A DNA stretch of 64,000 nt from a virus. The stretch is from the IMG/VR virus record IMGVR_UViG_3300028045_000007, positions 64,001-128,000 of that record. One strand, 5' to 3'. The notes under the pieces are model-generated. The model did no database searches and had not been told where the DNA came from. It worked only from the letters and a program-made list of their open reading frames with translations. The translations under genes and the position numbers were made by a program. Within the stretch, counting starts at the first letter, position 1, and each line of letters begins with the position of its first letter. This document shows, piece by piece, positions 1 to 64,000 of the stretch.

Positions 1-8
1 ACTTTCGC

Positions 9-794
9 ATGAATAGTGCGGGTTATTTAGCACACGAAGTCGCGTCGTTTAGCATGTTGAGACGGGTTGCGATGAAGTCAGATGAGACTCCATTATTTCC
101 AGACGATCAGACATTCCTGCGATACAAGAAAGAGTACCCTGAATTAGTATACTTCCTACTTAATGAAGTTATCACGGAGGGTCCACTCGAAACGCACGTC
201 CTAAGACAGATAGCACGCTCTCCCGAATGGAGGCTTGTATGGACCCTCAGTAGAGAGAACCTATCTTCGGTCTTTGGTCGTCCCTCTGGTGATCTCACGC
301 TAAATCAACGTATGGTCACATACTGGAGCCGCGTTTATGACTCTGCGTTTGAGAGTCACGAACCGCCCGAGCATGGCACTATTGATGATGACGATCTTTT
401 CGATCAATGGCTCGCGAATCGTGATCTTGGCGAGACAGAAAGTGCAAAGAGAGACAATGCGATCAACTGTCATGAACGCGGACAGGTGTTAGATGGCGAG
501 TACGTAGAGCAATGCACGTGCGGTGCCAAGATGAGAAACAAAGGTAAGTATCTGGGAGAAAGAGAACGACATGCTCCAGATTGTTTACATGGTACTTGGC
601 ATCGGTATACCCCCGAAGAAAAAGCCGTACACTCACAAAGAATTTATGGTCGCAACTCGAATCATGTGCGTAACCTGATAGACAAAGAACAGGAACAAGT
701 TTTAAACCAGGGCGTAGTAGAAGAGCAGGATCTACGTGGCAAGAACACTAGACAGTTGCTCGGTATGAAATCAAACGTCATTCCTATTAAATAA
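9..794 (+). CDS. hypothetical phage protein (tail-region; may extend upstream of the window)
   Basis: 261-aa ORF, frame open to the window edge; stop overlaps next ATG; upstream of tape measure gene. Confidence 0.6.
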   Translation: MNSAGYLAHEVASFSMLRRVAMKSDETPLFPDDQTFLRYKKEYPELVYFLLNEVITEGPLETHVLRQIARSPEWRLVWTLSRENLSSVFGRPSGDLTLNQRMVTYWSRVYDSAFESHEPPEHGTIDDDDLFDQWLANRDLGETESAKRDNAINCHERGQVLDGEYVEQCTCGAKMRNKGKYLGERERHAPDCLHGTWHRYTPEEKAVHSQRIYGRNSNHVRNLIDKEQEQVLNQGVVEEQDLRGKNTRQLLGMKSNVIPIK

Positions 795-1342
795 TGAAAA
801 GAAATAATCCATCCAGAGATCAATTATCCAAGAGTTTGGATCGCAGAGTGCGACATCTCATGATTCAGACGCTTGAGCAGTTTGAGGATATGTTCCCAGA
901 CATAGACTCTACAAAGCAGGGACACATTTTCAAGGGCGGTATTCGCAACGCTTTTAATGACGTGATACGTGCTCAACGAGACGAGCTACTGGATTACGAG
1001 GTCGATTTTCGTCCGTTACGCATGACCAATGACAATGTTCTTGCGATGACCCAGACGTTCATGCAGACAGTTCAGCATGTTGAAATGGACATATATGCTG
1101 ACGTGCCGAGACTTAGAATTTATGGCGACAAAAACCGAGCCAAGGTTTTAGACTCTGTACGACTTGAGTTTGGCACAGGAGTGATATATCAAGAGGACGA
1201 CCGACTTGTTCTTGAAATTGTTGGTACGCAAAGTTGTGTCGATTGTGTATTATCTATTATGGACCGCTATCGCTTACATGCCAATGTGCATGGTAAGTAC
1301 CAAGAATGGCGGAGCGAGGTTGTTAGACTATATAGGAGTTAG
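794..1342 (+). CDS. hypothetical protein
   Basis: 182-aa ORF, TAATG coupling. Confidence 0.6.
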   Translation: MKRNNPSRDQLSKSLDRRVRHLMIQTLEQFEDMFPDIDSTKQGHIFKGGIRNAFNDVIRAQRDELLDYEVDFRPLRMTNDNVLAMTQTFMQTVQHVEMDIYADVPRLRIYGDKNRAKVLDSVRLEFGTGVIYQEDDRLVLEIVGTQSCVDCVLSIMDRYRLHANVHGKYQEWRSEVVRLYRS

Positions 1343-1344
1343 GA

Positions 1345-2130
1345 ATGGTAGAGCGTAAATTTAAGGCAGCAGATCGTAATGGTACGGTGTGCGATTTTGA
1401 GCTAAAGCCGCCCGGCTTGGCCGAGGAAAACGAAGGCGAACGCCAGTATCGTATAGCCTACAGCAAATCCCTTGTTGAAGGCATCTTCCCTCGTGAAAAG
1501 CTTAGAGAAGTGATGCGAGACCATGGGATGTGGACCGAGGAAGACGACGCCGAACTCAAGAAAGCCGTAGGCAATATTGCTGTGCATCAAATTGAGCTTC
1601 GTAACGCCGAGACCGAAGGTGACGACAAGACATGCGAGAGTGCAGCACAGACAATTGCCGAAGCACGACGTAGAATGTGGGAGCTTTTTCTAGTACAACA
1701 AAGCGTTTACATGAATTCGGCAGAGGGCGTCGCCGAGATGATTAAGACAGAGGCCATTATGGCAACTTGCACGCACGTCCAAGCCACTGGCAAGCCTTAC
1801 TGGAAGGACTATGCCGAGTACGTGCGTGAACGTGACTTAAACCCAAAGTCCACCGTCTATGCTCACGTCATTGAGATTCAGTCTAAGATTCTAGACTCTG
1901 CTCGTGAAGGACTAATGGAGGACTATCCAGAGTACTCGTATCTCAAGAGTGCAGAAGAACGTGTACTGGATCGCGAGGTCGAGGAAGAGGTAGTGAAGGA
2001 GCTTCGCTCGCGTGCCGACAAGGCTATCGCGAAAGACAAGAAGCCAGTTAAAAAGAAGAAGGTAAGTCGCAAGAAGAAGGTGGGGAAACGTGAAAAAGGG
2101 GTGGAAACTAAAACTGATACGACCGGCTGA
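1345..2130 (+). CDS. hypothetical protein, possible tail assembly chaperone
   Basis: AGGAG/AGGA upstream; helical acidic protein with Lys-rich tail; two genes before the tape measure gene (function positional only). Confidence 0.5.
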   Translation: MVERKFKAADRNGTVCDFELKPPGLAEENEGERQYRIAYSKSLVEGIFPREKLREVMRDHGMWTEEDDAELKKAVGNIAVHQIELRNAETEGDDKTCESAAQTIAEARRRMWELFLVQQSVYMNSAEGVAEMIKTEAIMATCTHVQATGKPYWKDYAEYVRERDLNPKSTVYAHVIEIQSKILDSAREGLMEDYPEYSYLKSAEERVLDREVEEEVVKELRSRADKAIAKDKKPVKKKKVSRKKKVGKREKGVETKTDTTG

Positions 2131-2737
2131 GGCTGTTCGTGTAGCAGTAGACAAAGCTTGGAGTTTAGCTCTCAAGGATCTATCGTCGTGGGCGGAGACA
2201 AGTCTCGTCGATGCGATGGTTGATGGGGGGTTGGGCGTCGAAGGTATTGCACAGACAGAGTTTTACCGTTTTGTTTCTAGCCCAGAGGGTCTCGGTCAAC
2301 TTGGTATTGAGCGAACAGAGCCACCCAAACTACTAGCCGCCTATCGCAGATCGTTCAAGGTGTCAAGCACCAACAGACTTTTACTTTTGAGGTTTGGCGA
2401 TATGGCACAACTGAAGATGGGCACACCTCACCCTGCTGCTGGCACGGGCCACCTACAGATTGAGTCTTGGCTGGAGTGGATTGTGGACGGCGACACCGTA
2501 CAGAGTGGTTATGTCCCCAGAGAGCGTTTGCCGGTGAGTGCTCAGAAACGCATTCGTATTGATTCTGCCCCTGGCGGTCTCATGTTGCCCCGTGGTGCCT
2601 TTGGCAGTCTCGGGTCGTGGGCATTTCCAGCCAGCCTACGTGGCTATGAACGCAAGTGGTTCAAGGACAACGTCAAGAAGATTGAGAAAGCAATCACTCG
2701 AAAGATGGTTGTGTTTCTAACCAGGAGGCTAGGTTAA
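2090..2737 (+). CDS. hypothetical virion morphogenesis protein
   Basis: 215-aa ORF abutting the tape measure gene. Confidence 0.5.
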   Translation: MKKGWKLKLIRPAEAVRVAVDKAWSLALKDLSSWAETSLVDAMVDGGLGVEGIAQTEFYRFVSSPEGLGQLGIERTEPPKLLAAYRRSFKVSSTNRLLLLRFGDMAQLKMGTPHPAAGTGHLQIESWLEWIVDGDTVQSGYVPRERLPVSAQKRIRIDSAPGGLMLPRGAFGSLGSWAFPASLRGYERKWFKDNVKKIEKAITRKMVVFLTRRLG

Positions 2738-5700
2738 ATGGGTAAAGTACAACTAGAAGCCGTCCTGAAGCTCGTTGACGTTCAGATCAACCCGCAGGTA
2801 TTCCAGAAGATCAGCCAGTCTGTGGCCGGTATGCCGCCAGCCCTGGGTAAGTCCAGCGATGCACTCAAGAAAACCGGCGTACATGCCGACACGCTCAACA
2901 AGAAGCTCAGGGGCACAAAAGAAGTAATCAACGCAAACGAGCGTGCAGCACGCCTGTTCTTGCGTCGTATGGCCCAGTTTGCCATCCTGCTCCCCACGTT
3001 CGCAACGCTGAACCGTGCTATCCAGGGCGGCGTGAAGTTCCTGTTTGATTTCGACAGTGCCCTGAGGGACATTGTACGTATTGACATTGGTAATTTGAAG
3101 GACCGTATGGAAGAGGTGGGCGATGCCGCCTTGGCAACCGCTGTCAAATATGGAGTGACAGGCACAGAGGTTTTGCGTGCAACCCGTATCTTCAAGCAGG
3201 CTGGTTTTACAATCGAGGAGTCTCAAGCGAAGGCAGAGGCGGCCATTCTTGCCACGCAGATCTCTACGTTGACTTCTGCTCAGGCGACCGAAGTGTTCAT
3301 TGCTGCCCAGAAGCAGTTTGGAGCAGAGGGTCAGAACTCTATTTCAGTTCTAGATAAACTCGCTAAGGTTGAAGACCTTGCTGCCGTAAACGCTTCCGAT
3401 GTTGCCGATGCCTTCCGTACTGGTGGTAACGCTCTTGCTGAATTCTCGAAAAGCATTGATGATTCTGTTGGTATCATTGCTGCCCTTAGAGAGCAGAGTC
3501 GTAAGTCCGGTCGTGAAATTGGTACGTTCCTGAAGACCATTCAAACTCGTATGTTTGCTGCCGGTGAAGCTCGTAGCTCTCTTGAGTCGCTTGGTGTCAC
3601 GGTAGAGAATTTAGATGGCTCGTTGCGTCCAACGCTTAGTGTATTAGACGATCTTAAAGATAAATTCGATGGTCTAACGCAAGCACAGAGGACAAATGCC
3701 GCTAAGTCCATCGCTGGTATTCGTCAGTTCGAATCGCTGTTGGCTGTCTTGAACTCATTAGAACGTGCAAACGAGTTATCGGCGGCATCTAGCAGGGCTG
3801 CCGGTACCGCCGATGAGAAACGTGTTATTACTGATGCTAAACTAGAACGTCAGGTTGGTAAGCTTATTGCTCAAGGACAAGCGTTTGCAGAAGCTATGGG
3901 TGATGCTGGATTAGAAGATACGTTAGCGTCTGCATTAAAAATGGCTGAAAGGCTTCTTTTAGTATTTACTTCTTTCTCTAATGTTCTTAGTGATATTGGC
4001 GGAAGTATTGTTCCATTATTAGCACTTAGCGGCATTACCCTTGGTCGTAGCGTATTCGGCCTTGGCGGTGGAGGTAAGCCAGGAGGCAAACCAGGAGATG
4101 CCACAAAGGGTAATGTTCAAAAGCCAGGACTTGACAAGAACTTTATTGGCCCGTTAAACAAAACACAATCTCAAATTGCTTCTTTCGGTACACAAATGAA
4201 GCGTGCTGGTTCTATTGTGGCCGATAGTACCAAAATTACCGCCATGAGAGTTGCTCAGGGTAGACAATTGGTTACTATTGGTTCTACAGAGATCACTGGT
4301 GTTAAAGCAAGGGCAGCAGCACATAAACAACTTACTGCTGCTATTAAGCAAAATATATCCGCCATCAAGGCTTCTAGTGCTGCACGCACAGCTCAAGGTG
4401 GTGGGTTAAAAGGAGCCCTGGGTGGAGCCGCCGGAACCGCACTCTTTACTCTTGGTGGTGCAACTATTCCTGCGTTGTTTGAAAGTATAGCCAAGAGGTT
4501 ACGTTCTTTTGATAATAACATTGCCAATCTCGGTGCAGAGACTCTAGACGCGAGTAGTAGTACTCTATCGATGGCCGCTCAGTTTGCTGTACTTGGAGGT
4601 AAGGCTTCTGCGATAGCGGGGGCCGTTGGTGCCGTATCAAACGCTATGCCCAAGATCTTAAATGCAATTGATGACGAGTTTGTTGCTCGCAAAGAACTTA
4701 AAAATACGATCAAAAATCAGCAGAAGGAAGAGGGCATTGCTGCCAAGCTTGGGTCTAGAAGTCAAGCCGGAACGGCTGTTGCTAGTAAGCTGTTTGGTTC
4801 TTTTAGTGCGGCAGCAGAACGTGCTGGCACTGAAGGCGGACAAGCTCTTCATAGGGAATTACAAGCTGCCTTCGAGGAAATAGGCAAGGACTTTGGCACT
4901 ACCGGGCAAGATTTTGCAAAGACGTTTCTAACTCCAGTTACAAACGAATTGGGCGGAATTGTTGATAGTAATGCTATTGGTATCGACACACTAAAACAGC
5001 TTAAAACAGAAATTTCTGATGCTTCTGGTTTAACCGGTATCGATATTGCCATTGTTGCACACAAAGAACTCCTCAAATCAATTGCCGAAGAAAATGGTAC
5101 TCTGAAGGAATATGATCGTCTTATCAAGGGCGTCTCTGATGGCACCTTACGTTCCAATGAATCACTTAGTAGTATGTTGGACGTTCTCGGCAAGGGCACC
5201 ATTAAGTTCAATGAATTTACTCTTGGGGCAACGTCTGTCAATAAGTCCTTAAGTGAATTAGGAAAAATAAGTAAGCTTCAGGGTGCTATCGATAGTTTCC
5301 GTACATTAGGACTAGAATTAGATCTTGCTAAACTTGGTCCGGAAGCTTTGGCTGACTCTGTTGTTAGAATGCAGCAAGAATTACTACTGTCAGAACGAGA
5401 GTTTGGTAATACGAGCAAAAGACTAGGAAAAGATATCGATGATCTTACTGGGCACATCAGTGAACTTGGTATCTTTAGTAAAGGTGCAGAGCTTTTTCAA
5501 GCCGCTCAGGAAGGTTTGGATTCTATGGATTCAAGCGAAATCGCAGCGTTCAATCAATTTATGAAGGAACAGCCACCAGCGGTGCGTGAGACCATAGCAG
5601 AACTTTTGAAATTACGCGAACAACAACGTCAAGCCGAACTTGATTTTCAGAATCAGCAAAATGCATTACAGGGTGAAATGATCGCTCGTCGCAAGGCAAT

Positions 5701-7921
5701 GTTTGAGACTGAAGCACAGGCGGCACAAAACGCTTTTGAGTCTACACGTAGGTTTTCTGCTGAGCTAGAAAAGTTTGGTGACGCCGTTACAACCGACGTG
5801 TTGTCCCAGTTCCAGAACATTGGACTTGGTGACGTTGAGGATGTTCTTGCCGGTACTTCAGACCTTAGTGGTGCTCTTCAACAAATGATCATAAATGCGT
5901 TTGATCCTATCTCGCAGGCCGAGCAGGATCTAGCCAACGTGACAGCTACCACCCAAGCCGAACTTGATATTTTAGCAAAGCGGTTAGGTATTGTTACTCA
6001 AAAGTTGTCCGACGAAGCAAACGCGGCAAACGCCGCATCGTTGACTGCCCAAAAACATGCCATCACGCTTGATATAGAGAAAACTATTCAATCTGGTGCA
6101 ATCAGTGCCACAGAAGCCAAGATCAAAATATTAGAATCCGAGAAGGACGCAGCAGAAGATGCCGCCGAAGCCGAGAAAAAGCGTTTTGAGTTACTCGAAA
6201 AGCTAGCGGAAGCCTCTCGCGATTTCGAAAACGAGCTACGAGATGTACGCGATGGGTTTGAAGAATTTAGTAAAGACAAGATCGCAGATCTACTCAAAAA
6301 AGAGACAGATGTTCGCAGCGAATTAAAGGACGCTCAAAAAGATGTTTTAAGTAGTACTACTGAACTTGCCGATGCGTACAATGCCCTTGGCAAAGCTCAA
6401 TTGGAGTTCAATGGGGCCATTGCTGAGGCACAGCTAAAGAGCAATCTACTAGCACGCGACATTGCTACACTGACTGGTGGTCTTGTAACATTTCAAAGCA
6501 AGCTATCTTCACTCAACAACGCTTATCGTGACGTACTAGGTAACTCTAACATCACGCTACAGAAGCGTATTGAGCTTGAGCGTCAACTTGCCGACGAGAC
6601 CTTGGCGTTCTTGCAGCAGGCAAGTAGTGAAATTACTCAAGCTGGTATTGGTATCTTTGGTCAGTCCAGTCAAGAGAACCAAGCACTCGGCCAGGGAATT
6701 GCTGGATTACAACATGTTGCCGACCAGTTAGGTGGTTCGTTCGAAGGGTTCTTGAATATGTCATCTGGAGACTTCTCTGCTGTTAGCGAAACGTTACTGG
6801 GGCTACCGACAGAATTCCGTCAGCAAATGCTTAGTGCGTTATCATCTCTGCCAAGCACCATGAATATTGGAGGATTCAATGTTGATCAATTGACACAGGC
6901 TCTCGGTCAGGTTGGTGCCGGTGTTGCACCTGACGCTGGCTTGCCGTCCATCGAAGAATTGAATGGACAGCAGGTTGAGCAGTTGACCAAGCTTCAAGAG
7001 CTTGCTTTGCAAGATGCTCAACTACAGTTTAGTCAAGTGATTGCTGCCCAACAACAAGTTGCTGCCGCACAAGAGGCCGCCGATGCTGCTCAGATTCTAC
7101 AAGAGCGTGCCAAAGAAAATCTTGTTGCGGTTCGTGATGCTGTACTAGAAGAGAAGGCAGTCCTTGATTTTGCTAATGAACAGCGTAATGAGCTACTTAA
7201 TGCCGTGATTGCTGCCGACGACAAGAACACGCTCCTCATGATTGAGAGAGAGGCTCAGGCGTTTGCGGATCAAAATGCCGCCTTTAGTAAAATCGGAGAC
7301 AATATTGTTACGGGTATTGCTAGTGCCATTGGTTCTAGATTGGCTGTTCTAAATGTTGCCGCACAGTCGAAGGGATATATCCCCAACTTCAGTAGTGGCA
7401 ACTTGAGTCCTGGCGAAGCAGCCGGTGTGCTTCGTGCAGCTTCTCGTGAGAAGCGAGCTATGCCCCCCGGAGCCGGTCTTGCGGTAGCTAATACTAGTGA
7501 AGCCATTATCCCCATGCGTAGCACTGGTTTTATTCCCAACTTCCAAAAAGGTAATGTCTCTGGCGACAGCAATACATCCGAGCTATTGGCCGAAGTCGTC
7601 CGTCAATTAAACGAACTCAACGATACGTCTGATGTGATCAGTTCTAGTAATACTCAAATTCAAAGCAACACTACGGGTGATGCTAAGGATGGAGCCGCTG
7701 GTGGTTCTCAGGATGTTACTATCACCTTACAGACAAACCAGAACAATACCGTTTCTATTACGGGACTTGAGTCGTTACGTGAAGAGATTGCTACAGTTGT
7801 GAGGGGAGCCGCAACCGAACAAGTGGATAAACAACTGGAAGCACTACTGGAAGAGCTAGATAGTGTTATCGTTGCTCTACAAGAGCGTGGTCTATTGAGT
7901 TCGTTTGGTCAACCGAGGTAA
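2738..7921 (+). CDS. tail tape measure protein (TP901-like core)
   Basis: 1727 aa, Ala/Leu/Gln-rich helical; N-terminal TMP core (DKLAKVEDLAAV...SGREIGTFLKTI...LESLGV); AGGAGG RBS. Confidence 0.9.
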   Translation: MGKVQLEAVLKLVDVQINPQVFQKISQSVAGMPPALGKSSDALKKTGVHADTLNKKLRGTKEVINANERAARLFLRRMAQFAILLPTFATLNRAIQGGVKFLFDFDSALRDIVRIDIGNLKDRMEEVGDAALATAVKYGVTGTEVLRATRIFKQAGFTIEESQAKAEAAILATQISTLTSAQATEVFIAAQKQFGAEGQNSISVLDKLAKVEDLAAVNASDVADAFRTGGNALAEFSKSIDDSVGIIAALREQSRKSGREIGTFLKTIQTRMFAAGEARSSLESLGVTVENLDGSLRPTLSVLDDLKDKFDGLTQAQRTNAAKSIAGIRQFESLLAVLNSLERANELSAASSRAAGTADEKRVITDAKLERQVGKLIAQGQAFAEAMGDAGLEDTLASALKMAERLLLVFTSFSNVLSDIGGSIVPLLALSGITLGRSVFGLGGGGKPGGKPGDATKGNVQKPGLDKNFIGPLNKTQSQIASFGTQMKRAGSIVADSTKITAMRVAQGRQLVTIGSTEITGVKARAAAHKQLTAAIKQNISAIKASSAARTAQGGGLKGALGGAAGTALFTLGGATIPALFESIAKRLRSFDNNIANLGAETLDASSSTLSMAAQFAVLGGKASAIAGAVGAVSNAMPKILNAIDDEFVARKELKNTIKNQQKEEGIAAKLGSRSQAGTAVASKLFGSFSAAAERAGTEGGQALHRELQAAFEEIGKDFGTTGQDFAKTFLTPVTNELGGIVDSNAIGIDTLKQLKTEISDASGLTGIDIAIVAHKELLKSIAEENGTLKEYDRLIKGVSDGTLRSNESLSSMLDVLGKGTIKFNEFTLGATSVNKSLSELGKISKLQGAIDSFRTLGLELDLAKLGPEALADSVVRMQQELLLSEREFGNTSKRLGKDIDDLTGHISELGIFSKGAELFQAAQEGLDSMDSSEIAAFNQFMKEQPPAVRETIAELLKLREQQRQAELDFQNQQNALQGEMIARRKAMFETEAQAAQNAFESTRRFSAELEKFGDAVTTDVLSQFQNIGLGDVEDVLAGTSDLSGALQQMIINAFDPISQAEQDLANVTATTQAELDILAKRLGIVTQKLSDEANAANAASLTAQKHAITLDIEKTIQSGAISATEAKIKILESEKDAAEDAAEAEKKRFELLEKLAEASRDFENELRDVRDGFEEFSKDKIADLLKKETDVRSELKDAQKDVLSSTTELADAYNALGKAQLEFNGAIAEAQLKSNLLARDIATLTGGLVTFQSKLSSLNNAYRDVLGNSNITLQKRIELERQLADETLAFLQQASSEITQAGIGIFGQSSQENQALGQGIAGLQHVADQLGGSFEGFLNMSSGDFSAVSETLLGLPTEFRQQMLSALSSLPSTMNIGGFNVDQLTQALGQVGAGVAPDAGLPSIEELNGQQVEQLTKLQELALQDAQLQFSQVIAAQQQVAAAQEAADAAQILQERAKENLVAVRDAVLEEKAVLDFANEQRNELLNAVIAADDKNTLLMIEREAQAFADQNAAFSKIGDNIVTGIASAIGSRLAVLNVAAQSKGYIPNFSSGNLSPGEAAGVLRAASREKRAMPPGAGLAVANTSEAIIPMRSTGFIPNFQKGNVSGDSNTSELLAEVVRQLNELNDTSDVISSSNTQIQSNTTGDAKDGAAGGSQDVTITLQTNQNNTVSITGLESLREEIATVVRGAATEQVDKQLEALLEELDSVIVALQERGLLSSFGQPR

Positions 7922-7924
7922 GCC

Positions 7925-9433
7925 ATGAGTGACGTACTATCAGAAGTTCCGGATCCGCCGCTGGCAACCGTTGAAGTATATTATAACGGTTATAAGCTGA
8001 CGCCAGCACCGCTTATCGACTGGACTGTAGAATCACAGTTTGATGATGGAGGTGTACGAACAGCGGACCTCAACCGAATTGTCTTAACGGGCACTGTTCT
8101 TATTACTCCTACTGGCAGCTACGAACAAATGTTTGAGAAGCAAACAGAGCTTCGTAATTTGTTTGCTACAGACAATGGAGACTTCGCAGTTCTTGCCGGT
8201 CCTGGCAATGCGACCCTCGGTGAAGGCGTTGTGATTTGCTCTGGTTTACAGCCAAGAGTAACGAGCGTCAATGTTCCTGCTGACACACAGTTTACACGTA
8301 TCGATTACACTGTCGAGCTTGAGGATGCTGTCGCTGCCAGTGGCGTGAGTGGCGTTATTTCAAGCCTGAGTGATCAATGGTCATTCCGTGAGGATGCCGA
8401 GACTTGTACCGTCCAGGTAACGCACCAAGTGAATGCTGCTGGTATCGACAGCGAAGCAGACAAATTCGATCAGGCGTTTCGTGCGGTACGAGATCGTTTA
8501 GGTATTCATAAACTACCTATTCAAATTCCATACTTTGTTCAACCGAATGCCTCTGGTCTATTTGGCATTACTCATCCATCAAATCCTGCCGGTGGACCAA
8601 TATATGAGGTATCAGTTAGACGAGAAGAGGTGGCAGATGTACCAAATGGCACGTATCAAGCTACAGAGATTTTCGTTCTTGTTAGCGGTGTGCCATACTA
8701 CTTCACGCAGCGTACCGAAGCATATTCAGAGGACGCCAATGGTATAGCCACGGTGACGTTAGCGGGCTCTGTACAGGGGTTAGGTAGAACGATTACGATT
8801 GATGAAGCCCGTGGGGGCGATGGCTTTAGTCGTGCTTCTACCGGCTTTGTAGATACCATTAAACCTCAACTGCCGTGGGACGCTTCTGGCGTATATCAAA
8901 AATTCAAGGATGGTGCTGTTTCTAGTGGCCTTGCGATCTTTGCTCCAACATCGTTCTCGCTCACAGAGAATAGGTGTCAAGGAGTCATTGATTTTTCAGT
9001 TACGTATACGGACGATCCAACCTCACATCTGCCGAGCGGTATTGCCACTAGTTCTTGTGGCGTCTCGATAGTCAATGGCATTCGTCTGTACGCTAGCCAC
9101 GTGATTCCATTGAGGCGTATCGGCAATATTGTACAAGACGTTGGCACAACAACAGAGGGTACGGTTTCAATCCAGTGTCAAGCACAGGCAAAGAACACTG
9201 GTAGTTCTAGCGTTGACACCAATCGTGTCATTCAGTACGTACAAGACGAGATCAACCGACTAAAGGGTATCTATGCCAATTCTGTAAACTACTTGGATCT
9301 ACGTATTTCGAACTTTACGGAACAGTTTAGCGAGAGAGACCGTACCAGCCAAGCCTCCCTTGAATACACGTTCGTGACAGACTTGGCAAGCGTACCAAGC
9401 GTGGATTCTGACATCGCACTGAGGACGCTATAA
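7925..9433 (+). CDS. virion structural protein (distal tail/hub-like by position)
   Basis: 502 aa beta-rich, directly after the tape measure gene. Confidence 0.6.
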   Translation: MSDVLSEVPDPPLATVEVYYNGYKLTPAPLIDWTVESQFDDGGVRTADLNRIVLTGTVLITPTGSYEQMFEKQTELRNLFATDNGDFAVLAGPGNATLGEGVVICSGLQPRVTSVNVPADTQFTRIDYTVELEDAVAASGVSGVISSLSDQWSFREDAETCTVQVTHQVNAAGIDSEADKFDQAFRAVRDRLGIHKLPIQIPYFVQPNASGLFGITHPSNPAGGPIYEVSVRREEVADVPNGTYQATEIFVLVSGVPYYFTQRTEAYSEDANGIATVTLAGSVQGLGRTITIDEARGGDGFSRASTGFVDTIKPQLPWDASGVYQKFKDGAVSSGLAIFAPTSFSLTENRCQGVIDFSVTYTDDPTSHLPSGIATSSCGVSIVNGIRLYASHVIPLRRIGNIVQDVGTTTEGTVSIQCQAQAKNTGSSSVDTNRVIQYVQDEINRLKGIYANSVNYLDLRISNFTEQFSERDRTSQASLEYTFVTDLASVPSVDSDIALRTL

Positions 9434-9993
9434 TGGTTCAGTTCCCTGAAATACAGTGGATTCAGCAAGATCCAACAATCGACCCATCTGGGTTCCGTGA
9501 TGCGGCCAGCGTACCCGCTGGTTTCTTGAAGGTGCTAAGTACCAGTGCCGGTGGCGTGCTCGACTATGGTCAGCTCAACACAACCGGCTCCGGTGCCATC
9601 ACTACAACCTATCTAGCGTATGCTCGTATCAGCGACATTGCAGATGCCAGCGGCGTATTCAATATGCGTTTGTTCCTAACCAACACTGATGCCTGGGGTG
9701 CTGGCACCTTCCGTTTCCTAGAACAGAAACAATTGCACTTTGTTCCTAGTGTTTCTCTTGACTCCTCGGCAGCAAACACACCAACGGTAGTGCCTGTGTC
9801 TACTAACTTCCTGGGTACGATTAGCGAGCCAGCTTGGCCAGATGGCCAGCCGTGGATGAGTGGTATCCTAGACAACGACGCTAGTCAGTACGTGTACTGT
9901 GCTATTGAGGTTGGCGTTGATGTGCCAGTTGGTACATACGGAGGAGCCGGTGCTGGCACATTCCGATACAGACTACTATACGACTTCTCATGA
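9433..9993 (+). CDS. virion structural protein (paralog of 10824..11477)
   Basis: G/S/T-rich beta protein; C-terminus aligns by eye with 10824..11477. Confidence 0.6.
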   Translation: MVQFPEIQWIQQDPTIDPSGFRDAASVPAGFLKVLSTSAGGVLDYGQLNTTGSGAITTTYLAYARISDIADASGVFNMRLFLTNTDAWGAGTFRFLEQKQLHFVPSVSLDSSAANTPTVVPVSTNFLGTISEPAWPDGQPWMSGILDNDASQYVYCAIEVGVDVPVGTYGGAGAGTFRYRLLYDFS

Positions 9994-10619
9994 GCGATCT
10001 CGGTCCCCAGTATAACGAGAGGTCGATTCTCGCTAAGTTTTTCAACCATCAAAGACATGGCTTTTTGATAGAGGTGGGTGCCGCTGATGGTATCACACAT
10101 TCGCATACCGCGTTTATGTTTGACGAGTGGGAATGGCGTGGCGTGTTGATTGAACCACATCCAGAATTTTTCTCTGCACTACAGGCACGTTACGAAAACA
10201 ATCCAGATGTACTAACGCTCAACGGAGGCATTCGTGAAGTTCCGGGCAAGCACAGATTCTACATGAATGGGCAAATCTCTCGTTTTCTAGATGATCAAAA
10301 GATAGGTGAGGGATTTAGTAAGGTCCCCGGGTACGAGGGCCGTATAGATGTAGAGTGTACTACACTGACAGACGTGTGTGAATCATTAGGAGTACCTCGG
10401 GAGTTTGATTTCCTTACTGTAGATGCTGAGGAGACAGACATAGAGGTCTTGAGCACGCTAGACTGGGAGCGTTGGCAACCACGCTTGGTATGTATTGAGC
10501 ACAGCATGCCATTACCTGTCATGAATGGATTTTTCAGTGAAAGGTCGTATGTGCAGCTTGAAAGAAACACCGGCAACACATTCTTTCATCGTATTGAAGC
10601 GAAGGTGGAAGACTTATGA
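9990..10619 (+). CDS. FkbM-family SAM methyltransferase
   Basis: FLIEVGAADG, GVLIEP, DFLTVDAEETD...VL, PRLVCIE motifs. Confidence 0.85.
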   Translation: MSDLGPQYNERSILAKFFNHQRHGFLIEVGAADGITHSHTAFMFDEWEWRGVLIEPHPEFFSALQARYENNPDVLTLNGGIREVPGKHRFYMNGQISRFLDDQKIGEGFSKVPGYEGRIDVECTTLTDVCESLGVPREFDFLTVDAEETDIEVLSTLDWERWQPRLVCIEHSMPLPVMNGFFSERSYVQLERNTGNTFFHRIEAKVEDL

Positions 10620-10804
10620 ATACTGACCACGAAAACATTGAGCTACGCAAGATCGGCGAGCCCGAGCCTGACTCTCTACCCAGGGGTATCAAGCTCATAA
10701 TAGTAGATAGGCACACGGTCTTTGTACGTCGTGTTCTTGGACGTTTCATACCGGTAACAGAATCAGAACAGGAGGAGCTTCACAGGAAGCATATTGTATC
10801 ATGA
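10616..10804 (+). CDS. small hypothetical protein
   Basis: 62 aa, ATGA coupling. Confidence 0.5.
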   Translation: MNTDHENIELRKIGEPEPDSLPRGIKLIIVDRHTVFVRRVLGRFIPVTESEQEELHRKHIVS

Positions 10805-10823
10805 ATCAACTGGAGCTATTACA

Positions 10824-11477
10824 ATGCCTGCTGGCGACTTCCCCATAGTACGTATCTTTGAGTGGGATACAACAGAGGTAGCGTCCCCGGTCGGTGACCG
10901 TACGACGCCCGGGGGAACGTTTGCCTTCAAACAAATGGTATCGCTGGGCTGTGCGAGTGCTGACCCTCTTGACCCGGCAACATCCGGAACGCTGGTATTC
11001 CCTGGTACGCAGTTTGACCACACGTCATCGCCCTATGCTTCAGAGTTAGCGTCAACGCCCGTAGCCATCACATTCAATATCGCAGTGAGCGGTACGGCTA
11101 TTTCTGACATTAAACTATATCTCATAGATGATTCTGCTTTTCAAGCGAGTGTAGACGAGGGGCTCGATAGAGCCTTCATGCAGTATGCTCCTAGCGGATC
11201 AATTTGGAAATCGAACTTCACACTACCGTCTGGGTCTATAGAGCGTATTCCCACTACAGTACCAAGCGTACAAAACATCAGGCGTCAAGATGGTTCTAAC
11301 GCACTCGTTGGTACTGATGACACCAATTCGTCCGAATTCGTATATCTGAATATTGTGGTGCCTCTTGGGGCACCCCTGGGGACATTTGGAGTGTGTGGTT
11401 CTGGGTTATTGAGGCTTGGATTAGTTTTTAATTTTTGGAACAACGATTTTATTCTGGAGTTTGGAGATGTCGGATAA
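10824..11477 (+). CDS. virion structural protein (paralog of 9433..9993)
   Basis: GGAG RBS before ATG 10824; shared motifs with 9433..9993. Confidence 0.6.
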   Translation: MPAGDFPIVRIFEWDTTEVASPVGDRTTPGGTFAFKQMVSLGCASADPLDPATSGTLVFPGTQFDHTSSPYASELASTPVAITFNIAVSGTAISDIKLYLIDDSAFQASVDEGLDRAFMQYAPSGSIWKSNFTLPSGSIERIPTTVPSVQNIRRQDGSNALVGTDDTNSSEFVYLNIVVPLGAPLGTFGVCGSGLLRLGLVFNFWNNDFILEFGDVG

Positions 11478-12000
11478 AACCTGTACTAAGTGTCAAACCT
11501 CTAAAATATATGACGACTTCCACAGGGATCGCACCCGTAAAGATGGATACTTTCCCCAATGTAAGACATGCACGAGGCTTTATCGTCAAAGTGAACACGG
11601 GGCAAGGTTACACCGAGAAGGAAACCTACGTTTTCAACAAACACCAAAAGGTAAAGCGTGTCTTCGTAGGGCACAAAGCAAGTATCAACAGTCACCTAAA
11701 GGCAGACTGATGTATCAACAGGCGGCCAGACGACGATTAGCACGTATTGCTGATGCTGACATGTCGCTTACCGATGATGACATACGCCGTGTTCACGAGA
11801 AGTTTAATCATAAATGCTTCAATTGCGGCAATACAGAACGTCTAGAGATTGATCACCATTATCCTTTGTCTATGGGATTTGGCCTTACTGAAGACAACGC
11901 AGTGCTGTTGTGTAGGTCTTGCAATGCGTCCAAAGGAAACAGGATGCCAGAGGATTTTTACCCCGAAGAGAAACTTAGAGTGCTGGTTAGTGTAATATAA
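11467..12000 (+). CDS. free-standing HNH homing endonuclease
   Basis: N-terminal CTKC...CKTC; C-terminal CFNC...LEIDHHYP...N...LCRSCNASK HNH motif. Confidence 0.9.
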   Translation: MSDKTCTKCQTSKIYDDFHRDRTRKDGYFPQCKTCTRLYRQSEHGARLHREGNLRFQQTPKGKACLRRAQSKYQQSPKGRLMYQQAARRRLARIADADMSLTDDDIRRVHEKFNHKCFNCGNTERLEIDHHYPLSMGFGLTEDNAVLLCRSCNASKGNRMPEDFYPEEKLRVLVSVI

Positions 12001-12003
12001 CGT
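11987..12003 (+). promoter_or_regulatory. putative phage late promoter TTAGTGTAATATAACGT
   Basis: 16/17 identical to 23158..23174; both precede untranslated leaders. Confidence 0.55.
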
Positions 12004-12052
12004 GAGACCTATTAGGTCTTTCGAACGTTCGATAACCGTTAGGAGGTAAGCT

Positions 12053-12238
12053 ATGGCAACTTTCAATGCAGCTAGTAGCACCAATAACGCCAACTCTGTC
12101 CTGTACAGCTACAGCACCCGCATGGTATGGCACACTGACCGCAAGGTTTCAGGTGCGGCCCGTGGAGCTGAAGTTCAGTCTGTTGACAACCTGGGCGTAG
12201 GTGTTGCAACTGGTGATCCGTTCACCAACATGACCTAA
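12053..12238 (+). CDS. small protein, probably highly expressed/virion
   Basis: AGGAGG RBS; upstream promoter-like motif and downstream hairpin. Confidence 0.7.
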   Translation: MATFNAASSTNNANSVLYSYSTRMVWHTDRKVSGAARGAEVQSVDNLGVGVATGDPFTNMT

Positions 12239-12259
12239 GTAAAACTAGGTTGATAATCC

Positions 12260-12292
12260 AAGGCCGGGGGTTCCTATGGAACCCCCGGCCTT
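12260..12292 (+). terminator. perfect 15-bp GC-rich hairpin (terminator or processing site)
   Basis: AAGGCCGGGGGTTCC-TAT-GGAACCCCCGGCCTT; weak U tract. Confidence 0.7.
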
Positions 12293-12303
12293 AGTGTATT
12301 TAT

Positions 12304-12807
12304 ATGCGAGGCGTAGCCGAGTGGTTTAGTCTCCGGAGCAAGGATATGGTTAAAGCTACCTTTGAACACGAGGGCAATTCTGGCCTTCTAGCGATCGTTA
12401 CACACTTCGGTCGCACAGTCGAGATCCAATGCGAGAAGCAAACGGACGAGAGTTTTCGTATGGGTGGAACGGCTGTCAACGAAGTTGTTGTATATGAGGG
12501 ACTCATCATGAAGTTCCCCACGCAGTTCCGAGCTTTCCGTACTCCAGACGACTATTTCGAGGAAACCGGCATCCTGTCAGACGAAGAATGGACAGAGGCC
12601 AACCGTCATTGCTATGTCACTGAGTACTACTCAATCGACATGGAAGGTAAGAGACCTGGCTGGTTCATCAGTCACGAGCCCATCAAAGACGCGAACTACT
12701 TGTTTGTGAATCTGGACGTGTTAGATGGCGGTGGTAACGTTATCAAGAGATATCGTGTCTCTCCTTTTACGGGCGAGTATAGAGTAATGGAGTACATAAA
12801 TGGCTGA
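12304..12807 (+). CDS. hypothetical protein
   Basis: 167 aa; no SD, preceded by TTAGTGTATTTAT. Confidence 0.6.
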   Translation: MRGVAEWFSLRSKDMVKATFEHEGNSGLLAIVTHFGRTVEIQCEKQTDESFRMGGTAVNEVVVYEGLIMKFPTQFRAFRTPDDYFEETGILSDEEWTEANRHCYVTEYYSIDMEGKRPGWFISHEPIKDANYLFVNLDVLDGGGNVIKRYRVSPFTGEYRVMEYING

Positions 12808-15800
12808 CTTGATCAATGATGGTTCGTTGGTAGGTTTCTGGCCCCTACTAGAGCCAAGTGGAGCGTTTGTTTACAAGAATTACTCACCCGCGTATGGTAA
12901 GCACCCGAGTGGTATTTCGTTTGATATGCACGTTGCCGTTGCAGACCTTCAATACGATGAAGAGCATAGTTCATATTGGCCCGGTGGTACAGAATTTACC
13001 AATATTTCGTCTGGCAACTTGATACGCGGGTATTGCGTCCAGGGACACTGGAAACTAAAAAGCACTGGATCTCCGCCACTGTCTAAATATTTGACGCTTG
13101 GGTGTGGGGGTAAAACACAAGTACAGCAATGTCTGGCTCCCGCAGTTGCCCAGAGCGGCTTTACTGTTGGTGCTTGGCTGTACCCAAACTCTCAGGGATT
13201 TTTGGAGGCATATACTGAGTCTGCCAGCATTGGCAGTGCGGCTAATGATTGGAATACAATGAACGCTCGTGCCCACACTATGTTGGGGCAGTTCAGAGCA
13301 TATACCGGCAATTCCGGTTGGCTGATGGGTATTTCTGGTAATCCAGCTCGTAGCACTCAGTTCAATTTTGAACCCGAAGCTGGCGATACTTTGCAGGCGT
13401 TTGTTTCTATGGAGAAGGCAAATGCTGCGGTGAGTACTGGGTTTTTGGAGACCCCCATTGAATCCGGTTGCTATACGCATATTGCTTTTAGTTATCGCTA
13501 TGTAGATGGCACCAACAATGAGATCGTACTATATAAAAATGGTCGTGTCACCGCCAGTGGAACCACCACTGACGATTTGACGTTGGATAATACCAATCTA
13601 ACGGGTGCTAGCAATCATCGCCCCTTTGCTATTGGTGCCACCGATTCAGAAACCGCAACGAACTACACTCCGTATTATTACAGGACTGGTGGATGGGGCA
13701 ATCTCATGTCTGGTGTCTACTATTTCCGTCGCGTGTTGCATGAAGGGGAGCTGCAAGAAATGCATGAACGTGGCGGACTTGTCGCCCATGATTCTGCTCT
13801 TGCACCCTCACAAGAAGTACTTCTCTCCGATCCAGACCTAGTAGCGTACCACACATTTACAGAGCCGGGCTTCGGTGACATTTCTAACAATCATAGTCCA
13901 CTCGTAGGCGTTCATGATATGGGCTATAGGGGGGCAGGAAAGCTACAAGTACCCGGTCCATATGGCGAAGGTATGACATATGGCGATGGAGCAAGTACCT
14001 ATGGATATTTGGCCGCTTCTAGTGGCACATGTCTTGATGCACTAAGTCAAGGTAGTTGGACCATTAGTTTTCTTGTAGCTCCACCTCACGCAGCCAGTCG
14101 CAGCAATAACATATTTTGTTCATGGGGCTCTGTTACAACCTCAACGTCGGCGACCGCCATGCCAGCGGCTACACCTCTCACGAATCCAACTGCTGGACTT
14201 TGTTTCAGTGTTAGTGGTGTTGCCACTAGGCAGGTTTGCATCATTGAAGTTTATTCGACTGGCGATGTTGAAGATACGGACAATATTTTAGTCTTTAGTT
14301 TAGATAGCACATTGGACTATTTCCATGGTGCCTGTACACATATTGCTCTTGCTTATGACGACAGCACCAAGGGCATTGCCGCGTATGCTGATGGCGTACA
14401 GTGCGGAAGTGGTACCTTTACGAACTCCCTCACCGATCAACTATTGTCAGTGACCAGCAAGGGCTTTCCACTTATGTGGACCAATGGCATAAAAGACGAT
14501 TTGACCACCAGCTATCGCGGCGTACATGCGACCAGTTTTCAAGACGGTGACTTGGGGTCGATTGTTGTTTGTAAGCGAGCACTGTTGCCAGCGGAGATAC
14601 GCGGCATTGCACTTAGCGGCATCAATTACACAAGTCTATATCGCACACGCCATGATCCTCGCATAGTTGGGTATTGGCCAGCAAGCGACTTTAATATTGA
14701 TGATATTTTAGTAGAAGACGAAGCACGTTGTTGGGGTGAACTAGACGGTCACTTGGTACGTGGTGACAGTGATCCCCGTAACGATCAATGGTATTTGTTC
14801 AATCGTCAAAATGATGGTACCGTGCGATACAATCAGTTTGGTAGCCGTGATTTGCCGCCCGAACTAGCAAGCTACGGTAATCTTGGTATAACGTCTGGTA
14901 CATTTTCTCCACGCGGTGCCGGGGGAGGCACAGTAAATCTTGCTGACGCCGTAGACAATCGATCATCTATTACTAACTTGACTTCAAGATATAAGCCATA
15001 TTTTGAAGAAAGCGATGACATGCCACAAAATGTTGGTGCTGATTATTTGTTGTCATACGAAGTCACTCCGAGTGGAGATATTCCCAAGACACTTGGTGCT
15101 TATGCTAGTACTCTTACTGCACCAATGCATAACTCTCTCTTGCATGAGTATGCTTATGATGGTAACAAAGATCAACGTTCATTCTTAACAACCGAGCTTG
15201 CAGAGCAGGGGTCTGGCGTAACATTGGTGTGGGTTGGATATTCGGACGTGCCGCTAGTATCTGGCAATCTCGCATATGGAGTACCCAGTCGTGTAGTACT
15301 CCATACACGATTCACATTACCTCAAAACGTTGATGGATTTTCTGCTGGTACCACACCTCTCGATATCAGTTTATGGATCAATGGCGAACTGATACAGCGT
15401 CGCCCCTCAACTTCAATCGATGCTAAGATATGGAGCGACCAAGCCCCTGATGGTTCTGCCGATGCAGACATATTGCATTTTGGTGGCATTGCTGGCAAAC
15501 CATCCTATATTTCTTTGTATACCACGTCTGATTCTGGACTAGGAGAAATCTATCTTCGTAACATGTTCATTATGAAGGGGATCTTCTTAAGCGGCGAGGT
15601 TGAAGCTTTAGCAGCTAGTGGCATTCAATCCCCCGCGATTGGTGGATTTACAGATTCTCAGTCAAAAACCCAAGTAACAATTGCTGACTCGAATTTAGTC
15701 GGATACTATAGATTCAATGGATTCGCGGGTGGTGGATCTGGCACGACAGACTTAAGTTCCAATGGTAATCATTTGTTTGGAGCCCAACAAAGCCTCGTTG

Positions 15801-17749
15801 AAAACGGTGAAGGAACATTGAGTCGGGGTGCATTCGATTTACATGTCTTCCCTGGGCCTCGCGAGTCGTCCGATCTTGGGGTGCAGTGCAGTGGTTTTAC
15901 ATATGCAAGCCAAGAGCCGCCCGCTACTGCTGGTGGTCTCATGCCTCCCTTTATGATGTCTGGTGTTCGTTTCGAAAAACCACGAGAAGATTTTTCTATT
16001 GGTTTCTTGTATATCAAAAAGAATGCGACCGCTACTGAATTTGATACTATTATTGCTTATGGCATGGTCCCGGCTGCCATAACTGACGAAACCAACGACA
16101 ATGATAGAGGTTGGGCGATTGGTATGGACTCCAGTGACAACATGCGACTAGTGATGTCGCTTGCACATACAGATGATGGTACCGGCGAAGGTAGTATGTA
16201 TCTCAATACTACTAGTAGACCGATATGTTCCGGCCAAACACTCTGTGGTATGTTCGAAGCTGCCCAATGGTATGATGACGAACGCGATTTTGATCGATAT
16301 CGCCATGGTACACAACGTGTACCGAGACCAGATTTTTGGAGTCATTATTGCTGGACGTATAGTGCGGCCGCAAAAAAACTATCGTGTTATGTGAATGGGG
16401 CTTTGGTTGATCAGAAAGTGCTGAGTTATGGCATATATCCACAAACTCCCAATGATCCAAAAGCTAGGTATCTCACAATGTACCAACACACGCGAGACCC
16501 TTGGGTACAGGGTGATGATATAACTAATGATCACGAAGGCTCCATGACCGATCTTTGTTATTTCGACAAGACACTAACACAAGAAGAGATTAGATACATC
16601 GCATTGAACGGCATCGACAGTGCCGTTGGCACCCCCGTGAGCGGACTAACTGGCGGCTATGTTCGCGGACAAGATACTGGTTCTGGCCTTATGGGTGGTA
16701 TGTCACGAGGAGTTGGACCTGTTTCCGGATTGTTTGGTGGATATATGCCGGGCGGTGCAGTGGCAAGCGGTTTGTTCGGTGGCTTTGTATCTGGCGTTGT
16801 CTTTGGTGATGGCACCATCGGTGGCTTCGTGCGTGGCCTAGACACCGTTTCTGGTATTGTTGCCGGTTATATTCGTGGCGTTGATGTTGGCTCCGGAATG
16901 ATCGCTGGCTACATTCGTGGCCAGGAAGTTGGTTCCGGACTATTTGGTGGCCTTGTTCTCGGTGCCCAACCCGTCAGTGGCCTGTTTGGTGGCTTTATTA
17001 GGGCGGCAGACGTAGGTAGCGGACTACTCGGCGGGTTTATGCTTGGTGGTCTAGCTGGTAACATGCATTTTGATGCTGGATTTAATCTTAGTGTATTGGC
17101 TGCGGAAGATTTTGATGCACGGCTTGAGGTTGCCAAAACAATGTCAGCCGACTTTGATGCCAAGCTTATTATCTTCCAAAATGAGCAGCCTCCCCTTGTA
17201 GAGATTCTGATTCCTGGCACGACCGTGACGGGCTTGTCAGGACCATTCAATCAGTATTTGATTGGTAGTGCGTCCGGACAACAGGGCAAGGCTATCACAC
17301 AAACCAAGTGGCATTTTGGAGATTTCTCGCCACCCGAAAGCGTTAGCGTTAGTGGCATTAGTTACTATCCGATACAGCATAATTTCGTTAACGATGGCTA
17401 TTATATTGTGCGATTTGAAGCCATAGATTCTGATGGGCTGCACGCTTCAGCGACAAGGATTTTAAACGCTACAAATGGTGCTGACCCAGTAGTCATTAGT
17501 ATGTCTGGCGTACCACGTTCTGGTAATGCGGGATTAGAGGTGGACTTTGTTACTAACGTCGATATTCTACCACCGAGCGTTACTATTTTGTCACAACTGT
17601 TGCATTTTGACGACGGACAAACTACAATGGCTTTCCATCCAACGCACGTGTACACCGAACCAGGAACATACAAACCGATTTGGTGTGTACGGGATTCACG
17701 AGGTATGATTTGGTGCGATAGCCTTGAGGCGGGCAGTGATGTCCTTTAG
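12800..17749 (+). CDS. large virion protein: four LamG/concanavalin-A-like modules, Gly-rich 14-aa repeats, C-terminal PKD-like domains
   Basis: Modules begin LVGFWPL / LVAYHTF / IVGYWP / LVGYYRF; LamG-like THIAFSY..LYKNG, SHYCWTY..CYVNG; PKD-like WHFGD and HFDDG..HVYTEPGTY. Confidence 0.75.
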   Translation: MADLINDGSLVGFWPLLEPSGAFVYKNYSPAYGKHPSGISFDMHVAVADLQYDEEHSSYWPGGTEFTNISSGNLIRGYCVQGHWKLKSTGSPPLSKYLTLGCGGKTQVQQCLAPAVAQSGFTVGAWLYPNSQGFLEAYTESASIGSAANDWNTMNARAHTMLGQFRAYTGNSGWLMGISGNPARSTQFNFEPEAGDTLQAFVSMEKANAAVSTGFLETPIESGCYTHIAFSYRYVDGTNNEIVLYKNGRVTASGTTTDDLTLDNTNLTGASNHRPFAIGATDSETATNYTPYYYRTGGWGNLMSGVYYFRRVLHEGELQEMHERGGLVAHDSALAPSQEVLLSDPDLVAYHTFTEPGFGDISNNHSPLVGVHDMGYRGAGKLQVPGPYGEGMTYGDGASTYGYLAASSGTCLDALSQGSWTISFLVAPPHAASRSNNIFCSWGSVTTSTSATAMPAATPLTNPTAGLCFSVSGVATRQVCIIEVYSTGDVEDTDNILVFSLDSTLDYFHGACTHIALAYDDSTKGIAAYADGVQCGSGTFTNSLTDQLLSVTSKGFPLMWTNGIKDDLTTSYRGVHATSFQDGDLGSIVVCKRALLPAEIRGIALSGINYTSLYRTRHDPRIVGYWPASDFNIDDILVEDEARCWGELDGHLVRGDSDPRNDQWYLFNRQNDGTVRYNQFGSRDLPPELASYGNLGITSGTFSPRGAGGGTVNLADAVDNRSSITNLTSRYKPYFEESDDMPQNVGADYLLSYEVTPSGDIPKTLGAYASTLTAPMHNSLLHEYAYDGNKDQRSFLTTELAEQGSGVTLVWVGYSDVPLVSGNLAYGVPSRVVLHTRFTLPQNVDGFSAGTTPLDISLWINGELIQRRPSTSIDAKIWSDQAPDGSADADILHFGGIAGKPSYISLYTTSDSGLGEIYLRNMFIMKGIFLSGEVEALAASGIQSPAIGGFTDSQSKTQVTIADSNLVGYYRFNGFAGGGSGTTDLSSNGNHLFGAQQSLVENGEGTLSRGAFDLHVFPGPRESSDLGVQCSGFTYASQEPPATAGGLMPPFMMSGVRFEKPREDFSIGFLYIKKNATATEFDTIIAYGMVPAAITDETNDNDRGWAIGMDSSDNMRLVMSLAHTDDGTGEGSMYLNTTSRPICSGQTLCGMFEAAQWYDDERDFDRYRHGTQRVPRPDFWSHYCWTYSAAAKKLSCYVNGALVDQKVLSYGIYPQTPNDPKARYLTMYQHTRDPWVQGDDITNDHEGSMTDLCYFDKTLTQEEIRYIALNGIDSAVGTPVSGLTGGYVRGQDTGSGLMGGMSRGVGPVSGLFGGYMPGGAVASGLFGGFVSGVVFGDGTIGGFVRGLDTVSGIVAGYIRGVDVGSGMIAGYIRGQEVGSGLFGGLVLGAQPVSGLFGGFIRAADVGSGLLGGFMLGGLAGNMHFDAGFNLSVLAAEDFDARLEVAKTMSADFDAKLIIFQNEQPPLVEILIPGTTVTGLSGPFNQYLIGSASGQQGKAITQTKWHFGDFSPPESVSVSGISYYPIQHNFVNDGYYIVRFEAIDSDGLHASATRILNATNGADPVVISMSGVPRSGNAGLEVDFVTNVDILPPSVTILSQLLHFDDGQTTMAFHPTHVYTEPGTYKPIWCVRDSRGMIWCDSLEAGSDVL
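16628..17047 (+). repeat. ten tandem 14-aa (42-bp) coding repeats xxxxSG-hydrophobic-x-GG-aromatic-xxG
   Basis: GTPVSGLTGGYVRG, QDTGSGLMGGMSRG, VGPVSGLFGGYMPG ... ADVGSGLLGGFMLG. Confidence 0.85.
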
Positions 17750-17758
17750 GAGTAAGTC

Positions 17759-20700
17759 ATGAGTATCATTGTATCAGACGGCATTGTTGTTAGTGGCGTA
17801 GGAGTACCTCTAAATGGTATTCCGTGGCCATCAGGTCAGTTTGACTACAGGGAACCGGGCTCACAACTGAGTGCGTTCTTGTCGTCGGTCAATGCAACGT
17901 TTGGGTTTGGCATGACGCCACACTCATGTCAGACCGAATGGGTGCCATATGGTAATGCCGGTGACTTTCACGGGGCCTCTGGTCAGTTAGCCAATATTGG
18001 AAGCCCCCTTGAAATATTTGTTGGGGATTTCTTCTTTCGTGGAAAAATTACGCATTCAGACTATACTAGTAGTGCTGGCGGCACAGTGGTCAGCGTTACC
18101 ATCGAAGACGACAGACGAACGCTCCGTAAAGCGAAGATCCACACCGAAGACCTTGGCGAAGACGCACCTAGCGGCGTGATTTCTGTAGCACGTGCATATC
18201 GTCTACTGAATGGACTACTAGATGTTGATGGCGACCCGAATGATGTCAATATTAAGGAGTATAGACGCATCCTTCAGTACGGTGGTACATACAGTCAAAT
18301 CCTTGCAGCCATTGATTATCATTTCATCGAGGGGCTGTGTGCCGTATCAGTATATGAGTTGCCGACCGTTGAGCAGCTTGAAACCAATATTGGGGGCACA
18401 ATTGAGTCGATCCGTTTTCAGTTCAATCTAACCAATCTTGATGAGGCACTGTCTCGCATCCTACTAGACACTGGCTATGACTGGTACTGGAATATGGATG
18501 CCCAACACGTTAATCTCATCAATAAGAAAGCCACGTTTGACATTACTGAGGCGGCCATCCTTGATCTTGTGTCCGAGTTTGGCAGTGCTAGTGGACTCAA
18601 CGAGACTAAGCAATTAGGGTACGGACAGGACGTTGTTCCGGACCCCACACGATTCCGAGTTCTCGGCGGACACCAAGAGGGGTTTGTCAACTCTCATATT
18701 TTAAGTCCCATTGATGGTATTGACACATTTGGTTTAGATGGATACGCTAGTAGGACTGTCAAAGATTCTGATGTACAAATTGTATTCACGCCCGCATGGT
18801 CTAATTTAACTGTTGGCTTTTTTGACAACGGCGGCTATTATCGTACGTATATCCCCACAGAGAAGGAACTTCAATTAGCGTTAGCCGGTATTGAACAGTG
18901 GACTTATTTTAAGGTCTATCAAACCTCGTCTCTCGGTGCTGATCCTGCTGGATATGGCTTACCAAGCGACGCGGGACACGTTGCAGCACAGCATGCTACA
19001 TTCCAGAGTCGTCTTGATCCGGTTATGCCCCTGGCTGCTATGGGGGCCGGTAGCGAGTCTTCTGGTATTCGCATTATTAGCAACCGTCGCGACGAAGACC
19101 AGAACTGGGTGCTTAACTTCTACAGTCGTATTCGTGATCATGCAACACGTCACTATGGTCGTTCATACGTGGCGGAAAACCTACTGTTTACTGAGGCGTC
19201 TGGCCTCTTTAGACTTGTTAGTGCTGCGTGGGCCAACATCGAGAATCAAGTTGATGGGCACGCCCTGTCGGCATCTGGCGTCTCTGGTTCTGGCGTTTAC
19301 ATTGACGACTATACGATTAATCGAGATCTTGGACCTATCAGTCCATTTATTTCGGATGACTTTCGTGTTCAAGCCCACTGTCGTATGCCAGCCGGTACGG
19401 TGTATGGCCCACAGGGAGACAGTAATCCAGCGAGCTTTGGCAATTGGACCGAAGATGCTCCTCCATTCAACCCAACGGGCGATGGCGATCATTATATTCC
19501 GGTGCAACTTACCATTGTTGGTAATCGTGTTATCAACCCCCGCAGTAACGAATTATACTCTTTTGAGGCATATCCCGAGGGAACCATCTGGTGTCAGCTA
19601 CCTATTAATGCTGGACCATCTGACGGCATGGTAAATGATAATGTCATCTCTCAACTGTCAACTTTGGTTTCTACTAATATCAAGCTGGATTCCGAGGGTC
19701 TAACAGATATCATTAATCCGGCCAGAGTATTGAATGTTTACAATTCGCTGTCTGGCGTAGCTATTCCCGTTGAGGCACGTAGTCGTTATGGACAGTCATA
19801 TCCGAATCAGTGGGTGCTTGGAGACATGCACTATGAACGGGACGAGGACATTCAGTTAGACGACCAGTTTGTACCGTGGGCATTCTCTCCGGTTGGCAAC
19901 CAGTCATCTCTACAGATTATGGCCGACAGGGCCGTGCGTCGCGTTGAGGGTAAAATTGTCCCGAAAAGCTCGTCGCGATATGCAGACTTCCAGCAAGTTG
20001 GTTTGCCTCTACTGTCATTTGATGCGTTTGCACAACAGGACATTGGTCCGTCTGGTCTTTATGGTGAGATCAGTCATGGTGTTAGTGAACTGAATATTTC
20101 ATTTGGTGCCGAAGGCTTTACTAGTCGCTATAAGATTCAATCTTACTTCCCCAAGTTTGGTCGCGAAGCACCGCTTGGTGAGCGTGTGCGTGCTGTCGTG
20201 AATGGAATCTTGAATCCAATTGACTTCACTGATCTTTCGCTTTTGGATCCTAATCCTGGTGGTCCAACCAATCCAATGTTGCCTGGAGATCCCTATGTAC
20301 CGCCGCTGTTCTTCGATAGCGAAGAGCGAGCGGTACGTGTTACGATCACAGAGACTAACAATGTGTTTACACTCGATAGTACGCCGGGCGACGAAGAGGA
20401 CGAACGATACCGAGGCATAGATAGACATGGCTATACAAAGCCACCCCGTTATTTTGGTTCGACTAAGCCAGATTTTGCTGATGGTGCAATCTGTATTGAT
20501 GGTTTCTTAAACATCACCGACGAAGCCATGTATCATACGGATGAGTTCCGTCTTCCTGGTGGCAATACTGTTTTAAGATACTTTACTGAAGGGCGTCCTT
20601 TTGGCAATGGTACTATTGTAGAGGTTGAGCGTGCGAACGTGGCCGATCCCACAACATATGATGTCACTATTGTTGATCCAACGGCACTGGCGGGTGGTAC

Positions 20701-21124
20701 CGAACGTGCCGTATTTGGCGTTGAAGTACTCAATGGTTCTGTGACCCTGGGTGACAAGACGACATTGGCGGTTCAGGGAGACGCACCCGTATCTCCCGGT
20801 GCAAATGATGGGACTATTTTTATTAATGGCACCATTAATGATACTGCCGGTGTAATTCCGGTTGAAATTATCAACGTAGGGTTGCTAGGAACGGAAGATG
20901 CCGTTGCTACGTGCAGACTACTTGATTATGCTGGAAATATTTTACCAGACGCTTCCGGCGTTCATTACCACAGTGTTGTACCGCTCCCCTTTAGGCAATT
21001 TGCTGCTCCTGGTGATCGTGGATATCTTGCTACGTTAGCGGTGCCGAGTGGTGAATATGGACAAACCGCAATGGTTAGCTTTATAGAGATTGTGAAGCCT
21101 GCACTCTTCAGATATAACGGATAA
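17759..21124 (+). CDS. large virion protein (baseplate hub/central tail-like by position)
   Basis: 1121 aa, AGGAG RBS, in the structural operon. Confidence 0.6.
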   Translation: MSIIVSDGIVVSGVGVPLNGIPWPSGQFDYREPGSQLSAFLSSVNATFGFGMTPHSCQTEWVPYGNAGDFHGASGQLANIGSPLEIFVGDFFFRGKITHSDYTSSAGGTVVSVTIEDDRRTLRKAKIHTEDLGEDAPSGVISVARAYRLLNGLLDVDGDPNDVNIKEYRRILQYGGTYSQILAAIDYHFIEGLCAVSVYELPTVEQLETNIGGTIESIRFQFNLTNLDEALSRILLDTGYDWYWNMDAQHVNLINKKATFDITEAAILDLVSEFGSASGLNETKQLGYGQDVVPDPTRFRVLGGHQEGFVNSHILSPIDGIDTFGLDGYASRTVKDSDVQIVFTPAWSNLTVGFFDNGGYYRTYIPTEKELQLALAGIEQWTYFKVYQTSSLGADPAGYGLPSDAGHVAAQHATFQSRLDPVMPLAAMGAGSESSGIRIISNRRDEDQNWVLNFYSRIRDHATRHYGRSYVAENLLFTEASGLFRLVSAAWANIENQVDGHALSASGVSGSGVYIDDYTINRDLGPISPFISDDFRVQAHCRMPAGTVYGPQGDSNPASFGNWTEDAPPFNPTGDGDHYIPVQLTIVGNRVINPRSNELYSFEAYPEGTIWCQLPINAGPSDGMVNDNVISQLSTLVSTNIKLDSEGLTDIINPARVLNVYNSLSGVAIPVEARSRYGQSYPNQWVLGDMHYERDEDIQLDDQFVPWAFSPVGNQSSLQIMADRAVRRVEGKIVPKSSSRYADFQQVGLPLLSFDAFAQQDIGPSGLYGEISHGVSELNISFGAEGFTSRYKIQSYFPKFGREAPLGERVRAVVNGILNPIDFTDLSLLDPNPGGPTNPMLPGDPYVPPLFFDSEERAVRVTITETNNVFTLDSTPGDEEDERYRGIDRHGYTKPPRYFGSTKPDFADGAICIDGFLNITDEAMYHTDEFRLPGGNTVLRYFTEGRPFGNGTIVEVERANVADPTTYDVTIVDPTALAGGTERAVFGVEVLNGSVTLGDKTTLAVQGDAPVSPGANDGTIFINGTINDTAGVIPVEIINVGLLGTEDAVATCRLLDYAGNILPDASGVHYHSVVPLPFRQFAAPGDRGYLATLAVPSGEYGQTAMVSFIEIVKPALFRYNG

Positions 21125-21127
21125 AAT

Positions 21128-23161
21128 ATGGTAATGCAATCTGGTATTCCGCCCTTCGATTATGCATATGGCAATGGCCCCTTTAGCGTCGCGGACGCTT
21201 ATGGTGGTGGAGGTTGTGTACTTGGTCCATCTGGTGCATTATTAGAACAGGCACAGTTTGCACTGATCGCCGAGCGTCGTAGGTGGACGGGTGAAAACAC
21301 TTATGTGCGTCCTTATTTATATCCGTTTCATCTATATACACATATGGATATTACGCCCTCTGGTCCGTACGAACCGAAGGCAGATGGGTCAACACTAGGT
21401 AACTCTTTAAACCCCGGTGCTTTTATATTTGTTGATTACTTTTATGAACTTCGTGGTGCCATGGACGAGTTGTTTGGTGATATGGCAGACGATTCTGACT
21501 ACCCTTCAGAAACGTTGCGGGCGTCGTGGTTACAGGCGTTGTATCCGCATAGTCCAAGTGGATTTTATGACGCACCAGAGGGTGGAGGCGATTATGGCAA
21601 TTATCTTCATCGTATCCCATCAGAGGGTGGCGAGATAGCAATGTCGCCAGATGTCCTTGGTTCATCCGGTGTACTCTATGACATTGACTTTGGCGAGGTA
21701 ATGTTTAATCCATACCCACAAATTGGGCACTACATCAATACTTCGGCACATGGGCCGGGCGATGGTGCAAATGCAGCATTTTACATTACGGCTTCGCCGT
21801 TTTTTCCAGCGTTTCAAAAAACGAATGGCGATTTAGTTGATGTCACTGCCAATGATCCCGTAGCTGTAACATCACTGTGTGATACGACACAGACGGCTCT
21901 TGGGCGTGTGCGTCTAGATGGTTATATGCTTACTAGTGACTCGGAATACTATCTAGGCAAGAAGAGTCAAGTACATGATCGTGTACAGGATTTTACTTAC
22001 CATAGTGCTGGTATTCGACAAATTGGTAGTTCAATTGAAGACATGCCGTTTAGTCGTGTGTTTTTAACGCCCACCGCACAGGCATCTGGCGTGTATACTA
22101 TTGCCGTACGTAACCCACATGGTGTCGTTGCAAACACCACGATTGAATCTGGCATTGTGAGTAACTGGCCACCCGAACGACTAGCGTGGCCCGCACATAA
22201 TTATGAAAACGATTCCACACTTGCATTCAATGCTGGTTACGAAGTTTTTAATGATGCAATCTGGATGACAGATCAGTCACCCGAATGTTCGTCATGGCCA
22301 CACTCGGCAACATATGCTTCTGGTTTAGCTATTATGTCACCATATACTGGTCATAAGATGTGGGTGCGTCACGCCGAACTTGTTAATGATCATAAAGGTC
22401 ACAATTGGCCGACACAGATAGGTTTAGAAAGAATCAGTAATGACAATATCATTCGTGTTTCTCCCGAACGAGAAGCATTGGGCACTGGCGATTGGGACAT
22501 TAAAGTACATTTTTTACAGTATGATGACCAATTGAATTTTCTTTCTGAAATATCTTCGGATGCATTTGGATCTTTTACCACGCACAATATTACGTTTGTA
22601 GACATGTTTTATGATGGCTCTTACTTATATTGTACTAATAGCCTTTCTCAAGGTGCCGATATTTATAAGTTTGACGACACTACATTTACCTATGTTGACA
22701 AATATTCTGTTTCTGTTGACGATGTTCTAGGATTAACGGATTTACGTGGTTGTCACACCACTGTCGGTAACTATTTTTATTCTGGAACCTCTGGCGTATC
22801 AACACCAATGTCACAGAGTGGTATTTACCCTTGGTGGATCGATAGTCACAGTGCTGATCCGTCAGCTCAGGAACACGGCGTTATTGGCATTGGTGCCATG
22901 AAGAACATTGACGGTTCCTCCATTGTAGGTTATAAAAAATACGCAAACATCAAAGATATGTTTGAAGTAACGGGGGGTACACATATACAAAATGGTATAT
23001 ATGTATTCATGCAATGGAACAATAGCACAACCGACGTAAAACTTTATCTATTACGTATTGTAGAAAAAACTGATTACTGGGAGGTAGTGGCGACGTATTA
23101 TATCGACAATGATCTCAATACGTACTATCTTCAGTATGAAGGACTGCATATGGACATTTAG
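21128..23161 (+). CDS. virion structural protein (possible beta-propeller C-terminus)
   Basis: 677 aa, aromatic/beta-rich. Confidence 0.55.
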   Translation: MVMQSGIPPFDYAYGNGPFSVADAYGGGGCVLGPSGALLEQAQFALIAERRRWTGENTYVRPYLYPFHLYTHMDITPSGPYEPKADGSTLGNSLNPGAFIFVDYFYELRGAMDELFGDMADDSDYPSETLRASWLQALYPHSPSGFYDAPEGGGDYGNYLHRIPSEGGEIAMSPDVLGSSGVLYDIDFGEVMFNPYPQIGHYINTSAHGPGDGANAAFYITASPFFPAFQKTNGDLVDVTANDPVAVTSLCDTTQTALGRVRLDGYMLTSDSEYYLGKKSQVHDRVQDFTYHSAGIRQIGSSIEDMPFSRVFLTPTAQASGVYTIAVRNPHGVVANTTIESGIVSNWPPERLAWPAHNYENDSTLAFNAGYEVFNDAIWMTDQSPECSSWPHSATYASGLAIMSPYTGHKMWVRHAELVNDHKGHNWPTQIGLERISNDNIIRVSPEREALGTGDWDIKVHFLQYDDQLNFLSEISSDAFGSFTTHNITFVDMFYDGSYLYCTNSLSQGADIYKFDDTTFTYVDKYSVSVDDVLGLTDLRGCHTTVGNYFYSGTSGVSTPMSQSGIYPWWIDSHSADPSAQEHGVIGIGAMKNIDGSSIVGYKKYANIKDMFEVTGGTHIQNGIYVFMQWNNSTTDVKLYLLRIVEKTDYWEVVATYYIDNDLNTYYLQYEGLHMDI

Positions 23162-23174
23162 TGTAATTTAACGT
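23158..23174 (+). promoter_or_regulatory. putative phage late promoter TTAGTGTAATTTAACGT
   Basis: near-identical to 11987..12003. Confidence 0.55.
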
Positions 23175-23253
23175 AGACATTGGTATATATCATAGTTAAG
23201 TCTTAAGGCGTATTCTTGCGGGATAGCGACTTTTCGATTCAGGAGTTACAATA

Positions 23254-23931
23254 ATGGTATCAGGAATTAGATTTTTAGCTTGCTCTGGAGCATTAGGCAA
23301 CACTGTTGCGTCTTTGTATGGCAACGGGATGTCGTCTATCGGCCTGGAGATATTTGCTTTGGAGGTTGGTGCTGATGGCTCGCCAAACCGCATGGGCTTT
23401 TTCGGTGCTGCCGGTGCCCCAAACAGTGCCGTAATTGTTGGACAACACCAAGATCGTACGCATTGCACCAATGCTGCGGGTGCAGATCTCGGCCAGATGA
23501 TTAATGCGAAATACACTGGTGCTTCCACTGTAGAGCATTCTGGCGTACCGTTTACTGCTGGCTTTGCTGCAATTCCCAGAGAGTCTGGTACGCTATTATG
23601 TCGCTTTAAGGATCCAAATGATGGGGCGGTGATTACACAGTCGGCTTCATTCCGTGCCGTTAACTTTACCGCTGCGTCGGGCGTGCCCGACATTAGTGAT
23701 CTTGCAACTGACATTACTGTCTATGCCGTCCAGTTGCAGGATACAAGCGGTAACGCAGCCGATAGTACGTGGACCGAGATTTCAAGCGGAGGTTCGGCAC
23801 CAGGACTTAGCCTTGCTGATCAGTCGCTTGAGTCAAACATTCACGATTTCCACCTATTGGTTAGTGGTGCCCCTGCTATTGCTGGTCGTAAAACTAACTT
23901 CGGCTACTGGATACAACTAGAGTTCCTGTAA
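23254..23931 (+). CDS. virion structural protein
   Basis: AGGAG RBS; G/A/S-rich; own promoter motif and terminator. Confidence 0.6.
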   Translation: MVSGIRFLACSGALGNTVASLYGNGMSSIGLEIFALEVGADGSPNRMGFFGAAGAPNSAVIVGQHQDRTHCTNAAGADLGQMINAKYTGASTVEHSGVPFTAGFAAIPRESGTLLCRFKDPNDGAVITQSASFRAVNFTAASGVPDISDLATDITVYAVQLQDTSGNAADSTWTEISSGGSAPGLSLADQSLESNIHDFHLLVSGAPAIAGRKTNFGYWIQLEFL

Positions 23932-23955
23932 CATCTATCGCAAATAGTTACGCAC

Positions 23956-23990
23956 AAAGGGCATCTCTTGCATAGAGATGCTCTTTTTCT
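23956..23990 (+). terminator. intrinsic terminator ending the structural module
   Basis: AAAGGGCATCTCT-TGCAT-AGAGATGCTCTTT followed by T-rich tract. Confidence 0.8.
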
Positions 23991-24073
23991 GTTGACGATT
24001 GATTGTGCCACTGACACTATACTGGTACCATCCGTGCGTTGGAATAGTCCACGTACGGTTCTGGAGACAAACA

Positions 24074-24526
24074 ATGCTGGCATTTAGCTCAAGACACCCA
24101 CACGTCCCGAATCCCAAAAATGATCCGAGCGTAAGCCGTTGGATAGCGTCGCTTTCTGACGGTTCTACCGTTTTTGAAGATACCACTCCTCATGAACGAA
24201 CTGCTTGGGCACGACTTAGGGACTATGTAGATATACACAAACTAAAGGTTACTGGGTTACGATTAGAGGTGTACGGTCGTCGTATTTTGTTGGTGCCCTA
24301 CAAGGACGACGAAGGAAGACCGCAACTCAATGGGTACTTTCAAAGTAAACGTATTAGTGCTCTAATGGGCGTCGGCGGTGTGTTCGAAACTCAAGATAGC
24401 GGGATCGGCTACCTGAAGGGCAAACATGTCACAATTTCGTGGGTGCATCCTGATGGTTCTGTGAGTCAAGAAATTAGACCATACAAAGAAGGTGATCTGG
24501 CCGTGATCGTCAATGATTGCCCATGA
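24074..24526 (+). CDS. hypothetical protein
   Basis: GGAG RBS before ATG 24074 (MLAFSSRHP). Confidence 0.6.
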   Translation: MLAFSSRHPHVPNPKNDPSVSRWIASLSDGSTVFEDTTPHERTAWARLRDYVDIHKLKVTGLRLEVYGRRILLVPYKDDEGRPQLNGYFQSKRISALMGVGGVFETQDSGIGYLKGKHVTISWVHPDGSVSQEIRPYKEGDLAVIVNDCP

Positions 24527-24957
24527 ACTATCCGTCGATCACAACACCTGATATTGAGCACGACGCTGCCAACATGTTGGCGGAGTTCATTTGGCTGAAT
24601 CGCGACATTCATGCTGACATTTTCCCGTGGAGGGGACAGAATGGTAAGGAGTGGGGCAGGATTGTCGCAGCACTCAAAAAACTAATGCAGGAGCCGTACG
24701 GGCTGTCTGCTGGACAGCTTGCGTTCTACATTTGGAGCTGCAAGCCGCGTCGCATTCACCCACAGGAGTTTGCCAAGATGGTAGCGGTCGCTCGTCGCCA
24801 CTTCAAGCACTTCGCTCTCGACCAAGTTGCCCAACTGTATCAAGATAGACAACGGGAACTTGCCTCATCCGGCCTTGAGGCAGTACCGCATAAACAAGAG
24901 AAACCCAAGAACCTATTGACATTCCTCAGGGAGTTGGAACGTGGCGAAACGACGTAA
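24523..24957 (+). CDS. hypothetical protein
   Basis: ATGA coupling; overlaps the recA start. Confidence 0.55.
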   Translation: MNYPSITTPDIEHDAANMLAEFIWLNRDIHADIFPWRGQNGKEWGRIVAALKKLMQEPYGLSAGQLAFYIWSCKPRRIHPQEFAKMVAVARRHFKHFALDQVAQLYQDRQRELASSGLEAVPHKQEKPKNLLTFLRELERGETT

Positions 24958-26104
24958 GAAAACAGTAGAACCCGTGGATCAGGGAGATATCTCCTTTGAT
25001 TTTTTCAAGCAAGAGGTAGATGGTGACGGTGTACGGGTTATGACGCCACTTGAAGTTGGTGACCCTACAGCTAATCGAAGTGGCTCGTACAACCTAGACT
25101 ACGATCTTCACATTCCATTCCCGGCAGGACGCATCACTGAGGTGTTCGGCGAGGAGGGGACGTGTAAAACCACTCTAATACTTGAGGTGCTCGGTAGGGC
25201 AATTCAGGCGGGCAAGGTTGCTCTCTATGTCAATATGGAGAAAAACCTAAACCTATCATTGATGCGTACGGTGCGAACACTGCGTCCTTATCTTGATGAG
25301 GCCGTTACACAAATGGAAGAGGGCGTCACCGGCAAGTGTCCCCTATGGATTATAAACGCTACCAGTGGAGAGCAGGCGTTGGAGGCCATGAAGAAGTTTG
25401 CTTCTATGGTTCCCAATAGCGTTGCAGCCCTTGACTCTATTGATGCAGCACAACCATCGTCTGTGCTGTCGGGTGAGATTGGAGAGCGTAAAGTTGGCGA
25501 TCTCGCCAGACTGATGTCGGATGCTATGCGTAAACTTATCGGTGTAGCTGAACAGAATGACGTTGCGTTAGTGTTTGTCAATCAGGTTCGTGACAAGATT
25601 ACGATGTATGGTGATCCATCTACTACTCCTGGCGGCAGGGCAGTTAAGTTCTACTCCTCCCAACGTATCCGTCTCAAGCGACCGACCGCAAAGCAGATCA
25701 TCACAGATGTTGAGGGTAATCGTATTGGCGTGATCATCCCGTACAAGGTTGTTAAGAACAAAGTAGCCCCAGACGGTGAAGAGGGTACATTTCCCATCCT
25801 TTTCAAGAATGGCATCTTCCGTGAACAAGAACTAATCACTCGATGCTGTAACTTTGCCGTACTACGCATGGGCGGTAAAGGAGGTAAGCAGGTTTTCTTG
25901 CCGAAAGTTGATCGTGAGACTGGTGAATTCATTATGGAGAAAGGTGAGCGTGTTGAGTCTTGTATGACCCAATTCAATGCTGCTCGTCGTCTTCTTATGG
26001 ATAGCACGTTAGCCAGTAAGCTAGACAAGGAACTACAACAAGCACTACAGTCCGGTGGGCACGATCCGGTCGATGATCTACTAGATGAAATTCAAGACGA
26101 TTAG
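24941..26104 (+). CDS. recA: RecA-family recombinase
   Basis: GRITEVFGEEGTCKTT, ARLMSDAMRKL, FVNQVR, TPGGRAVKFYSS, VVKNKVAP. Confidence 0.92.
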   Translation: MAKRRKKTVEPVDQGDISFDFFKQEVDGDGVRVMTPLEVGDPTANRSGSYNLDYDLHIPFPAGRITEVFGEEGTCKTTLILEVLGRAIQAGKVALYVNMEKNLNLSLMRTVRTLRPYLDEAVTQMEEGVTGKCPLWIINATSGEQALEAMKKFASMVPNSVAALDSIDAAQPSSVLSGEIGERKVGDLARLMSDAMRKLIGVAEQNDVALVFVNQVRDKITMYGDPSTTPGGRAVKFYSSQRIRLKRPTAKQIITDVEGNRIGVIIPYKVVKNKVAPDGEEGTFPILFKNGIFREQELITRCCNFAVLRMGGKGGKQVFLPKVDRETGEFIMEKGERVESCMTQFNAARRLLMDSTLASKLDKELQQALQSGGHDPVDDLLDEIQDD

Positions 26105-26504
26105 TGGACGCGAGGTTCGTATGGACATCTTGCCCGAACGCTACCCAATGCGTTCGCGAGACCAGTGTAAGTCTAATGGACAGTACTTACTTGGTCGCGT
26201 CTTGCGTAGTATCTATGGTCAACAAGCAATGATTCTAGAAGAGTTTCCGGTTGTTGGCGAGCGTCTATGGTTAGATTTTTTACTTCTACATCACAATCTT
26301 GCATTTGAGTATCAGGGTGCCCAACACGATAAGTTTAGTAAGTTTTTTCATGGCGACAAAAAGGGTTTTCAAAAATCCAAAATACGTGATGAACGCAAAC
26401 GACAGTGGTGCGAGATCAACGGTCTTGTTTTGGTAGAGGTGCGTGGCAATCCTACGGTCGCAGACGTACAACGCATGATTCAGGAGGCAAGGGCAGATGA
26501 CTAA
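26085..26504 (+). CDS. PD-(D/E)XK/Vsr-like endonuclease
   Basis: LEEFP...LDF...AFEYQGAQH...FFH...RDERKRQWC. Confidence 0.7.
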   Translation: MKFKTISGREVRMDILPERYPMRSRDQCKSNGQYLLGRVLRSIYGQQAMILEEFPVVGERLWLDFLLLHHNLAFEYQGAQHDKFSKFFHGDKKGFQKSKIRDERKRQWCEINGLVLVEVRGNPTVADVQRMIQEARADD

Positions 26505-27948
26505 TATTGCTGCCGAGAAGGTTTTCCTGGCTGGCGTTGTGCGTCATCCTACTAAGTTGTTTGAGTATATCGAATACTTAGATGAAGACGACTTTCATCA
26601 TACTGCTACATGTATGACATTTGAGGCTCTCCGCTCCCTTGTCGTCGATAAGGAGGCCGAGAAAGTTACTAAGGCTAAGCTTGTTGCTGAGGCCAAAGCA
26701 CTAGGACACCAGAACTTCTTGTCGGCCACGAAAAATGGAGAGTGGTTAGACGAACTCATTGCCGAAGAAGTAACTACCAATGAGCTTGACGCACACTTCA
26801 TGGAAGTTAAGCGTCAATCTCTTAAGTCTAAGTATCTCGATTCATTTTCTGAGCTACGCGACTATCTTTCGACTACTGACGACCCCTTGTCCATCATGAT
26901 TGGCAAGGTTGAGAATGACGTTGTTAGTAAAGTGAACATTCTGGATAAAGGCGAGCATGCCATCCAGGATATGCGTGAAGGATTTCAAGAATTCTTGGAG
27001 AGCCTTGCTGAAGATCCTGGACACATGGGTCTTGATATTGGCTATCCATTATGGCAAGAGAGGATTGGACAGATTCGTAACGGCACCATTACGTTTATTG
27101 TCGGTACGACGGGTAGCGGCAAATCTCAGTTTGGTATGAAGGCTGCTGTCATTGCTGCACGCAAGGGCATTCCTGTATTGTATCTTGATAGTGAGCTTAG
27201 CAAGCATGACCAGTGGGTACGTATGGCTGCCATGCTTGCCAAGGTTCCGTCTGAGTATGTTGAGACCGGGTTTGTATATCTGAACGAGTCGCAGTTGCGA
27301 GATAATGGAGTAACTGACCAAACTAAGATCGACGAGATTATTGCCTATGGTCGTCGCCTTCGTGATCCACGTCTTTGGGAAGCCGTGCAGAAGATGCCTA
27401 TCTTCTATCAGTCTATTAGCGGTCTGACTGTGCCGGATGTCATTCCGCATATGCGTCGTTGGCTTTTGACTCATGTGAAGCCAGACCGTGAGACGCGAGC
27501 GGCACAATGTCTCATCGTTTACGATTACATTAAGCTATCTATGACCACCGAGATCAGTCGTGGAGTATTGGCTGAGTGGCAGCAACATGGACTTCATGTA
27601 TCTCACCTTCATGACTTTGCTAACAGATACAATATTCCGATCATTGGATTTGGCCAGACCAACAACGAGCTAGACGAAGGGATTAGGTGTGTTGCTGGCG
27701 GTAAGCGGATCAGCGAGAACGTGGATTCCGTTAGTTACTTCAAACGCAAAACCGATGCAGAGCGTGCCAATGATAGCAGCGGTACACATATGGCCAAAAT
27801 CTTTAAGTCGCGTTATGGGCGTGGCCTATGGGGCGGTTACATCAACTTCAATGCCGACCTCAGGTTTGGTGAATTTACAGAACTAGACCTTGGTAGCGTA
27901 AGACCACCCGAGACAGACGAGGAAGAAGACGATGACGATGATAACTAA
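26497..27948 (+). CDS. dnaB: DnaB-like replicative helicase
   Basis: Walker A GTTGSGKS, LYLDSEL, IVYDYI, GQTN, KSRYG. Confidence 0.88.
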   Translation: MTNIAAEKVFLAGVVRHPTKLFEYIEYLDEDDFHHTATCMTFEALRSLVVDKEAEKVTKAKLVAEAKALGHQNFLSATKNGEWLDELIAEEVTTNELDAHFMEVKRQSLKSKYLDSFSELRDYLSTTDDPLSIMIGKVENDVVSKVNILDKGEHAIQDMREGFQEFLESLAEDPGHMGLDIGYPLWQERIGQIRNGTITFIVGTTGSGKSQFGMKAAVIAARKGIPVLYLDSELSKHDQWVRMAAMLAKVPSEYVETGFVYLNESQLRDNGVTDQTKIDEIIAYGRRLRDPRLWEAVQKMPIFYQSISGLTVPDVIPHMRRWLLTHVKPDRETRAAQCLIVYDYIKLSMTTEISRGVLAEWQQHGLHVSHLHDFANRYNIPIIGFGQTNNELDEGIRCVAGGKRISENVDSVSYFKRKTDAERANDSSGTHMAKIFKSRYGRGLWGGYINFNADLRFGEFTELDLGSVRPPETDEEEDDDDDN

Positions 27949-29008
27949 AGACCAGAAGCGTATCATACGCAATCACGCCAATCGTAATGTTACGCATCTC
28001 CTAGATAAGCTAGGTGTGCCATACTACGATCGAGGTGATGGTTTGATTCAGGCGTGCTGCCCATGTCAACAACATGGCGGAGACGGAGACAACGAGACGG
28101 CCTTTAGCTGGAGGCTTGATCTAGGCAAATGGGTTTGCTGGTCACATCACTGCGAGCAAGATCGCGGCAATGACATCTTTGGTTTAGTTAGCTGTATCTT
28201 GGGAGGAGACTTTATGGTCACTCTCAACTGGATCATTGAGACGCTAGAGGAGCGTCAAGTGGATCTGGACGAAGAGGTTGCAGATCCCGAGAATCTTCAT
28301 CGTGGTGTTAAACTTCATATTCATGAGCCACTCTCTGAAGACAACCTTCAATTTCTACAGGCCGACCCTCAATATCTTTTGAATCGCGGATTTGACATTG
28401 ATGTACTGCGTCAGTACGAAGTAGGACTTTGGAATCGTCCAGGCACATATATGGATGGTCGCGTCGTCTTTCCTGTTCGTGACCACGAAGGACATCTCGT
28501 TGGATATACTGGTCGCACAATCTATTCACCTGAGCATTTTGAGAAGCGAAGCCTAACGTTTAAGAAGTGGGTTCATGGCCGTCATTACAATCGGTGGCCC
28601 AAACGTGGAGACATCTTTACTGGCTCCATTTTATTCAATCTCTGTCGTGCGAAGAAGTACCTAGAGCCCAATCGACGTTTGATTTTGGTAGAGGGGCCAC
28701 TGGACGGCATAAAGCTAGAGGAGGCCGGGATTCATAATTGGGTTGGCACTCTTGGCACGAACTTTTGCCATGCTCACCGCACCTTGCTAGTGAAGTATGG
28801 AGTGAGTGATCTTTATGTAGCGTATGACAATGATGATCCTACCAAGTACAAGGACGGCTGTAGTCCTGGCGAAAAGGGATGGGAACGCATGGAGCGTGTC
28901 GTCGGCGACCTTTTCAATATGCACCGCATCGTCCTGCCGCCCGGCAAAGACTGTGGCGATCTAAGCACACAACTACTTCAAGACATTTTTCAAGGGATCG
29001 CATGTTAA
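27932..29008 (+). CDS. dnaG: DNA primase (Zn finger + TOPRIM)
   Basis: CPC..H...CWSHHC; VVFPV..GYTGR; LVEGPLD; YDND; KDCGD. Confidence 0.88.
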   Translation: MTMITKDQKRIIRNHANRNVTHLLDKLGVPYYDRGDGLIQACCPCQQHGGDGDNETAFSWRLDLGKWVCWSHHCEQDRGNDIFGLVSCILGGDFMVTLNWIIETLEERQVDLDEEVADPENLHRGVKLHIHEPLSEDNLQFLQADPQYLLNRGFDIDVLRQYEVGLWNRPGTYMDGRVVFPVRDHEGHLVGYTGRTIYSPEHFEKRSLTFKKWVHGRHYNRWPKRGDIFTGSILFNLCRAKKYLEPNRRLILVEGPLDGIKLEEAGIHNWVGTLGTNFCHAHRTLLVKYGVSDLYVAYDNDDPTKYKDGCSPGEKGWERMERVVGDLFNMHRIVLPPGKDCGDLSTQLLQDIFQGIAC

Positions 29009-29979
29009 AACTCAAAAGCATTTCGCCGTCACGTATCAAGACGTTTGATATGTGTCGATTTAAGTACTGGTTGACGTATAACTGTCCAGACATTACCCTG
29101 AAATCAAATTGGGGTGCTTGTCATGGTTCTCTAGTTCACGACGTATTAGAGAATCTTTCGACGGGAGATGATCCCGATTGGGTTGCACGACTATATCGTG
29201 GGTATGGCGGCACTCTAGAAACTCTTGATCGGTATCAAAAGCCAGAGGTAATGGAGACTCCTTTGGTTTGGGCGAAGCCAAAAGACTACGCCGACAAGAA
29301 GCCTCACTGCGACACTTGTCCATACGCGGCTGATGGCGAATGTAGCATCTCGCGTGAGCCTTTGGATAAATTACCCGGCTGTCCTCGCTCGCTATTCGAT
29401 GGCTCTATTGCAATGATCGAGCGTGTGATAGAAAGGTATCAAGACACATGGCCGAATATCCTACGTGATCCAGAAGGAAAGTCTGTTGGCTGCGAGTACT
29501 TCTTTAAGATCAATATCCCCAAAACAGATGTTCCTATTTTGGGATATATGGACCTTGTGATTGAGAGAGACTCAGAGACGATTGAGGTTATTGACTACAA
29601 GAGTGGCACCTGGACACAAGATTACGACGAGTGTCGCAAGGATATTCAGGTTCGTATGTATTCACTCGCTGCTCGTCGTGAATTCATCGATGACATTAGT
29701 GGGCACGGATACAAATACAAGAACGTCATTATGACATTCGACTATTTTACCAAGAGCCCTATCACTGTAGCTTTTACCGCAGACGAAGATGCCAAGACCG
29801 AGCGTGACGTACTCTGTAAGATTCGAGAGATAGAAGCGACAGCATGGATTGATCGTGTCGTGAGGTCTAGCAAAGAGTTTAGCGAAAGACGAGCATGGAA
29901 GTGTAACTACTTGTGTGACTCTGGCGTTTGTGCCAACCAATGGAGTGGGAGGTTCAAGACTGATGAAGGGCAAAATTAG
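29002..29979 (+). CDS. PD-(D/E)XK exonuclease (RecB/AddB-like)
   Basis: SPSRIKTF..C, GSLVHDVLE, GYMDLV...IDYKSG, QVRMY, C-terminal CNYLC...C. Confidence 0.85.
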   Translation: MLKLKSISPSRIKTFDMCRFKYWLTYNCPDITLKSNWGACHGSLVHDVLENLSTGDDPDWVARLYRGYGGTLETLDRYQKPEVMETPLVWAKPKDYADKKPHCDTCPYAADGECSISREPLDKLPGCPRSLFDGSIAMIERVIERYQDTWPNILRDPEGKSVGCEYFFKINIPKTDVPILGYMDLVIERDSETIEVIDYKSGTWTQDYDECRKDIQVRMYSLAARREFIDDISGHGYKYKNVIMTFDYFTKSPITVAFTADEDAKTERDVLCKIREIEATAWIDRVVRSSKEFSERRAWKCNYLCDSGVCANQWSGRFKTDEGQN

Positions 29980-30571
29980 TAAGGACTGGATCGATGCCTA
30001 TTTTGAGTATGGCGTAGACGTTAATAACCGTAAGGTGTTTTTGTTTACTGGCGTAGACGAGGTAAGTATCGGTTATGTTATTAAGGGATTGTATTTAATG
30101 GAAGCCGAAATCACAACGGCTCAAAGAAACGCTGGTGACATTCCACCTATTGAACTTTTTATTGGTTCGTTTGGAGGTGATGAATACGAAATGTGGGCGT
30201 TATATGATGTCATGCGTACCCTTGAATCGCCCGTGCGTACAATTGCTATAGGTAAATGCATGAGTGCAGCCCCCCTTTTGGTTGCCTGTGGCCAACAGGG
30301 ACATCGTTATGCTACGCCAAACACATGGTTCATGGTACATCAGGGATGGGGCGAATATGGCGAGCAGCGTTACGACGAACTTAAAAAGAATATGAAACAC
30401 CAGGATGCCATGGATAAACGCTGGTATGAACTGATGGAGGCACACACTAATAAGCCAGCGTCATTTTGGAAGAGACACTGCGATCAGCCCGGCGACAAGT
30501 ACTTTAGTGCATATCAAGCACAAGAGTGGGGATTGATCGATCACGTTTGGGACGAGAAGGGAGGGGAGTAA
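29963..30571 (+). CDS. clpP: ClpP-like serine protease
   Basis: IGSFGG, CMSAA (catalytic Ser), FMVHQ, DKYFSA.QA.EWGLID. Confidence 0.88.
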   Translation: MKGKISKDWIDAYFEYGVDVNNRKVFLFTGVDEVSIGYVIKGLYLMEAEITTAQRNAGDIPPIELFIGSFGGDEYEMWALYDVMRTLESPVRTIAIGKCMSAAPLLVACGQQGHRYATPNTWFMVHQGWGEYGEQRYDELKKNMKHQDAMDKRWYELMEAHTNKPASFWKRHCDQPGDKYFSAYQAQEWGLIDHVWDEKGGE

Positions 30572-31257
30572 TGGCTAAACATACGGTTATAGTTTGTTGT
30601 TGGGAACATGGTCACGAGACTGAGCTTGTTATGACGAGACGCCAAGAGGAACGATTGGCCGAACAACTCAAAAAACTCAAGGCCGTGTGTCCCGTTTGTC
30701 GTAATGCCGAAAATGGCAATCAGCCAATCTTTATTAAGGAGGGCGAGACGCTGTTCAACCCCTCTAAGATTTACCGCTGTCGTCACGGGCATATCACCAC
30801 GATTGGTGCGTTTCAGAATGGTCACTTACACGTTAGATATGGCAATGGGCCGGAAGAATTCGTGAATATCGAGTGTACTCTCGAAGAACTCCCAGATCTT
30901 GTTGACACGAAGGACGTTTCGTGCCATCATATAGGAGACGCTGACAAGGAATGCGACTGTAAACTCAAAGAAGTTGACGATTTCGAGTTATCTGTCCCAA
31001 GAGCGGCTGGTATCAAGACGATCACACGTGTTGGCGACCTATGGGATAAGGCGGGCATCGAGCCCGTTCGTGATGGCAAGTATGATGGTGACGGCAATTA
31101 TCGTGCAACACGCACCGAGAAGGCAAATCGTCACAGGCTCGCCGCTAAACGTAAGCGTCTCATGGACGAAGATAAGCATCCTGGCAAACGGATGACCAAG
31201 ACATCGAAGAAAAAGTATACCCGTCGTCGCAAGAGCGACCTGGACATGGGATCATGA
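30571..31257 (+). CDS. Cys/His-rich hypothetical protein with basic C-terminus
   Basis: CWEHGH, CPVC, CRHGH, CDC. Confidence 0.55.
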   Translation: MAKHTVIVCCWEHGHETELVMTRRQEERLAEQLKKLKAVCPVCRNAENGNQPIFIKEGETLFNPSKIYRCRHGHITTIGAFQNGHLHVRYGNGPEEFVNIECTLEELPDLVDTKDVSCHHIGDADKECDCKLKEVDDFELSVPRAAGIKTITRVGDLWDKAGIEPVRDGKYDGDGNYRATRTEKANRHRLAAKRKRLMDEDKHPGKRMTKTSKKKYTRRRKSDLDMGS

Positions 31258-34200
31258 CATTTGCACACCTGAACGTACACTCGAAAGCCTCGATGCTGTA
31301 TGGGTCTGCCGACATTAAAGACCTAATCAAGCGAGCCAAGGAGTTAGGACAGCCAGCTATCGCACTGACGGACTACAGTAACATGTATAACGCAGTCACG
31401 TTCTATCGTGAAGCGGACAGGGCTGGGATCAAGCCGATCATTGGTATTGATCTTTACTTTTGCGAGGACGCTGAACAGCTTAGGATTCAACGTGTACGTC
31501 AGGTTTCTCACGTTGTGCTTTTGGCCGAGAACGAGGAGGGCATGAAAAACATTGCTAGACTGGTTTCATCGGCCCACGACAAAGAGCACTTCTACTACAA
31601 CCCACGTATTGATTTTAAGCTCCTAGAACAATATAACGAAGGGATTATCTGTTTGACGGGTAGTAGTTTGGACGGCGTAATTGCCTCCAAGCTATTTGAT
31701 AAGGTTGCACCCGATGGTGAGGTCATGGAGCCCGCCGCTCTATTTAGGGCAGAGGGTCTTGTTCGTCGTTTCCTTAAGATCTTTGATACTAACCACTTCT
31801 TTTTAGAGGTGCAAGATACAGGACTTGCAGAGCAGGAAGTAATCAATACTCGTCTTCGTAATATTGCCATGAAGTATGGCCTCAAGACTGTTGCTACAAA
31901 CAATGTACATTATGTTGAGCAACATGCAGCCGAGGCACACAAGACGCTGCTTGAGACTGGTACCAGCAAGTTTAGTCGTGCTACTTACACCGACTTTACT
32001 CCAGAGGAGTACTACCTAAAGGATCGCGAAGCACTTGAGCAGACCTCTTTGTTGCCAGAGGAGCTAGATATTGCCCTTGAGATTGCAGAACGCTGTAACG
32101 TTACGATTGATCTCAAGAAGCGACGACTACCTAAGTATAAGTTTATTCCCGAAGGAAAGACATCGGTTGAATACTTGCGTGAACTGGCCCACGCTGGTCT
32201 CAATGAGATTATTACTGATGAACTTGACACTTGCGAACAAGAAGAGTCTTACAATGACAGGTTAGAGCGTGAGCTTGCGGACATTGAAGAGATGGGGTTT
32301 GCCGACTACTTCCTTATCGTCCACGACGTTATGTCATGGGTACACGGTCAGAAGATCTTGGTCGGTCGTGGACGAGGTAGTGCTGGCGGTAGCCTTGTGT
32401 CCTACGCTCTGCGGATTACTGACATCGACCCATTGAAGTATGGACTCATCTGGGAGCGATTCTTGAATAAGGGACGTGGTGGCCTGCCTGACATCGATAC
32501 CGACGTTCCTCGTTCACAACGCCAGAAGGTACTGGCGTACGTGCGTGAGCGGTTTGGCGAGGGCAATGTTGCCCAGCTAGTGACGCTCGGTGGCCTACAG
32601 GCTAAGGCTGTACTCAAAGAGGTCTTTCGAGTTTATGACATGCCGTTCGATGAGGCGAACAAAATTACGGCACTTGTGCCCGCTAAGAATGATGATCATG
32701 GTGCAATTACGCTGCAAGAAGCGATTGATGCCGTACCAGAACTGAAGGCATATTACGATAAGTATACTTCCTGGTTTAAGATTGCGTTAGCCCTTGAGGG
32801 ATGCTACAAGACGACTGGTATCCATGCCGCCGCCGTTGTCATCTCTGACGTGCCGTTCGACGAAAGCTCATATCCACTGACACGCTCTAAGGATGGAGAC
32901 CTGATCTTTGGTTGGGATATGGATACGGTAGACTCTTTAAGTTTGCTAAAGCTAGATATCCTGGGACTGACTACCCTGGACGATATTCAGCTTACTACAG
33001 ATCTCGTTAAGGGACGACGTGACATCGACATCTCTCGTGTCAACATGCCACTAGACGACCCCGTTACTTGGGCGATGCTTGGTCAGGGATACACTGTAGG
33101 TATTTTCCAGATTGAGCGACAGCTTGGTCGTACATGGAGTAAGAATCTACAGCCAGAGAACATTGAACAATTGAGTGATTTGGTCTCACTAATTCGACCC
33201 GGCCCCATGTCGTCTGATATGCATACGTCATACCGTGGCGTCAAGATGAAGGGCGAGGAGCCCACCTATCTACATCCCATGTTGGAACCCATCATGGGGA
33301 CAACTTATTCCGCTCTTTTGTATCAGGAGCAGGTAATCTATATCTGTCAACAGCTTGCTGGCATGAACTCGGTTGATGCGGACATGGTTCGCAAGGCCAT
33401 GGGCAAGAAGAAGCCAGAGGAGATGAAAAAATGGAAGGAGAAGTTCGTCAACGGATGTTCGGCTGCCGGTATTACTATCACGTGTGCCGAAGAAATCTGG
33501 GGATATATCGAGAAGTTCGCTGGATATGGCTTCAATAAGTCTCATGGTATTGGGTATGCTCTACTAGCATACGAGACGGCCTATCTAAAGGCTAACTTTC
33601 CTGTCGAATTCTTTTGTGCCAAACTACAGCACGCAGAGAGTCATACCGACAAGTACGAACAGATGGCCGCACTTGTTTACGATGGCAAGCTATTCGATCT
33701 TGAGGTGGTTCCGCCGAGGCTACGACGCGGCAATAAGGATTTCGCCGTCATTAGCGATAATCAGGTAGCGTTTGGTCTCAGTGCTCTCGAGGGCGTGGGT
33801 CGCGTTGCTGTTACGGACCTTGTGCGTGTGGCCAAGGAATGCCCGTCTTTCGACGAATTGATTTGGCGTGTACTGACCACGAAAACAAAAGTGAATTCTT
33901 CGGTTGTTACAGCACTCATTCGTGCCGGTGCGTTTGATGACCAAATTGAGCATCGCGTAGAGTGTCAGCGTCGCTGGCGTTTACTTGAAGGTCTTACGAC
34001 CAAGGAACGCGAAACCATTACGTCTCTCATGCCACATCAGGAGGGTGAGCCCAATTGGATTAAGATCTTACGTGCCCTAGCGGACGAAGACAAGGCACCG
34101 CTAGTCAAGGAGCACTTTGATGTTAAGATTCCCAACGCTGCTCGACGACCTAAGATACGAGCACTGCTAGATGACCATGATCGTAGCGACCTATTTGATA

Positions 34201-34562
34201 GTAAAGCCCAAAGAATTGCGTGGGAACAGCACTATCTTGGTATTTCTCTGAGTGGTAGTGAAGCGGACATCTATCGTGCATCTCATAAATGTATTGATCT
34301 GGTGAAGAATGGGTATCCGGACCTGAGATTTGAAATTGCTGTGTGCGTCGATGCTGTCCGTGAGATTATCACCAAGAAAGGTGATCCTATGGCGTTTGTT
34401 ACCGCACGAGACAATACGTATCTTATGGACAATATCGTTGTCTTCCCGAAGGTATTCGAATATAAGGGCAAACTACTGGAAGAAGGGAACGTTTTAAAGA
34501 TTCGTGGCAGAGTTGATGATCGTGGTTCACTAATTGTCGATAGACTAGAGAGATTACAATGA
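31254..34562 (+). CDS. dnaE: DNA polymerase III alpha subunit (family C)
   Basis: PHP HLNVHS..ALTD; GRGSAGGS; PDIDTD; GIHAAAVVI; LKLDILGL; YGFNKSH; C-terminal OB fold. Confidence 0.96.
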   Translation: MTFAHLNVHSKASMLYGSADIKDLIKRAKELGQPAIALTDYSNMYNAVTFYREADRAGIKPIIGIDLYFCEDAEQLRIQRVRQVSHVVLLAENEEGMKNIARLVSSAHDKEHFYYNPRIDFKLLEQYNEGIICLTGSSLDGVIASKLFDKVAPDGEVMEPAALFRAEGLVRRFLKIFDTNHFFLEVQDTGLAEQEVINTRLRNIAMKYGLKTVATNNVHYVEQHAAEAHKTLLETGTSKFSRATYTDFTPEEYYLKDREALEQTSLLPEELDIALEIAERCNVTIDLKKRRLPKYKFIPEGKTSVEYLRELAHAGLNEIITDELDTCEQEESYNDRLERELADIEEMGFADYFLIVHDVMSWVHGQKILVGRGRGSAGGSLVSYALRITDIDPLKYGLIWERFLNKGRGGLPDIDTDVPRSQRQKVLAYVRERFGEGNVAQLVTLGGLQAKAVLKEVFRVYDMPFDEANKITALVPAKNDDHGAITLQEAIDAVPELKAYYDKYTSWFKIALALEGCYKTTGIHAAAVVISDVPFDESSYPLTRSKDGDLIFGWDMDTVDSLSLLKLDILGLTTLDDIQLTTDLVKGRRDIDISRVNMPLDDPVTWAMLGQGYTVGIFQIERQLGRTWSKNLQPENIEQLSDLVSLIRPGPMSSDMHTSYRGVKMKGEEPTYLHPMLEPIMGTTYSALLYQEQVIYICQQLAGMNSVDADMVRKAMGKKKPEEMKKWKEKFVNGCSAAGITITCAEEIWGYIEKFAGYGFNKSHGIGYALLAYETAYLKANFPVEFFCAKLQHAESHTDKYEQMAALVYDGKLFDLEVVPPRLRRGNKDFAVISDNQVAFGLSALEGVGRVAVTDLVRVAKECPSFDELIWRVLTTKTKVNSSVVTALIRAGAFDDQIEHRVECQRRWRLLEGLTTKERETITSLMPHQEGEPNWIKILRALADEDKAPLVKEHFDVKIPNAARRPKIRALLDDHDRSDLFDSKAQRIAWEQHYLGISLSGSEADIYRASHKCIDLVKNGYPDLRFEIAVCVDAVREIITKKGDPMAFVTARDNTYLMDNIVVFPKVFEYKGKLLEEGNVLKIRGRVDDRGSLIVDRLERLQ

Positions 34563-34804
34563 CGAAGTATGAGTATGATTACGAAGAACTAAAGCTTAAT
34601 GAAGAAGAACGGGCATTGCTGGACCTAGATATGGGCGATGTTGATACGCTGAATGTCTTGCTACGCGAGACTATCAATGAGCGTGCTGCCGATGGCTGGG
34701 AGCCACTGTATCCATTTTCCGTGCCGTCCTTGTGGTTTCGTAGAGTGATTCCTACTAAACGTAAAAAAGTTACGAAAAGCTTGGACAGCAAGCATCAGGG
34801 ATGA
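34559..34804 (+). CDS. small protein, DUF4177-like
   Basis: KYEY...INERAADGWE pattern. Confidence 0.5.
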   Translation: MTKYEYDYEELKLNEEERALLDLDMGDVDTLNVLLRETINERAADGWEPLYPFSVPSLWFRRVIPTKRKKVTKSLDSKHQG

Positions 34805-34810
34805 CACAAT

Positions 34811-35149
34811 ATGTATGATTATGCACAGTCTCAATTGCTTGGTAGGGCGACTGCCGACGCACACTTTGATACAGATCGTGATGGCCGTGTCATTAAGGCG
34901 GTCTTTATGATTGCACTTAATACCCCCGTGAGACGTGGCAATAGGATGACCTCGCGTACTATTTACAGACGTATTATGGTACTGGGGTCTTTTGCGGACT
35001 ATGTACTAAATTGCCAAGAAGAGGACGGACTCCGTGGTCGTCTCATTAATGTAATTGGCGTCATGGACGACGAACACGTGCCAACAGACGAAGAGGATGA
35101 CGAATACTACGAAGTCACTAGAGTTGCCCCTGGGGGCTGGATTCATTAA
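34811..35149 (+). CDS. SSB-like OB-fold protein (C-terminus possibly frameshifted, true end may be 35183)
   Basis: LLGRATAD...FMIALN...G..ADYV...GRLINVIG resembles the SSB fold. Confidence 0.55.
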   Translation: MYDYAQSQLLGRATADAHFDTDRDGRVIKAVFMIALNTPVRRGNRMTSRTIYRRIMVLGSFADYVLNCQEEDGLRGRLINVIGVMDDEHVPTDEEDDEYYEVTRVAPGGWIH

Positions 35150-35175
35150 GATTATGGATCGGAGAGTCAAGCCCG

Positions 35176-35826
35176 ATGCTTGATCATGCAGAGACCATTT
35201 TGGATAATTATGGTCCACTCATCAAGAAGATTGCTAGGTCGGCTTGCTTCTCGTCTGCTACTATTGACATATTGGATTTGATTCAGGTTGGCGAGATCGC
35301 CGCACTGAGGGCAGTTAAGAAATATGATCCCTCGGCTGGTGCCACGATACGTTCATATGTAGCACGCTTGGTACGTCAAGATATTTATCGTGAGGCTGCC
35401 AGATTCCTTGGTGTGTTTACCGTGGATCCTCGCGTGACTAGCCTTGCAGCAAAAGCTAATCGCATGTCTCTAGATGGACACAGTGATGAAAGTATCGCTA
35501 CGGCTCTTGACGAGTCAAGTAGTTATGCACTGGACGCAGATCATGTACGAGATCTTCGGCTCGCGTACAGTCGTCGCCAGTACGTGGTTACCCAGGATGA
35601 CGATGCACTAGATGAGTCTGATGCAGATCAACACACCATTAAAGAACTACTAATAGAGATTGTACAGGATGAGCCGGATAAGATTATTCTAGACAATCGA
35701 ATCCTTGGCACCTCTTCGGTACGTGACATTGCACGCCTACTCTCGGTGTCGCCGCGACGAGTTTATGAGTTGGAAAACGATCTCAAGGATCGTATCAAAC
35801 ATGCAATCAAAGGGATGACTGAATGA
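35176..35826 (+). CDS. phage sigma-70-family factor
   Basis: Region 2 DLIQVG.IAALRAVKKYDPSAG..IRSY; C-terminal HTH SVRDIARLLSVSPRRV. Confidence 0.8.
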   Translation: MLDHAETILDNYGPLIKKIARSACFSSATIDILDLIQVGEIAALRAVKKYDPSAGATIRSYVARLVRQDIYREAARFLGVFTVDPRVTSLAAKANRMSLDGHSDESIATALDESSSYALDADHVRDLRLAYSRRQYVVTQDDDALDESDADQHTIKELLIEIVQDEPDKIILDNRILGTSSVRDIARLLSVSPRRVYELENDLKDRIKHAIKGMTE

Positions 35827-37634
35827 AAAAACGTATTCTATTTGTGGGCGAAGCCAGTAATCTAAGCACTGGGTTTTCGACATATTATCGAGAATTGATA
35901 CCTCGTCTAGTAGCCACGGGCAAATACGAGATTGCTGAGTTTGGGTGCTATGTGCGTCAGGACGACCCCGCAGTTCATAACTTTATCCAGGGCCGCTGGA
36001 AGTTTTATGGCGTCATGCCAATGTCCGAAGAAGAGAATCAGGTCTTCAATCAGCCGAATCCACACCCTCGTACTCGTGGACAGAATACTAACCAGTTTGG
36101 CGAGTATAAGTTCAACAGTGTTGTTGCTGATTTCAAGCCCGATATTGTAATTGATATTCGAGATTGGTGGATGCTTGAATACCAGGAACGCAGTGTCTTT
36201 AGACCTTGGTACAAATGGATCGTGATGCCAACCGTGGACGCAGAGCCACAAGACGAGAGTTGGGTTCAAACTTACGAGAATGCCAATATGGTTTTGGCAT
36301 ATTCCGACTACGGAGTACATACGCTACGTCGTCAAAGTCAACTCATGCCCAATGGTCGCCGCAAAATGAAGGTATTCCCTACGCCTATGCGGCCCGGCGT
36401 TGATCTTACAGTTTTCAAACCTATAGATAAAGCCGATACTCGTGAGTATTGGAATATGTCTAAAACCAATCCTGTAATTGGTACAGTAATGCGTAATCAA
36501 AGTCGTAAACTGTATCCAGACTTGATTGATGCTTTTTCACTCATGAAGAAGCGATACAAGGGTGTTGATGCTGTCGATAAGGCCGTACTCTTGATTCATT
36601 CGTCTTGGCCCGACAATCAGCATTCATTTGATTATCCACGTCATATGATGAGGCTTGAAACGTATGAATGGCTACCTCATTACAACAAGGGCATTCGTGG
36701 TAGTGTCTTGCAAACCATGCACTGTCACGCTTGTAAAGAACCATCTGTGACGTTTGCTATGAACCTTTATGGTAAACCCCTGCAAGATGGACGTATTAAG
36801 TTACCTTGTCCTCATTGTGGTGCGGTAGAAGCTTCGCCTCCGGGTACTGGCGGAGGATTTACTCGTGAACGACTAGCTAAACTATATAACCTCATGGATC
36901 TGTATGTACAATGCTCTATTTGTGAGGGCGATGGCATGCCGATCCAAGAAGCGAAGGCGTGCGGTGTGCCAGCACTCATGACAGATTACACGGCCATGCG
37001 TGAGAAGGGGCGTTTTCCAGACTATCCTCACTTTGAGGAACTCAAGATAACCGAAGACACATACACCTGTCCGAAGGGTGGCATGGTTGTAGATGTTGAG
37101 CGGTACTATTACGAGCCTGAAACTAGTTGTCGCCGAGCACATCCGTCAATCAGTGACCTAGCTGACAAGATGCATAAGGCTATCTCGGATGACGATCTTC
37201 TTGCCAAAATGTCCACCGAGGCCAGAGAGTGTGCCGAAGAGAACTACGACTGGGAGGAATTGTGGCAGCAATGGGAATATGTGCTGGACAACGTTGTGCC
37301 AATGGATAGATCAGAGACCTGGGATAGTCCTATCGTAGAACACGATGAAGTCAAGCCCGTGCCCATTCCTGACAATTTGAGCGACGAACAGTACGTGGAA
37401 TGGCTATACATTAATGTTCTCAAGTATCCTGTCGTAGACCCGGAGGGTGCAAAGACATGGATTCAACACCTACAACTCGGTGTGCCGCGTGAAAGACTCA
37501 TGGAGCAATTCGTTGCTATCGGTAACCAACAATCAGATGGCAGTAAAGTGCGTGATCAGATCCGTAGTCAGATGCTTCCACAGGGACATAGCGTAACGCC
37601 CGTGGCCAATAGACCAAAACAGGAGTTCATTTAA
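35823..37634 (+). CDS. GT-B (GT4-like) glycosyltransferase with Zn-ribbon insert and C-terminal DUF4214-like domain
   Basis: STGFSTY, PGVDL.VFKP, RNQSRK, EGDGMPIQEAKACGVP. Confidence 0.85.
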   Translation: MKKRILFVGEASNLSTGFSTYYRELIPRLVATGKYEIAEFGCYVRQDDPAVHNFIQGRWKFYGVMPMSEEENQVFNQPNPHPRTRGQNTNQFGEYKFNSVVADFKPDIVIDIRDWWMLEYQERSVFRPWYKWIVMPTVDAEPQDESWVQTYENANMVLAYSDYGVHTLRRQSQLMPNGRRKMKVFPTPMRPGVDLTVFKPIDKADTREYWNMSKTNPVIGTVMRNQSRKLYPDLIDAFSLMKKRYKGVDAVDKAVLLIHSSWPDNQHSFDYPRHMMRLETYEWLPHYNKGIRGSVLQTMHCHACKEPSVTFAMNLYGKPLQDGRIKLPCPHCGAVEASPPGTGGGFTRERLAKLYNLMDLYVQCSICEGDGMPIQEAKACGVPALMTDYTAMREKGRFPDYPHFEELKITEDTYTCPKGGMVVDVERYYYEPETSCRRAHPSISDLADKMHKAISDDDLLAKMSTEARECAEENYDWEELWQQWEYVLDNVVPMDRSETWDSPIVEHDEVKPVPIPDNLSDEQYVEWLYINVLKYPVVDPEGAKTWIQHLQLGVPRERLMEQFVAIGNQQSDGSKVRDQIRSQMLPQGHSVTPVANRPKQEFI

Positions 37635-37635
37635 T

Positions 37636-38895
37636 ATGAAACTACTACTCACTGGACCGCTCCTAGACTTCAGCGGCTTTGCTCATGCGTCGCGTGACAT
37701 CTTGCGTATGCTGCTCGAAAGCGACGAACTCGATATCGTAATCCGTCCCCTGCGGTATGATCAGCTAGATCCGGGGCAGGAGTTTGAGGTTCCGGATTGG
37801 ATGCAGCCGCTACTGGAAAAAGACCTCATGAATGTTGACATGGTATTGCAGATTACTACGTGCAACGTAGAGGCAGTACCGATCCCCGGCGTGGTCAATG
37901 GACTCTATACCTTTTTCGAGACCAATAGATTACAACCTAATTGGGCAGCTAAGGCTCAGGAATTTGACTTTCTAATTGTGCCGTCGCGATTCAACGCCGA
38001 GGCCCTTGGTTATTCTGGCGTGACCAAACCCGTCTTAGTTGCTGCTCCTCCGTGCGACGAGGACACGTACAAGCGTGAATATACTCCCTTTGAGATTGCA
38101 GACGTAGAGGGACGTACTGTATTCTATAATATCTGTCAGCTTAGTACTAAAAAAGGCATCGATGTTTTGCTGAGGGCATACTATGCGGCGTTTGCCGGTG
38201 CTCCGGATGACGTTTTGCTTGTTCTTAAGACGTATGTCGATATGCAGAATCGTCAAAATGATTTTGATATTGTAAAAGGGTACATTGAGGGTATCAAGGC
38301 ACGTTGTCGCATCCCGGTGGAGAAACTTCCCCCCGTATTACCTGTTGTGTATACCATGACAGATGATGAAATTCATGGCCTACACACTAGAGGCGACGCC
38401 TATGTTTGCTCCAGTCGTGCAGAGGGTTGGGGACTGCCTGTATTTGATGCAATGGCACATGGCAATACCGTAATTTCGCACGACAAGAGTGGTCTGGGAG
38501 ATTTCGTGTCTCGTGAAAATTGCTTGCTTTATGGTGGCACACCCTCGTTCTTCTATGATATGCCACATCCGGACCCCTTGCTCTTTACAGGTATTGAGCA
38601 ATGTCTTGAGCCCTCACCAGTTGAATTGGCTTTGACCATGCAGCAGTTTCACTTGCTTCGTAAGGGTAACGAGAGCGACGAGCTAGACGAAGCCCATCAA
38701 GAACAATGGAGTGCTGTATTGCAGCGACGCGAGAATGCTGCACAGGTTGGTCAACGCTTTGACTATCGCAACATTAGTGGCAAAGTTGTTACACAGCTTT
38801 TGGCGGCACTTAAGTCTTGGAAAGAGACAGGTGTGGTCAGTTATGATGCAACCGCAGAAGGTACCGTAGTAGGTAGTCTAGAGGATCAACTATGA
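37636..38895 (+). CDS. GT4-like glycosyltransferase
   Basis: SGFAHASR, KKGIDVLL, SRAEGWGLPVFDAMAHG. Confidence 0.88.
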   Translation: MKLLLTGPLLDFSGFAHASRDILRMLLESDELDIVIRPLRYDQLDPGQEFEVPDWMQPLLEKDLMNVDMVLQITTCNVEAVPIPGVVNGLYTFFETNRLQPNWAAKAQEFDFLIVPSRFNAEALGYSGVTKPVLVAAPPCDEDTYKREYTPFEIADVEGRTVFYNICQLSTKKGIDVLLRAYYAAFAGAPDDVLLVLKTYVDMQNRQNDFDIVKGYIEGIKARCRIPVEKLPPVLPVVYTMTDDEIHGLHTRGDAYVCSSRAEGWGLPVFDAMAHGNTVISHDKSGLGDFVSRENCLLYGGTPSFFYDMPHPDPLLFTGIEQCLEPSPVELALTMQQFHLLRKGNESDELDEAHQEQWSAVLQRRENAAQVGQRFDYRNISGKVVTQLLAALKSWKETGVVSYDATAEGTVVGSLEDQL

Positions 38896-39929
38896 ATAAT
38901 CAACCCCTATATGTTCCGCAGATGCAGTCTATTGCGGACTGTGTAAATAAGCCCGTGCGTATTGTGCAATGTATTCAAATGCACAACGAGGAGGAGTTCG
39001 CATCACTTGTGCTTGCCTCCCTCTATGACGAGGTAGACCGCATCCTCGTCATAGAAGGGGCAGTTGAAAATAGACCTAACTCCACAGAGGATGGACACTC
39101 TATTGATAGCACGAAAGAGATTTTGGCTGACTTTAAAGCCAATCATGACCCCGACAACAAAGTCGTAATCATCTCTATCAATAAACACTGGAAGAACCTA
39201 GAGGAGATGAAGCAAGCATTCCTAGATATGTCATTTCCGGGCGACTGGATTCTTATCAATGACGCTGACGAGTTCTATCGCCCAGAAGATATTCGTCGCT
39301 TGCGGCGAGCGATCGATCTAAATCCTCACGCCTGTGAGTTTGTGCCTAACTTCCTACACTTCTATGGCGACATCTTCCACGTTGCTGTGCCCGGTCCCGA
39401 ATGGCAACCGCAGCACCAGAGGTTCTTCAAGTTTGTGCGTGGCATGAAATACAACTCTCACCCAGTTGTGACCGATCCCGCTGGCCACTGTACATATTTC
39501 TCTCTACACTACCAACATCGTAGAGTGATGCTCAACGATTTCTGGATCTACCACTATGGTTATGCTCGCCGCAACATGAAAGCAATCATGACCGACAAGC
39601 AAGAGTACTACAAAGGGGAACTCGCTAAGCATGACGGTGCAGACAAGAAGTTCGACCAGAAGGTACAGGATTGGATGGACGGGACCGAGCCGGTGCTGGA
39701 GTTTGACGGACAACATCCGGCCATTTTTGAAGCCAAACCGGGCGTGCCGTTGCCAAGCCTAATGGTGCCTATGGACCACGAGCTAAACGTGGTTGGTAGC
39801 TGGAAGGACGATCCGTTTTACAGCAAAGTACTTGCTGGAGAAGAATACGGCAACATTTACCTATGTATGACGGGTAGGGCACAACCACACATAGAACACT
39901 ACCACAATGGTATGGAGATACAACAATGA
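38892..39929 (+). CDS. GT2-like glycosyltransferase
   Basis: HNEEE, S.DST, WILINDADE (DxD), HYGY. Confidence 0.8.
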   Translation: MNNQPLYVPQMQSIADCVNKPVRIVQCIQMHNEEEFASLVLASLYDEVDRILVIEGAVENRPNSTEDGHSIDSTKEILADFKANHDPDNKVVIISINKHWKNLEEMKQAFLDMSFPGDWILINDADEFYRPEDIRRLRRAIDLNPHACEFVPNFLHFYGDIFHVAVPGPEWQPQHQRFFKFVRGMKYNSHPVVTDPAGHCTYFSLHYQHRRVMLNDFWIYHYGYARRNMKAIMTDKQEYYKGELAKHDGADKKFDQKVQDWMDGTEPVLEFDGQHPAIFEAKPGVPLPSLMVPMDHELNVVGSWKDDPFYSKVLAGEEYGNIYLCMTGRAQPHIEHYHNGMEIQQ

Positions 39930-40258
39930 GACTACGTCATAAACTTGCGGCATTGCTCACTAGATGGGCACTCTGTCTTGATCCCACCAACGCTACTATA
40001 CGTCGTGCGGCACTTGAAGCACTCGACGCTCGTAATCTCGCACAAGAGAAGGAATTTAGCGATGGCTTTTCTCAGATCGATTGGGTCAAGAGAGACATCG
40101 AGGGTGGCAGGGAGGATTGTGATCACATGAACGTTCTGTGTGAGGTTCACGACATAGAAGATCGCCCATATCGTGTGTGTAGCCGATGCAGGGCTCGTGT
40201 ATATATTCCACGTGCAGAACACAAAAGAGGACTTATTCCGTTTGACGGCACAAAATGA
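39926..40258 (+). CDS. hypothetical protein
   Basis: ATGA-coupled; CDH...CSRC. Confidence 0.5.
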   Translation: MRLRHKLAALLTRWALCLDPTNATIRRAALEALDARNLAQEKEFSDGFSQIDWVKRDIEGGREDCDHMNVLCEVHDIEDRPYRVCSRCRARVYIPRAEHKRGLIPFDGTK

Positions 40259-40689
40259 ATTACACATACAAATACCCCCGCTACGACATCACGTGTGATA
40301 TTGCGTGTGTCGTTTGGAACTTTTACTCCAAACAGGCAACAGAGCTTCTACTGATTAAGCGTGGAGTTGAGCCTGACAAGGGCAAATGGGCGTTGCCGGG
40401 AGGACACCTTGATCCTGATGAACTCTTGATCGAGTGTGCCGCACGCGAACTACAAGAAGAAACGGGGCTAGTTGCTGATCTGCAACCTGTTCGTAACTTT
40501 GACACTATAGATAGGTCTCCAAACGACCGATGTATCTGTTGTCTTTTCATGGCAAAGTTTGACATCAGTAGACCAGAGGTGGTAGCGGGTGACGATGCCG
40601 TAGATTACAAGTGGATCAAGGCGGGAGACCTAGACGATATTGACTTTGCATTCGACTGCAAGGAAATGGCTAAGACTATACTACTATGA
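40255..40689 (+). CDS. Nudix hydrolase (ADP-ribose pyrophosphatase-like)
   Basis: WALPGG...E....AARELQEETG Nudix box; AGDDA, AFD. Confidence 0.9.
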   Translation: MNYTYKYPRYDITCDIACVVWNFYSKQATELLLIKRGVEPDKGKWALPGGHLDPDELLIECAARELQEETGLVADLQPVRNFDTIDRSPNDRCICCLFMAKFDISRPEVVAGDDAVDYKWIKAGDLDDIDFAFDCKEMAKTILL

Positions 40690-41624
40690 AGAAAGTACTG
40701 TACGTTGGCTTGAAATGGAATTACGGTAAGAAAGAGGAGGACACTTCCTTTGAATACCGTAACATTGAGGCGGGCATCAAGGAGTGTGCTGACGTTACCT
40801 GTTGGCATCCGGACGAACCAAGCATGTCCGAAGATGAGTTGCTAGAATTAGTCCCTAAGTTTGATTGTATCTTCCATACGGCGTTTAACGAGACTCTTGA
40901 CCTACCAGAGTCGGTAGCTCGCCTTGCCATGAGGATTGATATTCCTGTTGTGCAGTGGGACTGTGATGCGTCCTGGAGATTCCACAACTGGATCCTGCCG
41001 CATCGCAAGGATAGAGCGTCGCACTTTATTACTACTCACTCCTCTACGGTGGGGTGGTACGAGAAATGCGGTATGAACGTGATCAAGTCCCAGTGGGCGG
41101 GCTCTCCGATGTATGTTGGCAAACCAGATACTCCCAAGCTATACGACGTTGGCTTTGCTGGGCAAAAGCACGGCATTAGAACTCAGTTGATAGAGGTTAT
41201 GGCCAAGGCTGGCTTCGATGTCCATGTCTTTGGTCATTACTGGGAAGACTTTCCTAACTCTCATCCACATACACCGCAGCTTCAGCAGATGATTGATGTC
41301 TTGGACGCCTCCAAGATTTGTCTCAATCTGTCCAACCCGTGGCACGTTGGCACAATGCCTCAGATCAAGGGTAGACACTTTGAAATCCCCCAAGTTGGAG
41401 GCTTTCAACTGACAACGACTGCTGACAACCTTGACGAATACTTTGTTCCCGACAAAGAAATCATCGTCGTTCATTCTGCACCAGACCTAATTGAGCGTTC
41501 GCTGTACTATCTTGATCACGAAGATGAGCGGTTGGCTATCGCGAAGGCCGGTCAGGAAAGAGTGCTCCGTGATCATCAATGGAAACATAGGTTCGAGGAT
41601 ATCTTTAATGAGATTGGAATCTGA
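40686..41624 (+). CDS. CgeB-like glycosyltransferase
   Basis: YDVGFAG, SKICLN, KGRHFEIP..GGFQL, F.PDKEI, RDHQW. Confidence 0.82.
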   Translation: MKKVLYVGLKWNYGKKEEDTSFEYRNIEAGIKECADVTCWHPDEPSMSEDELLELVPKFDCIFHTAFNETLDLPESVARLAMRIDIPVVQWDCDASWRFHNWILPHRKDRASHFITTHSSTVGWYEKCGMNVIKSQWAGSPMYVGKPDTPKLYDVGFAGQKHGIRTQLIEVMAKAGFDVHVFGHYWEDFPNSHPHTPQLQQMIDVLDASKICLNLSNPWHVGTMPQIKGRHFEIPQVGGFQLTTTADNLDEYFVPDKEIIVVHSAPDLIERSLYYLDHEDERLAIAKAGQERVLRDHQWKHRFEDIFNEIGI

Positions 41625-42186
41625 CATCATTCGTGACATCGATGGCGTTTTATGCTATAACAATTTTGAGTTCTGTGATCCAGTGCCATTCTTGAATTCG
41701 TGCCCAGCTATTTTTCCTGGGTCGTTTAACCCCGTACACGATGCACATTTGGCTATTGGTACGGAATGCTTATTTGAGATCTGTGTAGACAATTTCTATA
41801 AGGGACTTGCCGATCCGGAAGATATCCTGCATCGCATTAAGATGTTGTCACTATGTGGCGTGCCCGTATTGCTCACCAAGGGTCGTAGTTATGTTGAAAA
41901 AGACAGGCTGTTGCGTAGTTGTCGCAATACACGCTACGTGTATCGTATTGGCAGTGATGCGTGGCACAGATGCATTCGATCTGAGGGTATGTTTGATGGC
42001 GTAGACGCTGCCTTTGAAGTGTACGCCTATCCTGGCGAGACCGTTGCGAGTGCAGACCTAGACTTTTGTGTTGTTCATCTACCAAGACCTCAGGTGCGTG
42101 CGTCTGATATCCGACTGGGTAAACCACACAATATCCCCGACGTTGTTAGGGAGTATATAGATCAAAACGGATTGTATCAAGTATGA
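41608..42186 (+). CDS. HxGH-type nucleotidyltransferase (NadD/cytidylyltransferase-like)
   Basis: IFPGSFNPVHDAH, IGSD, RASDIR, P..V.EYI...GLY. Confidence 0.75.
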   Translation: MRLESDIIRDIDGVLCYNNFEFCDPVPFLNSCPAIFPGSFNPVHDAHLAIGTECLFEICVDNFYKGLADPEDILHRIKMLSLCGVPVLLTKGRSYVEKDRLLRSCRNTRYVYRIGSDAWHRCIRSEGMFDGVDAAFEVYAYPGETVASADLDFCVVHLPRPQVRASDIRLGKPHNIPDVVREYIDQNGLYQV

Positions 42187-43040
42187 AATTATCGTATATT
42201 GTAGCTACATACAACTGTCCCCACTGGCTGGATTTACATCTTGCCAATTTGATCGAAGGACAGACAGATCGTGATTTTGAAGTACTCGTTGTTCATCACG
42301 AATCACCCAATTATGATAGAGAAGTAGGAGAAAAATGGGCAGCGATTGATGATCGCGTACGTAACCTAGACGATAAGGACTATGGGTGCTACGCCCCCGC
42401 CTGGATTCATGGCTGGAAACATGCAAAGGGTGATTTCGTTGTCAACAGTAACACGGACGACTTCCATCATCCGGACTTTACCAGCGAATTCCATAAACAT
42501 ATGACATTGGCGACCAAAGGGGTTCTATCTCCTTATCCTATAGCATTTGGCTATGCAGGCATGCAGGTTGTACGCGAAGACGGTAGAATGGTCGGTGCGG
42601 GACTAAAGCCAGCCTTCGATTTTGAGCTAATGACTCGTGAATGCTGGGGTGGACCCCAGGTATGCTGGCGTAACGATGACGACTTTCGTCAGACGGTTGA
42701 CTGGGATCTGATGTTGGATCGAGCCAAGAGCTATCACTCCGCGTATGACTACTGGCTATGGCTTTACTTCTTAAGTTTGGGGTATCACGGCTACGTTATC
42801 CAGAAGATACTGACTATCTACACACAAAGAGATGGGTCCGTCGAGAATGCTAACAAGTGGCAAAATAATTGGGAAACATATGCGTCCATTAGTGAGTTTT
42901 TCGGACATAATTTTGATGGACACTTGAAACACGCTCGGGAGTTTCGTGACTTCCATACATTGCCCCCCAAGGACAAGTGGGTAGAGACTATGCAAGCAGG
43001 AAAAAAATGGAAAAGATCAAAGCGTGGTGGTACAAACTAG
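42183..43040 (+). CDS. GT2 glycosyltransferase
   Basis: SYIVATYN, QT..DFEV, AKGDFV..SNTDD, DYWLWL. Confidence 0.82.
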   Translation: MKLSYIVATYNCPHWLDLHLANLIEGQTDRDFEVLVVHHESPNYDREVGEKWAAIDDRVRNLDDKDYGCYAPAWIHGWKHAKGDFVVNSNTDDFHHPDFTSEFHKHMTLATKGVLSPYPIAFGYAGMQVVREDGRMVGAGLKPAFDFELMTRECWGGPQVCWRNDDDFRQTVDWDLMLDRAKSYHSAYDYWLWLYFLSLGYHGYVIQKILTIYTQRDGSVENANKWQNNWETYASISEFFGHNFDGHLKHAREFRDFHTLPPKDKWVETMQAGKKWKRSKRGGTN

Positions 43041-43417
43041 TCGCTAGCGACCTCGTTCTGAAGATTAAGCTCGTGGACGCTCGACTTGCTAGTGAAAAAA
43101 TCATTAGTGATGCCCTCAGAAAAGAACTAAACTCGGTACGCAGGAGATACGCCGAGGTTACGGAAAAGCTCCACATGAAGCTTGCAAATGATGATTCCAG
43201 AGCGGCAGTTCAGATCCTTAGGGAGAGAATGGGCATGGATTCAACCCTTCCTGGCAAGCTTGATATCGTCAGACAACAACTTCGTCAGGAACTTGCCGTA
43301 GCCTGCTATCACGACGAGTTACTTGAACATTACGCCAGCGATCAGTGCTCTTTCGACGACCTTCCTCTTGAGGAACGTAAGCGATACTTCAAGATGATCG
43401 ACGACCAAACCTCATGA
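43007..43417 (+). CDS. hypothetical protein
   Basis: coiled-coil-like ORF, coupled to next gene. Confidence 0.5.
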   Translation: MEKIKAWWYKLVASDLVLKIKLVDARLASEKIISDALRKELNSVRRRYAEVTEKLHMKLANDDSRAAVQILRERMGMDSTLPGKLDIVRQQLRQELAVACYHDELLEHYASDQCSFDDLPLEERKRYFKMIDDQTS

Positions 43418-44484
43418 TTAAGATTCTGCATTACCTACGTAACTTGGGGCTCGGAGGCACCGAAAAGACCTGTGAGTTGTTTTTCAAGTATTCGTCTAGT
43501 GATTTTGACGTTGTGGTTGCGTACGAAAAGACTGGCGATCATACCAGATTGCAGCAATTTCGAGATGCCGCTGACGAGTGTGATGGTAGACTCTATGAGG
43601 TAGACTCGCATTCTACTGATTCTGATCTTGTAGCACTCATCAATAAGATTAAGCCAGACATTGTTCATGTGTATCGTAGTGGTTTTGAGGAGTATCCAGA
43701 GCCCGGTACGCATATTGACGTACCCCATTTTGTAGAGACTAACGTCTTTGGGTTTGTTGATCGCAATCCCCTGATTGATCGTACTCTGTTTATGAGTAGG
43801 TGGCTAATGGACAATACGCTTCGTGGTTTTTATCACTCGCGTTTTGACTATGTGAACAACCCCGTTGAGGAGCCTTATACTCAGGAGCGACTCCCTGGAC
43901 TTGCCGAAGAGATCACGTGGCTTGGTCGTTGTGGTCGTCCAGACAATGGCATCTATAATGCCGTGAACGTTGAGGCTGCTCGTCTATTGCGTCTCCAGGG
44001 ACACGACGTAGGTTTTATTGTGATGGCTCCTCCTAGCAATATGATTGATGACCTGAAGCGTCACGGCATCCCCTATCGTGCTATTAAGCCCACGACTGAT
44101 CCTGTTGAACTAAGTAAGTTCTACAATTCGGTTGACATCTATGCTCACGCACGAGCAGATGGTGAGACGTTTGGCGTAAACATTGCCGAAGCGATGATGC
44201 ACGGCAAGCCGGTCGTGACGCATATTGCCACGCCTAGTAACCCCCAAATGGGCGTTTTTCAGTCGCAAACAGAACTTGTAGATCATGGTAGCACTGGCAT
44301 TGTCGTTAACAATAATGCCGCTGAGTATTCTGAAGCACTGAAGGTTTTGTTAGATCCAGTCATGAGGGAAGGAATGGGGGCCGCTGGCTTCATTAAGGCC
44401 GTTCGTGAATATCATGTTGACGCATGTGTTCGGAAACTAGAAAAGATTTATAGAGAGATTACAAATGGAAAAACTGAAGTTTGA
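43414..44484 (+). CDS. GT4 glycosyltransferase
   Basis: LGGTEK, GETFGVNIAEAMMHGKPVV. Confidence 0.88.
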   Translation: MIKILHYLRNLGLGGTEKTCELFFKYSSSDFDVVVAYEKTGDHTRLQQFRDAADECDGRLYEVDSHSTDSDLVALINKIKPDIVHVYRSGFEEYPEPGTHIDVPHFVETNVFGFVDRNPLIDRTLFMSRWLMDNTLRGFYHSRFDYVNNPVEEPYTQERLPGLAEEITWLGRCGRPDNGIYNAVNVEAARLLRLQGHDVGFIVMAPPSNMIDDLKRHGIPYRAIKPTTDPVELSKFYNSVDIYAHARADGETFGVNIAEAMMHGKPVVTHIATPSNPQMGVFQSQTELVDHGSTGIVVNNNAAEYSEALKVLLDPVMREGMGAAGFIKAVREYHVDACVRKLEKIYREITNGKTEV

Positions 44485-44845
44485 TAAGATGTTCCTGCTC
44501 CAAAGACTAAACGAAAATCGTAAACGTCACGAGACCATTTTCGAGGAAGCCATCGAGGGCTATCGTACTAATGCGGTTGTTCATCTTGAGGAGCGTCTGG
44601 AGGACTTTGAGGCTGGCAAGGATGTCAATCTATATTTTACGCTAGATAAGCCATCGAACCATTTGAAGGACTACGATCGTGTCATCATGATGATTGAGCA
44701 CAGCGTGGAGACCGAGATCGAGCTTACCGAGAGCGAGTATGCACACTACGTCATGGACGACTGGAGTTGGCAGCGTTCATTCATGACATCTAACTCGTTC
44801 TATTCGACCACGGCTACCTCTGGCTGCCTGGAAATGGGATACTAA
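44465..44845 (+). CDS. hypothetical phage protein
   Basis: 126-aa ORF in operon. Confidence 0.55.
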   Translation: MEKLKFDKMFLLQRLNENRKRHETIFEEAIEGYRTNAVVHLEERLEDFEAGKDVNLYFTLDKPSNHLKDYDRVIMMIEHSVETEIELTESEYAHYVMDDWSWQRSFMTSNSFYSTTATSGCLEMGY

Positions 44846-45063
44846 TGTTCTGGAGGGGCCACCACTGTTACGAAGTGTGCGGCGTATGTGGTAAGCTAGT
44901 AAGACTAAACAAACCTCTTCTTGGTAGCTTACACATATGTCTTACCGAAGAAGAACGTAACGGTTTTGTGACCCGGGACGGATGCCGTAAGGTCAAGCGT
45001 AGCGTAATAACACACGAGAACGAAAACGGAGCCTGTGGCTTTATTGAGTTTGAAGATGAATAA
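44845..45063 (+). CDS. small Cys-rich hypothetical protein
   Basis: CGVC; TAATG coupling. Confidence 0.45.
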   Translation: MFWRGHHCYEVCGVCGKLVRLNKPLLGSLHICLTEEERNGFVTRDGCRKVKRSVITHENENGACGFIEFEDE

Positions 45064-46222
45064 GATTAAAGTAGTACATCACTCTAAGACCTGTGGCTTT
45101 AGTGGCACAGATCGTACGGCTCAACTATTCTGTAAGTACCTTGCTACCAGCAAGCGTTTCGAGCCATTCATCGTATACCGTGAGGGTGATGGTGCAAATT
45201 CTCGCTTGGATATTGCTAGACAATGGCTAGGCGATGATCACGTCGTTGGTTACGAGTGGGAACCCGGCAAGAAGGGGCGTAACGCACCATTTATGCCACA
45301 GCATGATAACCTGCACGACGTACTAAAGGGTATCGACCCAGACATCGTGCATGTTCACCGCTCAGGGTATGCCGAGTGGCCCGGGTTTCGCTATATGGCC
45401 CCGCGTGCTAAATGGGTAGAGACTAACATCTTTGGGTATACTGACGACACGCCCGAGTCTCAGTTTGACCTTCACGTCTACATCTCCGATTACATCTGCT
45501 CGCGTGCCATGAACGACGGTGGACCTAACGGCCCCGTGCTGTACAATCCTATTGAGCAGCCCGTACTGGATATGACGCCTGAAAACAAAGAGTTGTGTCG
45601 TGAGCGGCTCCTAACCAAGTTCAAGATTCCGCACAATGCTGTCCTACTTGGTCGTGTTGGGCGTCCCGACAACTTTGATCCCATCTCTCTGCGTGCGTTT
45701 GCAGAGGTCGAGAAGGAATTTCCAGAAGCTTGGTACATCGTGATTGGTGCATGTGAGAGGTGGCACGCCGAAGCCAAACGTCTAGGTATCCAGAACATTA
45801 GGTTTGGCGACATCATCATCGATGACGCCGAGCTGTCTGCGTTCTACCACGGGCTTGATGTTTATGCTCATGCCCGCCATGACGGCGAGTGTTGCCCATG
45901 TAACATCCAGGAAGCCATGATGCATGGCGTTCCCGTGGTGTCACACGAGAGTGCCATCTACAATGGTCAGTCCGAAATCATTGGTGATGCTGGTTTTGTT
46001 GTGCCTATTGGTAACCACGAAGCCTATCGCGACATCATCGTGCAACTAATCTTGGATCCAGAGGTTGTAGACGAAGACGGCACCGGTATGGTGCGACTTC
46101 GCAGCCATTTCAGCCGTGCGGCACGCAGACGTGCTATGCGGTACTTCGATGCCGAGTGTATCACTAAACAACTTATACAATGTTACGACTGGGTTTTGTC
46201 TCATGAAAGTAATCAGCTTTAG
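45056..46222 (+). CDS. GT4 glycosyltransferase (paralog of 43414..44484)
   Basis: PDIVHVHRSG, VETNIFG, LGRVGRPDN, YAHARHDGE...EAMMHG. Confidence 0.85.
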   Translation: MNKIKVVHHSKTCGFSGTDRTAQLFCKYLATSKRFEPFIVYREGDGANSRLDIARQWLGDDHVVGYEWEPGKKGRNAPFMPQHDNLHDVLKGIDPDIVHVHRSGYAEWPGFRYMAPRAKWVETNIFGYTDDTPESQFDLHVYISDYICSRAMNDGGPNGPVLYNPIEQPVLDMTPENKELCRERLLTKFKIPHNAVLLGRVGRPDNFDPISLRAFAEVEKEFPEAWYIVIGACERWHAEAKRLGIQNIRFGDIIIDDAELSAFYHGLDVYAHARHDGECCPCNIQEAMMHGVPVVSHESAIYNGQSEIIGDAGFVVPIGNHEAYRDIIVQLILDPEVVDEDGTGMVRLRSHFSRAARRRAMRYFDAECITKQLIQCYDWVLSHESNQL

Positions 46223-46943
46223 TCTATGGGGCAATGACCCCAAGTATACCCGTGGTGCCATTCGCAACGTGCAACTGGCGTCAGCCCTGTTCCCCGATTG
46301 GCGGTGTCGCTTCTACGTTGGTAAATCGACCGACTACTCGTTTACAGAGAATCTCCAGTCGCTAACTAAAGACTGGGTACGTTACGCACGTGTTGACGGT
46401 ACATGGGAGCCCATGTGTGGTGGCAGCAGTACGCACGCCCCCAAGGTCGAGATCTATCACGTACCCGAAGAGGGCGATTGGCGTGGCATGTTTTGGCGTT
46501 TCGAGCCCGCAGCAGAGAACAATGTAGAGGCCATGATCAGCCGTGACTGTGACAGTAGGCTTTCACTCCGCGAGAGGGTCGCCGTAAACGAGTGGATGGA
46601 GTCTAGCAAGGGATTCCACATCATGCGAGACCACCCTTGGCACGGCACAGAGATTCTCGGCGGCATGTGGGGCGTTAAGCGTAATATGTTGCCCGATATG
46701 CGTGAACTGATGGCCGACTGGCATCAGGAGGATCGCTGGCAGACCGATCAAGACTTCTTGAAGGCCAAGATCTATCCCCGCGTGGTCAACGCCTCCATGA
46801 TTCACGCCTCCTTTTGTGGTTTCGAGGCACACGCACAGGACTTTCCTATGGCAAGACTTGGCACGGAATTTATCGGCCAAGTGTTTGACGAAAACGAGAC
46901 TACAATTAGAGAACATGTCGAGGCATTAGCAAAAGTACTATGA
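46203..46943 (+). CDS. putative GT-A-like protein (KVISFSLWG type)
   Basis: ISFSLWG..KY, MFWRF, SRDCDSR (DxD), MRDHP.H..ILGGMWG, DQDFL. Confidence 0.6.
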   Translation: MKVISFSLWGNDPKYTRGAIRNVQLASALFPDWRCRFYVGKSTDYSFTENLQSLTKDWVRYARVDGTWEPMCGGSSTHAPKVEIYHVPEEGDWRGMFWRFEPAAENNVEAMISRDCDSRLSLRERVAVNEWMESSKGFHIMRDHPWHGTEILGGMWGVKRNMLPDMRELMADWHQEDRWQTDQDFLKAKIYPRVVNASMIHASFCGFEAHAQDFPMARLGTEFIGQVFDENETTIREHVEALAKVL

Positions 46944-47995
46944 AAGCACTGTCTTTCGACGACATCTCGCTCGTGCCGAGGTACAACAACATTACGTCAC
47001 GTCGTGACGTAGACACTAGCGTTCAGTTTGGTGATCTAAAACTGCGTATCCCTGTGTTTTCATCTAATATGGACACGGTCACCGATGCTCGCATGGCACG
47101 TAGGCTTCATTCGTTAGGCGGACTTGGTTTTCTACATAGATTTTGCTCTATCGAAGACAATGCTGCGATGTATTATCAGGCTCGTATAGCTGAGCCGGGC
47201 AATTCTCATAGTCCAGATGCCGTTGTGTCGTTAGGTGTCAACGAGGGGCTCGATCGTTTTCATGCTCTCTACGAGGTAGGTGCCCGCTATTTCTGTGTAG
47301 ACATTGCTCATGGACACAGCCAGCCAGTGGGTAGACTAGTCGAACAGATCAAACAGTTCGACAGTAGTGTATTCGTAGTCGCTGGAAACGTGTGTGAGAA
47401 CGCTGGAGCCAGCTACTTGGCCGACAAGGGTGCTGACGCAATCAAGGTAGGCATCGGCCCAGGAAGCGTTTGTACCACTAGACGTAAGTCTGGGTTTGGT
47501 ATCCCACAATTCACAGCCATTCGAGAGTGTCACCGTGTAAACTGTTTCGTGATCGCCGATGGCGGCATTCGTACGCCCGGTGACGTGGTGAAAGCCCTGT
47601 ATGCCGGTGCCGATGCAGTCATGATTGGAGGTATGTTTGCCGGGTGTGACGAGACTCCGGGCGATTTCATCGAAGACACCATCTGGGAGTCAGCGTCACC
47701 CGCAGGGTTTCTGCACCGCAAGGTTAAGGTGTACCGTGGCATGGCCTCCAAGGAAGCCCAAGACGAATTCATGGGATCCATGCACGACTGGAAGACCTCC
47801 GAGGGTGTCGAAATCAAGGTTCTGGCCAAAGGACCCGTTAGTGACGTAGTCACTGACCTAATGGGTGGTGTTCGTAGTGGTATGACCTACTGTGGGGCCA
47901 ATGAACTAAGTCAGATTCGCCAGAGAACATACCACGTTGAGGTTTCGGCGGCAGGAGCCGCCGAAGGTACGGCACACGGGAGGAATCAATCATGA
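46940..47995 (+). CDS. IMP dehydrogenase/GMP reductase family enzyme, no CBS domain
   Basis: [49 protein letters not shown]. Confidence 0.9.
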
Positions 47996-48177
47996 ACTAC
48001 TTCTATGTCAGAAACACCAAGAACGCCGAGGTCATCAAGGGGTTTCACCGCGAAATGATGGTCTGGCAAAGCGAAGAAGAGGCTACGGCATTCATTGAAC
48101 GTTTGCCTGTTGGCCAATCCTCGTGGGAGGTTGCCCGTTGTCCTATTGAAAATCGTCCAGAACAAGAAGACAAATGA
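47992..48177 (+). CDS. small hypothetical protein
   Basis: ATGA-coupled on both ends; GGAGG RBS. Confidence 0.5.
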   Translation: MNYFYVRNTKNAEVIKGFHREMMVWQSEEEATAFIERLPVGQSSWEVARCPIENRPEQEDK

Positions 48178-49091
48178 AGATTCTAGTCTCATATCGTGGC
48201 ATTCCGCAGTCACCAGGGTGGGCTGTCGGCGACATGGTTATTACGGCACTCCGTGACCTTGGTCACGAGGCCCACCCATACGCCAAGTACTATCAAAAGA
48301 ACGATTGGGTCAAGACTCGTCCCATGCTGGACGATCATGACTGGGACCTGATTCTGTACGTCGAATGCAACGATGCAGATCAGCAGTATACGGAGCTAAG
48401 GATAACACGTGCCCGTAAAACAGCTTGTTGGCTATTCGATACCAGCTATCACGAAGACCGTTACCAGTCTCTTGTGAACTACTTCGGCTTTGATCATCTT
48501 TTTCTAGCCAACCCACTCACTATCCAACAATACAAGGTATGGGGGTATAAGAATGTCCATTATCTACCTTATGCATCTGATAGCAAATTACACGTACGTT
48601 CGTTGGAACATCCCAAAACTCATGACGTGGTGCTTGTTGGGTCTGTTAGAGACGATAGGCGTACTCTTATTGCTCAGCTCCGTGAGGGCGGCATAAACGC
48701 AGAGTTAATTGGAGGCAAATTTCGCGAAGAGTACATTGATACCCTCGCAGCAGCGAGGGTAGTGGTCAATCAGAACCCCGAGATTGGTCGTGGCCTCCTA
48801 AACATGAGGTTTTTCGAGGCTCAATCTGCTGGTGCTATTCTATTGACAGAAGACAGTGATAGGCAACACAACCATTTAGTTTCCCTAGAAAAAGCTACCG
48901 AGGGCTCTATTGGTTATGATTCCATGAATGATTTAATGTTCCTTGCTCGTGAAGCTTTGGAAGATAGTGAAGGACGGCAAAAACATTGTGAGTGGGCACA
49001 GACTAATATACTCACTAACCACACCTATCATAATAGGTGTCAACAAATTTTAGAGACAGTGTTTTCAAATGAAAGAAACCGACAGTATTAG
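48174..49091 (+). CDS. CgeB-like glycosyltransferase
   Basis: YLPYA, DVVLVGS, ARVVVN, NMRFFEA..AG, NHTY.NR. Confidence 0.82.
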   Translation: MKILVSYRGIPQSPGWAVGDMVITALRDLGHEAHPYAKYYQKNDWVKTRPMLDDHDWDLILYVECNDADQQYTELRITRARKTACWLFDTSYHEDRYQSLVNYFGFDHLFLANPLTIQQYKVWGYKNVHYLPYASDSKLHVRSLEHPKTHDVVLVGSVRDDRRTLIAQLREGGINAELIGGKFREEYIDTLAAARVVVNQNPEIGRGLLNMRFFEAQSAGAILLTEDSDRQHNHLVSLEKATEGSIGYDSMNDLMFLAREALEDSEGRQKHCEWAQTNILTNHTYHNRCQQILETVFSNERNRQY

Positions 49092-49734
49092 TGTTTTACT
49101 CTGCGTACATAGCCAAGATCATGAACATGATATGCTTTTGCAGCGTGCCCTTGAGTCATTAGTGGCACAAACGTATACAGATTTCGAGACGGTCATCGTG
49201 ATGGACGAGTGCTGGGACGGCACCCGCCACATCGTTGATAGCTATGGTGAGGTGTTAGACTTACGGGTCCATGAACGCCCCCGCAAGGAGGGCTTGGCAG
49301 CAGCTAAGAACTTTGGCCTTAACCATTGCGACCACGAATGGATTGCCTATCTAGACGCCGACGATCAGTGGCTTGATTGCAAGCTCGAAGTGCAGCGGAA
49401 GTGGCTATTGGAGCGACCAGAGGTGGACTTTTGCGGGACAAACGCCTGGGACCTACTTGATGGTGCGATGGTACCCAATTGCTTTGAAGTCACGCAATAC
49501 AGCACGCATAACGATATTGTTGAGAGACTACCTTACGAGAATATCCTTTGTCATGGCAGCATGATGATTCGTCGTTCCGCTCTTCATGCTTTGGGTGGCT
49601 ATAGTCGTGACAAAGTGTTGCTTGGTCGTGAAGATTGGAATCTATGGCAACGAGCCGTGGCTGCCGGATATAACTTCGGCAAAATCGCGGAGAGGCTTTA
49701 CATTTACTCATTAGGAACTAGCGTACCCCGTTGA
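49069..49734 (+). CDS. GT2 glycosyltransferase
   Basis: SLVAQTY.DFE, GLAAAKNFG, IAYLDADD, KLE.Q, EDWNLW.R. Confidence 0.9.
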   Translation: MKETDSISVLLCVHSQDHEHDMLLQRALESLVAQTYTDFETVIVMDECWDGTRHIVDSYGEVLDLRVHERPRKEGLAAAKNFGLNHCDHEWIAYLDADDQWLDCKLEVQRKWLLERPEVDFCGTNAWDLLDGAMVPNCFEVTQYSTHNDIVERLPYENILCHGSMMIRRSALHALGGYSRDKVLLGREDWNLWQRAVAAGYNFGKIAERLYIYSLGTSVPR

Positions 49735-49736
49735 CA

Positions 49737-50390
49737 ATGAATACTAAAGGACATAATCCATTTAAAGATACGCCCGACAATCATGATTTCATGACCGAGG
49801 AGCACGTCTCTGTTTTTCTTCGGAACCACAAGACAGGAGTTGATAATCTGGGACGACACATGCTGGTAGACATAGTTGCACGGTATGATAATCCCAGGGT
49901 GTTGGACATGGCATGTGGCACGTGTGTCAACTGGGATGTATTCAAACAACGCGGACTCAAGTGTCAATATGTTGGTTTAGATCGTACGACCAGTATGATT
50001 CTCGAAGCAGATAAACGCTATGGCACTGAGATCACCCTTCATGAAGGATATGTACAGCGTACAGGGCTACCTGATGACTTCGCCGACATAGCTATTATGC
50101 GACACATACTTGAGCATTTACAGGAGGGGTATGAGGATGCGATTAGAGAGGGGTTGCGTGTTGCCTCCAAGGAACTCGTTGTTGTTTTCTTCTTGACTCC
50201 TTCAAATAAGGATGAGGATGAAGTTAGTGAGTCCGAGCCAGATGAGAATGGCTGCACTTACTTCTGGAATACGTATAGTTGGTCCAAGTTTGCCGAGTTC
50301 GTTGCCACTTTGGGCGTACAGATGAAAGTTGGGCACGTTGTAACCCCTGGTGCCGCTCATGCTGACACGATTGTTCGACTAATCAAATGA
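49737..50390 (+). CDS. class I SAM methyltransferase
   Basis: VLDMACGT, YVGLD, RHILEH. Confidence 0.82.
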   Translation: MNTKGHNPFKDTPDNHDFMTEEHVSVFLRNHKTGVDNLGRHMLVDIVARYDNPRVLDMACGTCVNWDVFKQRGLKCQYVGLDRTTSMILEADKRYGTEITLHEGYVQRTGLPDDFADIAIMRHILEHLQEGYEDAIREGLRVASKELVVVFFLTPSNKDEDEVSESEPDENGCTYFWNTYSWSKFAEFVATLGVQMKVGHVVTPGAAHADTIVRLIK

Positions 50391-51229
50391 TCCCCGACGT
50401 TACGTACTTCATTCTCGACTACAATCCACGCTGTCAAGATCAGGCGAGTGGATATCTTGATGCGTGTATTCGTTCGCTGTATGCCAACCGCAACAGCAGC
50501 ATCACGAGCGAAGTGTACGTGATTGATCAAGGTAATGGTTTTACCGACTACAAGAATGCACTAGCCAACAAGTGTGCTGGCTATGGCTTTCACTTCGTTG
50601 GCCTGGACCACAACAAGGGCATTTCCGGCGGCATCAATCTGGCGGCTCGCCTAAGTCGCAGTCCGCACCTATGTCTAGTGACCTCAGATACGACATTCAC
50701 GCCCGAGCTTGATACAGTGCTTTTGGGAGAGCTAGAAGCACACGATGACATCTATCAAATAACGCCTTCTGTAGATAAAGGAGACATTCCGTATCAGGTG
50801 CAAGGATTCACAGATAGCAAGGATCCTATCCGTTGTGCTGTTCAAGAGCTTACTATTCAGTGCTGGAAAAGAGAAGTGTTTGACGTTATTGGCTACTGGG
50901 ATGAGCGATGGCTTGCTTGTTACGAGTCGGCAGACTATCCCCTGCGGTTATTTCTGACGGGGCGTTGCTCTGCGGCTATCACGCACAAGATTTCCTGCCA
51001 TCACGAGCACAATACTACCTATCACAATGGTTCCCTGGCGGACGCCTACGGTGGGCAGTTTGATCATGGGCCTCTACGTCATATGTGGGACGAGAAGTGG
51101 CCCGGCCTAGACTGGGACATGCTGTACGATCTGACTCAGTACAACGAAACCACGAGAGCCCGTCTTGCCGCCCAGTACTACCAAAACATCGCATTATCAT
51201 GGAACGCTCAGCAATCATCAGGCACCTGA
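50387..51229 (+). CDS. GT2 glycosyltransferase
   Basis: VIDQG, NKGISGGIN, IGYWDE..YESADY. Confidence 0.75.
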   Translation: MIPDVTYFILDYNPRCQDQASGYLDACIRSLYANRNSSITSEVYVIDQGNGFTDYKNALANKCAGYGFHFVGLDHNKGISGGINLAARLSRSPHLCLVTSDTTFTPELDTVLLGELEAHDDIYQITPSVDKGDIPYQVQGFTDSKDPIRCAVQELTIQCWKREVFDVIGYWDERWLACYESADYPLRLFLTGRCSAAITHKISCHHEHNTTYHNGSLADAYGGQFDHGPLRHMWDEKWPGLDWDMLYDLTQYNETTRARLAAQYYQNIALSWNAQQSSGT

Positions 51230-51777
51230 TCCGTGCATACGGCTTTCAGTCCTATCTCGAAATTGGCGTACGTGGTCGCGAGACCCTGAGTCAGATTGAT
51301 CTGTCCGTTGTGGACGGTGTCGATCCGAACGGCCAGGGCAACTATACCATGACCTCCGACGAGTTTTTCGAGTCCCATTGCAAGCGTAGTTATGATATAA
51401 TCTTTGTCGATGGACTACATTTGCATGAGCAGGCCAAAAAAGACATAGAAAATGCCCTGACGCATTTGAGCGACAACGGTATAATTGTAGTACATGACTG
51501 TCTTCCGGAAGAGGAGTGGCATCAGCTACGGGAAGGCATATCTGGGCGTCCCTGGAACGGAGACGTTTGGAAGGCTTTCGCGGATCTGCGATCCGAGAGG
51601 GCCGATCTTAGTATGTATGTTGTGGACACCGATTGGGGTTGCGGCATCATTAGACGTGGTTCTCAGTACCTCTACCCTCGTCCTGATGAGTGGACTTGGG
51701 GGTATTTCAAGCAGCATAGAGACAATATCATGAACGTAGTAACAGTAGAGGAGTTCCTTGGATATTCACAACCGTAA
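51199..51777 (+). CDS. class I SAM methyltransferase (Methyltransf_24-like)
   Basis: YLEIGV, GVDP, TSDEFF, DIIFVDGLH, GIIVVHDC. Confidence 0.82.
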   Translation: MERSAIIRHLIRAYGFQSYLEIGVRGRETLSQIDLSVVDGVDPNGQGNYTMTSDEFFESHCKRSYDIIFVDGLHLHEQAKKDIENALTHLSDNGIIVVHDCLPEEEWHQLREGISGRPWNGDVWKAFADLRSERADLSMYVVDTDWGCGIIRRGSQYLYPRPDEWTWGYFKQHRDNIMNVVTVEEFLGYSQP

Positions 51778-52273
51778 ATGGATCGAGGCGGTAGCCCCGC
51801 AGTACTCGCCTTTCAATCCCGATCAGAAGGTGCTGGAAATTGGCAGTTGGATTGCCCCAGGACAGGAAGAGATCGTGTGTCGCAAGACTATTGCTCCGCT
51901 CGTTGGAGAATACGTCGGATTGGACATGCAGGACGGCAATGGCGTTGATGTTGTATCGGACGCCAAGCTCATGCCGTTCTCTGATGAGCACTTTCATGTA
52001 ATCATCAGTACCGATTGCTACGAACATGTAGATTGGCCTCGTGAAGTGACGCACGAGGCTTATCGTGTTTTGAAGCAAGGTGGCGTGTTCTACCTGACGA
52101 CCGTGTTTGACTTTGAGATTCATGGTTATCCGGATGACTTCTGGAGGTTCACGCCACACTGCATTAGGCTTCTTCTTGAGGACGCTGGATTTGAAGCGGT
52201 AGAGGTGACGGGGTGCGGCGGACCACATGCAAAGCGTCCGTGTATCGTCAGAGGAATAGGTATCAAGCGATGA
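51758..52273 (+). CDS. class I SAM methyltransferase
   Basis: VLEIGS, YVGLD, EHV, RVLKQGG, HGYPDDFWRFT. Confidence 0.85.
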   Translation: MDIHNRKWIEAVAPQYSPFNPDQKVLEIGSWIAPGQEEIVCRKTIAPLVGEYVGLDMQDGNGVDVVSDAKLMPFSDEHFHVIISTDCYEHVDWPREVTHEAYRVLKQGGVFYLTTVFDFEIHGYPDDFWRFTPHCIRLLLEDAGFEAVEVTGCGGPHAKRPCIVRGIGIKR

Positions 52274-52803
52274 AGCTGAATCTGGCCAGCCACGGAGACA
52301 ATCGCGAGGGGTATGTGAACGTTGACTTCGATCACCCCGCCGCCGACCTGAAGGCAGACGTTACCGATTTGTTTACGATAGAAGATGAGTCAGTCGATGA
52401 GATCCTTGCCTTTCACATCCTAGAGCACTTCCGTGCTGGACATTACGAGCCGCACCTGTCCAATCCCCTCAATCCGAGAACAGTGATAGAGGCCCTGGCC
52501 GAGTGGAAGCGTGTCCTCAAGCCGGGCGGCAGACTGGAGATCAAGGTGCCTGACTTTGAGAAGGTCATTTGGCTTTTCCAGAACTTTCCCACGTGGTCTA
52601 GGAAGCCAGGTGGTAACGATCCATTCCCCGCATACTCTGACTGGCTTGTGTCCAATGGACAGCATCAGTGTATTTTCGACAGGCCAACCATGCTAAGCGT
52701 GCTACGGGCGGTCGGCTTTCGAGACATCAACTTTGTTGACTCGTCGCCCGAGGCAGTTGTCAATCGTGAAAACATAGAAATGTATGTAGTGTGTAGTAGA
52801 TGA
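52270..52803 (+). CDS. SAM methyltransferase-like protein
   Basis: KLNLA, GYVNVD, SVDEI.A.HILEH, RVLKPGG.LEI.VPD. Confidence 0.8.
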   Translation: MKLNLASHGDNREGYVNVDFDHPAADLKADVTDLFTIEDESVDEILAFHILEHFRAGHYEPHLSNPLNPRTVIEALAEWKRVLKPGGRLEIKVPDFEKVIWLFQNFPTWSRKPGGNDPFPAYSDWLVSNGQHQCIFDRPTMLSVLRAVGFRDINFVDSSPEAVVNRENIEMYVVCSR

Positions 52804-52837
52804 TCTTGAAATTGATCATATCGATCCCATGATAAAG
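52778..52837 (+). pseudogene. HNH endonuclease remnant
   Basis: Translates KCM*CVVDDLEIDHIDPMIK; compare KCFNCGNTERLEIDHHYP in 11467..12000. Confidence 0.5.
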
Positions 52838-52852
52838 GAAAACAATAGCGTA

Positions 52853-53824
52853 ATGAAAGTACTAATCACAGGAGCCCACGGCTTCGTAGGACATCACGTC
52901 GTCCGGGAGCTTGAAAAAGAGCATGAGCTTTTGACGCCTTCGCGTCGAGAGTTGAATTTACTGTACACGACAGATCCATGCGGAGATCCACTAAGGGAAA
53001 CTGAAGAGTACTTGAGGCGTAAGTCTGTAGATGCCATTGTGCATCTTGCGGCAACCTGCGGCGGCATTGGTATCAACAAAGACAACCCCGGCAAGTTCAT
53101 GTATGACAACCTACAGATGGGGATCAACGTGCTGGAGGCAGCACGCCTCGCGAACGTCTCAAAGGTTGTGGTACTCGGAACTGTTTGTGCCTATCCTAAG
53201 TTTACACCTATTCCTTTTCGAGAAAAAGACATTTGGAATGGCTATCCAGAAGAGACAAATGCCCCCTATGGCATAGCAAAGAAGACAGTCATGGAGATGG
53301 GTATTGCGTATTCGCGTCAGTATGGCATGAACATCACCAACCTCGTTCCTGTGAATATGGCGGGCGAGTGGGACAACTTTGACGAGTACAGCAGTCACGT
53401 GATCCCAGCACTGATCAAGAAGTTTGAGAACCCACACGGTACGGCCATACCCACCGTAGAACATGGTTACTACTGTGATCCCACGGTGGTGTTGTGGGGT
53501 ACTGGTTCTGCTTCACGCGAATTCCTATATGCTGGTGATTGTGCAAGAGCTATCGCGGTAGCTCTCGTGAAAAACACTGGTCCAGAACCAATCAACCTTG
53601 GTACCGGCAACGAAGTTACTATCAAGGATCTTGCGGAATTGGTAAAGCGGGTTGGTAAGTATGACGCCAATATCGTATGGGATCCTACGAAGCCAGATGG
53701 GCAGCCCAGACGTAGCCTAGACATTACAAGGGCACAGAATGTACTGAGGTGGAACGCTACCACTTCACTCTTTGAAACGGTACGTAGAACAATTGAGTGG
53801 TATAGAACAAATGGATCAGTATAG
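52853..53824 (+). CDS. fcl: GDP-L-fucose synthase (GDP-4-keto-6-deoxymannose epimerase/reductase)
   Basis: ITGAHGFVG, HLAA.CGGI, GTVCAYPK, PYGIAK, SHVIPALI, WGTG..SREFL, KPDGQPRR. Confidence 0.92.
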   Translation: MKVLITGAHGFVGHHVVRELEKEHELLTPSRRELNLLYTTDPCGDPLRETEEYLRRKSVDAIVHLAATCGGIGINKDNPGKFMYDNLQMGINVLEAARLANVSKVVVLGTVCAYPKFTPIPFREKDIWNGYPEETNAPYGIAKKTVMEMGIAYSRQYGMNITNLVPVNMAGEWDNFDEYSSHVIPALIKKFENPHGTAIPTVEHGYYCDPTVVLWGTGSASREFLYAGDCARAIAVALVKNTGPEPINLGTGNEVTIKDLAELVKRVGKYDANIVWDPTKPDGQPRRSLDITRAQNVLRWNATTSLFETVRRTIEWYRTNGSV

Positions 53825-54296
53825 TACACATACAGAGCTTCTAAAGTTTTTGATGGACAACCTTGCCATCGAAACAGTTTTGGAGTTAGGCATGGGACAC
53901 TTCAGCACCCCGTTGTTTCGGAGCTATCCAGGCGTTAGTTTAGTTAGCCTGGACTCTGACATCAATTGGGTCAATCAATTCAGTCCCGGTCCTAATCACA
54001 CCGTTGGTGCCTACCCACTACTGGGGTTTGCTCGCAACGTGACTTGGTTTGATTTAGCTTTTGTTGATGGTAATCCAGCCAGCGAACGTGCCGCCTGTGT
54101 ACAAGAGCTTTTGCTCAAAACTAGACTGGTTGTAGCACATGACACGGGTCCAGAAGACAATTGGAATTATCACTATGACGAGATCGTATTACCAGAAGGC
54201 TTTGTGCGTTTAGACTATACGAAAAAGTCACCGTGGACATCTGTTTTCACTGCTGACGCAGAAGTTATTGCTAAGGTACAAGAGTTCAATGGGTAG
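53811..54296 (+). CDS. methyltransferase-like protein
   Basis: VLELGMG.FST, DLAFVDG, VVAHD. Confidence 0.65.
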   Translation: MDQYSTHTELLKFLMDNLAIETVLELGMGHFSTPLFRSYPGVSLVSLDSDINWVNQFSPGPNHTVGAYPLLGFARNVTWFDLAFVDGNPASERAACVQELLLKTRLVVAHDTGPEDNWNYHYDEIVLPEGFVRLDYTKKSPWTSVFTADAEVIAKVQEFNG

Positions 54297-54927
54297 AAAA
54301 ATCTTCCTAGATGTCGGGTGTAATACTGGTCAGTCTCTTGAGGCTGCACTAGACCATGACTTTGATGTCGTCTATTGTTTTGAGCCGGTGATGGAGTATT
54401 GTCAGTCGTTACAGTCTGGCGTCTTGTCTTCTGATGTCGGTTCTGGCATTGCAGAAAGACCTTACGACCAAACCAGGGTGGTCATTTGTCCCTTTGGACT
54501 TTGGGTCAATACCGAGCGTATTTCTGTACATAGTCCTCACACAATGGCAGCGTCAGTGTTTGACGACCACCAGGACAGCGAGGGCGGCACCACAGAGTGT
54601 CAGTTTGTCAAGGCTTCCGAGTGGTTACGACATCACATCACCGACGACGATTTTGTTGTCATGAAAATGAATTGTGAGGGTAGCGAGTGTACCATTCTGG
54701 ACCATCTAATGGACAGTGATACTATACACTTGATCGATCACATTATGGTTGATTTTGATGCAATGAAGATTCCGTCCCAACGCCATAGACCGCAGCGTAC
54801 TATTTGGAACCTGAACAATCATGGTGTTGATTACGTGTTCGCCGAGGACGTTATGTGCGGGGCTACCCACCACGATCGTATTTGCTATTGGCTAAAAGAA
54901 AAGGTTGAGGAGATCAATGAACGATAA
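54289..54927 (+). CDS. FkbM-family methyltransferase
   Basis: FLDVGCNTG, YCFEP, VMKMNCEGSE. Confidence 0.8.
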   Translation: MGRKIFLDVGCNTGQSLEAALDHDFDVVYCFEPVMEYCQSLQSGVLSSDVGSGIAERPYDQTRVVICPFGLWVNTERISVHSPHTMAASVFDDHQDSEGGTTECQFVKASEWLRHHITDDDFVVMKMNCEGSECTILDHLMDSDTIHLIDHIMVDFDAMKIPSQRHRPQRTIWNLNNHGVDYVFAEDVMCGATHHDRICYWLKEKVEEINER

Positions 54928-55951
54928 AACAGCAATTGTTACTGGTATTACAGGACAGGACGGATTCTATCTCGCCCACTATCTACTCTCGTTGGGCTAT
55001 CGTGTCATTGGCGTAGTGCGTCGTACGTCCATGCCCACAGACTGTCGTTTACGTACGTTGCGTGGCAGCCCCAATCTACATCTGGTACAGGGAGACGTTA
55101 CTGACATTTCCAGTTTACAAAAGGCCGTGCGTGACTTTGCTCCCGATGAGTTCTATCACCTAGGGGCACAGAGTCACGTGGCTATGTCTTGGGAGTATCC
55201 CTTGGCCACCGCAGACATCACGGGTATTGGCGTACTCAACTGTCTAGAGGCTATTCATACAGAGAAGCCAGACTGTAGATTCTATTTTGCTGGCAGCAGC
55301 GAGCAATTCGGCAATTCGATCGGTAAGCCTATCGAGGGAGAGATTCAGAACTACCTCAATGAAGATTCGCCGATGCATCCCGAGTCTCCTTACGCCGTGA
55401 GTAAGGTTTTCGGATACAATATGACTAGAGTTTATCGTAGGTCGTTCGACATGTTCGCGTCCTGCGGTATTCTGTTTAACCATGAGTCACCGGTTCGAGG
55501 TGAAGAATTTGTGACTCGCAAAATTACGAGCCAACTGGCTCGTGTGAAGTGGGGATTACAAGAGTACGTTGAGCTTGGCAATATGGACGCCTGCCGTGAC
55601 TGGGGATTCGCTGGAGACTATGTGCGTGGTATGCACGCCATACTACAGCACGATGAACCAGATGACTTCGTTCTAGCGACTGGCGAAACCAATTCCGTCA
55701 AGACGTTTTTCCAGAGATGCTGCCAGTGGTTTGATTTAGATCCGGATGAGGTCTATAAGGTCAATCCAAAGTTCATGCGTCCCAAGGACATCAACGTACT
55801 ATTGGGCGATAGCTTGAAAGCACGCAGCACGTTGGGTTGGGAGCCCACTTGTGCGTTCGATCAACTAGTAGACAAGATGTGTCAGTACGACTATCATCTA
55901 CAGTCGCCAGATCCAGCTTATACCCGTCAAGCAGACGAGTTTCTATTTTAG
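54917..55951 (+). CDS. gmd: GDP-mannose 4,6-dehydratase
   Basis: TGITGQDG, AQSHV, SPYAVSK, GILFNHESP.RG..FVTRKI, LGN.DA.RDWG.A.DYV. Confidence 0.95.
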   Translation: MNDKTAIVTGITGQDGFYLAHYLLSLGYRVIGVVRRTSMPTDCRLRTLRGSPNLHLVQGDVTDISSLQKAVRDFAPDEFYHLGAQSHVAMSWEYPLATADITGIGVLNCLEAIHTEKPDCRFYFAGSSEQFGNSIGKPIEGEIQNYLNEDSPMHPESPYAVSKVFGYNMTRVYRRSFDMFASCGILFNHESPVRGEEFVTRKITSQLARVKWGLQEYVELGNMDACRDWGFAGDYVRGMHAILQHDEPDDFVLATGETNSVKTFFQRCCQWFDLDPDEVYKVNPKFMRPKDINVLLGDSLKARSTLGWEPTCAFDQLVDKMCQYDYHLQSPDPAYTRQADEFLF

Positions 55952-55960
55952 GAGGATGAT

Positions 55961-56623
55961 ATGAAAGACCCCGATGAACACACTATTACAGATCGTGAGA
56001 AACGTACTTGGCAAGCCGGTAAGAAGGTTACCAAGCGTGAACGTCCAGAGCTAACAGTAGAACAACGCCTTCAGTTTTTGGATCTATTCGTAAAGATGGC
56101 TTCACAAGCCACGTTTGAGCGTATCCTTGGACTAGAGTCTAAAGACGTTGAGTACTATCGTCAGTTCTTTAATATAGAAAGCCATGATGAAGCACGTATT
56201 CTACTACGTAAGCTTCGTCAGGAGAACGAAGAAGGTCGCGAGGCCGCTATTGTTGCAGAAACGAAACTGGCTCGTGAGGCGGAGGTTACTGCTCAGCGAC
56301 GACTCAGTGAGATGGAAGCAAGACGTAATAGAGAACGTCCAATCCACGAAGTTGATGCTAACAAGATCAAACAAGAGGATGCCGAGCGTCAGCGTCGTTT
56401 TGCCGACCAACAAGAGAAGCTCGAAGAGCCCAAGCAGAAGTGGCAGCTACCAATGGAAGGTACGTTGATACAGCGTGAAGAGCAAGTTGATCGTTTTCGT
56501 CGTGCCATTACCAACCACGGTTATACCTTCGTTCGTAATACGTACGGAGCCACTCCGCAACAAGTAAGACATGAGGCGGGACGACTGGGCCTGAAAATCA
56601 ATTGGGATCTTGTTCGTCGCTAA
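55961..56623 (+). CDS. hypothetical charged coiled-coil protein
   Basis: AGGAGG RBS, 220 aa. Confidence 0.6.
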   Translation: MKDPDEHTITDREKRTWQAGKKVTKRERPELTVEQRLQFLDLFVKMASQATFERILGLESKDVEYYRQFFNIESHDEARILLRKLRQENEEGREAAIVAETKLAREAEVTAQRRLSEMEARRNRERPIHEVDANKIKQEDAERQRRFADQQEKLEEPKQKWQLPMEGTLIQREEQVDRFRRAITNHGYTFVRNTYGATPQQVRHEAGRLGLKINWDLVRR

Positions 56624-57345
56624 TGAAGCTCACCAAGGAGTCTTTGGAGAAACTGTATAGCTCCATGTCCATTGATGAGATGGCTGCCCACCTCGATATG
56701 GCAAAGTCTACGTTATACTATCATATGCGTAAGCTAGGTGTAACCCGTCGCTCAAAGAGCGACGCCCAACGTCAACACCTGAAGAATGCTCCGCATCAGA
56801 GGTCTGGCAAGAGTCATTCTACTGATGCGAAGGCACGTATTGCCGATGGCACGAGACGTTTCTGGGAATCGCCAGAAGGTCGTGAACAAAAGAAGCAACT
56901 AGGGACACTACGTCGTAACGAATGGAAGAAACGTTCTGCTCGTCAGCGTTCTGCTGCGATACGTCGTCTACAGTCTGCTGCACGACCTGGACCTGGGGAA
57001 TTGTCTCGTTTCGGCACGAAGCTCGCGGCGTTTTTGGAGGAACGCGAGGAAGTAAAAACGGGGATCAAGCTGACAGCCAGTCACATCTCTGACATTATTC
57101 TAGTAGACCGCAAGGTAGTGATCGAGCTACTGCTTCCCATTAGTGTTTATGGCGAGCGTCAAGAACAGAAGACGGAGGCACGGTATGACAAGCTCACATT
57201 AGAACTTGTGAGTGCTGGCTATCGCGTAGTGGTTATAGAGGATCGTTCCAACTCATTATCTAGGGCGAGGTGTGAACGAGTTTACGATGAGTTACTGAAG
57301 TTTTTCGACGACACGAGTGTACAACGATTGACCGTGGTGTCATAA
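56623..57345 (+). CDS. HTH + NUMOD3-like + degenerate PD-(D/E)XK domain protein (homing-endonuclease-like)
   Basis: N-terminal HTH (SIDEMAAHLDMAKSTLYY), GKSHSTDAKARI, DIILVDRKVVIE...AGYRVVVI. Confidence 0.55.
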   Translation: MKLTKESLEKLYSSMSIDEMAAHLDMAKSTLYYHMRKLGVTRRSKSDAQRQHLKNAPHQRSGKSHSTDAKARIADGTRRFWESPEGREQKKQLGTLRRNEWKKRSARQRSAAIRRLQSAARPGPGELSRFGTKLAAFLEEREEVKTGIKLTASHISDIILVDRKVVIELLLPISVYGERQEQKTEARYDKLTLELVSAGYRVVVIEDRSNSLSRARCERVYDELLKFFDDTSVQRLTVVS

Positions 57346-57352
57346 TAGAAGT

Positions 57353-58036
57353 ATGAGTAGAGAAATCAAAGACCTGTTTACGACTGACTGGGAAGCCGAG
57401 TTAATCGCTGGCGAAACTGTCGAGCGTTCTGAGGGACGCGATAAGTTTCGTGTGGTATTGCTGGCTGGCTTACAACGCCTTGCTCGCGAAGCTGGCATAG
57501 TAGGACAAAACTGTGTCATTCAGACTCCTGGCGAGACGATGGTGCAGGCTATTTTTACGTCACGGTTTATTGTACACAACGACGACAACACTCATCATGT
57601 TGTTGATTTTGTTGGTACTGCTGACTGCAATAAGAACAATACCTCAGGTAAGTTTGCCAGTTATCCCACTGCCGTAGCAGAGTCACGTGCAGAAGCACGT
57701 TGCTTACGGAAGGCACTTGGTATTCGTATGCTATCGTCTGAAGAGGTAGGATTTCGTGAAGGGTTTAGTGAGATCGAGGCTTCTCCAACGGGCAAGGCCG
57801 ACACTCAGCTTGTTAAAGCTATCCAAACACTCTGCGATTCCCGCAAGATAGACATTGTACAAGTCCTCGAAGAAGTTATCGAGGGAGACCGTGCTTCCAC
57901 CATTTTTGAGTTGAGTGAACTCACTACGGAAGAGGCACAGCGTGCCATGTCATGGCTTAATGGTCAGAAGCCGCACAAGAAAGAAATGACCGCTCAAGAA
58001 AAGCGAGACGCTCGCAAAAAGGAACTACAATCATGA
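57353..58036 (+). CDS. putative single-strand annealing protein (Rad52/Sak-like fold)
   Basis: GLQRLA...GTAD...YPTAVAESRAEARCLRKALGI; C-terminal ELTTEEA motif. Confidence 0.5.
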   Translation: MSREIKDLFTTDWEAELIAGETVERSEGRDKFRVVLLAGLQRLAREAGIVGQNCVIQTPGETMVQAIFTSRFIVHNDDNTHHVVDFVGTADCNKNNTSGKFASYPTAVAESRAEARCLRKALGIRMLSSEEVGFREGFSEIEASPTGKADTQLVKAIQTLCDSRKIDIVQVLEEVIEGDRASTIFELSELTTEEAQRAMSWLNGQKPHKKEMTAQEKRDARKKELQS

Positions 58037-58341
58037 AGGTTACTGTACAATCAGGTAATGTTACCGTTGAAGCCGAAGGGCAAAAAGAACTGTTTGAAAC
58101 CCTAGCGACATATCAGGAGGTTTTTGGCATCTCTTCATGCAAGGGATGCAAGGGCACTAACCTCCGGTACGTTGTTCGCAAGAAGGAAGACGGCAAGAAG
58201 AAGACACACACGTACTATGAACTCCAGTGTCAAGAGTGTCGTGCCAAGCTCCCCTTTGGGCAGCACGTCGATCAGCCCACCCTGTTTCCCAAGAATTGGA
58301 TTCGTTGGGATCGCGACAACAATCAAGAGGTAGAACTGTAG
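58033..58341 (+). CDS. Zn-ribbon hypothetical protein
   Basis: CKGC...CQEC. Confidence 0.55.
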   Translation: MKVTVQSGNVTVEAEGQKELFETLATYQEVFGISSCKGCKGTNLRYVVRKKEDGKKKTHTYYELQCQECRAKLPFGQHVDQPTLFPKNWIRWDRDNNQEVEL

Positions 58342-58829
58342 TGCCTGTCCTTTCTGTATATCCCACGGGGCCAGACTCTAAAATGCCTACCCAGTCAACA
58401 ACTAGGGCACAGTGTATTGATTTCTATGCTGCCGAAGACGCCGTAATTGATCCAGGCCAAACCGTTCTGGTTGACCTCGGCGTCAAGGTGGTTCTGCCTG
58501 AGGGATATGGACTGGAATTTCGAGAACGTTCCGGTCTTGCCGTCAAGGGGATTATCATTGGTGGTGGGATTATTGATGAAGACTATCATGGCACACTCAA
58601 GGCGATCGTGCGATATATGACTTCTATTCCTCCCGTCACGGGTGCAGCGGTACCCGAGTTCAATCCCGTGATTGTCAAAGCTGGCGACAAGATTGTGCAG
58701 GCGGAACTAGTGAAGAGAATCCCGATTGAGATTCGATGCATTAACGAAGGTGCTCTCCAGCGAGCAATAGACCATTCCCAAAGAGGCGAAAAAGGATTTG
58801 GTAGCACAGATGAAAATCCCGAATCGTAA
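58341..58829 (+). CDS. dut: trimeric dUTPase
   Basis: RSGLA, GIIDEDYHG, GDKIVQ, RGEKGFGST. Confidence 0.92.
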   Translation: MPVLSVYPTGPDSKMPTQSTTRAQCIDFYAAEDAVIDPGQTVLVDLGVKVVLPEGYGLEFRERSGLAVKGIIIGGGIIDEDYHGTLKAIVRYMTSIPPVTGAAVPEFNPVIVKAGDKIVQAELVKRIPIEIRCINEGALQRAIDHSQRGEKGFGSTDENPES

Positions 58830-59100
58830 ACCTGTAGACAAGCGTGCTTTTCAGTGTCCGCAGTGCAATAAGATGCGTATGGTACGCGACCTCGATCACG
58901 AGGTAAGTACTGTCAAACAGGATTACAAAACACGCGATGGCAGTACTATTTCTCTGATCGTAGACATTTGCGACTACTGTCAACATCGTAACCAGAAGAA
59001 GTATTTCGAGCCCACGCGGGCGGATCTGCGTCGTGCCATTAAAGCAATGCACACGAAGGCCGAACTGTCAGAAGAGGAGACCCTAGAAGATCTATTGTAA
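58810..59100 (+). CDS. Zn-ribbon hypothetical protein
   Basis: CPQC...CDYC. Confidence 0.5.
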   Translation: MKIPNRKPVDKRAFQCPQCNKMRMVRDLDHEVSTVKQDYKTRDGSTISLIVDICDYCQHRNQKKYFEPTRADLRRAIKAMHTKAELSEEETLEDLL

Positions 59101-60332
59101 TGGCTCAACATAACAACTATTGGTTCGGCACACGCCCGACGCGACAATCTGTTTCGTCGGGCCTTATTCGCACTGTAGATACACTCATCATCGGTGGTGG
59201 CATTGCTGGGATAACCTTATTGGGTCGCCTTATCGGTAGCGGCGTTACTAATACGTATCTCGTTGAAGATAGCACTGTCGGTTACCATGCTTCTGGTCGC
59301 AGTGCTGGTCAACTCATGTTACGTGGCGGCGAACTGTTCTCGCAAATGCCCCAGAAAGATGGCATCGAGTATTTACAGTTTATGATTGATAACAATCAGC
59401 GATTCATAAACGGACTCCGTAACACAAAGTCCGATACGGATTTACGTGAGTCTGGTGGGTTGAGACTTGCTACCACGCACGAAGAATTTGAGTTGCTCAA
59501 ACAAGAGTCCGAGTTTATTTTACAACACGGTAACATAGACTGTCCCATCCTGACGACCAGCGAACTCAAGACGTTTTTTCCCCACAATTGTGGCTTCACT
59601 GGTGGAATATATGTGCCTACCGAGGCGACGTGTAACCCGTATAAGGTTGTGAACGAATTGCGGGAACTTATTGAGGACAAAGGAGCTAGGGTGCTTACGG
59701 GTTGTTGTGTAGATGATGTTATACGCAACCCCGACGATAGTTTCAGTGTGTCAATTCGTCACAAGGGCACCATCAAAGCGAAGCGAATAGTGTATTGTAT
59801 GGGAGCATATACCTCAGAACTGTTGCCCGAACTGGCGGAGTATACAGAAAGCTTTAGAGGTCAAATGATTGCTACCGACACCTTGGAAGATAGCGTGCTA
59901 CAGTCATTGCCTCAGATGAGCGTTACGTATAACCACGGCAATGAATATTGGCGTCTGTATGCTGGCCGACTATTGGCTGGTGGCATGCGTCATTCTATTC
60001 GCGGTGCTCAAGTGGGCATTAGCGATGACGGCGAGTTCAGTCCTGCGGTGTATGATAGGCTACGTCAGTTCATTAAGGACACGTTGCCGGTCACTAAAAG
60101 AGTCAAATTTACGCACGTATGGTCTGGTGTAATGAGTAAAACACTGGACCAATTGCCGTTAATTGGTTCGCTTCCTGGTCGTCCCAACGAATTTGTATTT
60201 ACCTGCTTCAATGGCTATGGCTATAGCCACGTTATGCATGGTAGTATGATTTTAAAGGACATCGTAATCAATGGCGAGTCAATGCGTCCTGGTGCCCGGC
60301 TATTCGATCCCGCGAGGTTTAATCATGCTTGA
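59100..60332 (+). CDS. FAD-dependent oxidoreductase (DAO/PuuB-like)
   Basis: IIGGGIAG, ASGRSAG, WSG..T.D.LPLIG, FNGYG. Confidence 0.85.
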   Translation: MAQHNNYWFGTRPTRQSVSSGLIRTVDTLIIGGGIAGITLLGRLIGSGVTNTYLVEDSTVGYHASGRSAGQLMLRGGELFSQMPQKDGIEYLQFMIDNNQRFINGLRNTKSDTDLRESGGLRLATTHEEFELLKQESEFILQHGNIDCPILTTSELKTFFPHNCGFTGGIYVPTEATCNPYKVVNELRELIEDKGARVLTGCCVDDVIRNPDDSFSVSIRHKGTIKAKRIVYCMGAYTSELLPELAEYTESFRGQMIATDTLEDSVLQSLPQMSVTYNHGNEYWRLYAGRLLAGGMRHSIRGAQVGISDDGEFSPAVYDRLRQFIKDTLPVTKRVKFTHVWSGVMSKTLDQLPLIGSLPGRPNEFVFTCFNGYGYSHVMHGSMILKDIVINGESMRPGARLFDPARFNHA

Positions 60333-62220
60333 GTTGGGCAAATTACAACACGAAATTTTCGACAAACGATACGCCATGCCAGACGAGACCGAGTGGTCTC
60401 AATTAGCCAAGAGGGTTGGTGACAACATCGCCCTCATGGAGTTAAATGGCCTTGCTTCTGAGTGGAGCAAGAAATTCCGAGAGGTAATTGCCGCTGGCGA
60501 CTTTATGCCAGGAGGACGCATCCTCTTTGGTGCTGGTCGCAGACAGTTCAATATGCTTAACTGTTTTAGGCTACACCCAGAAGATACTGTCGAGAGCATC
60601 GGCAACGCCATGCGAGATACCTATCTTATTTCGTGTGGAGGTGGCGGGATTGGCTATAACTTCTCTGATATTCGGCCCAAGGGTGACGACATTCAGAACA
60701 TTCGCTGGTCTGCTCCCGGTGTTGTGTCAGTCATTAAAATGAAAAACGAGGTAGGGGATCATGTACGTAGCGGCAAGAATCGTCGCACTGCCCTTATAGC
60801 TATCCTCAATGTCACCCATCCAGACCTATTCGATTTTCTGCACGTTAAGCTAGATCTAGCACAGCTTGCCAATTTCAATATTTCTGTTGGCATTACCAAT
60901 GAGTTCATTGATGCCGTCAAGAAGAACAAGAAGTGGCATTTCAAGTTTAACGGTCGTCGTTATTACACGTACGAGATTGATCGAGCGACCCCTACTGGTG
61001 GCCGTCCTAAGATCGAGACGATTCGTGTTACAGCACTCAACGAAGAGGATGCTCTTGGCCGAGCACGAGCTTATTGCCGTATAAGCGAAAAAGATCGGCT
61101 TGAAAATGTCCGCATGTACGATCTGTACGCTCGCGAGATTTGGGATACGATCATCACGAACAGTTGCGAGAGCGGCGAGCCGGGCATATACAATATCGAT
61201 TTCGCCAATAGATATACGAACGTGTCGTATTTCGAGAGCTTGGACGCTCCCAATCCATGTGGCGAAATTCCCCTGCCTCCATACGGGAACTGCTGCCTGG
61301 GGCATATCAATCTGTCTCACATGTACAACCCCAAGACCAACGACGTACAATGGAAGAAGTTGGCGGCGACCATCCGTACCGCAGTACGATTCCTAGACGA
61401 CGTACTCAGCGTTAACCACTACCCCATCCCCGAGTGCAAGACCGTTGGTGAGCGTTCCCGCCGGATTGGCTTGGGCGTGACTGGTTTACACTATCTTCTT
61501 TTGAAGTTGGGATACGTATACGGTGATGAGAAGTGCCTAGAATTCTTAGATCGATTGTTCGCGACCATTCGCAATGAAGCATATAAAGCTTCTATTGATC
61601 TTGCCAGGGAGAAGGGAGCCTTCCCCGCGTTCGACGTAGACAAGTACTCTCAGGAGGAGTTTTTCCAGCAGTTGCCTCCACGCATTCAGAATTCCATTAA
61701 GAAATATGGCATTCGCAATGCTGTCATGTTGACTATTGCTCCGTGCGGCACCAACAGTATGGTACTGGGCGTCTCCTCTGGTATTGAGCCAATTTATGCA
61801 CCCGTGTACATGCGTCGCTTCCTAGACGGCAATGTGTGGCGTGAGGAATACGTGGCCGACCCGCTATTCTCGGAGTTCTATAGGGGAGGGAAGGACTACT
61901 CTCATTTTGTAGGTACCCACGATATTACCCCTGAAGTACATATTCAGGTACAAGGCACGATCCAAAAATACGTTGACTCCTCTATATCGAAGACTATTAA
62001 TCTACCTGAGGACTTCACGCCCGATACGTTAGGCGATGTGATCTTGGAACACGTCGAATACGTCAAGGGATTAACCGTGTATCGTACTGGCTCGAAAGGC
62101 ATGGAGCCCTTCACGTCTATCGATACGTCGTCTCCTGAAAAACTACAACAGGCTATGGAGCAGGCCGATACTGGCCTTGAGTCTAATGATGCTTGTCGTA
62201 GTGGCTCTTGTGAACTGTAA
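60325..62220 (+). CDS. nrdJ: class II (adenosylcobalamin-dependent) ribonucleotide reductase
   Basis: FMPGGR, NCF, NFNISV, SGEPG, NPCGE, CCLGHINL, RRIGLGVTG, TIAP.G, SISKTIN; no adjacent nrdB; C-terminal CRSGSC. Confidence 0.85.
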   Translation: MLELGKLQHEIFDKRYAMPDETEWSQLAKRVGDNIALMELNGLASEWSKKFREVIAAGDFMPGGRILFGAGRRQFNMLNCFRLHPEDTVESIGNAMRDTYLISCGGGGIGYNFSDIRPKGDDIQNIRWSAPGVVSVIKMKNEVGDHVRSGKNRRTALIAILNVTHPDLFDFLHVKLDLAQLANFNISVGITNEFIDAVKKNKKWHFKFNGRRYYTYEIDRATPTGGRPKIETIRVTALNEEDALGRARAYCRISEKDRLENVRMYDLYAREIWDTIITNSCESGEPGIYNIDFANRYTNVSYFESLDAPNPCGEIPLPPYGNCCLGHINLSHMYNPKTNDVQWKKLAATIRTAVRFLDDVLSVNHYPIPECKTVGERSRRIGLGVTGLHYLLLKLGYVYGDEKCLEFLDRLFATIRNEAYKASIDLAREKGAFPAFDVDKYSQEEFFQQLPPRIQNSIKKYGIRNAVMLTIAPCGTNSMVLGVSSGIEPIYAPVYMRRFLDGNVWREEYVADPLFSEFYRGGKDYSHFVGTHDITPEVHIQVQGTIQKYVDSSISKTINLPEDFTPDTLGDVILEHVEYVKGLTVYRTGSKGMEPFTSIDTSSPEKLQQAMEQADTGLESNDACRSGSCEL

Positions 62221-62235
62221 AATATCGAAGAAGTG

Positions 62236-62264
62236 ATGACACTAACGCACGTCGTGCGTATAAT
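62236..62264 (+). promoter_or_regulatory. sigma70-type promoter with palindromic spacer
   Basis: ATGACA-17 nt-TATAAT; ACGCACG-T-CGTGCGT at 62245..62259. Confidence 0.65.
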
Positions 62265-62270
62265 ACTGCT

Positions 62271-62576
62271 ATGACACAACCCAAGCCCAAAGAGAAGTTT
62301 GTTTTTACCCACCCCAAAGACGAAGACGGTAACGATATCCTGTTCCGCTTTATGTTGACGCTAGATCGCAAGATCAGTAGTCTCGGCAAGACGTTGCCCG
62401 ATTCGATTGGTACCATCGACGGCATTGATGCCGTAGTGCCCCAAGTAGGCATGTATACAATGGAGATTGCTATCGCTCGCACTTTCGATCCGGCAGAGGT
62501 CATTGAGGAAATCAAGAGACGTTTGAAGGATGTTTTGAGCGACATCATTCGTCCCAATAAAGAACTCATCGTTTAG
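62271..62576 (+). CDS. hypothetical protein (weak Nfu N-terminal-like pattern)
   Basis: IDGIDAV...YTMEIAIARTFD.AEV.EEI. Confidence 0.5.
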   Translation: MTQPKPKEKFVFTHPKDEDGNDILFRFMLTLDRKISSLGKTLPDSIGTIDGIDAVVPQVGMYTMEIAIARTFDPAEVIEEIKRRLKDVLSDIIRPNKELIV

Positions 62577-62579
62577 ACT

Positions 62580-63278
62580 ATGGACAAAGGACATACTATT
62601 CCCATTCTAGGGGGAGGGTACGTACGCTATGTCGATCATCTTGGGTCGGATCAGCGTATTACTGAGACAGCTCGTATATCGTATCTGTCTCCCTCGAAGG
62701 GTGAATTGCAGGATAAGGAGCTACTTTTCTACCTATTCAAGAAGAGGCACACAAGTCCATTTGAGTCGTCCAACATCACATTCAATATTCGCATGCCTAT
62801 CTTTTGTATGCGGCAGTTCGTGAGACATCGTACGTTCAGATTGAATGAGCAGTCGGGACGGTATTCTGAGCTGCCCAGTGATTTCTACGTGCCCGACGTG
62901 TGGCGAGGACCAGACGATATCAATAGACAAAGCAGCGTTCCCGTGCGGCGTGACCTCCCTGGACACGAAGAGTGGCACGAAGAGAACGACAGACTGGCAC
63001 GGGGGCTGTTTGCCGAAGCGTACGCCGTCTATCAAGAGTTTTTGAATCGTGGCGTCGCTAAAGAGCTTGCTCGCATTGTATTGCCGGTTGGTATCTTTAC
63101 TGAGATCTATGTAAGTTGTGACGTACATAACCTTATCCATTTCTTGAATCTTAGACAAGATTCCCATGCTCAATGGGAGATGCGAGAGATTGCTAATGCG
63201 ATGAGTGAAGCGTTTCAAAAATTCTTTCCCTGGTGTGCAGAAGCACGCAGTAAATACAAATGGAGACTAGTAGAATGA
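62580..63278 (+). CDS. thyX: flavin-dependent thymidylate synthase
   Basis: ARISY, HTSPFE, RQFVRHRTFRLNEQSGRY, ELARIVLP, LR...HAQWE. Confidence 0.95.
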   Translation: MDKGHTIPILGGGYVRYVDHLGSDQRITETARISYLSPSKGELQDKELLFYLFKKRHTSPFESSNITFNIRMPIFCMRQFVRHRTFRLNEQSGRYSELPSDFYVPDVWRGPDDINRQSSVPVRRDLPGHEEWHEENDRLARGLFAEAYAVYQEFLNRGVAKELARIVLPVGIFTEIYVSCDVHNLIHFLNLRQDSHAQWEMREIANAMSEAFQKFFPWCAEARSKYKWRLVE

Positions 63279-63796
63279 AGAAAATCGTATTGGTGCTTGG
63301 TGTTATCGGCGGACTTGCCGCAGGAGGCTGGGCCTTGTATAGTGCAGCCCCCATGCAGCCACAGCCACAAGGCGTGGAGACCGATTGTGAATCGACCAAT
63401 CCTTACAAGCCTGAAAACGCTCCTGGATGTCCACAGGGACCTATCTATTGTCCCGTTCCGCAGGAGATCGATTGGGATTGTGTCAAGAAGGCTCAGAAGA
63501 AATACGAAGACGACATGGCCACCCTGTACGGACTAGCGTATGGCTGGTATGACCACGCTTGCGAATCTTTTGAGAGCGAGGTCGAAGGTATTGATAAAGC
63601 GTATGCCGCTTGCGTTGACAGTGGAACTCCAGAGGAGGTCTGTGCTCGCCGCCAAAATTTCAGTTACAAAATTGCCCTAGACGTGTATGCGTCTAGACTT
63701 GAAGGTCAACAGAAAAGCGTGTCTGAGTGGACGGACAAAATTGCTATGCAGTACTGGGAAGATGTTTCGAAATGCTGCGTTGAGGGAGATCAGTAA
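63275..63796 (+). CDS. exported/membrane-anchored Cys-rich protein
   Basis: MKKIVLVLGVIGGLAAGGWALY N-terminus; 9 Cys. Confidence 0.6.
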   Translation: MKKIVLVLGVIGGLAAGGWALYSAAPMQPQPQGVETDCESTNPYKPENAPGCPQGPIYCPVPQEIDWDCVKKAQKKYEDDMATLYGLAYGWYDHACESFESEVEGIDKAYAACVDSGTPEEVCARRQNFSYKIALDVYASRLEGQQKSVSEWTDKIAMQYWEDVSKCCVEGDQ

Positions 63797-64000
63797 TGTT
63801 TAAGAGGATTCTAGGATTACTGGGCATTGGCTTGCTTTCGCTGGGCGTTCTTGCGATGACTGCCGACGCACAACTTGTCGCGTCCGCTCACCGTATTTGG
63901 AGTCAAGTACTTGGCCCCGCTAACAGTGCTAGTCTTGTCAGTGTCAATCTGCGGGGCGTGTATGTTACTCCCGGTCCAGGTGCGGCTGGTGTATTCCTAC
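63796..64000 (+). CDS. signal-peptide protein, partial (runs off the window)
   Basis: MFKRILGLLGIGLLSLGVLAMTADA-QLV..., open to the end. Confidence 0.55.
   Translation, partial: MFKRILGLLGIGLLSLGVLAMTADAQLVASAHRIWSQVLGPANSASLVSVNLRGVYVTPGPGAAGVFL

Follow-up and report, generated by a model that had tools for sequence, protein, structure and literature searches.

The sequence GCGC is recognised by the type II restriction-modification systems HhaI and HinP1I. A comparable four-base palindrome, GATC, is recognised by Sau3AI and is missing from the large lytic genomes (>100 kb) of staphylococcal Twort-like phages such as phage K, and its absence is kept across the Twort-like genus though only some host strains have Sau3AI. 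At a broader level, Rusinov et al. (2018; BMC Genomics 19:885, PMC6286503) found near-complete elimination to be characteristic of dsDNA phages that are not temperate and to concern orthodox type II sites, with the strongest effect where both a prophage stage and DNA hypermodification are lacking; they reported no site avoidance in phages with hydroxymethyl-cytosine. The genome described here, from which GCGC has been purged, is very probably a case of restriction-site avoidance by a putatively lytic dsDNA phage, and a striking new example of a known phenomenon.

The source record, IMGVR_UViG_3300028045_000007 (hereafter G000), is a single sequence of 154,408 bp with a CheckV completeness of 99%; the window, by which we mean the whole 64-kb stretch that was analysed, corresponds to its bases 64001-128000. 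The genome is probably that of an uncultured, siphovirus-like, lytic phage of ~154-169 kb, which encodes a tape measure protein of 1,727 aa, a DnaE-type polymerase and nucleotide-metabolism genes of its own. A search of the phage for a tyrosine integrase (PF00589) found none, which agrees with the published near-complete elimination in non-temperate dsDNA phages (PMC6286503). None of 50,697 phage isolates matched 12 kb taken from the window in a megablast search, and the best identities in tblastn searches were 34% with the polymerase and 28% with TerL; because the isolate searches returned no cultured relative, the host is not inferable by homology. Outside the window, the record holds just three tRNAs (Met-CAU, Leu-UAG and Leu-CAA), which carry no host information, and a PHROG scan of ten unannotated proteins for a lysin or host-type clue yielded nothing useful. 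The features of the window relevant to the present analysis are given below in window coordinates.

11467..12000, + strand: HNH endonuclease gene (PF01844) of the tail module, with no link to GCGC
31254..34562, + strand: DnaE-like DNA polymerase III alpha (PHROG 405, Pfam PHP/DNA_pol3_alpha), a marker for finding relatives
35823..55951, + strand: island of glycosyltransferase, methyltransferase and GDP-sugar genes, ~20 kb
52853-53824: GDP-L-fucose synthase, within the island
54917-55951: GDP-mannose-dehydratase-like gene, within the island
58341..58829, + strand: dUTPase (PF00692), serving canonical dNTP supply
60271..62220, + strand: ribonucleotide reductase large subunit
62580..63278, + strand: ThyX flavin-dependent thymidylate synthase (PF02511), whose product is ordinary dTMP

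An earlier note on this DNA had claimed that the window contains no GCGC and that CGCG, GGCC, CCGG, GATC and TCGA are frequent, and exact counting bears out both statements. GCGC occurs 0 times in the window, against 208.7 copies expected from base composition and 143.6 under a maximal-order Markov model, and the other tetramers number 102 (CGCG), 157 (GGCC), 146 (CCGG), 324 (GATC) and 230 (TCGA). Extending the k-mer comparison to the whole 154,408-bp genome, a check that the note had proposed, again returned no GCGC, against 398 copies expected under the Markov model and 576 from composition. Throughout the genome, the word is missing from coding and intergenic sequence alike and from either strand. 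When synonymous codons were shuffled 200 times, with the proteins and the per-gene codon usage held fixed, the shuffled genomes contained 416 +/- 17 GCGC sites, with a minimum of 378, compared with the 0 observed. Three further tetramers, CGCG, GGCC and TGCA, are mildly low, at 0.68-0.71 of their Markov expectation.

Within coding sequence, the purge is achieved at the DNA level, entirely through context-dependent choice of synonymous codons. The alanine codon GCG never precedes a codon beginning with C (0 of 791 Ala-C contexts), no GCN codon comes after AGC, TGC, CGC or GGC (0 of 362), and CGC never follows a codon ending in G (0 of 750). The remark in the earlier note that Ala-Arg and Gly-Ala junctions adopt particular codon forms is correct, and both dipeptides occur at normal frequency.

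GCGC is one purged palindrome among many, and the others had been overlooked in the earlier note. Nine hexamers that do not contain GCGC have a count of zero in G000, every one of them palindromic: AGGCCT, CAGCTG, CCGCGG, CTGCAG, GACGTC, GAGCTC, GGGCCC, GTCGAC and GTGCAC. Near-zero counts were found for ACGCGT, CGGCCG, CTCGAG, GCCGGC, CAGN3CTG, CCTN5AGG and GGGNCCC, and in total 16 palindromic six-base specificities stand at or below 10% of expectation in this genome. The copies left over in the window include CTCGAG at position 33786, CGGCCG at 16365, and ACCGGT at 5033, 10750, 46082 and 55489. The same pattern recurs across the genomes G000-G004, in each of which the hexamers that have no copies and do not contain GCGC are palindromic, with at most one exception. 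Between 13 and 43 palindromic six-base specificities per genome are purged (<=10% of expectation), compared with 0-7 of 624 composition-matched non-palindromic controls, and the purged words match the sites of known type II enzymes in the Biopython enzyme table. The hexamer repertoire also varies by lineage: GTCGAC, GGGCCC, ACGCGT, CACGTG and AGTACT, among others, are at zero in some relatives and at expectation in others, and GGTACC, ATCGAT, CGATCG, CACN3GTG and CCAN5TGG switch between relatives in the same manner.

The loss of GCGC itself is shared by an entire clade. Among eight near-complete members, G000 included, the counts are 0, 0, 0, 0, 1, 0, 0 and 0, against 276-761 expected; the seven relatives measure 137-183 kb. 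A search with the polymerase recovered 16 IMG/VR relatives at 55-79% identity, all 16 of whose loci are GCGC-free, and capsid-anchored loci were GCGC-free in 13 of 14 cases; these two sets overlap in part. Some 30 partial loci from other metagenomes lack the word. In the MCP phylogeny, the GCGC-free clade and a GCGC-containing sister clade are each resolved with a support of 100/100. The sister clade has purged other tetramers: G067 contains 0 copies of GATC (691 expected) and 0 of GTAC (691 expected) together with 497 of GCGC (610 expected), and G068 contains 0 of GATC (641 expected) and 1007 of GCGC (437 expected). In G067, the only hexamer contexts of GCGC at zero are the palindromic AGCGCT, GGCGCC and CGCGCG, with TGCGCA and the 12 non-palindromic contexts present in 20-66 copies each. 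All 16 flanking contexts are at zero in the GCGC-free clade, and the avoided specificity is therefore truly four-base. GCGC elimination is a derived trait of one clade, atop a hexamer purge that is common to part of the sister clade. As judged from sequence divergence, the absence of the word is kept by selection rather than inherited by descent, because the median protein identity between G000 and the other clade members is only 43-62%.

We also considered whether the phage carries genes that could shield its DNA from restriction. No C5 DNA methyltransferase (PF00145) was found in ten phage records, the single match to PF01555 in the phage fell below threshold, and neither a thymidylate-synthase-like hydroxymethylase (PF00303) nor a DpdA/TGT homologue (PF01702) was detected in the genome. 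ThyX, dCMP deaminase, dUTPase and ribonucleotide reductase are all present and supply canonical nucleotides. Given the families missing among those tested, the phage DNA appears to be unmodified and unmethylated when it enters the host, and the suggestion in the earlier note that it has no hypermodification shield fits this gene content. The methyltransferases of the glycosyltransferase island belong to the small-molecule families Methyltransf_11/23/24/25 and not to DNA methyltransferase families; an exact-product look-up for two proteins of the island returned no record. Since the pressure towards site loss is strong, a DNA glycosylation shield is very unlikely, and we therefore favour a target other than DNA for the island, a glycan or virion proteins for instance.

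The host was approached through a scan for the MCP in one genome per prokaryote species, which gave a single match, in a RefSeq metagenome-assembled genome (MAG) of Hydrogenophaga sp., where a contig of 157,945 bp represents a whole phage. The earlier note had recommended looking for a GCGC methyltransferase in candidate hosts; this one candidate turned out to have no C5 methyltransferase, and it has no Cas1 either. The bacterial contigs of the MAG contain GCGC at 1.4-1.9 times expectation and show no avoidance of the purged palindromes. Given the mismatch in GC content between the MAG (67%) and the phage contig (53%), the binning of the phage may be spurious; the contig is a probable contaminant, and Hydrogenophaga is a weak lead as host. 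Matches to the C5 methyltransferase family were found in 30 of 61 sampled Hydrogenophaga genomes, at 1-6 each, which is unremarkable. The actinophage marker WhiB is absent from the phage, the cyanobacterial word HIP1 is not enriched in it, and the clusters that the ESM Atlas lists for the MCP are all viral. Looking up the clusters of NCBI-sourced homologues added no organism names, papers on the sample and assembly identifiers did not turn up, and no relevant publication on a methylome with the purged motifs in combination was found.

We consider it very probable that host type II restriction enzymes, acting on the unmodified DNA of a lytic phage, have over a long time selected against the sites. 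The counts, the codon mechanism, the confinement to one clade, the switching between lineages and the lack of recognisable methyltransferase or hypermodification genes are observed, and from them we infer restriction enzymes as the selecting agent. Under such a regime, unmodified phage DNA would enter the host and orthodox type II restriction endonucleases would cut it at short palindromes, so that variants with GCGC (an HhaI/HinP1I-type specificity) or with GC-rich hexamer palindromes would be lost to selection over a long time. The proteins would remain unchanged, as sites would be removed by synonymous codons chosen according to the neighbouring codon, and further specificities would come and go by lineage, in step with differences in restriction repertoire among host populations. 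By a mutation-selection estimate, the count would stay at zero even if few of the host strains had a GCGC enzyme, so such an enzyme need not be common to the whole host lineage. Of the earlier proposal that the host lineage carries a GCGC-targeting system, the part concerning restriction avoidance is upheld by the confinement to palindromes, the switching between lineages and the lack of a C5 methyltransferase in the phage, and the part that makes it a trait of the whole lineage is not required.

Several other explanations have to be weighed against host restriction. The phage might itself encode a GCGC-specific nuclease that shreds host DNA, its own site-free genome being immune, which would amount to restriction without modification. 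A constant phage-borne agent would fit the invariance of the GCGC absence across a deeply diverged clade in which hexamer purges vary, and in high-GC host DNA such an enzyme would meet GCGC roughly every 40-60 bp. Moreover, 62 ORFs of G000, most of them without known function, occur in all complete GCGC-free genomes and are undetectable in both sisters; however, little can be read from this set, as no more than 24 ORFs in all are detectably shared by the sisters, and the mutation-selection estimate implies that an invariant zero would need no constant agent. Five clade genomes contain no HinP1I-like enzyme (PF11463), and the recognisable nucleases (HNH, PD-(D/E)XK, ERCC4, RNase T and SbcCD-like) are of types ordinarily seen in replication, recombination or packaging. 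The total purges of GATC and GTAC in the sister clade, together with the variable hexamer purges, are most simply attributed to a single cause, host restriction, and we regard a phage nuclease as very unlikely. In the precomputed Pfam annotation, which covers most of the genome but leaves many ORFs unassigned, no restriction-enzyme family appears; as such enzymes are very diverse, one may lie among the many unannotated genes of the phage. The wider proposition of a constant agent, either the phage's own GCGC nuclease with site loss as self-immunity or, in a milder form, a near-universal core GCGC endonuclease of the host, strikes us as very improbable. If a host core endonuclease of this kind did exist, the tetramer-zero profile (GCGC, GATC, GTAC or TTAA) would serve as a host-lineage barcode for this widespread family, whose uncultured phages measure 150-180 kb.

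The reader of GCGC could also be a host defence other than classical type II restriction-modification, for instance a sequence-specific nuclease or a methylation-independent system, as the missing cognate C5 methyltransferase in the sole candidate host genome might suggest. GCGC nevertheless behaves like the co-purged words, which are strictly palindromic and represent well-known type II specificities, and in published surveys hardly any sites other than those of orthodox type II enzymes are eliminated (PMC6286503); we give this possibility little credence. A mutational or compositional bias without selection, arising for example from codon usage or through deamination of methylated GCGC, might draw on the mild depletion of CGCG, GGCC and TGCA. 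Against it, codon usage and protein sequence alone predict the several hundred sites of the shuffled genomes, and a bias cannot reduce GCGC to zero across the clade genomes when the sister clade is normal or high. A deamination signature is absent, as the one-step neighbours of GCGC are evenly and mildly raised (GTGC and GCAC at 1.07-1.24, the others similar). The shuffles, the neighbour words and the sister-clade counts effectively refute such a bias, which retains hardly any plausibility. The possibility that sequencing, assembly or database handling produced the absence, in favour of which we found no point, is equally refuted in effect and can be given next to no weight: GCGC is at zero in records from >20 different IMG metagenomes, proteins identical to those of G000 occur in an ENA assembly and in a Logan assembly of an SRA run, a relative from the clade is present in an NCBI MAG, and the bacterial contigs of that same MAG are rich in GCGC.

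The mechanism favoured here, selection by host restriction, is textbook rather than new; what is unusual is its extreme and cleanly clade-bounded form. A phage family of ~140-180 kb that splits into GCGC-free and mostly GATC-free clades provides a clean natural experiment, and its dozens of switching hexamer specificities constitute a readable record of the restriction repertoires that these phages have met. The purged words also offer a key for host prediction, as the hosts should carry systems for, and methylate, GCGC, CTGCAG, GTGCAC, AGGCCT, CTCGAG, CCGCGG and GAGCTC.

Among known systems, HhaI and HinP1I recognise precisely the word that these phages lack in each of its 16 flanking contexts; neither such an enzyme nor its methyltransferase was found in the host candidate, and the phages have no HinP1I-like gene. 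With the Twort-like phages, G000 and its relatives share a large genome that wholly lacks one four-base palindrome, conserved across the group; they differ in the word, GCGC, in belonging to an unrelated lineage, in having many more co-purged hexamers, and in being compared with a GATC-purging sister clade. The cases of Rusinov et al. (PMC6286503) are defined by a match between the avoided site and a host enzyme, whereas the present one is known from phage sequence alone. As in those cases, orthodox type II sites are wholly or almost wholly eliminated, at the DNA level and through synonymous changes. Unlike them, the purge is broader here, with 13-43 six-base specificities affected per genome in addition to one tetramer, and its tetramer component fits one well-supported clade, the sister of which has purged other tetramers.

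Exact counting found no GCGC anywhere in the 64,000 bases of the window, where base composition predicts 208.7 copies and a maximal-order Markov model 143.6. The by-eye scan of the earlier note was right on this absence, as it was in describing CGCG (102 copies), GGCC (157), CCGG (146), GATC (324) and TCGA (230) as common. GC content is even throughout, at 45–51% across 4-kb blocks. The exact count against a Markov expectation that the earlier note had proposed for the whole genome gave the same result for G000, the single IMG/VR virus record (154,408 bp; CheckV completeness 99%) whose bases 64001–128000 form the window: 0 GCGC versus 398 expected, or 576 by composition. As a null model, synonymous codons were shuffled within each of its 226 ORFs, preserving proteins and per-gene codon usage; 200 shuffles yielded 416 ± 17 GCGC (lowest 378) against 0 in the real genome.

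The purge is achieved wholly by neighbour-dependent codon choice. GCG makes up 18–27% of Ala codons ahead of A-, G- or T-initial codons and 0 of 791 ahead of C-initial ones, and CGC makes up 21–23% of Arg codons behind A-, C- or T-ending codons and 0 of 750 behind G-ending ones. Likewise, AGC, TGC, CGC and GGC are used freely elsewhere and never ahead of a GCN (Ala) codon (0/362), where the T-ending synonym always stands instead. Since dipeptides occur at their expected frequencies (for example, Ala-Arg 241 versus 240 expected), selection acts on the DNA word and not on the proteins.

GCGC is accompanied by many other purged words, nearly all GC-rich. Among all 4,096 hexamers, nine that do not contain GCGC have zero counts in G000, and every one is palindromic: AGGCCT, CAGCTG, CCGCGG, CTGCAG, GACGTC, GAGCTC, GGGCCC, GTCGAC and GTGCAC. 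A further five (ACGCGT, CGGCCG, CTCGAG, GCCGGC, ACCGGT) are reduced to 1–4 copies versus ~36 expected; other palindromes, such as TCGCGA, AAGCTT, CACGTG and TGATCA, lie at or above expectation. Screening the 617 recognition sequences of the Biopython table added ACCWGGT, CAGNNNCTG, GACNNNGTC and CCTNNNNNAGG, and a scan of half-site/gap/half-site patterns recovered 16 purged specificities, while only 1 of 624 composition-matched non-palindromic control patterns was as depleted.

A polymerase search recovered 16 IMG/VR loci at 55–79% identity, all 16 with 0 GCGC versus 10–76 expected. Seven near-complete relatives, including G006:C4, a phage contig in a Hydrogenophaga sp. MAG, were compared as whole records.

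GCGC counts in seven relatives of G000
G001, 169 kb: 0 observed, 587 expected
G002, 161 kb: 0 observed, 340 expected
G003, 152 kb: 0 observed, 493 expected
G004, 137 kb: 1 observed, 339 expected
G006:C4, 158 kb: 0 observed, 761 expected
G070, 177 kb: 0 observed, 276 expected
G071, 183 kb: 0 observed, 537 expected

The sole GCGC among these eight clade genomes, at position 23993 of G004 in the context GGCGCC, falls within the highly conserved major capsid protein (MCP) gene (23533–24570). The median protein identity between G000 ORFs and the seven relatives is only 43–62%, so silent sites have been replaced many times over, and the zero must therefore be actively kept rather than inherited.

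The clade shares a core of purged hexamers: AGGCCT, CTGCAG, GTGCAC, CTCGAG, CCGCGG and GAGCTC are at or near zero in almost all of its genomes, and GACGTC and CAGCTG mostly so. Others (GTCGAC, GGGCCC, ACGCGT, CACGTG, AGTACT, GGTACC, ATCGAT) are missing from some genomes and occur as often as expected in others, and the same on/off behaviour is seen for CGATCG, CCATGG, CACN3GTG, CACN4GTG, CCAN5TGG, GCGNCGC and GAAN4TTC. Each genome purges 13–43 specificities, with somewhat fewer in G070 and G071, whose tallies also count GCGC-containing hexamers. Some non-palindromic words are depleted as well, namely CACTGC (BtsI-type; 2 observed/78 expected) in G001, and CTGAAG (AcuI/Eco57I-type; 7/74) and CAGCTC (1/55) in G002; type IIS or IIG sites may be avoided here, a kind of avoidance that published surveys describe as rare. 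Separately, G003 carries large coding regions made of 18-bp (six-residue) repeats at ~1–12,000 and 130,000–142,000, with 187 copies of CCATCGGC and its complement spaced at multiples of 18 bp, suggesting from sequence that both contig ends encode giant hexapeptide-repeat (beta-helix-like) proteins.

The boundary of the GCGC-free clade is sharp. An MCP search retrieved 21 IMG/VR loci; at MCP identity of at least 77%, 13 of 14 loci have 0 GCGC, the remaining one being the G004 contig with its single copy, whereas five loci at 61–64% identity hold GCGC as often as expected or more (45/53, 56/61, 48/54, 78/41 and 124/52, observed/expected). The MCP tree resolves a 17-row clade (GCGC-free, GATC normal) and a 5-row clade that keeps GCGC, each with 100/100 support. 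Two sister-clade records lack other tetramers: G067 (IMGVR_UViG_3300033145_000192; 177 kb) has GATC 0/691, GTAC 0/691 and GCGC 497/610, and G068 (IMGVR_UViG_3300038379_000173; 167 kb) has GATC 0/641 and GCGC 1007/437. G067 purges 37 six-base palindromic specificities, including GGATCC, AGATCT, TGATCA, CGATCG, GGTACC and CGTACG. Of the 16 hexamers that have GCGC at their centre, AGCGCT, GGCGCC and CGCGCG, all palindromic, are the only ones with zero counts in this genome, and TGCGCA and the 12 non-palindromic contexts retain 20–66 copies apiece. None of the 16 contexts occurs in the GCGC-free clade, and the specificity of the agent is therefore truly four-base. All ten core hexamers are also missing from three sister-clade loci of the G067 lineage, suggesting that the hexamer purge predates the GCGC purge, at least partly.

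G000 is a siphovirus-like phage encoding a tape measure protein of 1,727 aa, TerL, portal and HK97-like MCP, with replication genes for a DnaE-type polymerase, DnaB-like helicase, primase and RecA, along with ClpP, sigma factors, RNR, ThyX, dUTPase, dCMP deaminase, dNMP kinase, UDG, an Rnl1-type RNA ligase and an Acb5-like protein. Megablast found no cultured relative, and tblastn reached identities of at most 34% with the polymerase and 28% with TerL. Its right arm, outside the window, carries a counter-defence and repair cluster (138,000–150,000) comprising the Acb5-like protein, the T4 Rnl1-type ligase, a nucleoside deoxyribosyltransferase-like protein, dNMP kinase, an RNase T-like exonuclease, an SbcC-like ATPase, a second sigma factor and UDG. 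Contig k141_4152857 of ENA ERZ27250555 (168,638 bp) represents the same phage and is ~14 kb longer; the 154,408-bp record may thus be missing some genomic sequence or a terminal repeat, despite the CheckV estimate. The phage is also held in samples SRR8436476 and IMG 3300072015. We also observed GCTTGAAA / CTTGAAAA in 27–45 copies versus ~5 expected in G000, G001, G002 and G006:C4, and strong over-representation of CAGTATAC / AGTATACC in G000; these probably correspond to the -35 and -10 boxes of a recurring phage promoter.

All the features fit a phage whose unprotected DNA has been under selection by orthodox type II restriction enzymes: palindromes alone are hit, they correspond to specificities known for type II enzymes, the purged set depends on lineage, sister clades lack different tetramers, and neither DNA methyltransferase, hypermodification gene nor tyrosine integrase was found in the phage. 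Searches of G000 for a C5 DNA methyltransferase, a thymidylate-synthase-type hydroxymethylase, DpdA/TGT and a tyrosine integrase returned none, and the N4/N6 methyltransferase search gave a sub-threshold match only. A published survey reports near-complete elimination for orthodox type II sites only, and most strongly in non-temperate dsDNA phages (PMC6286503). In a rough mutation-selection estimate, a few thousand different single-base changes could each produce a GCGC; at a mutation rate of ~1e-8 to 1e-7 per base, new sites would appear at roughly 1e-4 per genome replication, and a selective cost of only ~1e-3 would suffice to hold their equilibrium number near zero; a GCGC enzyme in a small fraction of host strains, rather than in all, would then be enough. 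The restriction-driven purging of GCGC proposed in the earlier note is supported, but as an account it was incomplete.

Mutational bias is ruled out by the codon shuffles, by the lack of a deamination signature among the one-step neighbours of GCGC and by the sister genomes that keep GCGC, and an artefact by the repetition of the zero across many independent metagenomes and by the abundance of GCGC in bacterial contigs of the Hydrogenophaga MAG. A GCGC-specific nuclease of the phage's own, to which it would be immune by having lost the site, could hide among its ORFs, most of which lack annotation, and the clade-specific gene set is uninformative on this point; we nevertheless consider it very improbable, as a HinP1I-like gene was looked for in five clade genomes and none is present, and the parallel GATC and GTAC purges of the sister clade favour a shared external cause.

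The purged words, being nearly all GC-rich, would fit a GC-rich host. A host scan covering one genome per prokaryote species gave a single match, G006:C4 (NZ_JAILWB010000012.1; 157,945 bp; MCP identity 91%), in a RefSeq MAG labelled Hydrogenophaga sp. ECS22B1. This contig (GC 52.7%, GCGC 0, TTAA 27/493, 43 purged palindromic specificities) looks like a complete phage genome. The remaining sampled contigs of the MAG are mostly at 64–69% GC, and all show GCGC at 1.4–1.9 times expectation with palindromes not avoided. No C5 methyltransferase and no Cas1 were found in this MAG; C5 methyltransferase family matches occur, unremarkably, in about half of 61 sampled Hydrogenophaga genomes. As a pointer to the host the binning is weak, and this phage contig is probably mis-binned or a contaminant.

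The window also holds a ~20-kb island of glycosyltransferases, small-molecule methyltransferases and GDP-sugar enzymes. The earlier note had reasoned from strong site avoidance to unshielded DNA and hence to a non-DNA target for this island, and the evidence indirectly supports this reasonable argument: the survey could detect no site elimination in phages with hydroxymethyl-cytosine (PMC6286503), no hydroxymethyl-pyrimidine or 7-deazaguanine pathway gene was found in G000, its ThyX, dCMP deaminase and dUTPase provide for canonical dTMP, and the island enzymes use GDP-sugars.

Searching with the island's GDP-fucose synthase gave >100 relatives among the matches listed, many on 110–183 kb contigs. 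Because of its scale, the number of specificities and the sister-clade switch taken together, the purged-site profile offers a concrete, testable key for predicting the hosts of these large uncultured phages, which form a widespread family. The absence of GCGC is real, and the phenomenon is of an already known kind; what is notable here is its scale, with 0 GCGC where up to 761 are expected per genome and as many as 43 specificities lost from a single genome, and its clean phylogenetic structure, in which the purged tetramer switches between sister clades.

Follow-up and report, generated by a model that had tools for sequence, protein, structure and literature searches.

The locus described here raises the question why a single dipeptide, Ser-Gly (SG), should be so abundant in the tail proteins of a phage in which glycan synthesis takes up about 20 kb, and whether the two are connected. 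The source is a 154-kb uncultured phage, and both its tail module and its glycosyltransferase (GT) island were read in one 64,000-nt stretch of DNA, referred to as the window below; all genes given with coordinates lie on the plus strand. An initial annotation had pointed at five SG-rich tail proteins and proposed SG as the acceptor sequon of a phage GT. We analyzed these five together with two neighbours, seven tail proteins in all, and used 27 related contigs as a sample of the clade.

Directly 3' of the tape measure gene (2738..7921), whose product TMP, an internal virion protein, has PHROG tape-measure matches and served as a negative control, lies the gene for a 502-aa protein (7925..9433) with a weak tail-tube/Dit fold resemblance and with SG at aa 106, 139, 142, 210, 254, 321, 334 and 371. 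It is followed by the two added neighbours, a 186-aa tail protein missing from the earlier list (9433..9993; 4 SG, all conserved) and a 227-aa tail protein (10794..11477; 5 SG), and then by a 1649-aa fibre- or adhesin-like protein with Laminin_G_3 and PKD matches in Pfam (12800..17749; 39 SG), a 1121-aa tail protein (17759..21124; 14 SG), a fast-evolving 677-aa tail or fibre protein (21128..23161; 11 SG) and a 225-aa beta-sandwich-like tail protein (23254..23931; 8 SG). Within the 1649-aa protein, 10 of the 39 SG fall in about ten tandem 14-aa units (16640..17060, aa 1281-1407) with the rough consensus x-V-S-G-L-F-G-G-F-x-R-G-x-D, and only here is SG periodic, the spacing being irregular elsewhere. 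PHROGs and Pfam searches gave no match for most of the tail proteins, a PDB sequence search with the C-terminal third of the 1649-aa protein gave none, and in GenBank phages no match to the tail proteins came up at either the nucleotide or the protein level. The 186-aa and 227-aa proteins are distant paralogues (E 1e-9); since no other similarity is detectable among the seven, a shared paralogous domain was ruled out as the origin of the excess.

Expected dipeptide counts were obtained from shuffles that keep each protein's own composition. The SG and GS numbers counted by hand in the initial annotation turned out to be exact (8/3, 39/19, 14/7, 11/6 and 8/2 for the proteins starting at 7925, 12800, 17759, 21128 and 23254), and the excess persists after correction for composition, with 80 SG against 38.5 expected in the five proteins pooled (ratio 2.08, z 6.7). 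This places SG at the top of all 400 dipeptides, the second-ranked one having a z of 3.5 from 3 counts. The excess is directional, as GS is found 37 times against 38.5 expected, and the remaining genome has 240 SG against 215 expected. Both added neighbours show an SG excess as in the five listed proteins. The control counts were borne out as well: TMP has 8 SG and 9 GS in 1727 aa, with 11.6 SG expected, and DnaE has 1 and 6 in 1102 aa. The excess is also specific for Ser, TG being depleted (0.65) and TG[VLIF] having a ratio of 0.6-1.0 within the clade.

Could such numbers be artefactual, produced by composition, by the tandem repeat or by a motif in the DNA or RNA (TCTGGY, for example)? TCT-GGY accounts for 33 of the 80 SG codon pairs, TCA, TCG and GGG are avoided at SG, and ten SG sit in one tandem repeat. 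Against this, the composition-preserving shuffles give z values of 6.7 to 18, and the 1649-aa protein still has 29 SG against 14 expected when the repeat is left out, which rules out inflation by the repeat as the sole cause. The preference for NNT|GGN is genome-wide and holds for Ser, Thr and Ala codons, and at 34 of the 74 conserved SG sites described below both TCN and AGY codons are used among the homologues, so that selection acts on the protein; together, the genome-wide bias and the switching between codon families rule out a cause at the DNA level. An artefact is in our view hardly credible.

The context [A/S/P/V/G]-S-G-[V/I/L/T] that had been noted earlier holds. One of V, L, I and F follows the Gly in 61% of the SG pairs compared with 23% of other Gly, and A, P or V precedes the Ser in 51% compared with 21% of other Ser. 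In the tail proteins SG[VLIF] occurs 54 times against 10.5 expected (about fivefold), and the fuller motif [APVG]SG[VLIFT] 40 times against 4.2 expected (z 18), while no enrichment of acidic residues around SG was found. This bears on the comparison with eukaryotic proteoglycan O-xylosylation made in the initial annotation, which has the Ser-Gly acceptor dipeptide in common with the phage motif. Xylosyltransferase Ser-Gly sites have acidic flanks, whereas the phage sites have A/P/V before and V/L/I/F after; moreover, Pfam scans of the island ORFs gave only GTs of the GT4, GT2 and Glyco_trans_1_2/CgeB-like families and no GT14-type (Branch) domain. We have consequently abandoned that analogy.

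Judged from the alignments of homologues, the SG excess is clade-wide and located at fixed sites. SG occupies 74 column pairs conserved in at least 80% of the homologues, to be compared with 0-8 for dipeptides of a similar kind (6 for GS, 4 for TG, 8 for AG, 8 for NG and 6 for DG), and 75 of the 139 conserved Ser (54%) have a conserved Gly directly after them. The Ser conservation is 0.70-0.92 in SG and 0.20-0.52 elsewhere, and Thr, the commonest substitute at other Ser, is rare at SG Ser; in RecA from the same phages there is no such difference. The 7925 family has 10 conserved SG sites, with 9-12 SG per homologue against 3-4 expected and a Ser conservation of 0.92 in SG against 0.42 for other Ser. 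In the 1649-aa protein 32 of the 39 SG are conserved in at least 80% of the homologues, which carry 863 SG against 402 expected and 387 GS. The corresponding numbers are 103 SG against 30.9 expected for the homologues of the 186-aa protein and 469 against 226 for the 1121-aa family (27 homologues, 14 conserved SG sites), and in the 677-aa protein, whose homologues are 25-42% identical, the Ser conservation is 0.70 in SG against 0.20 elsewhere. The SG ratio of the TMP homologues is 0.44. Among lineage-specific, rare columns SG (178) is not commoner than GS (284); since the excess lies entirely in old, fixed sites, there is no sign of a site turnover of the glycan-shield type.

A conserved Ser-Gly-hydrophobic sequence could also be purely structural, that is, a lineage-specific tight turn or strand cap (type I turn, G1 bulge) in beta-rich tail proteins, retained for the sake of folding or assembly and left unmodified, with the GT island otherwise employed; the GTs could serve host-surface or DNA modification instead. 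A structural motif would likewise put the whole excess in ancient fixed sites and none in rare ones. The sequence [A/P]-S-G-hydrophobic is what one would expect of an ordinary type I turn and G1 bulge leading into a strand, a chain re-entering a strand typically does so with a Gly and then a hydrophobic residue, and one block (aa 1281-1407 of the 1649-aa protein) is truly a structural repeat. In the AF2 models most SG belong to loops or strand edges, in many cases with a strand starting one to three residues further on: in the model of the 502-aa protein (mean pLDDT 66, which is low) 5 of the 8 SG Ser are in coil compared with 10 of 37 other Ser, and in that of the 225-aa protein (mean pLDDT 64, also low) 6 of 8 are, several of them just before a strand. 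Foldseek searches of the PDB gave only weak matches, those of the 502-aa protein being to tube, Dit and baseplate proteins with E 4e-3 or worse. Turns, however, normally accept Asp, Asn, Thr and Gly, and at conserved sites here the usual turn sequences Asp-Gly and Asn-Gly are about ten times rarer than Ser-Gly, in addition to the rarity of Thr swaps. Furthermore, a conserved Gly follows only 2 of 30 and 2 of 54 conserved Ser (4-7%) in T4-like control families, and the motif recurs in mutually dissimilar proteins as well as in non-homologous tail proteins of distant relatives (see below). We consider a purely structural role rather unlikely, and even then it would be an unusual one, as one dipeptide would make up more than half of the conserved Ser in seven tail proteins.

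The distribution of the motif within the virion also speaks against a structural role. In alignments of three genomes, 17 of the 48 conserved Ser in the tail block belong to SG identical in all three, and 341-aa and 472-aa tube-/terminator-like proteins also hold such SG. No shared SG was found in these alignments in the major capsid protein (MCP), portal, DnaE, DnaB, RecA or two of the three core GTs, and the terminase and the 419-aa core GT have one SG each that is identical in the three genomes. By this comparison, conserved SG is essentially limited to tail and tail-tube-like proteins. The MCP contains 1 SG against 1.2 expected, not conserved, and portal and TMP have no excess, so that the glycan-coated virion envisaged in the initial annotation is too broad a picture.

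It is clear from the comparison with other phages that the excess is not a generic property of tail fibres. For 27 annotated tail, baseplate and fibre proteins of T4, lambda, T5, SPP1 and P2, phages without these GTs, the ratios are 1.14 for SG, 1.05 for GS and 1.01 for SG[VLIF], and whole-genome scans of KVP40, SPO1, S-PM2, T4, P-SSM2 and T5 were also used against the generic reading. Four distant relatives (G006, G008, G009 and G014) have MCP, terminase, tube, TMP and an adjacent pair of GTs in common with the window, and BLAST shows no homology between their large tail proteins and those analyzed here. These proteins have SG[VLIF] ratios of 1.9-2.5; six phages lacking the pair have 0.77-1.48. 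The comparison is not phylogenetically independent because the GT-positive genomes are distant members of one supergroup. For plain SG the genomes with the pair lie only slightly above the cyanophages S-PM2 and P-SSM2, while SG[VLIF] separates them cleanly.

The reading we prefer, with a probability of roughly one half, is that Ser-Gly-hydrophobic is a recognition tag on tail proteins and that its Ser is O-glycosylated by a phage GT. The tag, usually preceded by Ala, Pro, Val or Gly, would be carried by tail-tip, baseplate, fibre and tail-tube-like proteins, where its Ser would belong to a loop or border a beta-strand, and a phage-encoded GT would glycosylate this Ser in the cytoplasm of the host, while the tail is being assembled or earlier. 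The part of the earlier sequon proposal that stands is an excess that is real, directional, specific for Ser, under selection and co-occurring with a GT core; what we infer is a modification of the Ser, its nature as a sugar and the identity of the enzyme responsible.

The island starts with a 603-aa GT4-type GT carrying a CxxC...CxxC insert and a C-terminal DUF4214 (35823..37634), followed by a 419-aa GT4-type GT that always adjoins it (37636..38895) and by a 345-aa GT2-like protein (38892..39929), the third member of the conserved core (Pfam assignments). The conserved GTs match Glycos_transf_1 and Glyco_trans_1_4 in Pfam. The variable rest of the island (40255..55951) contains by Pfam GT2, GT4 and CgeB-like GTs, SAM methyltransferases, a Nudix protein, an IMPDH/GMPR-like enzyme, and a GDP-mannose 4,6-dehydratase with an epimerase/reductase; at least ten ORFs with GT domains lie between 35.8 and 51.2 kb. 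In the most distant relatives nothing of the island is retained except the GT4 pair and the GT2-like gene. The 419-aa GT lies beside its partner in 10 of 10 distant records and has conserved counterparts in G001, G003 and G004, and the GT2-like protein is conserved in G001 (43%) and G004 (59%), while most of the variable genes have no counterpart in G001 and G003. Genes for GT2 and for GDP-mannose dehydratase were present in each of the five distant relatives tested. No relative without a GT island was found among those checked, and the association of GTs with SG is therefore one without a negative case inside the clade. The adjacent GT4 pair (35823-38895) would be the candidate for reading the tag, with the 603-aa GT4 as the best candidate, and the variable GTs, methyltransferases and GDP-sugar enzymes would extend and cap the glycan.

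Alternatively, the Ser may be modified by another enzyme or without a sugar (phosphorylation, acylation or another adduct, by a phage or host enzyme), or the motif may be a docking site for an assembly chaperone. The statistics show selection for Ser-Gly-hydrophobic and not its reader, and the GT pair is linked to the putative tag by co-occurrence alone. Among the ORFs scanned there was, however, no kinase or acyltransferase, and the GT core is the only large conserved enzyme set able to act on proteins. An FkbM methyltransferase in the tail module was considered as part of the system and rejected, as it is absent from all relatives. Such a modification or docking site appears quite improbable to us.

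Returning to glycosylation by the GT pair, a comparable arrangement is that of GtfA/GtfB, an adjacent GT4-fold pair that starts the cytoplasmic Ser O-GlcNAcylation of serine-rich repeat adhesins. The adjacent GT4-type genes 35823-37634 and 37636-38895 resemble this pair; the GtfA/GtfB substrates are low-complexity Ser-rich repeats, whereas the SG sites of the phage occur singly, at irregular intervals, in proteins that look folded. No DUF1975 domain came up in Pfam, and PDB sequence searches gave weak generic GT4 matches only. Tentatively, and with less confidence than for the reading above, we propose that a whole lineage of large, uncultured aquatic phages uses a Ser-specific [A/P/V/G]-S-G-[V/L/I/F] sequon, read by an undescribed GT4 pair of which one member has an invariant Cys4 substrate finger, so that tail-tip, baseplate, fibre and tail-tube proteins would receive sugars at about 75 fixed positions and the capsid none. 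For host range, protease protection and recognition by defence or immune systems, sugars on the host-recognition apparatus would be of consequence. If the motif is a sequon, candidate sugar sites on the tails of uncultured phages could be read from sequence alone, and the Cys4-finger GT4 pair, which is missing from 50,697 deposited phage genomes, would stand out as an enzyme family open to testing.

Glycosylation of virion proteins by phage enzymes has a precedent: according to the account in PMC12619734, which cites Freeman et al. 2023 (Cell Host Microbe), mycobacteriophage virions are O-glycosylated by phage-encoded GTs, with glycans at the C-termini of capsid and tail-tube subunits. As in the present proposal, the virion proteins of a phage would there be modified in the cytoplasm by its own GTs; those C-terminal capsid and tube glycans, as described there, differ from the about 75 internal, fixed candidate sites on tail-tip and fibre proteins of the present phage, whose capsid has no excess. 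In the literature searched we found no defined sequon of this kind for virion glycosylation. If our reading is true, this sequon would be the first to be defined in the O-glycosylation of phage virions, and the system would parallel, by convergence, that of the bacterial enzymes TibC and AAH.

These bacterial autotransporter heptosyltransferases (BAHT: TibC-TibA, AAH-AIDA-I; eLife 2014, PMC4358343) are soluble, cytoplasmic, of GT-B fold, and act on many Ser of a beta-rich surface protein, as is proposed likewise for the phage. In the loops of beta-rich autotransporters they add heptose to Ser and not to Thr, and at one site mapped in TibA the sequence is N-S-G-G (PMC4358343); the depletion of TG and the rare Ser-to-Thr changes in the phage proteins would, as sequence statistics, fit such a Ser-only acceptor. 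The BAHT substrate is one beta-helix with 19-aa repeats, whereas the candidate substrates here are several tail proteins unrelated to it or to one another, apart from one pair. In Pfam the enzymes of the phage fall into GT4-type families and not with a heptosyltransferase (GT9-type), and no heptosyltransferase family was reported for the conserved phage GTs. Because the Pfam families differ, the likeness is one of analogy and not of homology.

A Cys4 'iron finger' recognizes the substrate in BAHT enzymes (PMC4358343), and the invariant CxxC...CxxC insert of the 603-aa GT (C301, C304, C329, C332) may be a counterpart, a likeness in sequence pattern. No homologue of this GT was found in the 50,697 GenBank phage records, and it is conserved in the most distant relatives. 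The Cys4 finger and an E-x7-E motif are retained in 65-66 of 66 homologues, down to 28% identity. In one relative, the homologue of the 603-aa GT carries an intein at the catalytic motif.

The virus record is 154,408 bp long in total, the window being its bases 64001-128000, and nearly all genes of the window are carried on the + strand. No nucleotide match to the record was found among 50,697 GenBank phage records, and its tail proteins matched no PHROG family. The terminase, portal and major capsid protein (MCP) genes are located upstream of the window, the capsid call being based on weak matches to a PHROG family and to phage G. The tape measure protein (TMP, 1727 aa) is encoded at 2738-7921, and since the ORFs at 7925-23931 come after it, they are tail-tip, baseplate and fibre proteins. 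Laminin_G_3 and PKD domains were identified in the 1649-aa ORF that starts at 12800, and the 502-aa ORF starting at 7925 gives weak matches to tube/Dit-type folds. The tail block is interrupted by an FkbM-family methyltransferase gene (9990-10619), of which a homologue is absent from all 29 related loci and the seven whole relatives examined, and by an HNH endonuclease gene (11461-12000) found at the same place in only four related loci.

The initial annotation had counted Ser-Gly (SG) and the reversed GS by hand in five proteins of this block (502, 1649, 1121, 677 and 225 aa, starting at 7925, 12800, 17759, 21128 and 23254), and these counts proved exact on recount. Measured against a null set by the composition of each protein, SG pooled over the five proteins is found 80 times against 38.5 expected (z 6.7), which places it at the top of all 400 dipeptides, whereas GS is found 37 times against 38.5 expected; the remainder of the genome has 240 SG against 215 expected. 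Gly follows 22% of all Ser in the SG-rich tail proteins compared to 8% elsewhere, while Thr-Gly is underrepresented in them (ratio 0.65), and two neighbours outside the original list (9433-9993 and 10794-11477) share the SG excess. The motif is longer than the dipeptide, as SG[VLIF] occurs 54 times against 10.5 expected (z 14) and [APVG]SG[VLIFT] 40 times against 4.2 (z 18). Of the 39 SG of the 1649-aa protein, 10 fall within a 14-aa tandem repeat, and with the repeat removed 29 SG are still present against 14 expected. The repeat, located at 16640-17060 (aa 1281-1407) between Laminin_G_3 and PKD, consists of approximately 10 Gly-rich units with the consensus x-V-S-G-L-F-G-G-F-x-R-G-x-D.

A generic property of tail proteins was ruled out as the explanation by control phages, which have no comparable excess. 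In 27 annotated tail, baseplate and fibre proteins of T4, lambda, T5, SPP1 and P2 (14,202 aa) the ratios were 1.14 for SG, 1.05 for GS and 1.01 for SG[VLIF], and in whole-genome scans of KVP40, SPO1, S-PM2, T4, P-SSM2 and T5 the large proteins rich in Ser and Gly had SG[VLIF] ratios of 0.77-1.48. An effect at the DNA level was ruled out by genome-wide codon bias together with codon-family switching. At SG the third base of the Ser codon is a pyrimidine and the Gly codon GGG is avoided; this NNT|GGN bias extends over the whole genome, where Thr and Ala codons show it as well as Ser codons. Homologues draw on both the TCN and the AGY family at 34 of the 74 conserved SG sites; since a switch between these takes two base changes, Ser itself is kept. 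Directly 5' of GGN Gly codons, T-ending codons are preferred throughout the genome and A- or G-ending codons are avoided.

For the analysis of conservation, 29 related IMG/VR loci with 41-77% identity to the 1121-aa protein were retrieved. The SG ratio is 2.1-3.3 across all homologues of every tail protein after the TMP, compared to 0.44 for the TMP, 0.49 for the 167-aa protein at 12304 and 1.45 for RecA, where such an excess is absent. One of the homologues, a 1622-aa protein in related locus L024, carries 38 SG and 9 GS. Conservation of Ser is 0.70-0.92 in SG and 0.20-0.52 elsewhere, the most extreme case being the 677-aa family (0.70 against 0.20, at an overall identity of 30%), and RecA shows no such contrast. 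Thr is the most frequent substitute at other Ser, yet it is rare at SG. One of the few swaps to Thr at conserved SG sites is found in the window at 8108-8116 (aa 62-64 of the 502-aa protein), where Pro-Thr-Gly replaces the Pro-Ser-Gly of the remaining family. Column pairs conserved in at least 80% of the sequences number 74 for SG, and 6, 4, 8, 8 and 6 for GS, TG, AG, NG and DG, respectively. A conserved Gly follows 75 of the 139 conserved Ser, where random placement would give 9; the corresponding figures for the T4, KVP40, S-PM2 and P-SSM2 families are 2/30 and 2/54. Rare columns, present in less than 20% of the sequences, are not commoner for SG (178) than for GS (284), so the excess is made up of sites that are old and fixed.

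When the window was aligned to two deeply divergent relatives, 17 of the 48 conserved Ser in the tail block belong to an SG identical in all three genomes. Such SG were also found in two upstream proteins of 341 and 472 aa, to which only language-model leads assign a putative tube- or terminator-like role; the terminase and the 419-aa core glycosyltransferase (GT) have one each, and MCP, portal, DnaE, DnaB, RecA and two of the three core GTs have none. The 341-aa virion protein (L034, the upstream part of the same genome, 16964-17989; genome 60964-61989) has 6 SG against 1.3 expected, five of which are identical in two deeply divergent relatives, and a language-model lead suggests a possible role as tail terminator or tube-associated protein.

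It is clear that what is selected before Gly-hydrophobic, at many fixed sites of the tail proteins, is specifically Ser and none of Thr, Asp or Asn. The selected proteins are seven tail proteins that, except for one pair, show no detectable mutual similarity; capsid proteins, internal proteins and enzymes show no such selection. The main rival to a modification of these sites is a lineage-specific, purely structural turn motif, which is favoured by the fixed SG positions and the lack of site turnover. What speaks against it is that Ser is preferred tenfold to Asp or Asn and that the motif recurs in non-homologous proteins, and we regard it as rather unlikely. In low-confidence AF2 models coil holds 5/8 SG Ser and 10/37 other Ser of the 502-aa protein (pLDDT 66), and 6/8 and 10/15, respectively, of the 225-aa protein (pLDDT 64). 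Several SG in these models lie 1-3 residues ahead of a strand or within low-pLDDT loops, a predicted placement that fits a turn or strand-cap position.

A glycan island extends from 35.8 to 56 kb, with at least 10 GT-domain ORFs, several SAM methyltransferases, a Nudix enzyme, an IMPDH/GMPR-like enzyme and a GDP-mannose 4,6-dehydratase with epimerase/reductase. Genes for GT2 and GDP-mannose dehydratase are present in 5/5 distant relatives tested; as none of the five is GT-less, they provide no negative case. The most distant relatives keep only the first three island genes, encoding a 603-aa GT4 with DUF4214 (35823-37634), a 419-aa GT4 (37636-38895) and a 345-aa GT2-like protein, and the remainder of the island is variable. 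For the 603-aa family, IMG/VR contains at least 142 relatives and the GenBank phages contain none; a 419-aa homologue adjoins it in 10/10 distant records. Both the GT4 motif E-x7-E of this family and a CxxC...CxxC insertion are kept in 65-66 of 66 homologues, down to 28% identity. The insert inside GT4 (aa 301-332, CxxC-24-CxxC, invariant) is probably a metal finger. In one homologue (related locus L050, 3612-6476; record G004) an intein-like insertion of approximately 350 aa lies exactly at the catalytic SIC|EGDGMP (E-x7-E), flanked by Cys...His-Asn|Cys and with a middle part resembling a homing endonuclease.

Four complete distant records with the GT pair (G006, G008, G009 and G014; GC 33-38%) were retrieved whole. 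The SG[VLIF] ratios of their large virion proteins are 2.5, 2.1, 2.3 and 1.9, respectively, and in each record the protein encoded next after the TMP ranks with the most enriched ones (47/20.8, 41/21.7, 34/16.7 and 39/20.1); by BLAST these proteins have no similarity to the window's tail proteins. Since MCP, terminase, tube, TMP and replication genes are common to these records and the window, they form one old supergroup and not independent lineages. For SG[VLIF], 8/8 GT-positive genomes lie above all six GT-negative ones; for plain SG the margin over the two cyanophages S-PM2 and P-SSM2 is small.

The most economical reader of the SG motif would be a protein-modifying enzyme, for which the GT4 pair is the only conserved candidate, and we give glycosylation of the SG sites by the phage GTs a probability of roughly 0.5. 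That the sites carry another modification, or serve another reader, appears improbable. The proposed analogy to proteoglycan xylosylation was not borne out, as neither the flanking residues nor the enzyme family fit, and the suggestion of a glycan-coated virion is better limited to the tail. The closest worked-out analogue is the bacterial autotransporter heptosyltransferases TibC/AAH, which are Ser-specific, act on a beta-rich substrate, one of whose mapped sites is N-S-G-G, and recognise it through a Cys4 finger (PMC4358343). The catalytic family of the phage GT4 pair is different, however, so the likeness is an analogy only.

Giant ORFs matching the window's TMP were seen in three of the distant records (G008:C1:64580-85279, approximately 6,900 aa; G014:C1:47422-70806, approximately 7,800 aa; G009:C1:42236-52813, approximately 3,500 aa), which would imply exceptionally long tails in those relatives.

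What the first reader, a model, noticed from the sequence alone, without database searches (positions are those of the whole stretch)
35823..55951. A ~20 kb phage-encoded glycan factory, probably an autonomous virion glycosylation system
Seen: one co-oriented, largely translationally coupled island holds about 11 glycosyltransferases (GT4-like x4, GT2-like x4, CgeB-like x2, one DxD GT-A-like), about 6 SAM methyltransferases, both GDP-fucose enzymes (gmd, fcl), a nucleotidyltransferase, a Nudix hydrolase and an IMPDH/GMPR enzyme. I recognised no flippase, polymerase, undecaprenyl-phosphate transferase or multi-pass membrane gene, so it does not look like a seroconversion (gtrABC) or O-antigen locus. 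Established: chlorovirus PBCV-1 encodes GDP-mannose dehydratase and epimerase/reductase plus glycosyltransferases for its capsid glycans, and some mycobacteriophages glycosylate virion proteins with a few GTs. Inference: this phage builds a complex fucosylated, O-methylated glycan in the cytoplasm on its own virion proteins, on a giant-virus-like scale.
Basis: partly seen in the sequence, partly recalled or inferred. Interest (0 to 1): 0.9.

Follow-up and report, generated by a model that had tools for sequence, protein, structure and literature searches.

The report
Conserved sugar-building gene block in marine phages
An uncultured 154-kb marine phage and a large family of its relatives carry a conserved 20-kb block of 11 sugar-transferring enzymes plus fucose-making and methylating enzymes and no membrane export parts; it most likely coats the phage's own tail proteins with sugars, but no chemistry shows this yet.

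Summary
The gene content is confirmed. Window 35823-55951 is one gap-free, same-strand run. It holds 11 glycosyltransferases (4 GT4, 4 GT2, 2 CgeB-like, 1 DxD GT-A), 5 rather than 6 small-molecule methyltransferases, gmd, a probable fcl, and a CBS-less IMPDH/GMPR-like enzyme.

Two corrections:
- The Nudix gene and the nucleotidyltransferase look like a NadM/NadD-type pair. All 25 relatives examined lack them.
- The system is not autonomous, because no sugar-1-phosphate nucleotidyltransferase is present.

New findings:
- The block is a core module of a large clade of 150-180 kb phages known only from metagenomes. The order is DnaE, sigma factor, lead GT4 ("GT1"), ten more GTs, a variable tailoring cassette, fcl, gmd.
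- GT1 was found only on phage-sized contigs, is about as conserved as DnaE, and carries inteins at two sites in some relatives.
- The genome encodes no multi-pass membrane protein and no detected route to a glycosylatable DNA base.
- Ser-Gly-hydrophobic motifs are enriched 4.3-fold in virion-region proteins only. Three distant GT1-bearing phages also show a 2-3-fold excess; T5 and P-SSM2/4 show none and lambda only a small excess on low counts.

Virion glycosylation is the best reading (about 0.5) but is unproven. Host-surface remodelling, the usual reading for cyanophage sugar clusters (P-SSM2, S-SCSM1, S-SRM01), remains a rival.

This scan noted the same stretch before (e1-5784016), and two earlier follow-ups studied the Ser-Gly motif.

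The parts
35176..35826 (+). Sigma-70/ECF-type sigma factor gene. It overlaps the first GT by 4 nt (ATGA) and leads the block.
   Evidence: TIGR02937 54.6 bits, above its cut-off of 42.9. Present at 36-58% identity in 22 of the 25 relative loci and partial in one more, and at the same position in four of the five extended relatives (not seen in G005).
35823..37634 (+). GT1, the lead glycosyltransferase: a GT4-type retaining GT-B fold with an inserted Cys4 cluster (C301, C304, C329, C332) and a C-terminal DUF4214 domain.
   Evidence: Pfam PF00534 and PF13946. Alignment A2 has 73% mean column identity. AlphaFold model pLDDT 78.8; Foldseek matches GT4 enzymes such as sucrose-phosphate synthase, MshA and chlorovirus NY2A 3OY2. 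At least 1316 homologue clusters; among the 120 listed, longest contigs are 183 kb or less. Inteins at two sites in relatives. No tblastn match in 50,697 deposited phage records.
37636..38895 (+). GT4-like glycosyltransferase (419 aa).
   Evidence: PF00534 34 bits, PF13692 29 bits. Found in 25 of 25 relatives at 47-71% identity.
38892..39929 (+). GT2 glycosyltransferase (345 aa).
   Evidence: PF00535 25.3 bits, just above its cut-off of 23.3. Found in 25 of 25 relatives at 54-77% identity.
39926..42186 (+). Strain-specific rearranged segment: a 110-aa ORF, a NadM-type Nudix (40255-40689), the CgeB-like GT (40686-41624, displaced from its usual place after the 221-aa GT2), and an HxGH nucleotidyltransferase (ends at 42186; the true start is probably downstream of 41491).
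   Evidence: Nudix PF00293 66 bits; its best NCBIfam hits are the NadM Nudix domain and NtrR, while GDP-mannose mannosyl hydrolase scores only 20 bits. Nucleotidyltransferase motif GSFNPVHDAH; NadD hits are weak. The 110-aa ORF, Nudix and nucleotidyltransferase are absent from all 25 relatives. CgeB-like PF13524 103 bits. Atlas structural neighbours are spore maturation proteins and Maf_flag10_N fusions.
42183..43040 (+). GT2 glycosyltransferase (285 aa).
   Evidence: PF00535 45.7 bits. Found in 24 of 25 relatives.
42977..43417 (+). Small ORF of unknown function (146 aa or fewer).
   Evidence: No Pfam or PHROG family. Weak homologues in five relative loci, of which two are near-identical duplicates.
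43414..44484 (+). GT4-like glycosyltransferase (356 aa).
   Evidence: PF13692 38.5 bits, PF00534 33 bits. Found in 25 of 25 relatives.
44465..45063 (+). Two small ORFs (126 aa and 72 aa), function unknown.
   Evidence: The 126-aa ORF matches phrog_34511 (unknown function). No Pfam family.
45035..46222 (+). GT4 glycosyltransferase (395 aa) with both lobes recognised.
   Evidence: PF13692 48.6 bits, PF00534 44 bits, PF13439 weak. This protein was the query that retrieved the 25 IMG/VR relatives at 52-76% identity.
46203..46943 (+). DxD GT-A-like glycosyltransferase of a family seen mainly in viruses (true start is M30 of the longest ORF).
   Evidence: Alignment A1 shows invariant R143-D144-(C)-D146-S147-R148. 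No PDB sequence match. Atlas pTM 0.91; neighbours are Uroviricota 'hexosyltransferase' clusters, and structural neighbours include bacterial TPR-fused proteins. A 36% homologue lies inside the gmd/fcl/NodZ/FkbM island of Synechococcus phage S-SRM01.
46940..47995 (+). CBS-less IMPDH/GMP-reductase family enzyme.
   Evidence: PF00478 314 bits. NCBIfam cannot separate IMPDH from GMPR. Best PDB match is 3R2G at 313 bits. The same slot in G001 and G005 holds a longer paralogue only 32% identical.
47992..48177 (+). 61-aa ORF that fills the only apparent gap.
   Evidence: Read directly from the sequence; 4-nt overlaps on both sides.
48174..49091 (+). Second CgeB-like glycosyltransferase (305 aa).
   Evidence: PF13524 51.6 bits. 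Found in 23 of 25 relatives.
49069..49734 (+). GT2 glycosyltransferase (221 aa).
   Evidence: PF00535 77.7 bits.
49731..50390 (+). Class I SAM methyltransferase (219 aa).
   Evidence: PF08241 42 bits, PF13649 41 bits. Conserved at 40-78% identity in relatives.
50387..51229 (+). GT2 glycosyltransferase (280 aa).
   Evidence: PF00535 39.4 bits.
51085..52803 (+). Three methyltransferase genes: 51085-51777 (Methyltransf_24), 51758-52273 and 52213-52803 (Methyltransf_11/23). This is the start of the variable tailoring zone.
   Evidence: Presence is patchy among relatives.
52829..53824 (+). Probable GDP-L-fucose synthase (fcl).
   Evidence: PF01370 176 bits. The best NCBIfam hit is NF047922 at 256 bits, below its cut-off of 500. 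Found in 5 of 5 extended relatives at 50-68% identity.
53772..54296 (+). 174-aa ORF, unknown function, in a second variable slot between fcl and gmd.
   Evidence: No family in Pfam, NCBIfam or PHROGs. The slot holds different genes in relatives.
54268..54927 (+). FkbM-family methyltransferase.
   Evidence: TIGR01444 38.2 bits, just above its cut-off of 37.7; PF25276.
54905..55951 (+). GDP-mannose 4,6-dehydratase (gmd); 3' end of the block.
   Evidence: PF16363 348 bits; TIGR01472 327 bits. Found in 5 of 5 extended relatives at 62-77% identity, always at the 3' end.
9990..10619 (+). Satellite FkbM methyltransferase inside the tail operon.
   Evidence: TIGR01444 48.4 bits. Not found in four of five relatives. 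In G005 its 41% homologue lies inside the GT block.
7925..23931 (+). Candidate acceptors: tail-tip, baseplate and fibre proteins rich in Ser-Gly-hydrophobic motifs. Further motif-rich proteins lie just outside the window at genome 60964-63487 and 129333-135571.
   Evidence: The enriched proteins show 3-22 motifs each against 0.7-4.4 expected. The virion set totals 88 against 20.4 expected, and five control motifs sit near 1x.

Best explanation
The block is a phage-borne, cytoplasmic glycan assembly line whose most likely acceptors are the phage's own tail, baseplate and fibre proteins.

Proposed course (shown steps marked; the rest is inferred):
1. The block sits in one gap-free same-strand gene run with the replication genes and a phage sigma factor (shown). 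No promoter or terminator signal above chance lies within the run (shown), so I infer co-transcription before or as the structural proteins accumulate.
2. gmd and fcl convert host GDP-mannose to GDP-L-fucose (enzyme families shown, chemistry inferred). Other donors are host UDP-sugars. In relatives, extra NDP-sugars come from cassette-encoded kinase, HAD phosphatase/mutase-type and nucleotidyltransferase genes (shown as genes).
3. Eleven soluble GTs build an oligosaccharide directly on protein serines, probably those in Ser-Gly-hydrophobic motifs, without a lipid carrier (inferred). GT1 may be the initiating or organising enzyme, given its conservation and its Cys4 and DUF4214 additions (inferred).
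4. Five or six SAM methyltransferases O-methylate the sugars. In relatives TylF-type methylases and a sulfotransferase do the tailoring, which gives strain-specific outer decoration on a conserved core.
5. Virions leave by lysis, so no export step is needed.

The IMPDH/GMPR-like enzyme probably adjusts the guanine nucleotide pool that GDP-sugar use draws on (inferred).
For: - Gene content and coupling.
- No TM segment in any island protein and no multi-pass membrane protein in the 99%-complete genome.
- Core status: all 25 IMG/VR relatives keep the 5' GT set in the same order at 47-79% identity, similar to DnaE at 63-76% in G001-G004 and a tail protein at 54-65% in G001-G005. gmd and fcl are present in 5 of 5 extended relatives. 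Base composition is uniform.
- GT1 has at least 1316 homologue clusters. The 120 best lie on contigs of 183 kb or less, and the only hits in 185,579 species genomes are MAG contigs of 22-158 kb carrying phage genes, apart from one weak partial hit (23% identity over 183 residues, E 4e-5) on a 2.5-Mb Phycisphaerales contig that I did not examine.
- 7 of the 120 best GT1 homologues carry inteins, at two different invariant motifs. Inteins usually sit in conserved, indispensable genes.
- SG[VILFM] in virion-region proteins: 88 observed against 20.4 expected. Rest of the proteome: 57 against 44.5. Five control motifs sit near 1x.
- The same excess appears in three distant GT1-bearing phages (92/33.6, 65/29.9, 54/18.4), concentrated in tail proteins after the tape measure.
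- There is no excess in T5 (13/12.6), P-SSM2 (161/127) or P-SSM4 (92/80); lambda shows 12/6.2 on low counts.
- Atlas leads: structural neighbours of the DxD GT-A are TPR-fused bacterial proteins, and those of the CgeB-like GT are spore maturation proteins and Maf (flagellin glycosylation) N-domain fusions.
- A tail-operon FkbM gene has its homologue inside a relative's GT block.
Against: - No chemistry: nothing shows that any virion protein is modified.
- The block lies between the replication and nucleotide-metabolism genes, not among the structural genes. A strong terminator at 23956-23986 separates it from the tail operon.
- The promoter-like motif seen before structural genes is absent from the block.
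- The motif and the island are both inherited vertically in one clade, so their co-occurrence is phylogenetically confounded. No clade member lacking the island was found as a contrast.
- The motif could be purely structural. In S-SRM01 the excess comes from tandem 12-aa fibre repeats.
- GT folds say nothing about the acceptor.
- Peripheral GTs acting on host lipid-linked intermediates also lack TM segments.
- The Atlas neighbours carry no alignment statistics.
- No recognisable fucosyltransferase family (GT10, GT11, NodZ) is present in the block.
Confidence: 0.5

Rival explanations
1. Host envelope remodelling. The soluble phage GTs extend host lipid-linked intermediates (for example Und-PP-sugar primed by the host's own WecA/WbaP) at the inner face of the membrane. 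Host flippases or ABC transporters then export the altered O-antigen or capsule. This would block superinfection or stop progeny sticking to debris. It is the usual reading for cyanophage sugar clusters.
For: - Published interpretation of comparable clusters in P-SSM2 (PMC1079782), jumbo cyanophages (PMC7824862), S-SCSM1 and S-SCSM2R.
- S-SRM01 carries gmd, fcl, an FkbM gene and a homologue of the DxD GT-A in such a cluster.
- Many GT4 and GT2 enzymes of O-antigen pathways are peripheral and have no TM segment.
- The strain-variable tailoring cassette resembles O-antigen diversification.
- A preprint reports that a DUF4214 protein binds O-antigen.
Against: - No priming enzyme, flippase, polymerase, ligase or any multi-pass membrane protein in the genome.
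- The GT core is a stable, syntenic clade-wide module evolving about like DnaE, not a sporadic accessory cluster.
- GT1 has no clear cellular homologue in 185,579 species genomes, which does not fit recent capture from host surface-polysaccharide loci.
- Inteins in GT1 suggest indispensability.
Confidence: 0.22
2. Another cytoplasmic acceptor. The block would make a soluble or storage-type methylated oligo- or polysaccharide (like the mycobacterial polymethylated polysaccharides), a glycolipid or small-molecule glycoside, or would glycosylate host proteins as a takeover device.
For: - An all-soluble enzyme set with many O-methyltransferases.
- The methylmannose polysaccharide mannosyltransferase 7QSG is among the fold matches of GT1.
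- The position among early or middle metabolic genes.
Against: - No hydrolase, acyltransferase or carrier typical of those pathways was recognised.
- Eleven GTs with a variable outer cassette suggest an exposed structure under diversifying pressure rather than an internal metabolite.
- It does not explain the virion-specific Ser-Gly-hydrophobic excess.
Confidence: 0.15
3. DNA hypermodification. The GTs would glycosylate modified bases in phage DNA to evade restriction, as in T-even phages.
For: - The block lies between DnaE and the dUTPase/RNR/ThyX genes, and a purine-nucleotide enzyme sits inside it.
- Diverse viral GTs are reported to hypermodify DNA (Pyle et al. 2024, as cited in PMC12619734).
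Against: - No ThyA-like hydroxymethylase, no C5 DNA methylase and no TGT/DpdA; ThyX is present for ordinary dTMP. The Tet/JBP search had no working control.
- The methyltransferases are small-molecule or sugar types (FkbM, Methyltransf_11/23/24), not DNA methylases.
- To my knowledge no described DNA glycan needs anything like eleven GTs.
Confidence: 0.05

Closest known systems
Sugar-gene clusters of marine and freshwater cyanomyoviruses (P-SSM2, S-SCSM1, S-SCSM2R, S-SRM01)
   Same: - Lytic aquatic phages with gmd, fcl, many GTs, FkbM-type methylases and NDP-sugar genes, and no export genes named in those reports.
- S-SRM01 has a 36% homologue of the DxD GT-A and a 46% gmd.
- 13 GTs are reported in S-SCSM2R and 24 sugar genes in P-SSM2.
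- The function is untested there as well.
   Different: - Those clusters are sporadic between related myoviruses and are read as host-surface modifiers.
- Here the GT core is a syntenic, clade-wide module of siphovirus-like phages. It is led by a GT4 (GT1) found only on phage-sized contigs that has no match in 50,697 deposited phage records, is coupled to a sigma factor gene, and contains no NodZ, GT10 or GT11 fucosyltransferase.
- P-SSM2 and P-SSM4 lack the Ser-Gly-hydrophobic excess.
Mycobacteriophage virion glycosylation (Che8, Corndog, Myrna; Freeman et al. 2023, as summarised in PMC12363180 and PMC12619734)
   Same: Phage-encoded soluble GTs are reported to glycosylate the phage's own capsid and tail-tube proteins in the host cytoplasm. 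This is the only demonstrated phage precedent I know of for the proposed mechanism.
   Different: - Those systems are reported with only a few GT genes (two are described for phage Maravista, PMC11256854), and the glycans sit at the C-termini of capsid and tail-tube subunits. The original paper could not be read here.
- Here there are 11 GTs plus nucleotide-sugar and methylation genes, placed away from the structural genes, with a putative internal sequon in tail-tip and fibre proteins.
- GT1 has no match in the phage collection searched, which holds many mycobacteriophage records.
Chlorovirus PBCV-1 and giant-virus glycosylation (PMC4691112)
   Same: - Virus-encoded GDP-mannose dehydratase and epimerase/reductase, cytoplasmic GTs without signal peptides, and sugar methylation.
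- Among the Foldseek matches of the GT1 model, the one with the highest TM-score is a chlorovirus NY2A GT4, 3OY2 (TM by target 0.78).
   Different: - Those are eukaryotic NCLDVs with N-linked capsid glycans.
- This is a tailed bacteriophage, and the structural match is at generic GT4 level (14% identity).
Bacterial direct protein glycosylation in the cytoplasm: spore crust maturation (CgeB family), Maf flagellin glycosylation, and autotransporter heptosyltransferases
   Same: - Soluble GTs modify Ser/Thr of a surface protein before it leaves the cytoplasm, with no lipid carrier.
- Two island GTs carry the CgeB-type domain PF13524. Their Atlas structural neighbours include spore maturation proteins and Maf N-domain fusions.
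   Different: - No Maf, TibC-type or OGT (GT41) family member is present.
- The resemblance is at domain and fold level only. What I state about those bacterial systems is from general knowledge and was not tested here.

Membership tests
Wzx/Wzy or ABC-dependent O-antigen/capsule locus; gtrABC seroconversion | Initiating phosphoglycosyl transferase (WbaP/WecA type, integral membrane) | tested here: not met
   A Kyte-Doolittle scan of all 920 ORFs of 50 aa or more found no real gene with more than two hydrophobic segments. No such Pfam family appeared among the island proteins.
Wzx/Wzy or ABC-dependent O-antigen/capsule locus; gtrABC seroconversion | Flippase (Wzx/GtrA), polymerase (Wzy) or ABC-2 permease | tested here: not met
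   No multi-pass membrane protein in the 154-kb genome, which is 99% complete by CheckV. This rests on a hydropathy scan, not a dedicated TM predictor.
Phage DNA glycosylation systems (T4-like hmC, hmU or TET-dependent) | An enzyme that makes a glycosylatable base (ThyA-like hydroxymethylase, or C5-methylase plus TET/JBP) | tested here: not met
   PF00303 and PF00145 are absent, with working controls. ThyX is present. PF12851 is absent, but its control did not ring, so that part is inconclusive.
Phage DNA glycosylation systems (T4-like hmC, hmU or TET-dependent) | 7-deazaguanine or other base-exchange route (DpdA/TGT) | tested here: not met
   PF01702 is absent; the control rang in 14 of 14 genomes.
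Mycobacteriophage-type virion glycosylation | Glycans demonstrated on virion proteins | not testable with these tools
   Needs mass spectrometry or glycan staining of virions.
Mycobacteriophage-type virion glycosylation | Sequence relationship of the GTs to those of glycosylating actinophages | tested here: not met
   GT1 has no tblastn match at E of 1e-5 or better in 50,697 phage records. The CgeB-like GT matches only two gut-phage fragments. The other GTs were not compared.
Mycobacteriophage-type virion glycosylation | GT genes placed with the virion structural genes | tested here: not met
   The block lies between the replication and nucleotide-metabolism modules. A terminator at 23956-23986 separates the tail genes. 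Only a strain-specific FkbM gene sits in the tail operon.
Giant-virus (chlorovirus-type) autonomous glycosylation | Virus-encoded GDP-mannose 4,6-dehydratase and GDP-fucose synthase | tested here: met
   gmd: PF16363 348 bits. fcl: best NCBIfam hit 256 bits. Both score below NCBIfam equivalog cut-offs.
Giant-virus (chlorovirus-type) autonomous glycosylation | Independence from host nucleotide-sugar supply and host glycosylation machinery | tested here: inconclusive
   No host-type membrane machinery is needed or encoded. However, no NTP_transferase (ManC-type) is present, so GDP-mannose must be host-made.
Cyanomyovirus sugar-gene clusters | gmd, fcl, several GTs and FkbM-type methylases in a lytic aquatic phage | tested here: met
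   compared with the S-SRM01 locus and with PMC9602691.
Cyanomyovirus sugar-gene clusters | Sporadic, accessory distribution among close relatives | tested here: not met
   The core GT set is present and syntenic in all 25 relatives and recognisable in distant phages with GT1 at 33-36% identity. Only the 3' cassette varies.

The most novel reading that the evidence does not exclude
A large, globally distributed clade of uncultured 150-180 kb aquatic siphophages depends on a sequon-directed virion O-glycosylation system. In this reading a lead GT4 found only on phage-sized contigs (Cys4 insertion, DUF4214 domain, intein-invaded) starts a conserved glycan on serines of Ser-Gly-hydrophobic motifs in tail and fibre proteins. 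A swappable cassette of NDP-sugar, methyl- and sulfotransferase genes then diversifies its outer layer. This would be the first such system in phages outside the actinophages and the first with a defined sequon.
Probability: 0.3. Interest if true: 0.85.

Novelty: new variant of a known kind. Interest (0 to 1): 0.62.

Why it matters
Virion glycosylation in phages has so far been shown only in a few mycobacteriophages with a few GTs. The large sugar-gene clusters of marine phages have stood unexplained since 2005.

This block gives a clean test case:
- It is a core module, not an accessory one.
- It has a lead enzyme found only on phage-sized contigs.
- It comes with a candidate sequon in defined tail proteins.
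- It has natural variants in a tailoring cassette.

If the acceptor is the virion, sugar coats would become a general feature of abundant marine phages. That would bear on adsorption, particle stickiness, grazing and decay in the sea, and would supply new soluble protein-glycosylating enzymes. If the acceptor is the host envelope, it would show a lytic phage rebuilding its host's surface with a conserved eleven-enzyme pathway.

Tried and rejected
- DNA similarity of the whole block to deposited phages: no match.
- Profile of the DxD GT-A family against PDB sequences, and the CgeB-like GT against PDB sequences: no match.
- Consensus promoter and terminator scans inside the block: counts at chance level.
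- The TTAGTGTAWTWTA motif noted before structural genes does not occur in the block.
- Fold search with the GT1 model: only generic GT4 enzymes, which says nothing about the acceptor.
- DUF4214 elsewhere in the genome, as a possible docking partner: only in GT1.
- Nampt/NAPRTase, to complete an NAD salvage reading of the Nudix and nucleotidyltransferase pair: absent.
- Tet_JBP search: no hit, but the control was silent, so this is not evidence.
- Sequencing-run search: the DNA is held by seawater and marine metagenome runs; no RNA holder is listed, so nothing can be said on expression.
- Independent-lineage test in S-SRM01: two fibre proteins show a 5x motif excess, but it comes from tandem 12-aa repeats and they are not homologous to this phage's proteins, so I do not count it as support.
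- P-SSM2 against P-SSM4 contrast: both are near expectation.
- Host assignment from the MAG bins that hold relatives (Hydrogenophaga, SAR202, Verrucomicrobiales, Flavobacteriales, Omnitrophota): mutually inconsistent, so rejected as binning noise.
- The Freeman et al. 2023 paper is not held and could not be read.

Full report
SETTING

The window is bases 64001-128000 of a single 154,408-bp virus record (GC 49.5%, CheckV 99% complete). The source is a seawater metagenome. The record is a tailed phage:
- a 1727-aa tape measure protein (2738-7921);
- a UvsX-like recombinase, DnaB helicase, primase and exonuclease (24941-29979);
- a 1102-aa protein at 31254-34562 that I take to be a DnaE-type polymerase. 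I did not run a family search on it, but it matched many phage records over its full length.

No deposited phage is similar at DNA level.

From 35176 to 56623 every gene is on the + strand. Thirteen of 28 junctions are 4-nt start/stop overlaps, and no gap exceeds 25 nt. A 61-aa ORF fills the one apparent gap.

Pfam and NCBIfam give:
- four GT4-like genes (35823, 37636, 43414, 45035);
- four GT2 genes (38892, 42183, 49069, 50387);
- two CgeB-like PF13524 genes (40686, 48174);
- five methyltransferases (49731, 51085, 51758, 52213, and the FkbM gene at 54268);
- a probable fcl (52829) and gmd (54905);
- a CBS-less IMPDH/GMPR-family enzyme (46940).

The eleventh GT is 46203-46943. An alignment of 18 homologues shows an invariant SRDCDSR (DxD) motif. 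The ESM Atlas places it among GT-A-like 'hexosyltransferase' clusters found mainly in viruses.

The methyltransferase count is 5 with family support, not 6.

TWO CORRECTIONS

First, the Nudix protein (40255) best matches the Nudix domain of NadM and the ADP-ribose-responsive NtrR at about 55 bits. GDP-mannose mannosyl hydrolase scores only 20 bits. The neighbouring nucleotidyltransferase has an HxGH-type motif (GSFNPVHDAH) and weak NadD hits. Both genes, and the 110-aa ORF before them, are missing from all 25 relatives. They sit in a rearranged segment that also displaced one CgeB-like gene from its usual position. They are a strain-specific insert, not core glycan enzymes. A sugar-phosphate activating role for the nucleotidyltransferase cannot be excluded.

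Second, the genome has no NTP_transferase-family enzyme. GDP-mannose must come from the host, so the system is not autonomous.

WHAT THE SURROUNDINGS SHOW

The block lies between the replication genes and a nucleotide-metabolism set: dUTPase 58227, FAD oxidoreductase 59100, ribonucleotide reductase 60271, ThyX 62580. A strong terminator at 23956-23986 separates this long same-strand gene run from the tail operon.

Directly upstream, and overlapping GT1 by ATGA, is a sigma-70/ECF-type sigma factor gene. It is found in most relatives.

No island protein has a hydrophobic 19-residue window. No genuine gene in the genome has more than two. The phage therefore encodes no priming transferase, flippase, polymerase or ligase.

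A CLADE-WIDE CORE MODULE WITH A VARIABLE TAIL

A search with the 395-aa GT4 found 25 IMG/VR contigs of up to 183 kb. All 25 keep GT1, the 419-aa GT4 and the 345-aa GT2. Nearly all keep the rest of the 5' set, at 47-79% identity.

Extending five relatives gave one common order:
1. DnaE, a small ORF, the sigma factor (not detected in G005);
2. GT4(603), GT4(419), GT2(345), GT2(285), GT4(356), GT4(395);
3. the DxD GT-A, then the IMPDH-like gene;
4. CgeB-like, GT2(221), CgeB-like;
5. methyltransferase(s);
6. a variable cassette of 0-10 genes;
7. fcl, then gmd;
8. usually three conserved unknown genes (the middle one was not found in G005).

Identities of the GT core match those of DnaE (63-76% in G001-G004) and a tail protein (54-65% in G001-G005).

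The variable cassette holds different tailoring and sugar-activation genes in each phage:
- G002: a PRK-family kinase, a class II aldolase, a TylF-type O-methyltransferase, a double nucleotidyltransferase and another, weakly matching, CgeB-like GT.
- G004: a HAD enzyme, a nucleotidyltransferase, a Methyltransf_24 and a sulfotransferase.
- G005: methyltransferases, a HAD enzyme, a nucleotidyltransferase, DUF7796 and homing endonucleases.

The picture is a conserved glycan core with strain-specific outer chemistry.

THE LEAD ENZYME

GT1 is the best conserved island protein, with 73% mean column identity. Its features:
- It folds as a GT4-type GT-B (pLDDT 78.8). Fold matches are sucrose-phosphate synthase, MshA, PimB' and a chlorovirus NY2A GT.
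- It has an inserted, invariant Cys4 cluster.
- It has a C-terminal DUF4214 domain, the only one in the genome.
- A preprint reports that another DUF4214 protein binds O-antigen sugar. That is a lead for glycan binding and nothing more.

GT1 has at least 1316 homologue clusters in public data. The 120 best all lie on contigs of 183 kb or less and carry only generic names. In one genome for each of 185,579 prokaryote species, the only hits are MAG contigs of 22-158 kb that also carry phage genes, apart from one weak partial hit (23% identity over 183 residues, E 4e-5) on a 2.5-Mb Phycisphaerales contig that I did not examine. On five of the six more distant of these contigs (GT1 at 33-36% identity), GT1 again follows DnaE and heads a chain of 230-370-aa genes.

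Seven of the 120 best homologues are about 950 aa long and carry LAGLIDADG, Hint or intein-splicing domains. The insertions lie at two different invariant motifs: after DIRDWWM, and inside VMRNQ|SRKLYPDLID. As general knowledge, inteins persist mainly in highly conserved, indispensable genes. This fits a function the phage cannot do without.

WHICH ACCEPTOR?

Sequence cannot show it, so I weighed indirect evidence.

(a) DNA. There is no ThyA-like hydroxymethylase, no C5 methylase and no TGT/DpdA. ThyX is present for ordinary dTMP. The methyltransferases are small-molecule types. The Tet/JBP search had no working control. DNA is unlikely.

(b) Host envelope. This is the standard reading of cyanophage clusters, and peripheral GTs need no TM segments. 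But those clusters are described as sporadic among related phages. This core is stable, has no clear cellular homologue, and evolves like the replication genes.

(c) Virion proteins. I re-tested the motif reported by earlier agents.
- Genome-wide, SG[VILFM] occurs 147 times against 69 expected.
- In proteins of the virion regions it occurs 88 times against 20.4. In the rest it occurs 57 times against 44.5.
- GS[VILFM], TG[VILFM], SA[VILFM], [VILFM]GS and SG[charged] are all near 1x in both sets.
- Three distant GT1-bearing phages, whose structural proteins are only 23-40% identical, show the same excess (92/33.6, 65/29.9, 54/18.4). It is concentrated in tail proteins after the tape measure. 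In G007 the portal-, terminase- and capsid-type proteins, and the tape measure proteins, are not enriched.
- Controls: T5 13/12.6, lambda 12/6.2, P-SSM2 161/127, P-SSM4 92/80.

Two island GT families also have bacterial look-alikes linked to direct protein glycosylation. The DxD GT-A resembles TPR-fused proteins. The CgeB-like GT resembles spore maturation proteins and Maf N-domain fusions. These are leads without statistics.

Finally, an FkbM gene sits inside this phage's tail operon. It is not conserved there, and its homologue in G005 lies in the GT block.

CAVEATS

- Motif and block are co-inherited in one clade, so their association is confounded. I found no member lacking the block.
- The motif might be structural. 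In S-SRM01 a similar excess in two fibre proteins is due to tandem 12-aa repeats.
- The block is not placed with the structural genes, and the promoter-like motif seen before those genes is absent from it.
- No known fucosyltransferase family is recognisable.

VERDICT

The most likely reading (about 0.5) is a cytoplasmic, lipid-carrier-free line that puts a fucose-containing, O-methylated glycan on tail, baseplate and fibre proteins. It would use host GDP-mannose and UDP-sugars, and its outer layer would vary between strains. The rivals:
- host-surface remodelling through host carriers, about 0.22;
- another cytoplasmic acceptor, about 0.15;
- DNA, about 0.05.

Compared with what is known, this is a new variant of a known kind. 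Phage sugar clusters with gmd and fcl are known, and so is phage virion glycosylation. A conserved, sigma-coupled, eleven-GT core led by an intein-bearing GT4 found only on phage-sized contigs, paired with a candidate sequon and a swappable tailoring cassette, has not to my knowledge been described.

Noticed in passing
L002:100-2982 (GT1 homologue of a relative); proteins P0018, P0026, P0056, P0059, P0105, P0106, P0109: Seven of the 120 best GT1 homologues carry inteins (LAGLIDADG_3, Hint_2 or Intein_splicing domains). They sit at two different invariant motifs of the glycosyltransferase. To my knowledge inteins are rarely reported in glycosyltransferases.
   Followed up: partly
window 35176-35826: A phage sigma-70/ECF-type sigma factor gene overlaps the first glycosyltransferase by ATGA. 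It keeps that position in most relatives, between DnaE and the GT block. It may be the switch to late transcription.
   Followed up: partly
window 39926-42186: A strain-specific insert holds a NadM-type Nudix hydrolase and a NadD-like HxGH nucleotidyltransferase. No Nampt/NAPRTase exists in the genome. It may be a split NAD-salvage or ADP-ribose-handling pair, and it displaced a CgeB-like GT from its usual position.
   Followed up: partly
window 9990-10619; G005 = L035:15552-16148: The FkbM methyltransferase in the tail operon is absent from four of five relatives. Its 41% homologue in G005 lies inside the GT block, so this gene moves between the two modules.
   Followed up: yes
L033:6927-7673 (-), relative G004: A sulfotransferase (PF00685) sits in the variable tailoring cassette of one relative. 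It hints at sulfated as well as methylated glycans within the clade.
   Followed up: no
window 46940-47995; G001 (L027:15680-16945) and G005 (L035:11151-12983): The IMPDH/GMPR slot inside the GT block holds a CBS-less 351-aa form here. Two relatives instead hold longer paralogues (421 and 610 aa) that are only 32% identical. Which direction of purine interconversion is catalysed remains open.
   Followed up: partly
L040:5462-9635 and L041:5404-9628 (distant GT1-bearing contigs): In distant relatives the DnaE-like polymerase is split into two ORFs of about 545 and 520 aa. Small ORFs lie between them.
   Followed up: no
Synechococcus phage S-SRM01 (MW015081.1) 216169-222335: Two adjacent fibre proteins are built of tandem 12-residue repeats such as S-N-A-S-G-V-S-T-F, which gives a five-fold Ser-Gly-hydrophobic excess. 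They lie about 11 kb from that phage's own gmd/fcl/GT/FkbM island.
   Followed up: partly
window 55961-58036: Three genes (220 aa unknown, 247 aa with an HTH and a weak HNH-like match, 227 aa unknown) follow gmd in four of the five extended relatives; G005 lacks a match to the middle one. They may belong to the block, but they match no glycan family.
   Followed up: partly
L035:4871-5536 and L036:8544-9053 (relative G005): Homing-endonuclease-type genes (a weak NUMOD1 match, and HNH_3) are inserted between GT genes of a relative. Together with the inteins, this points to heavy traffic of selfish elements through the block.
   Followed up: no
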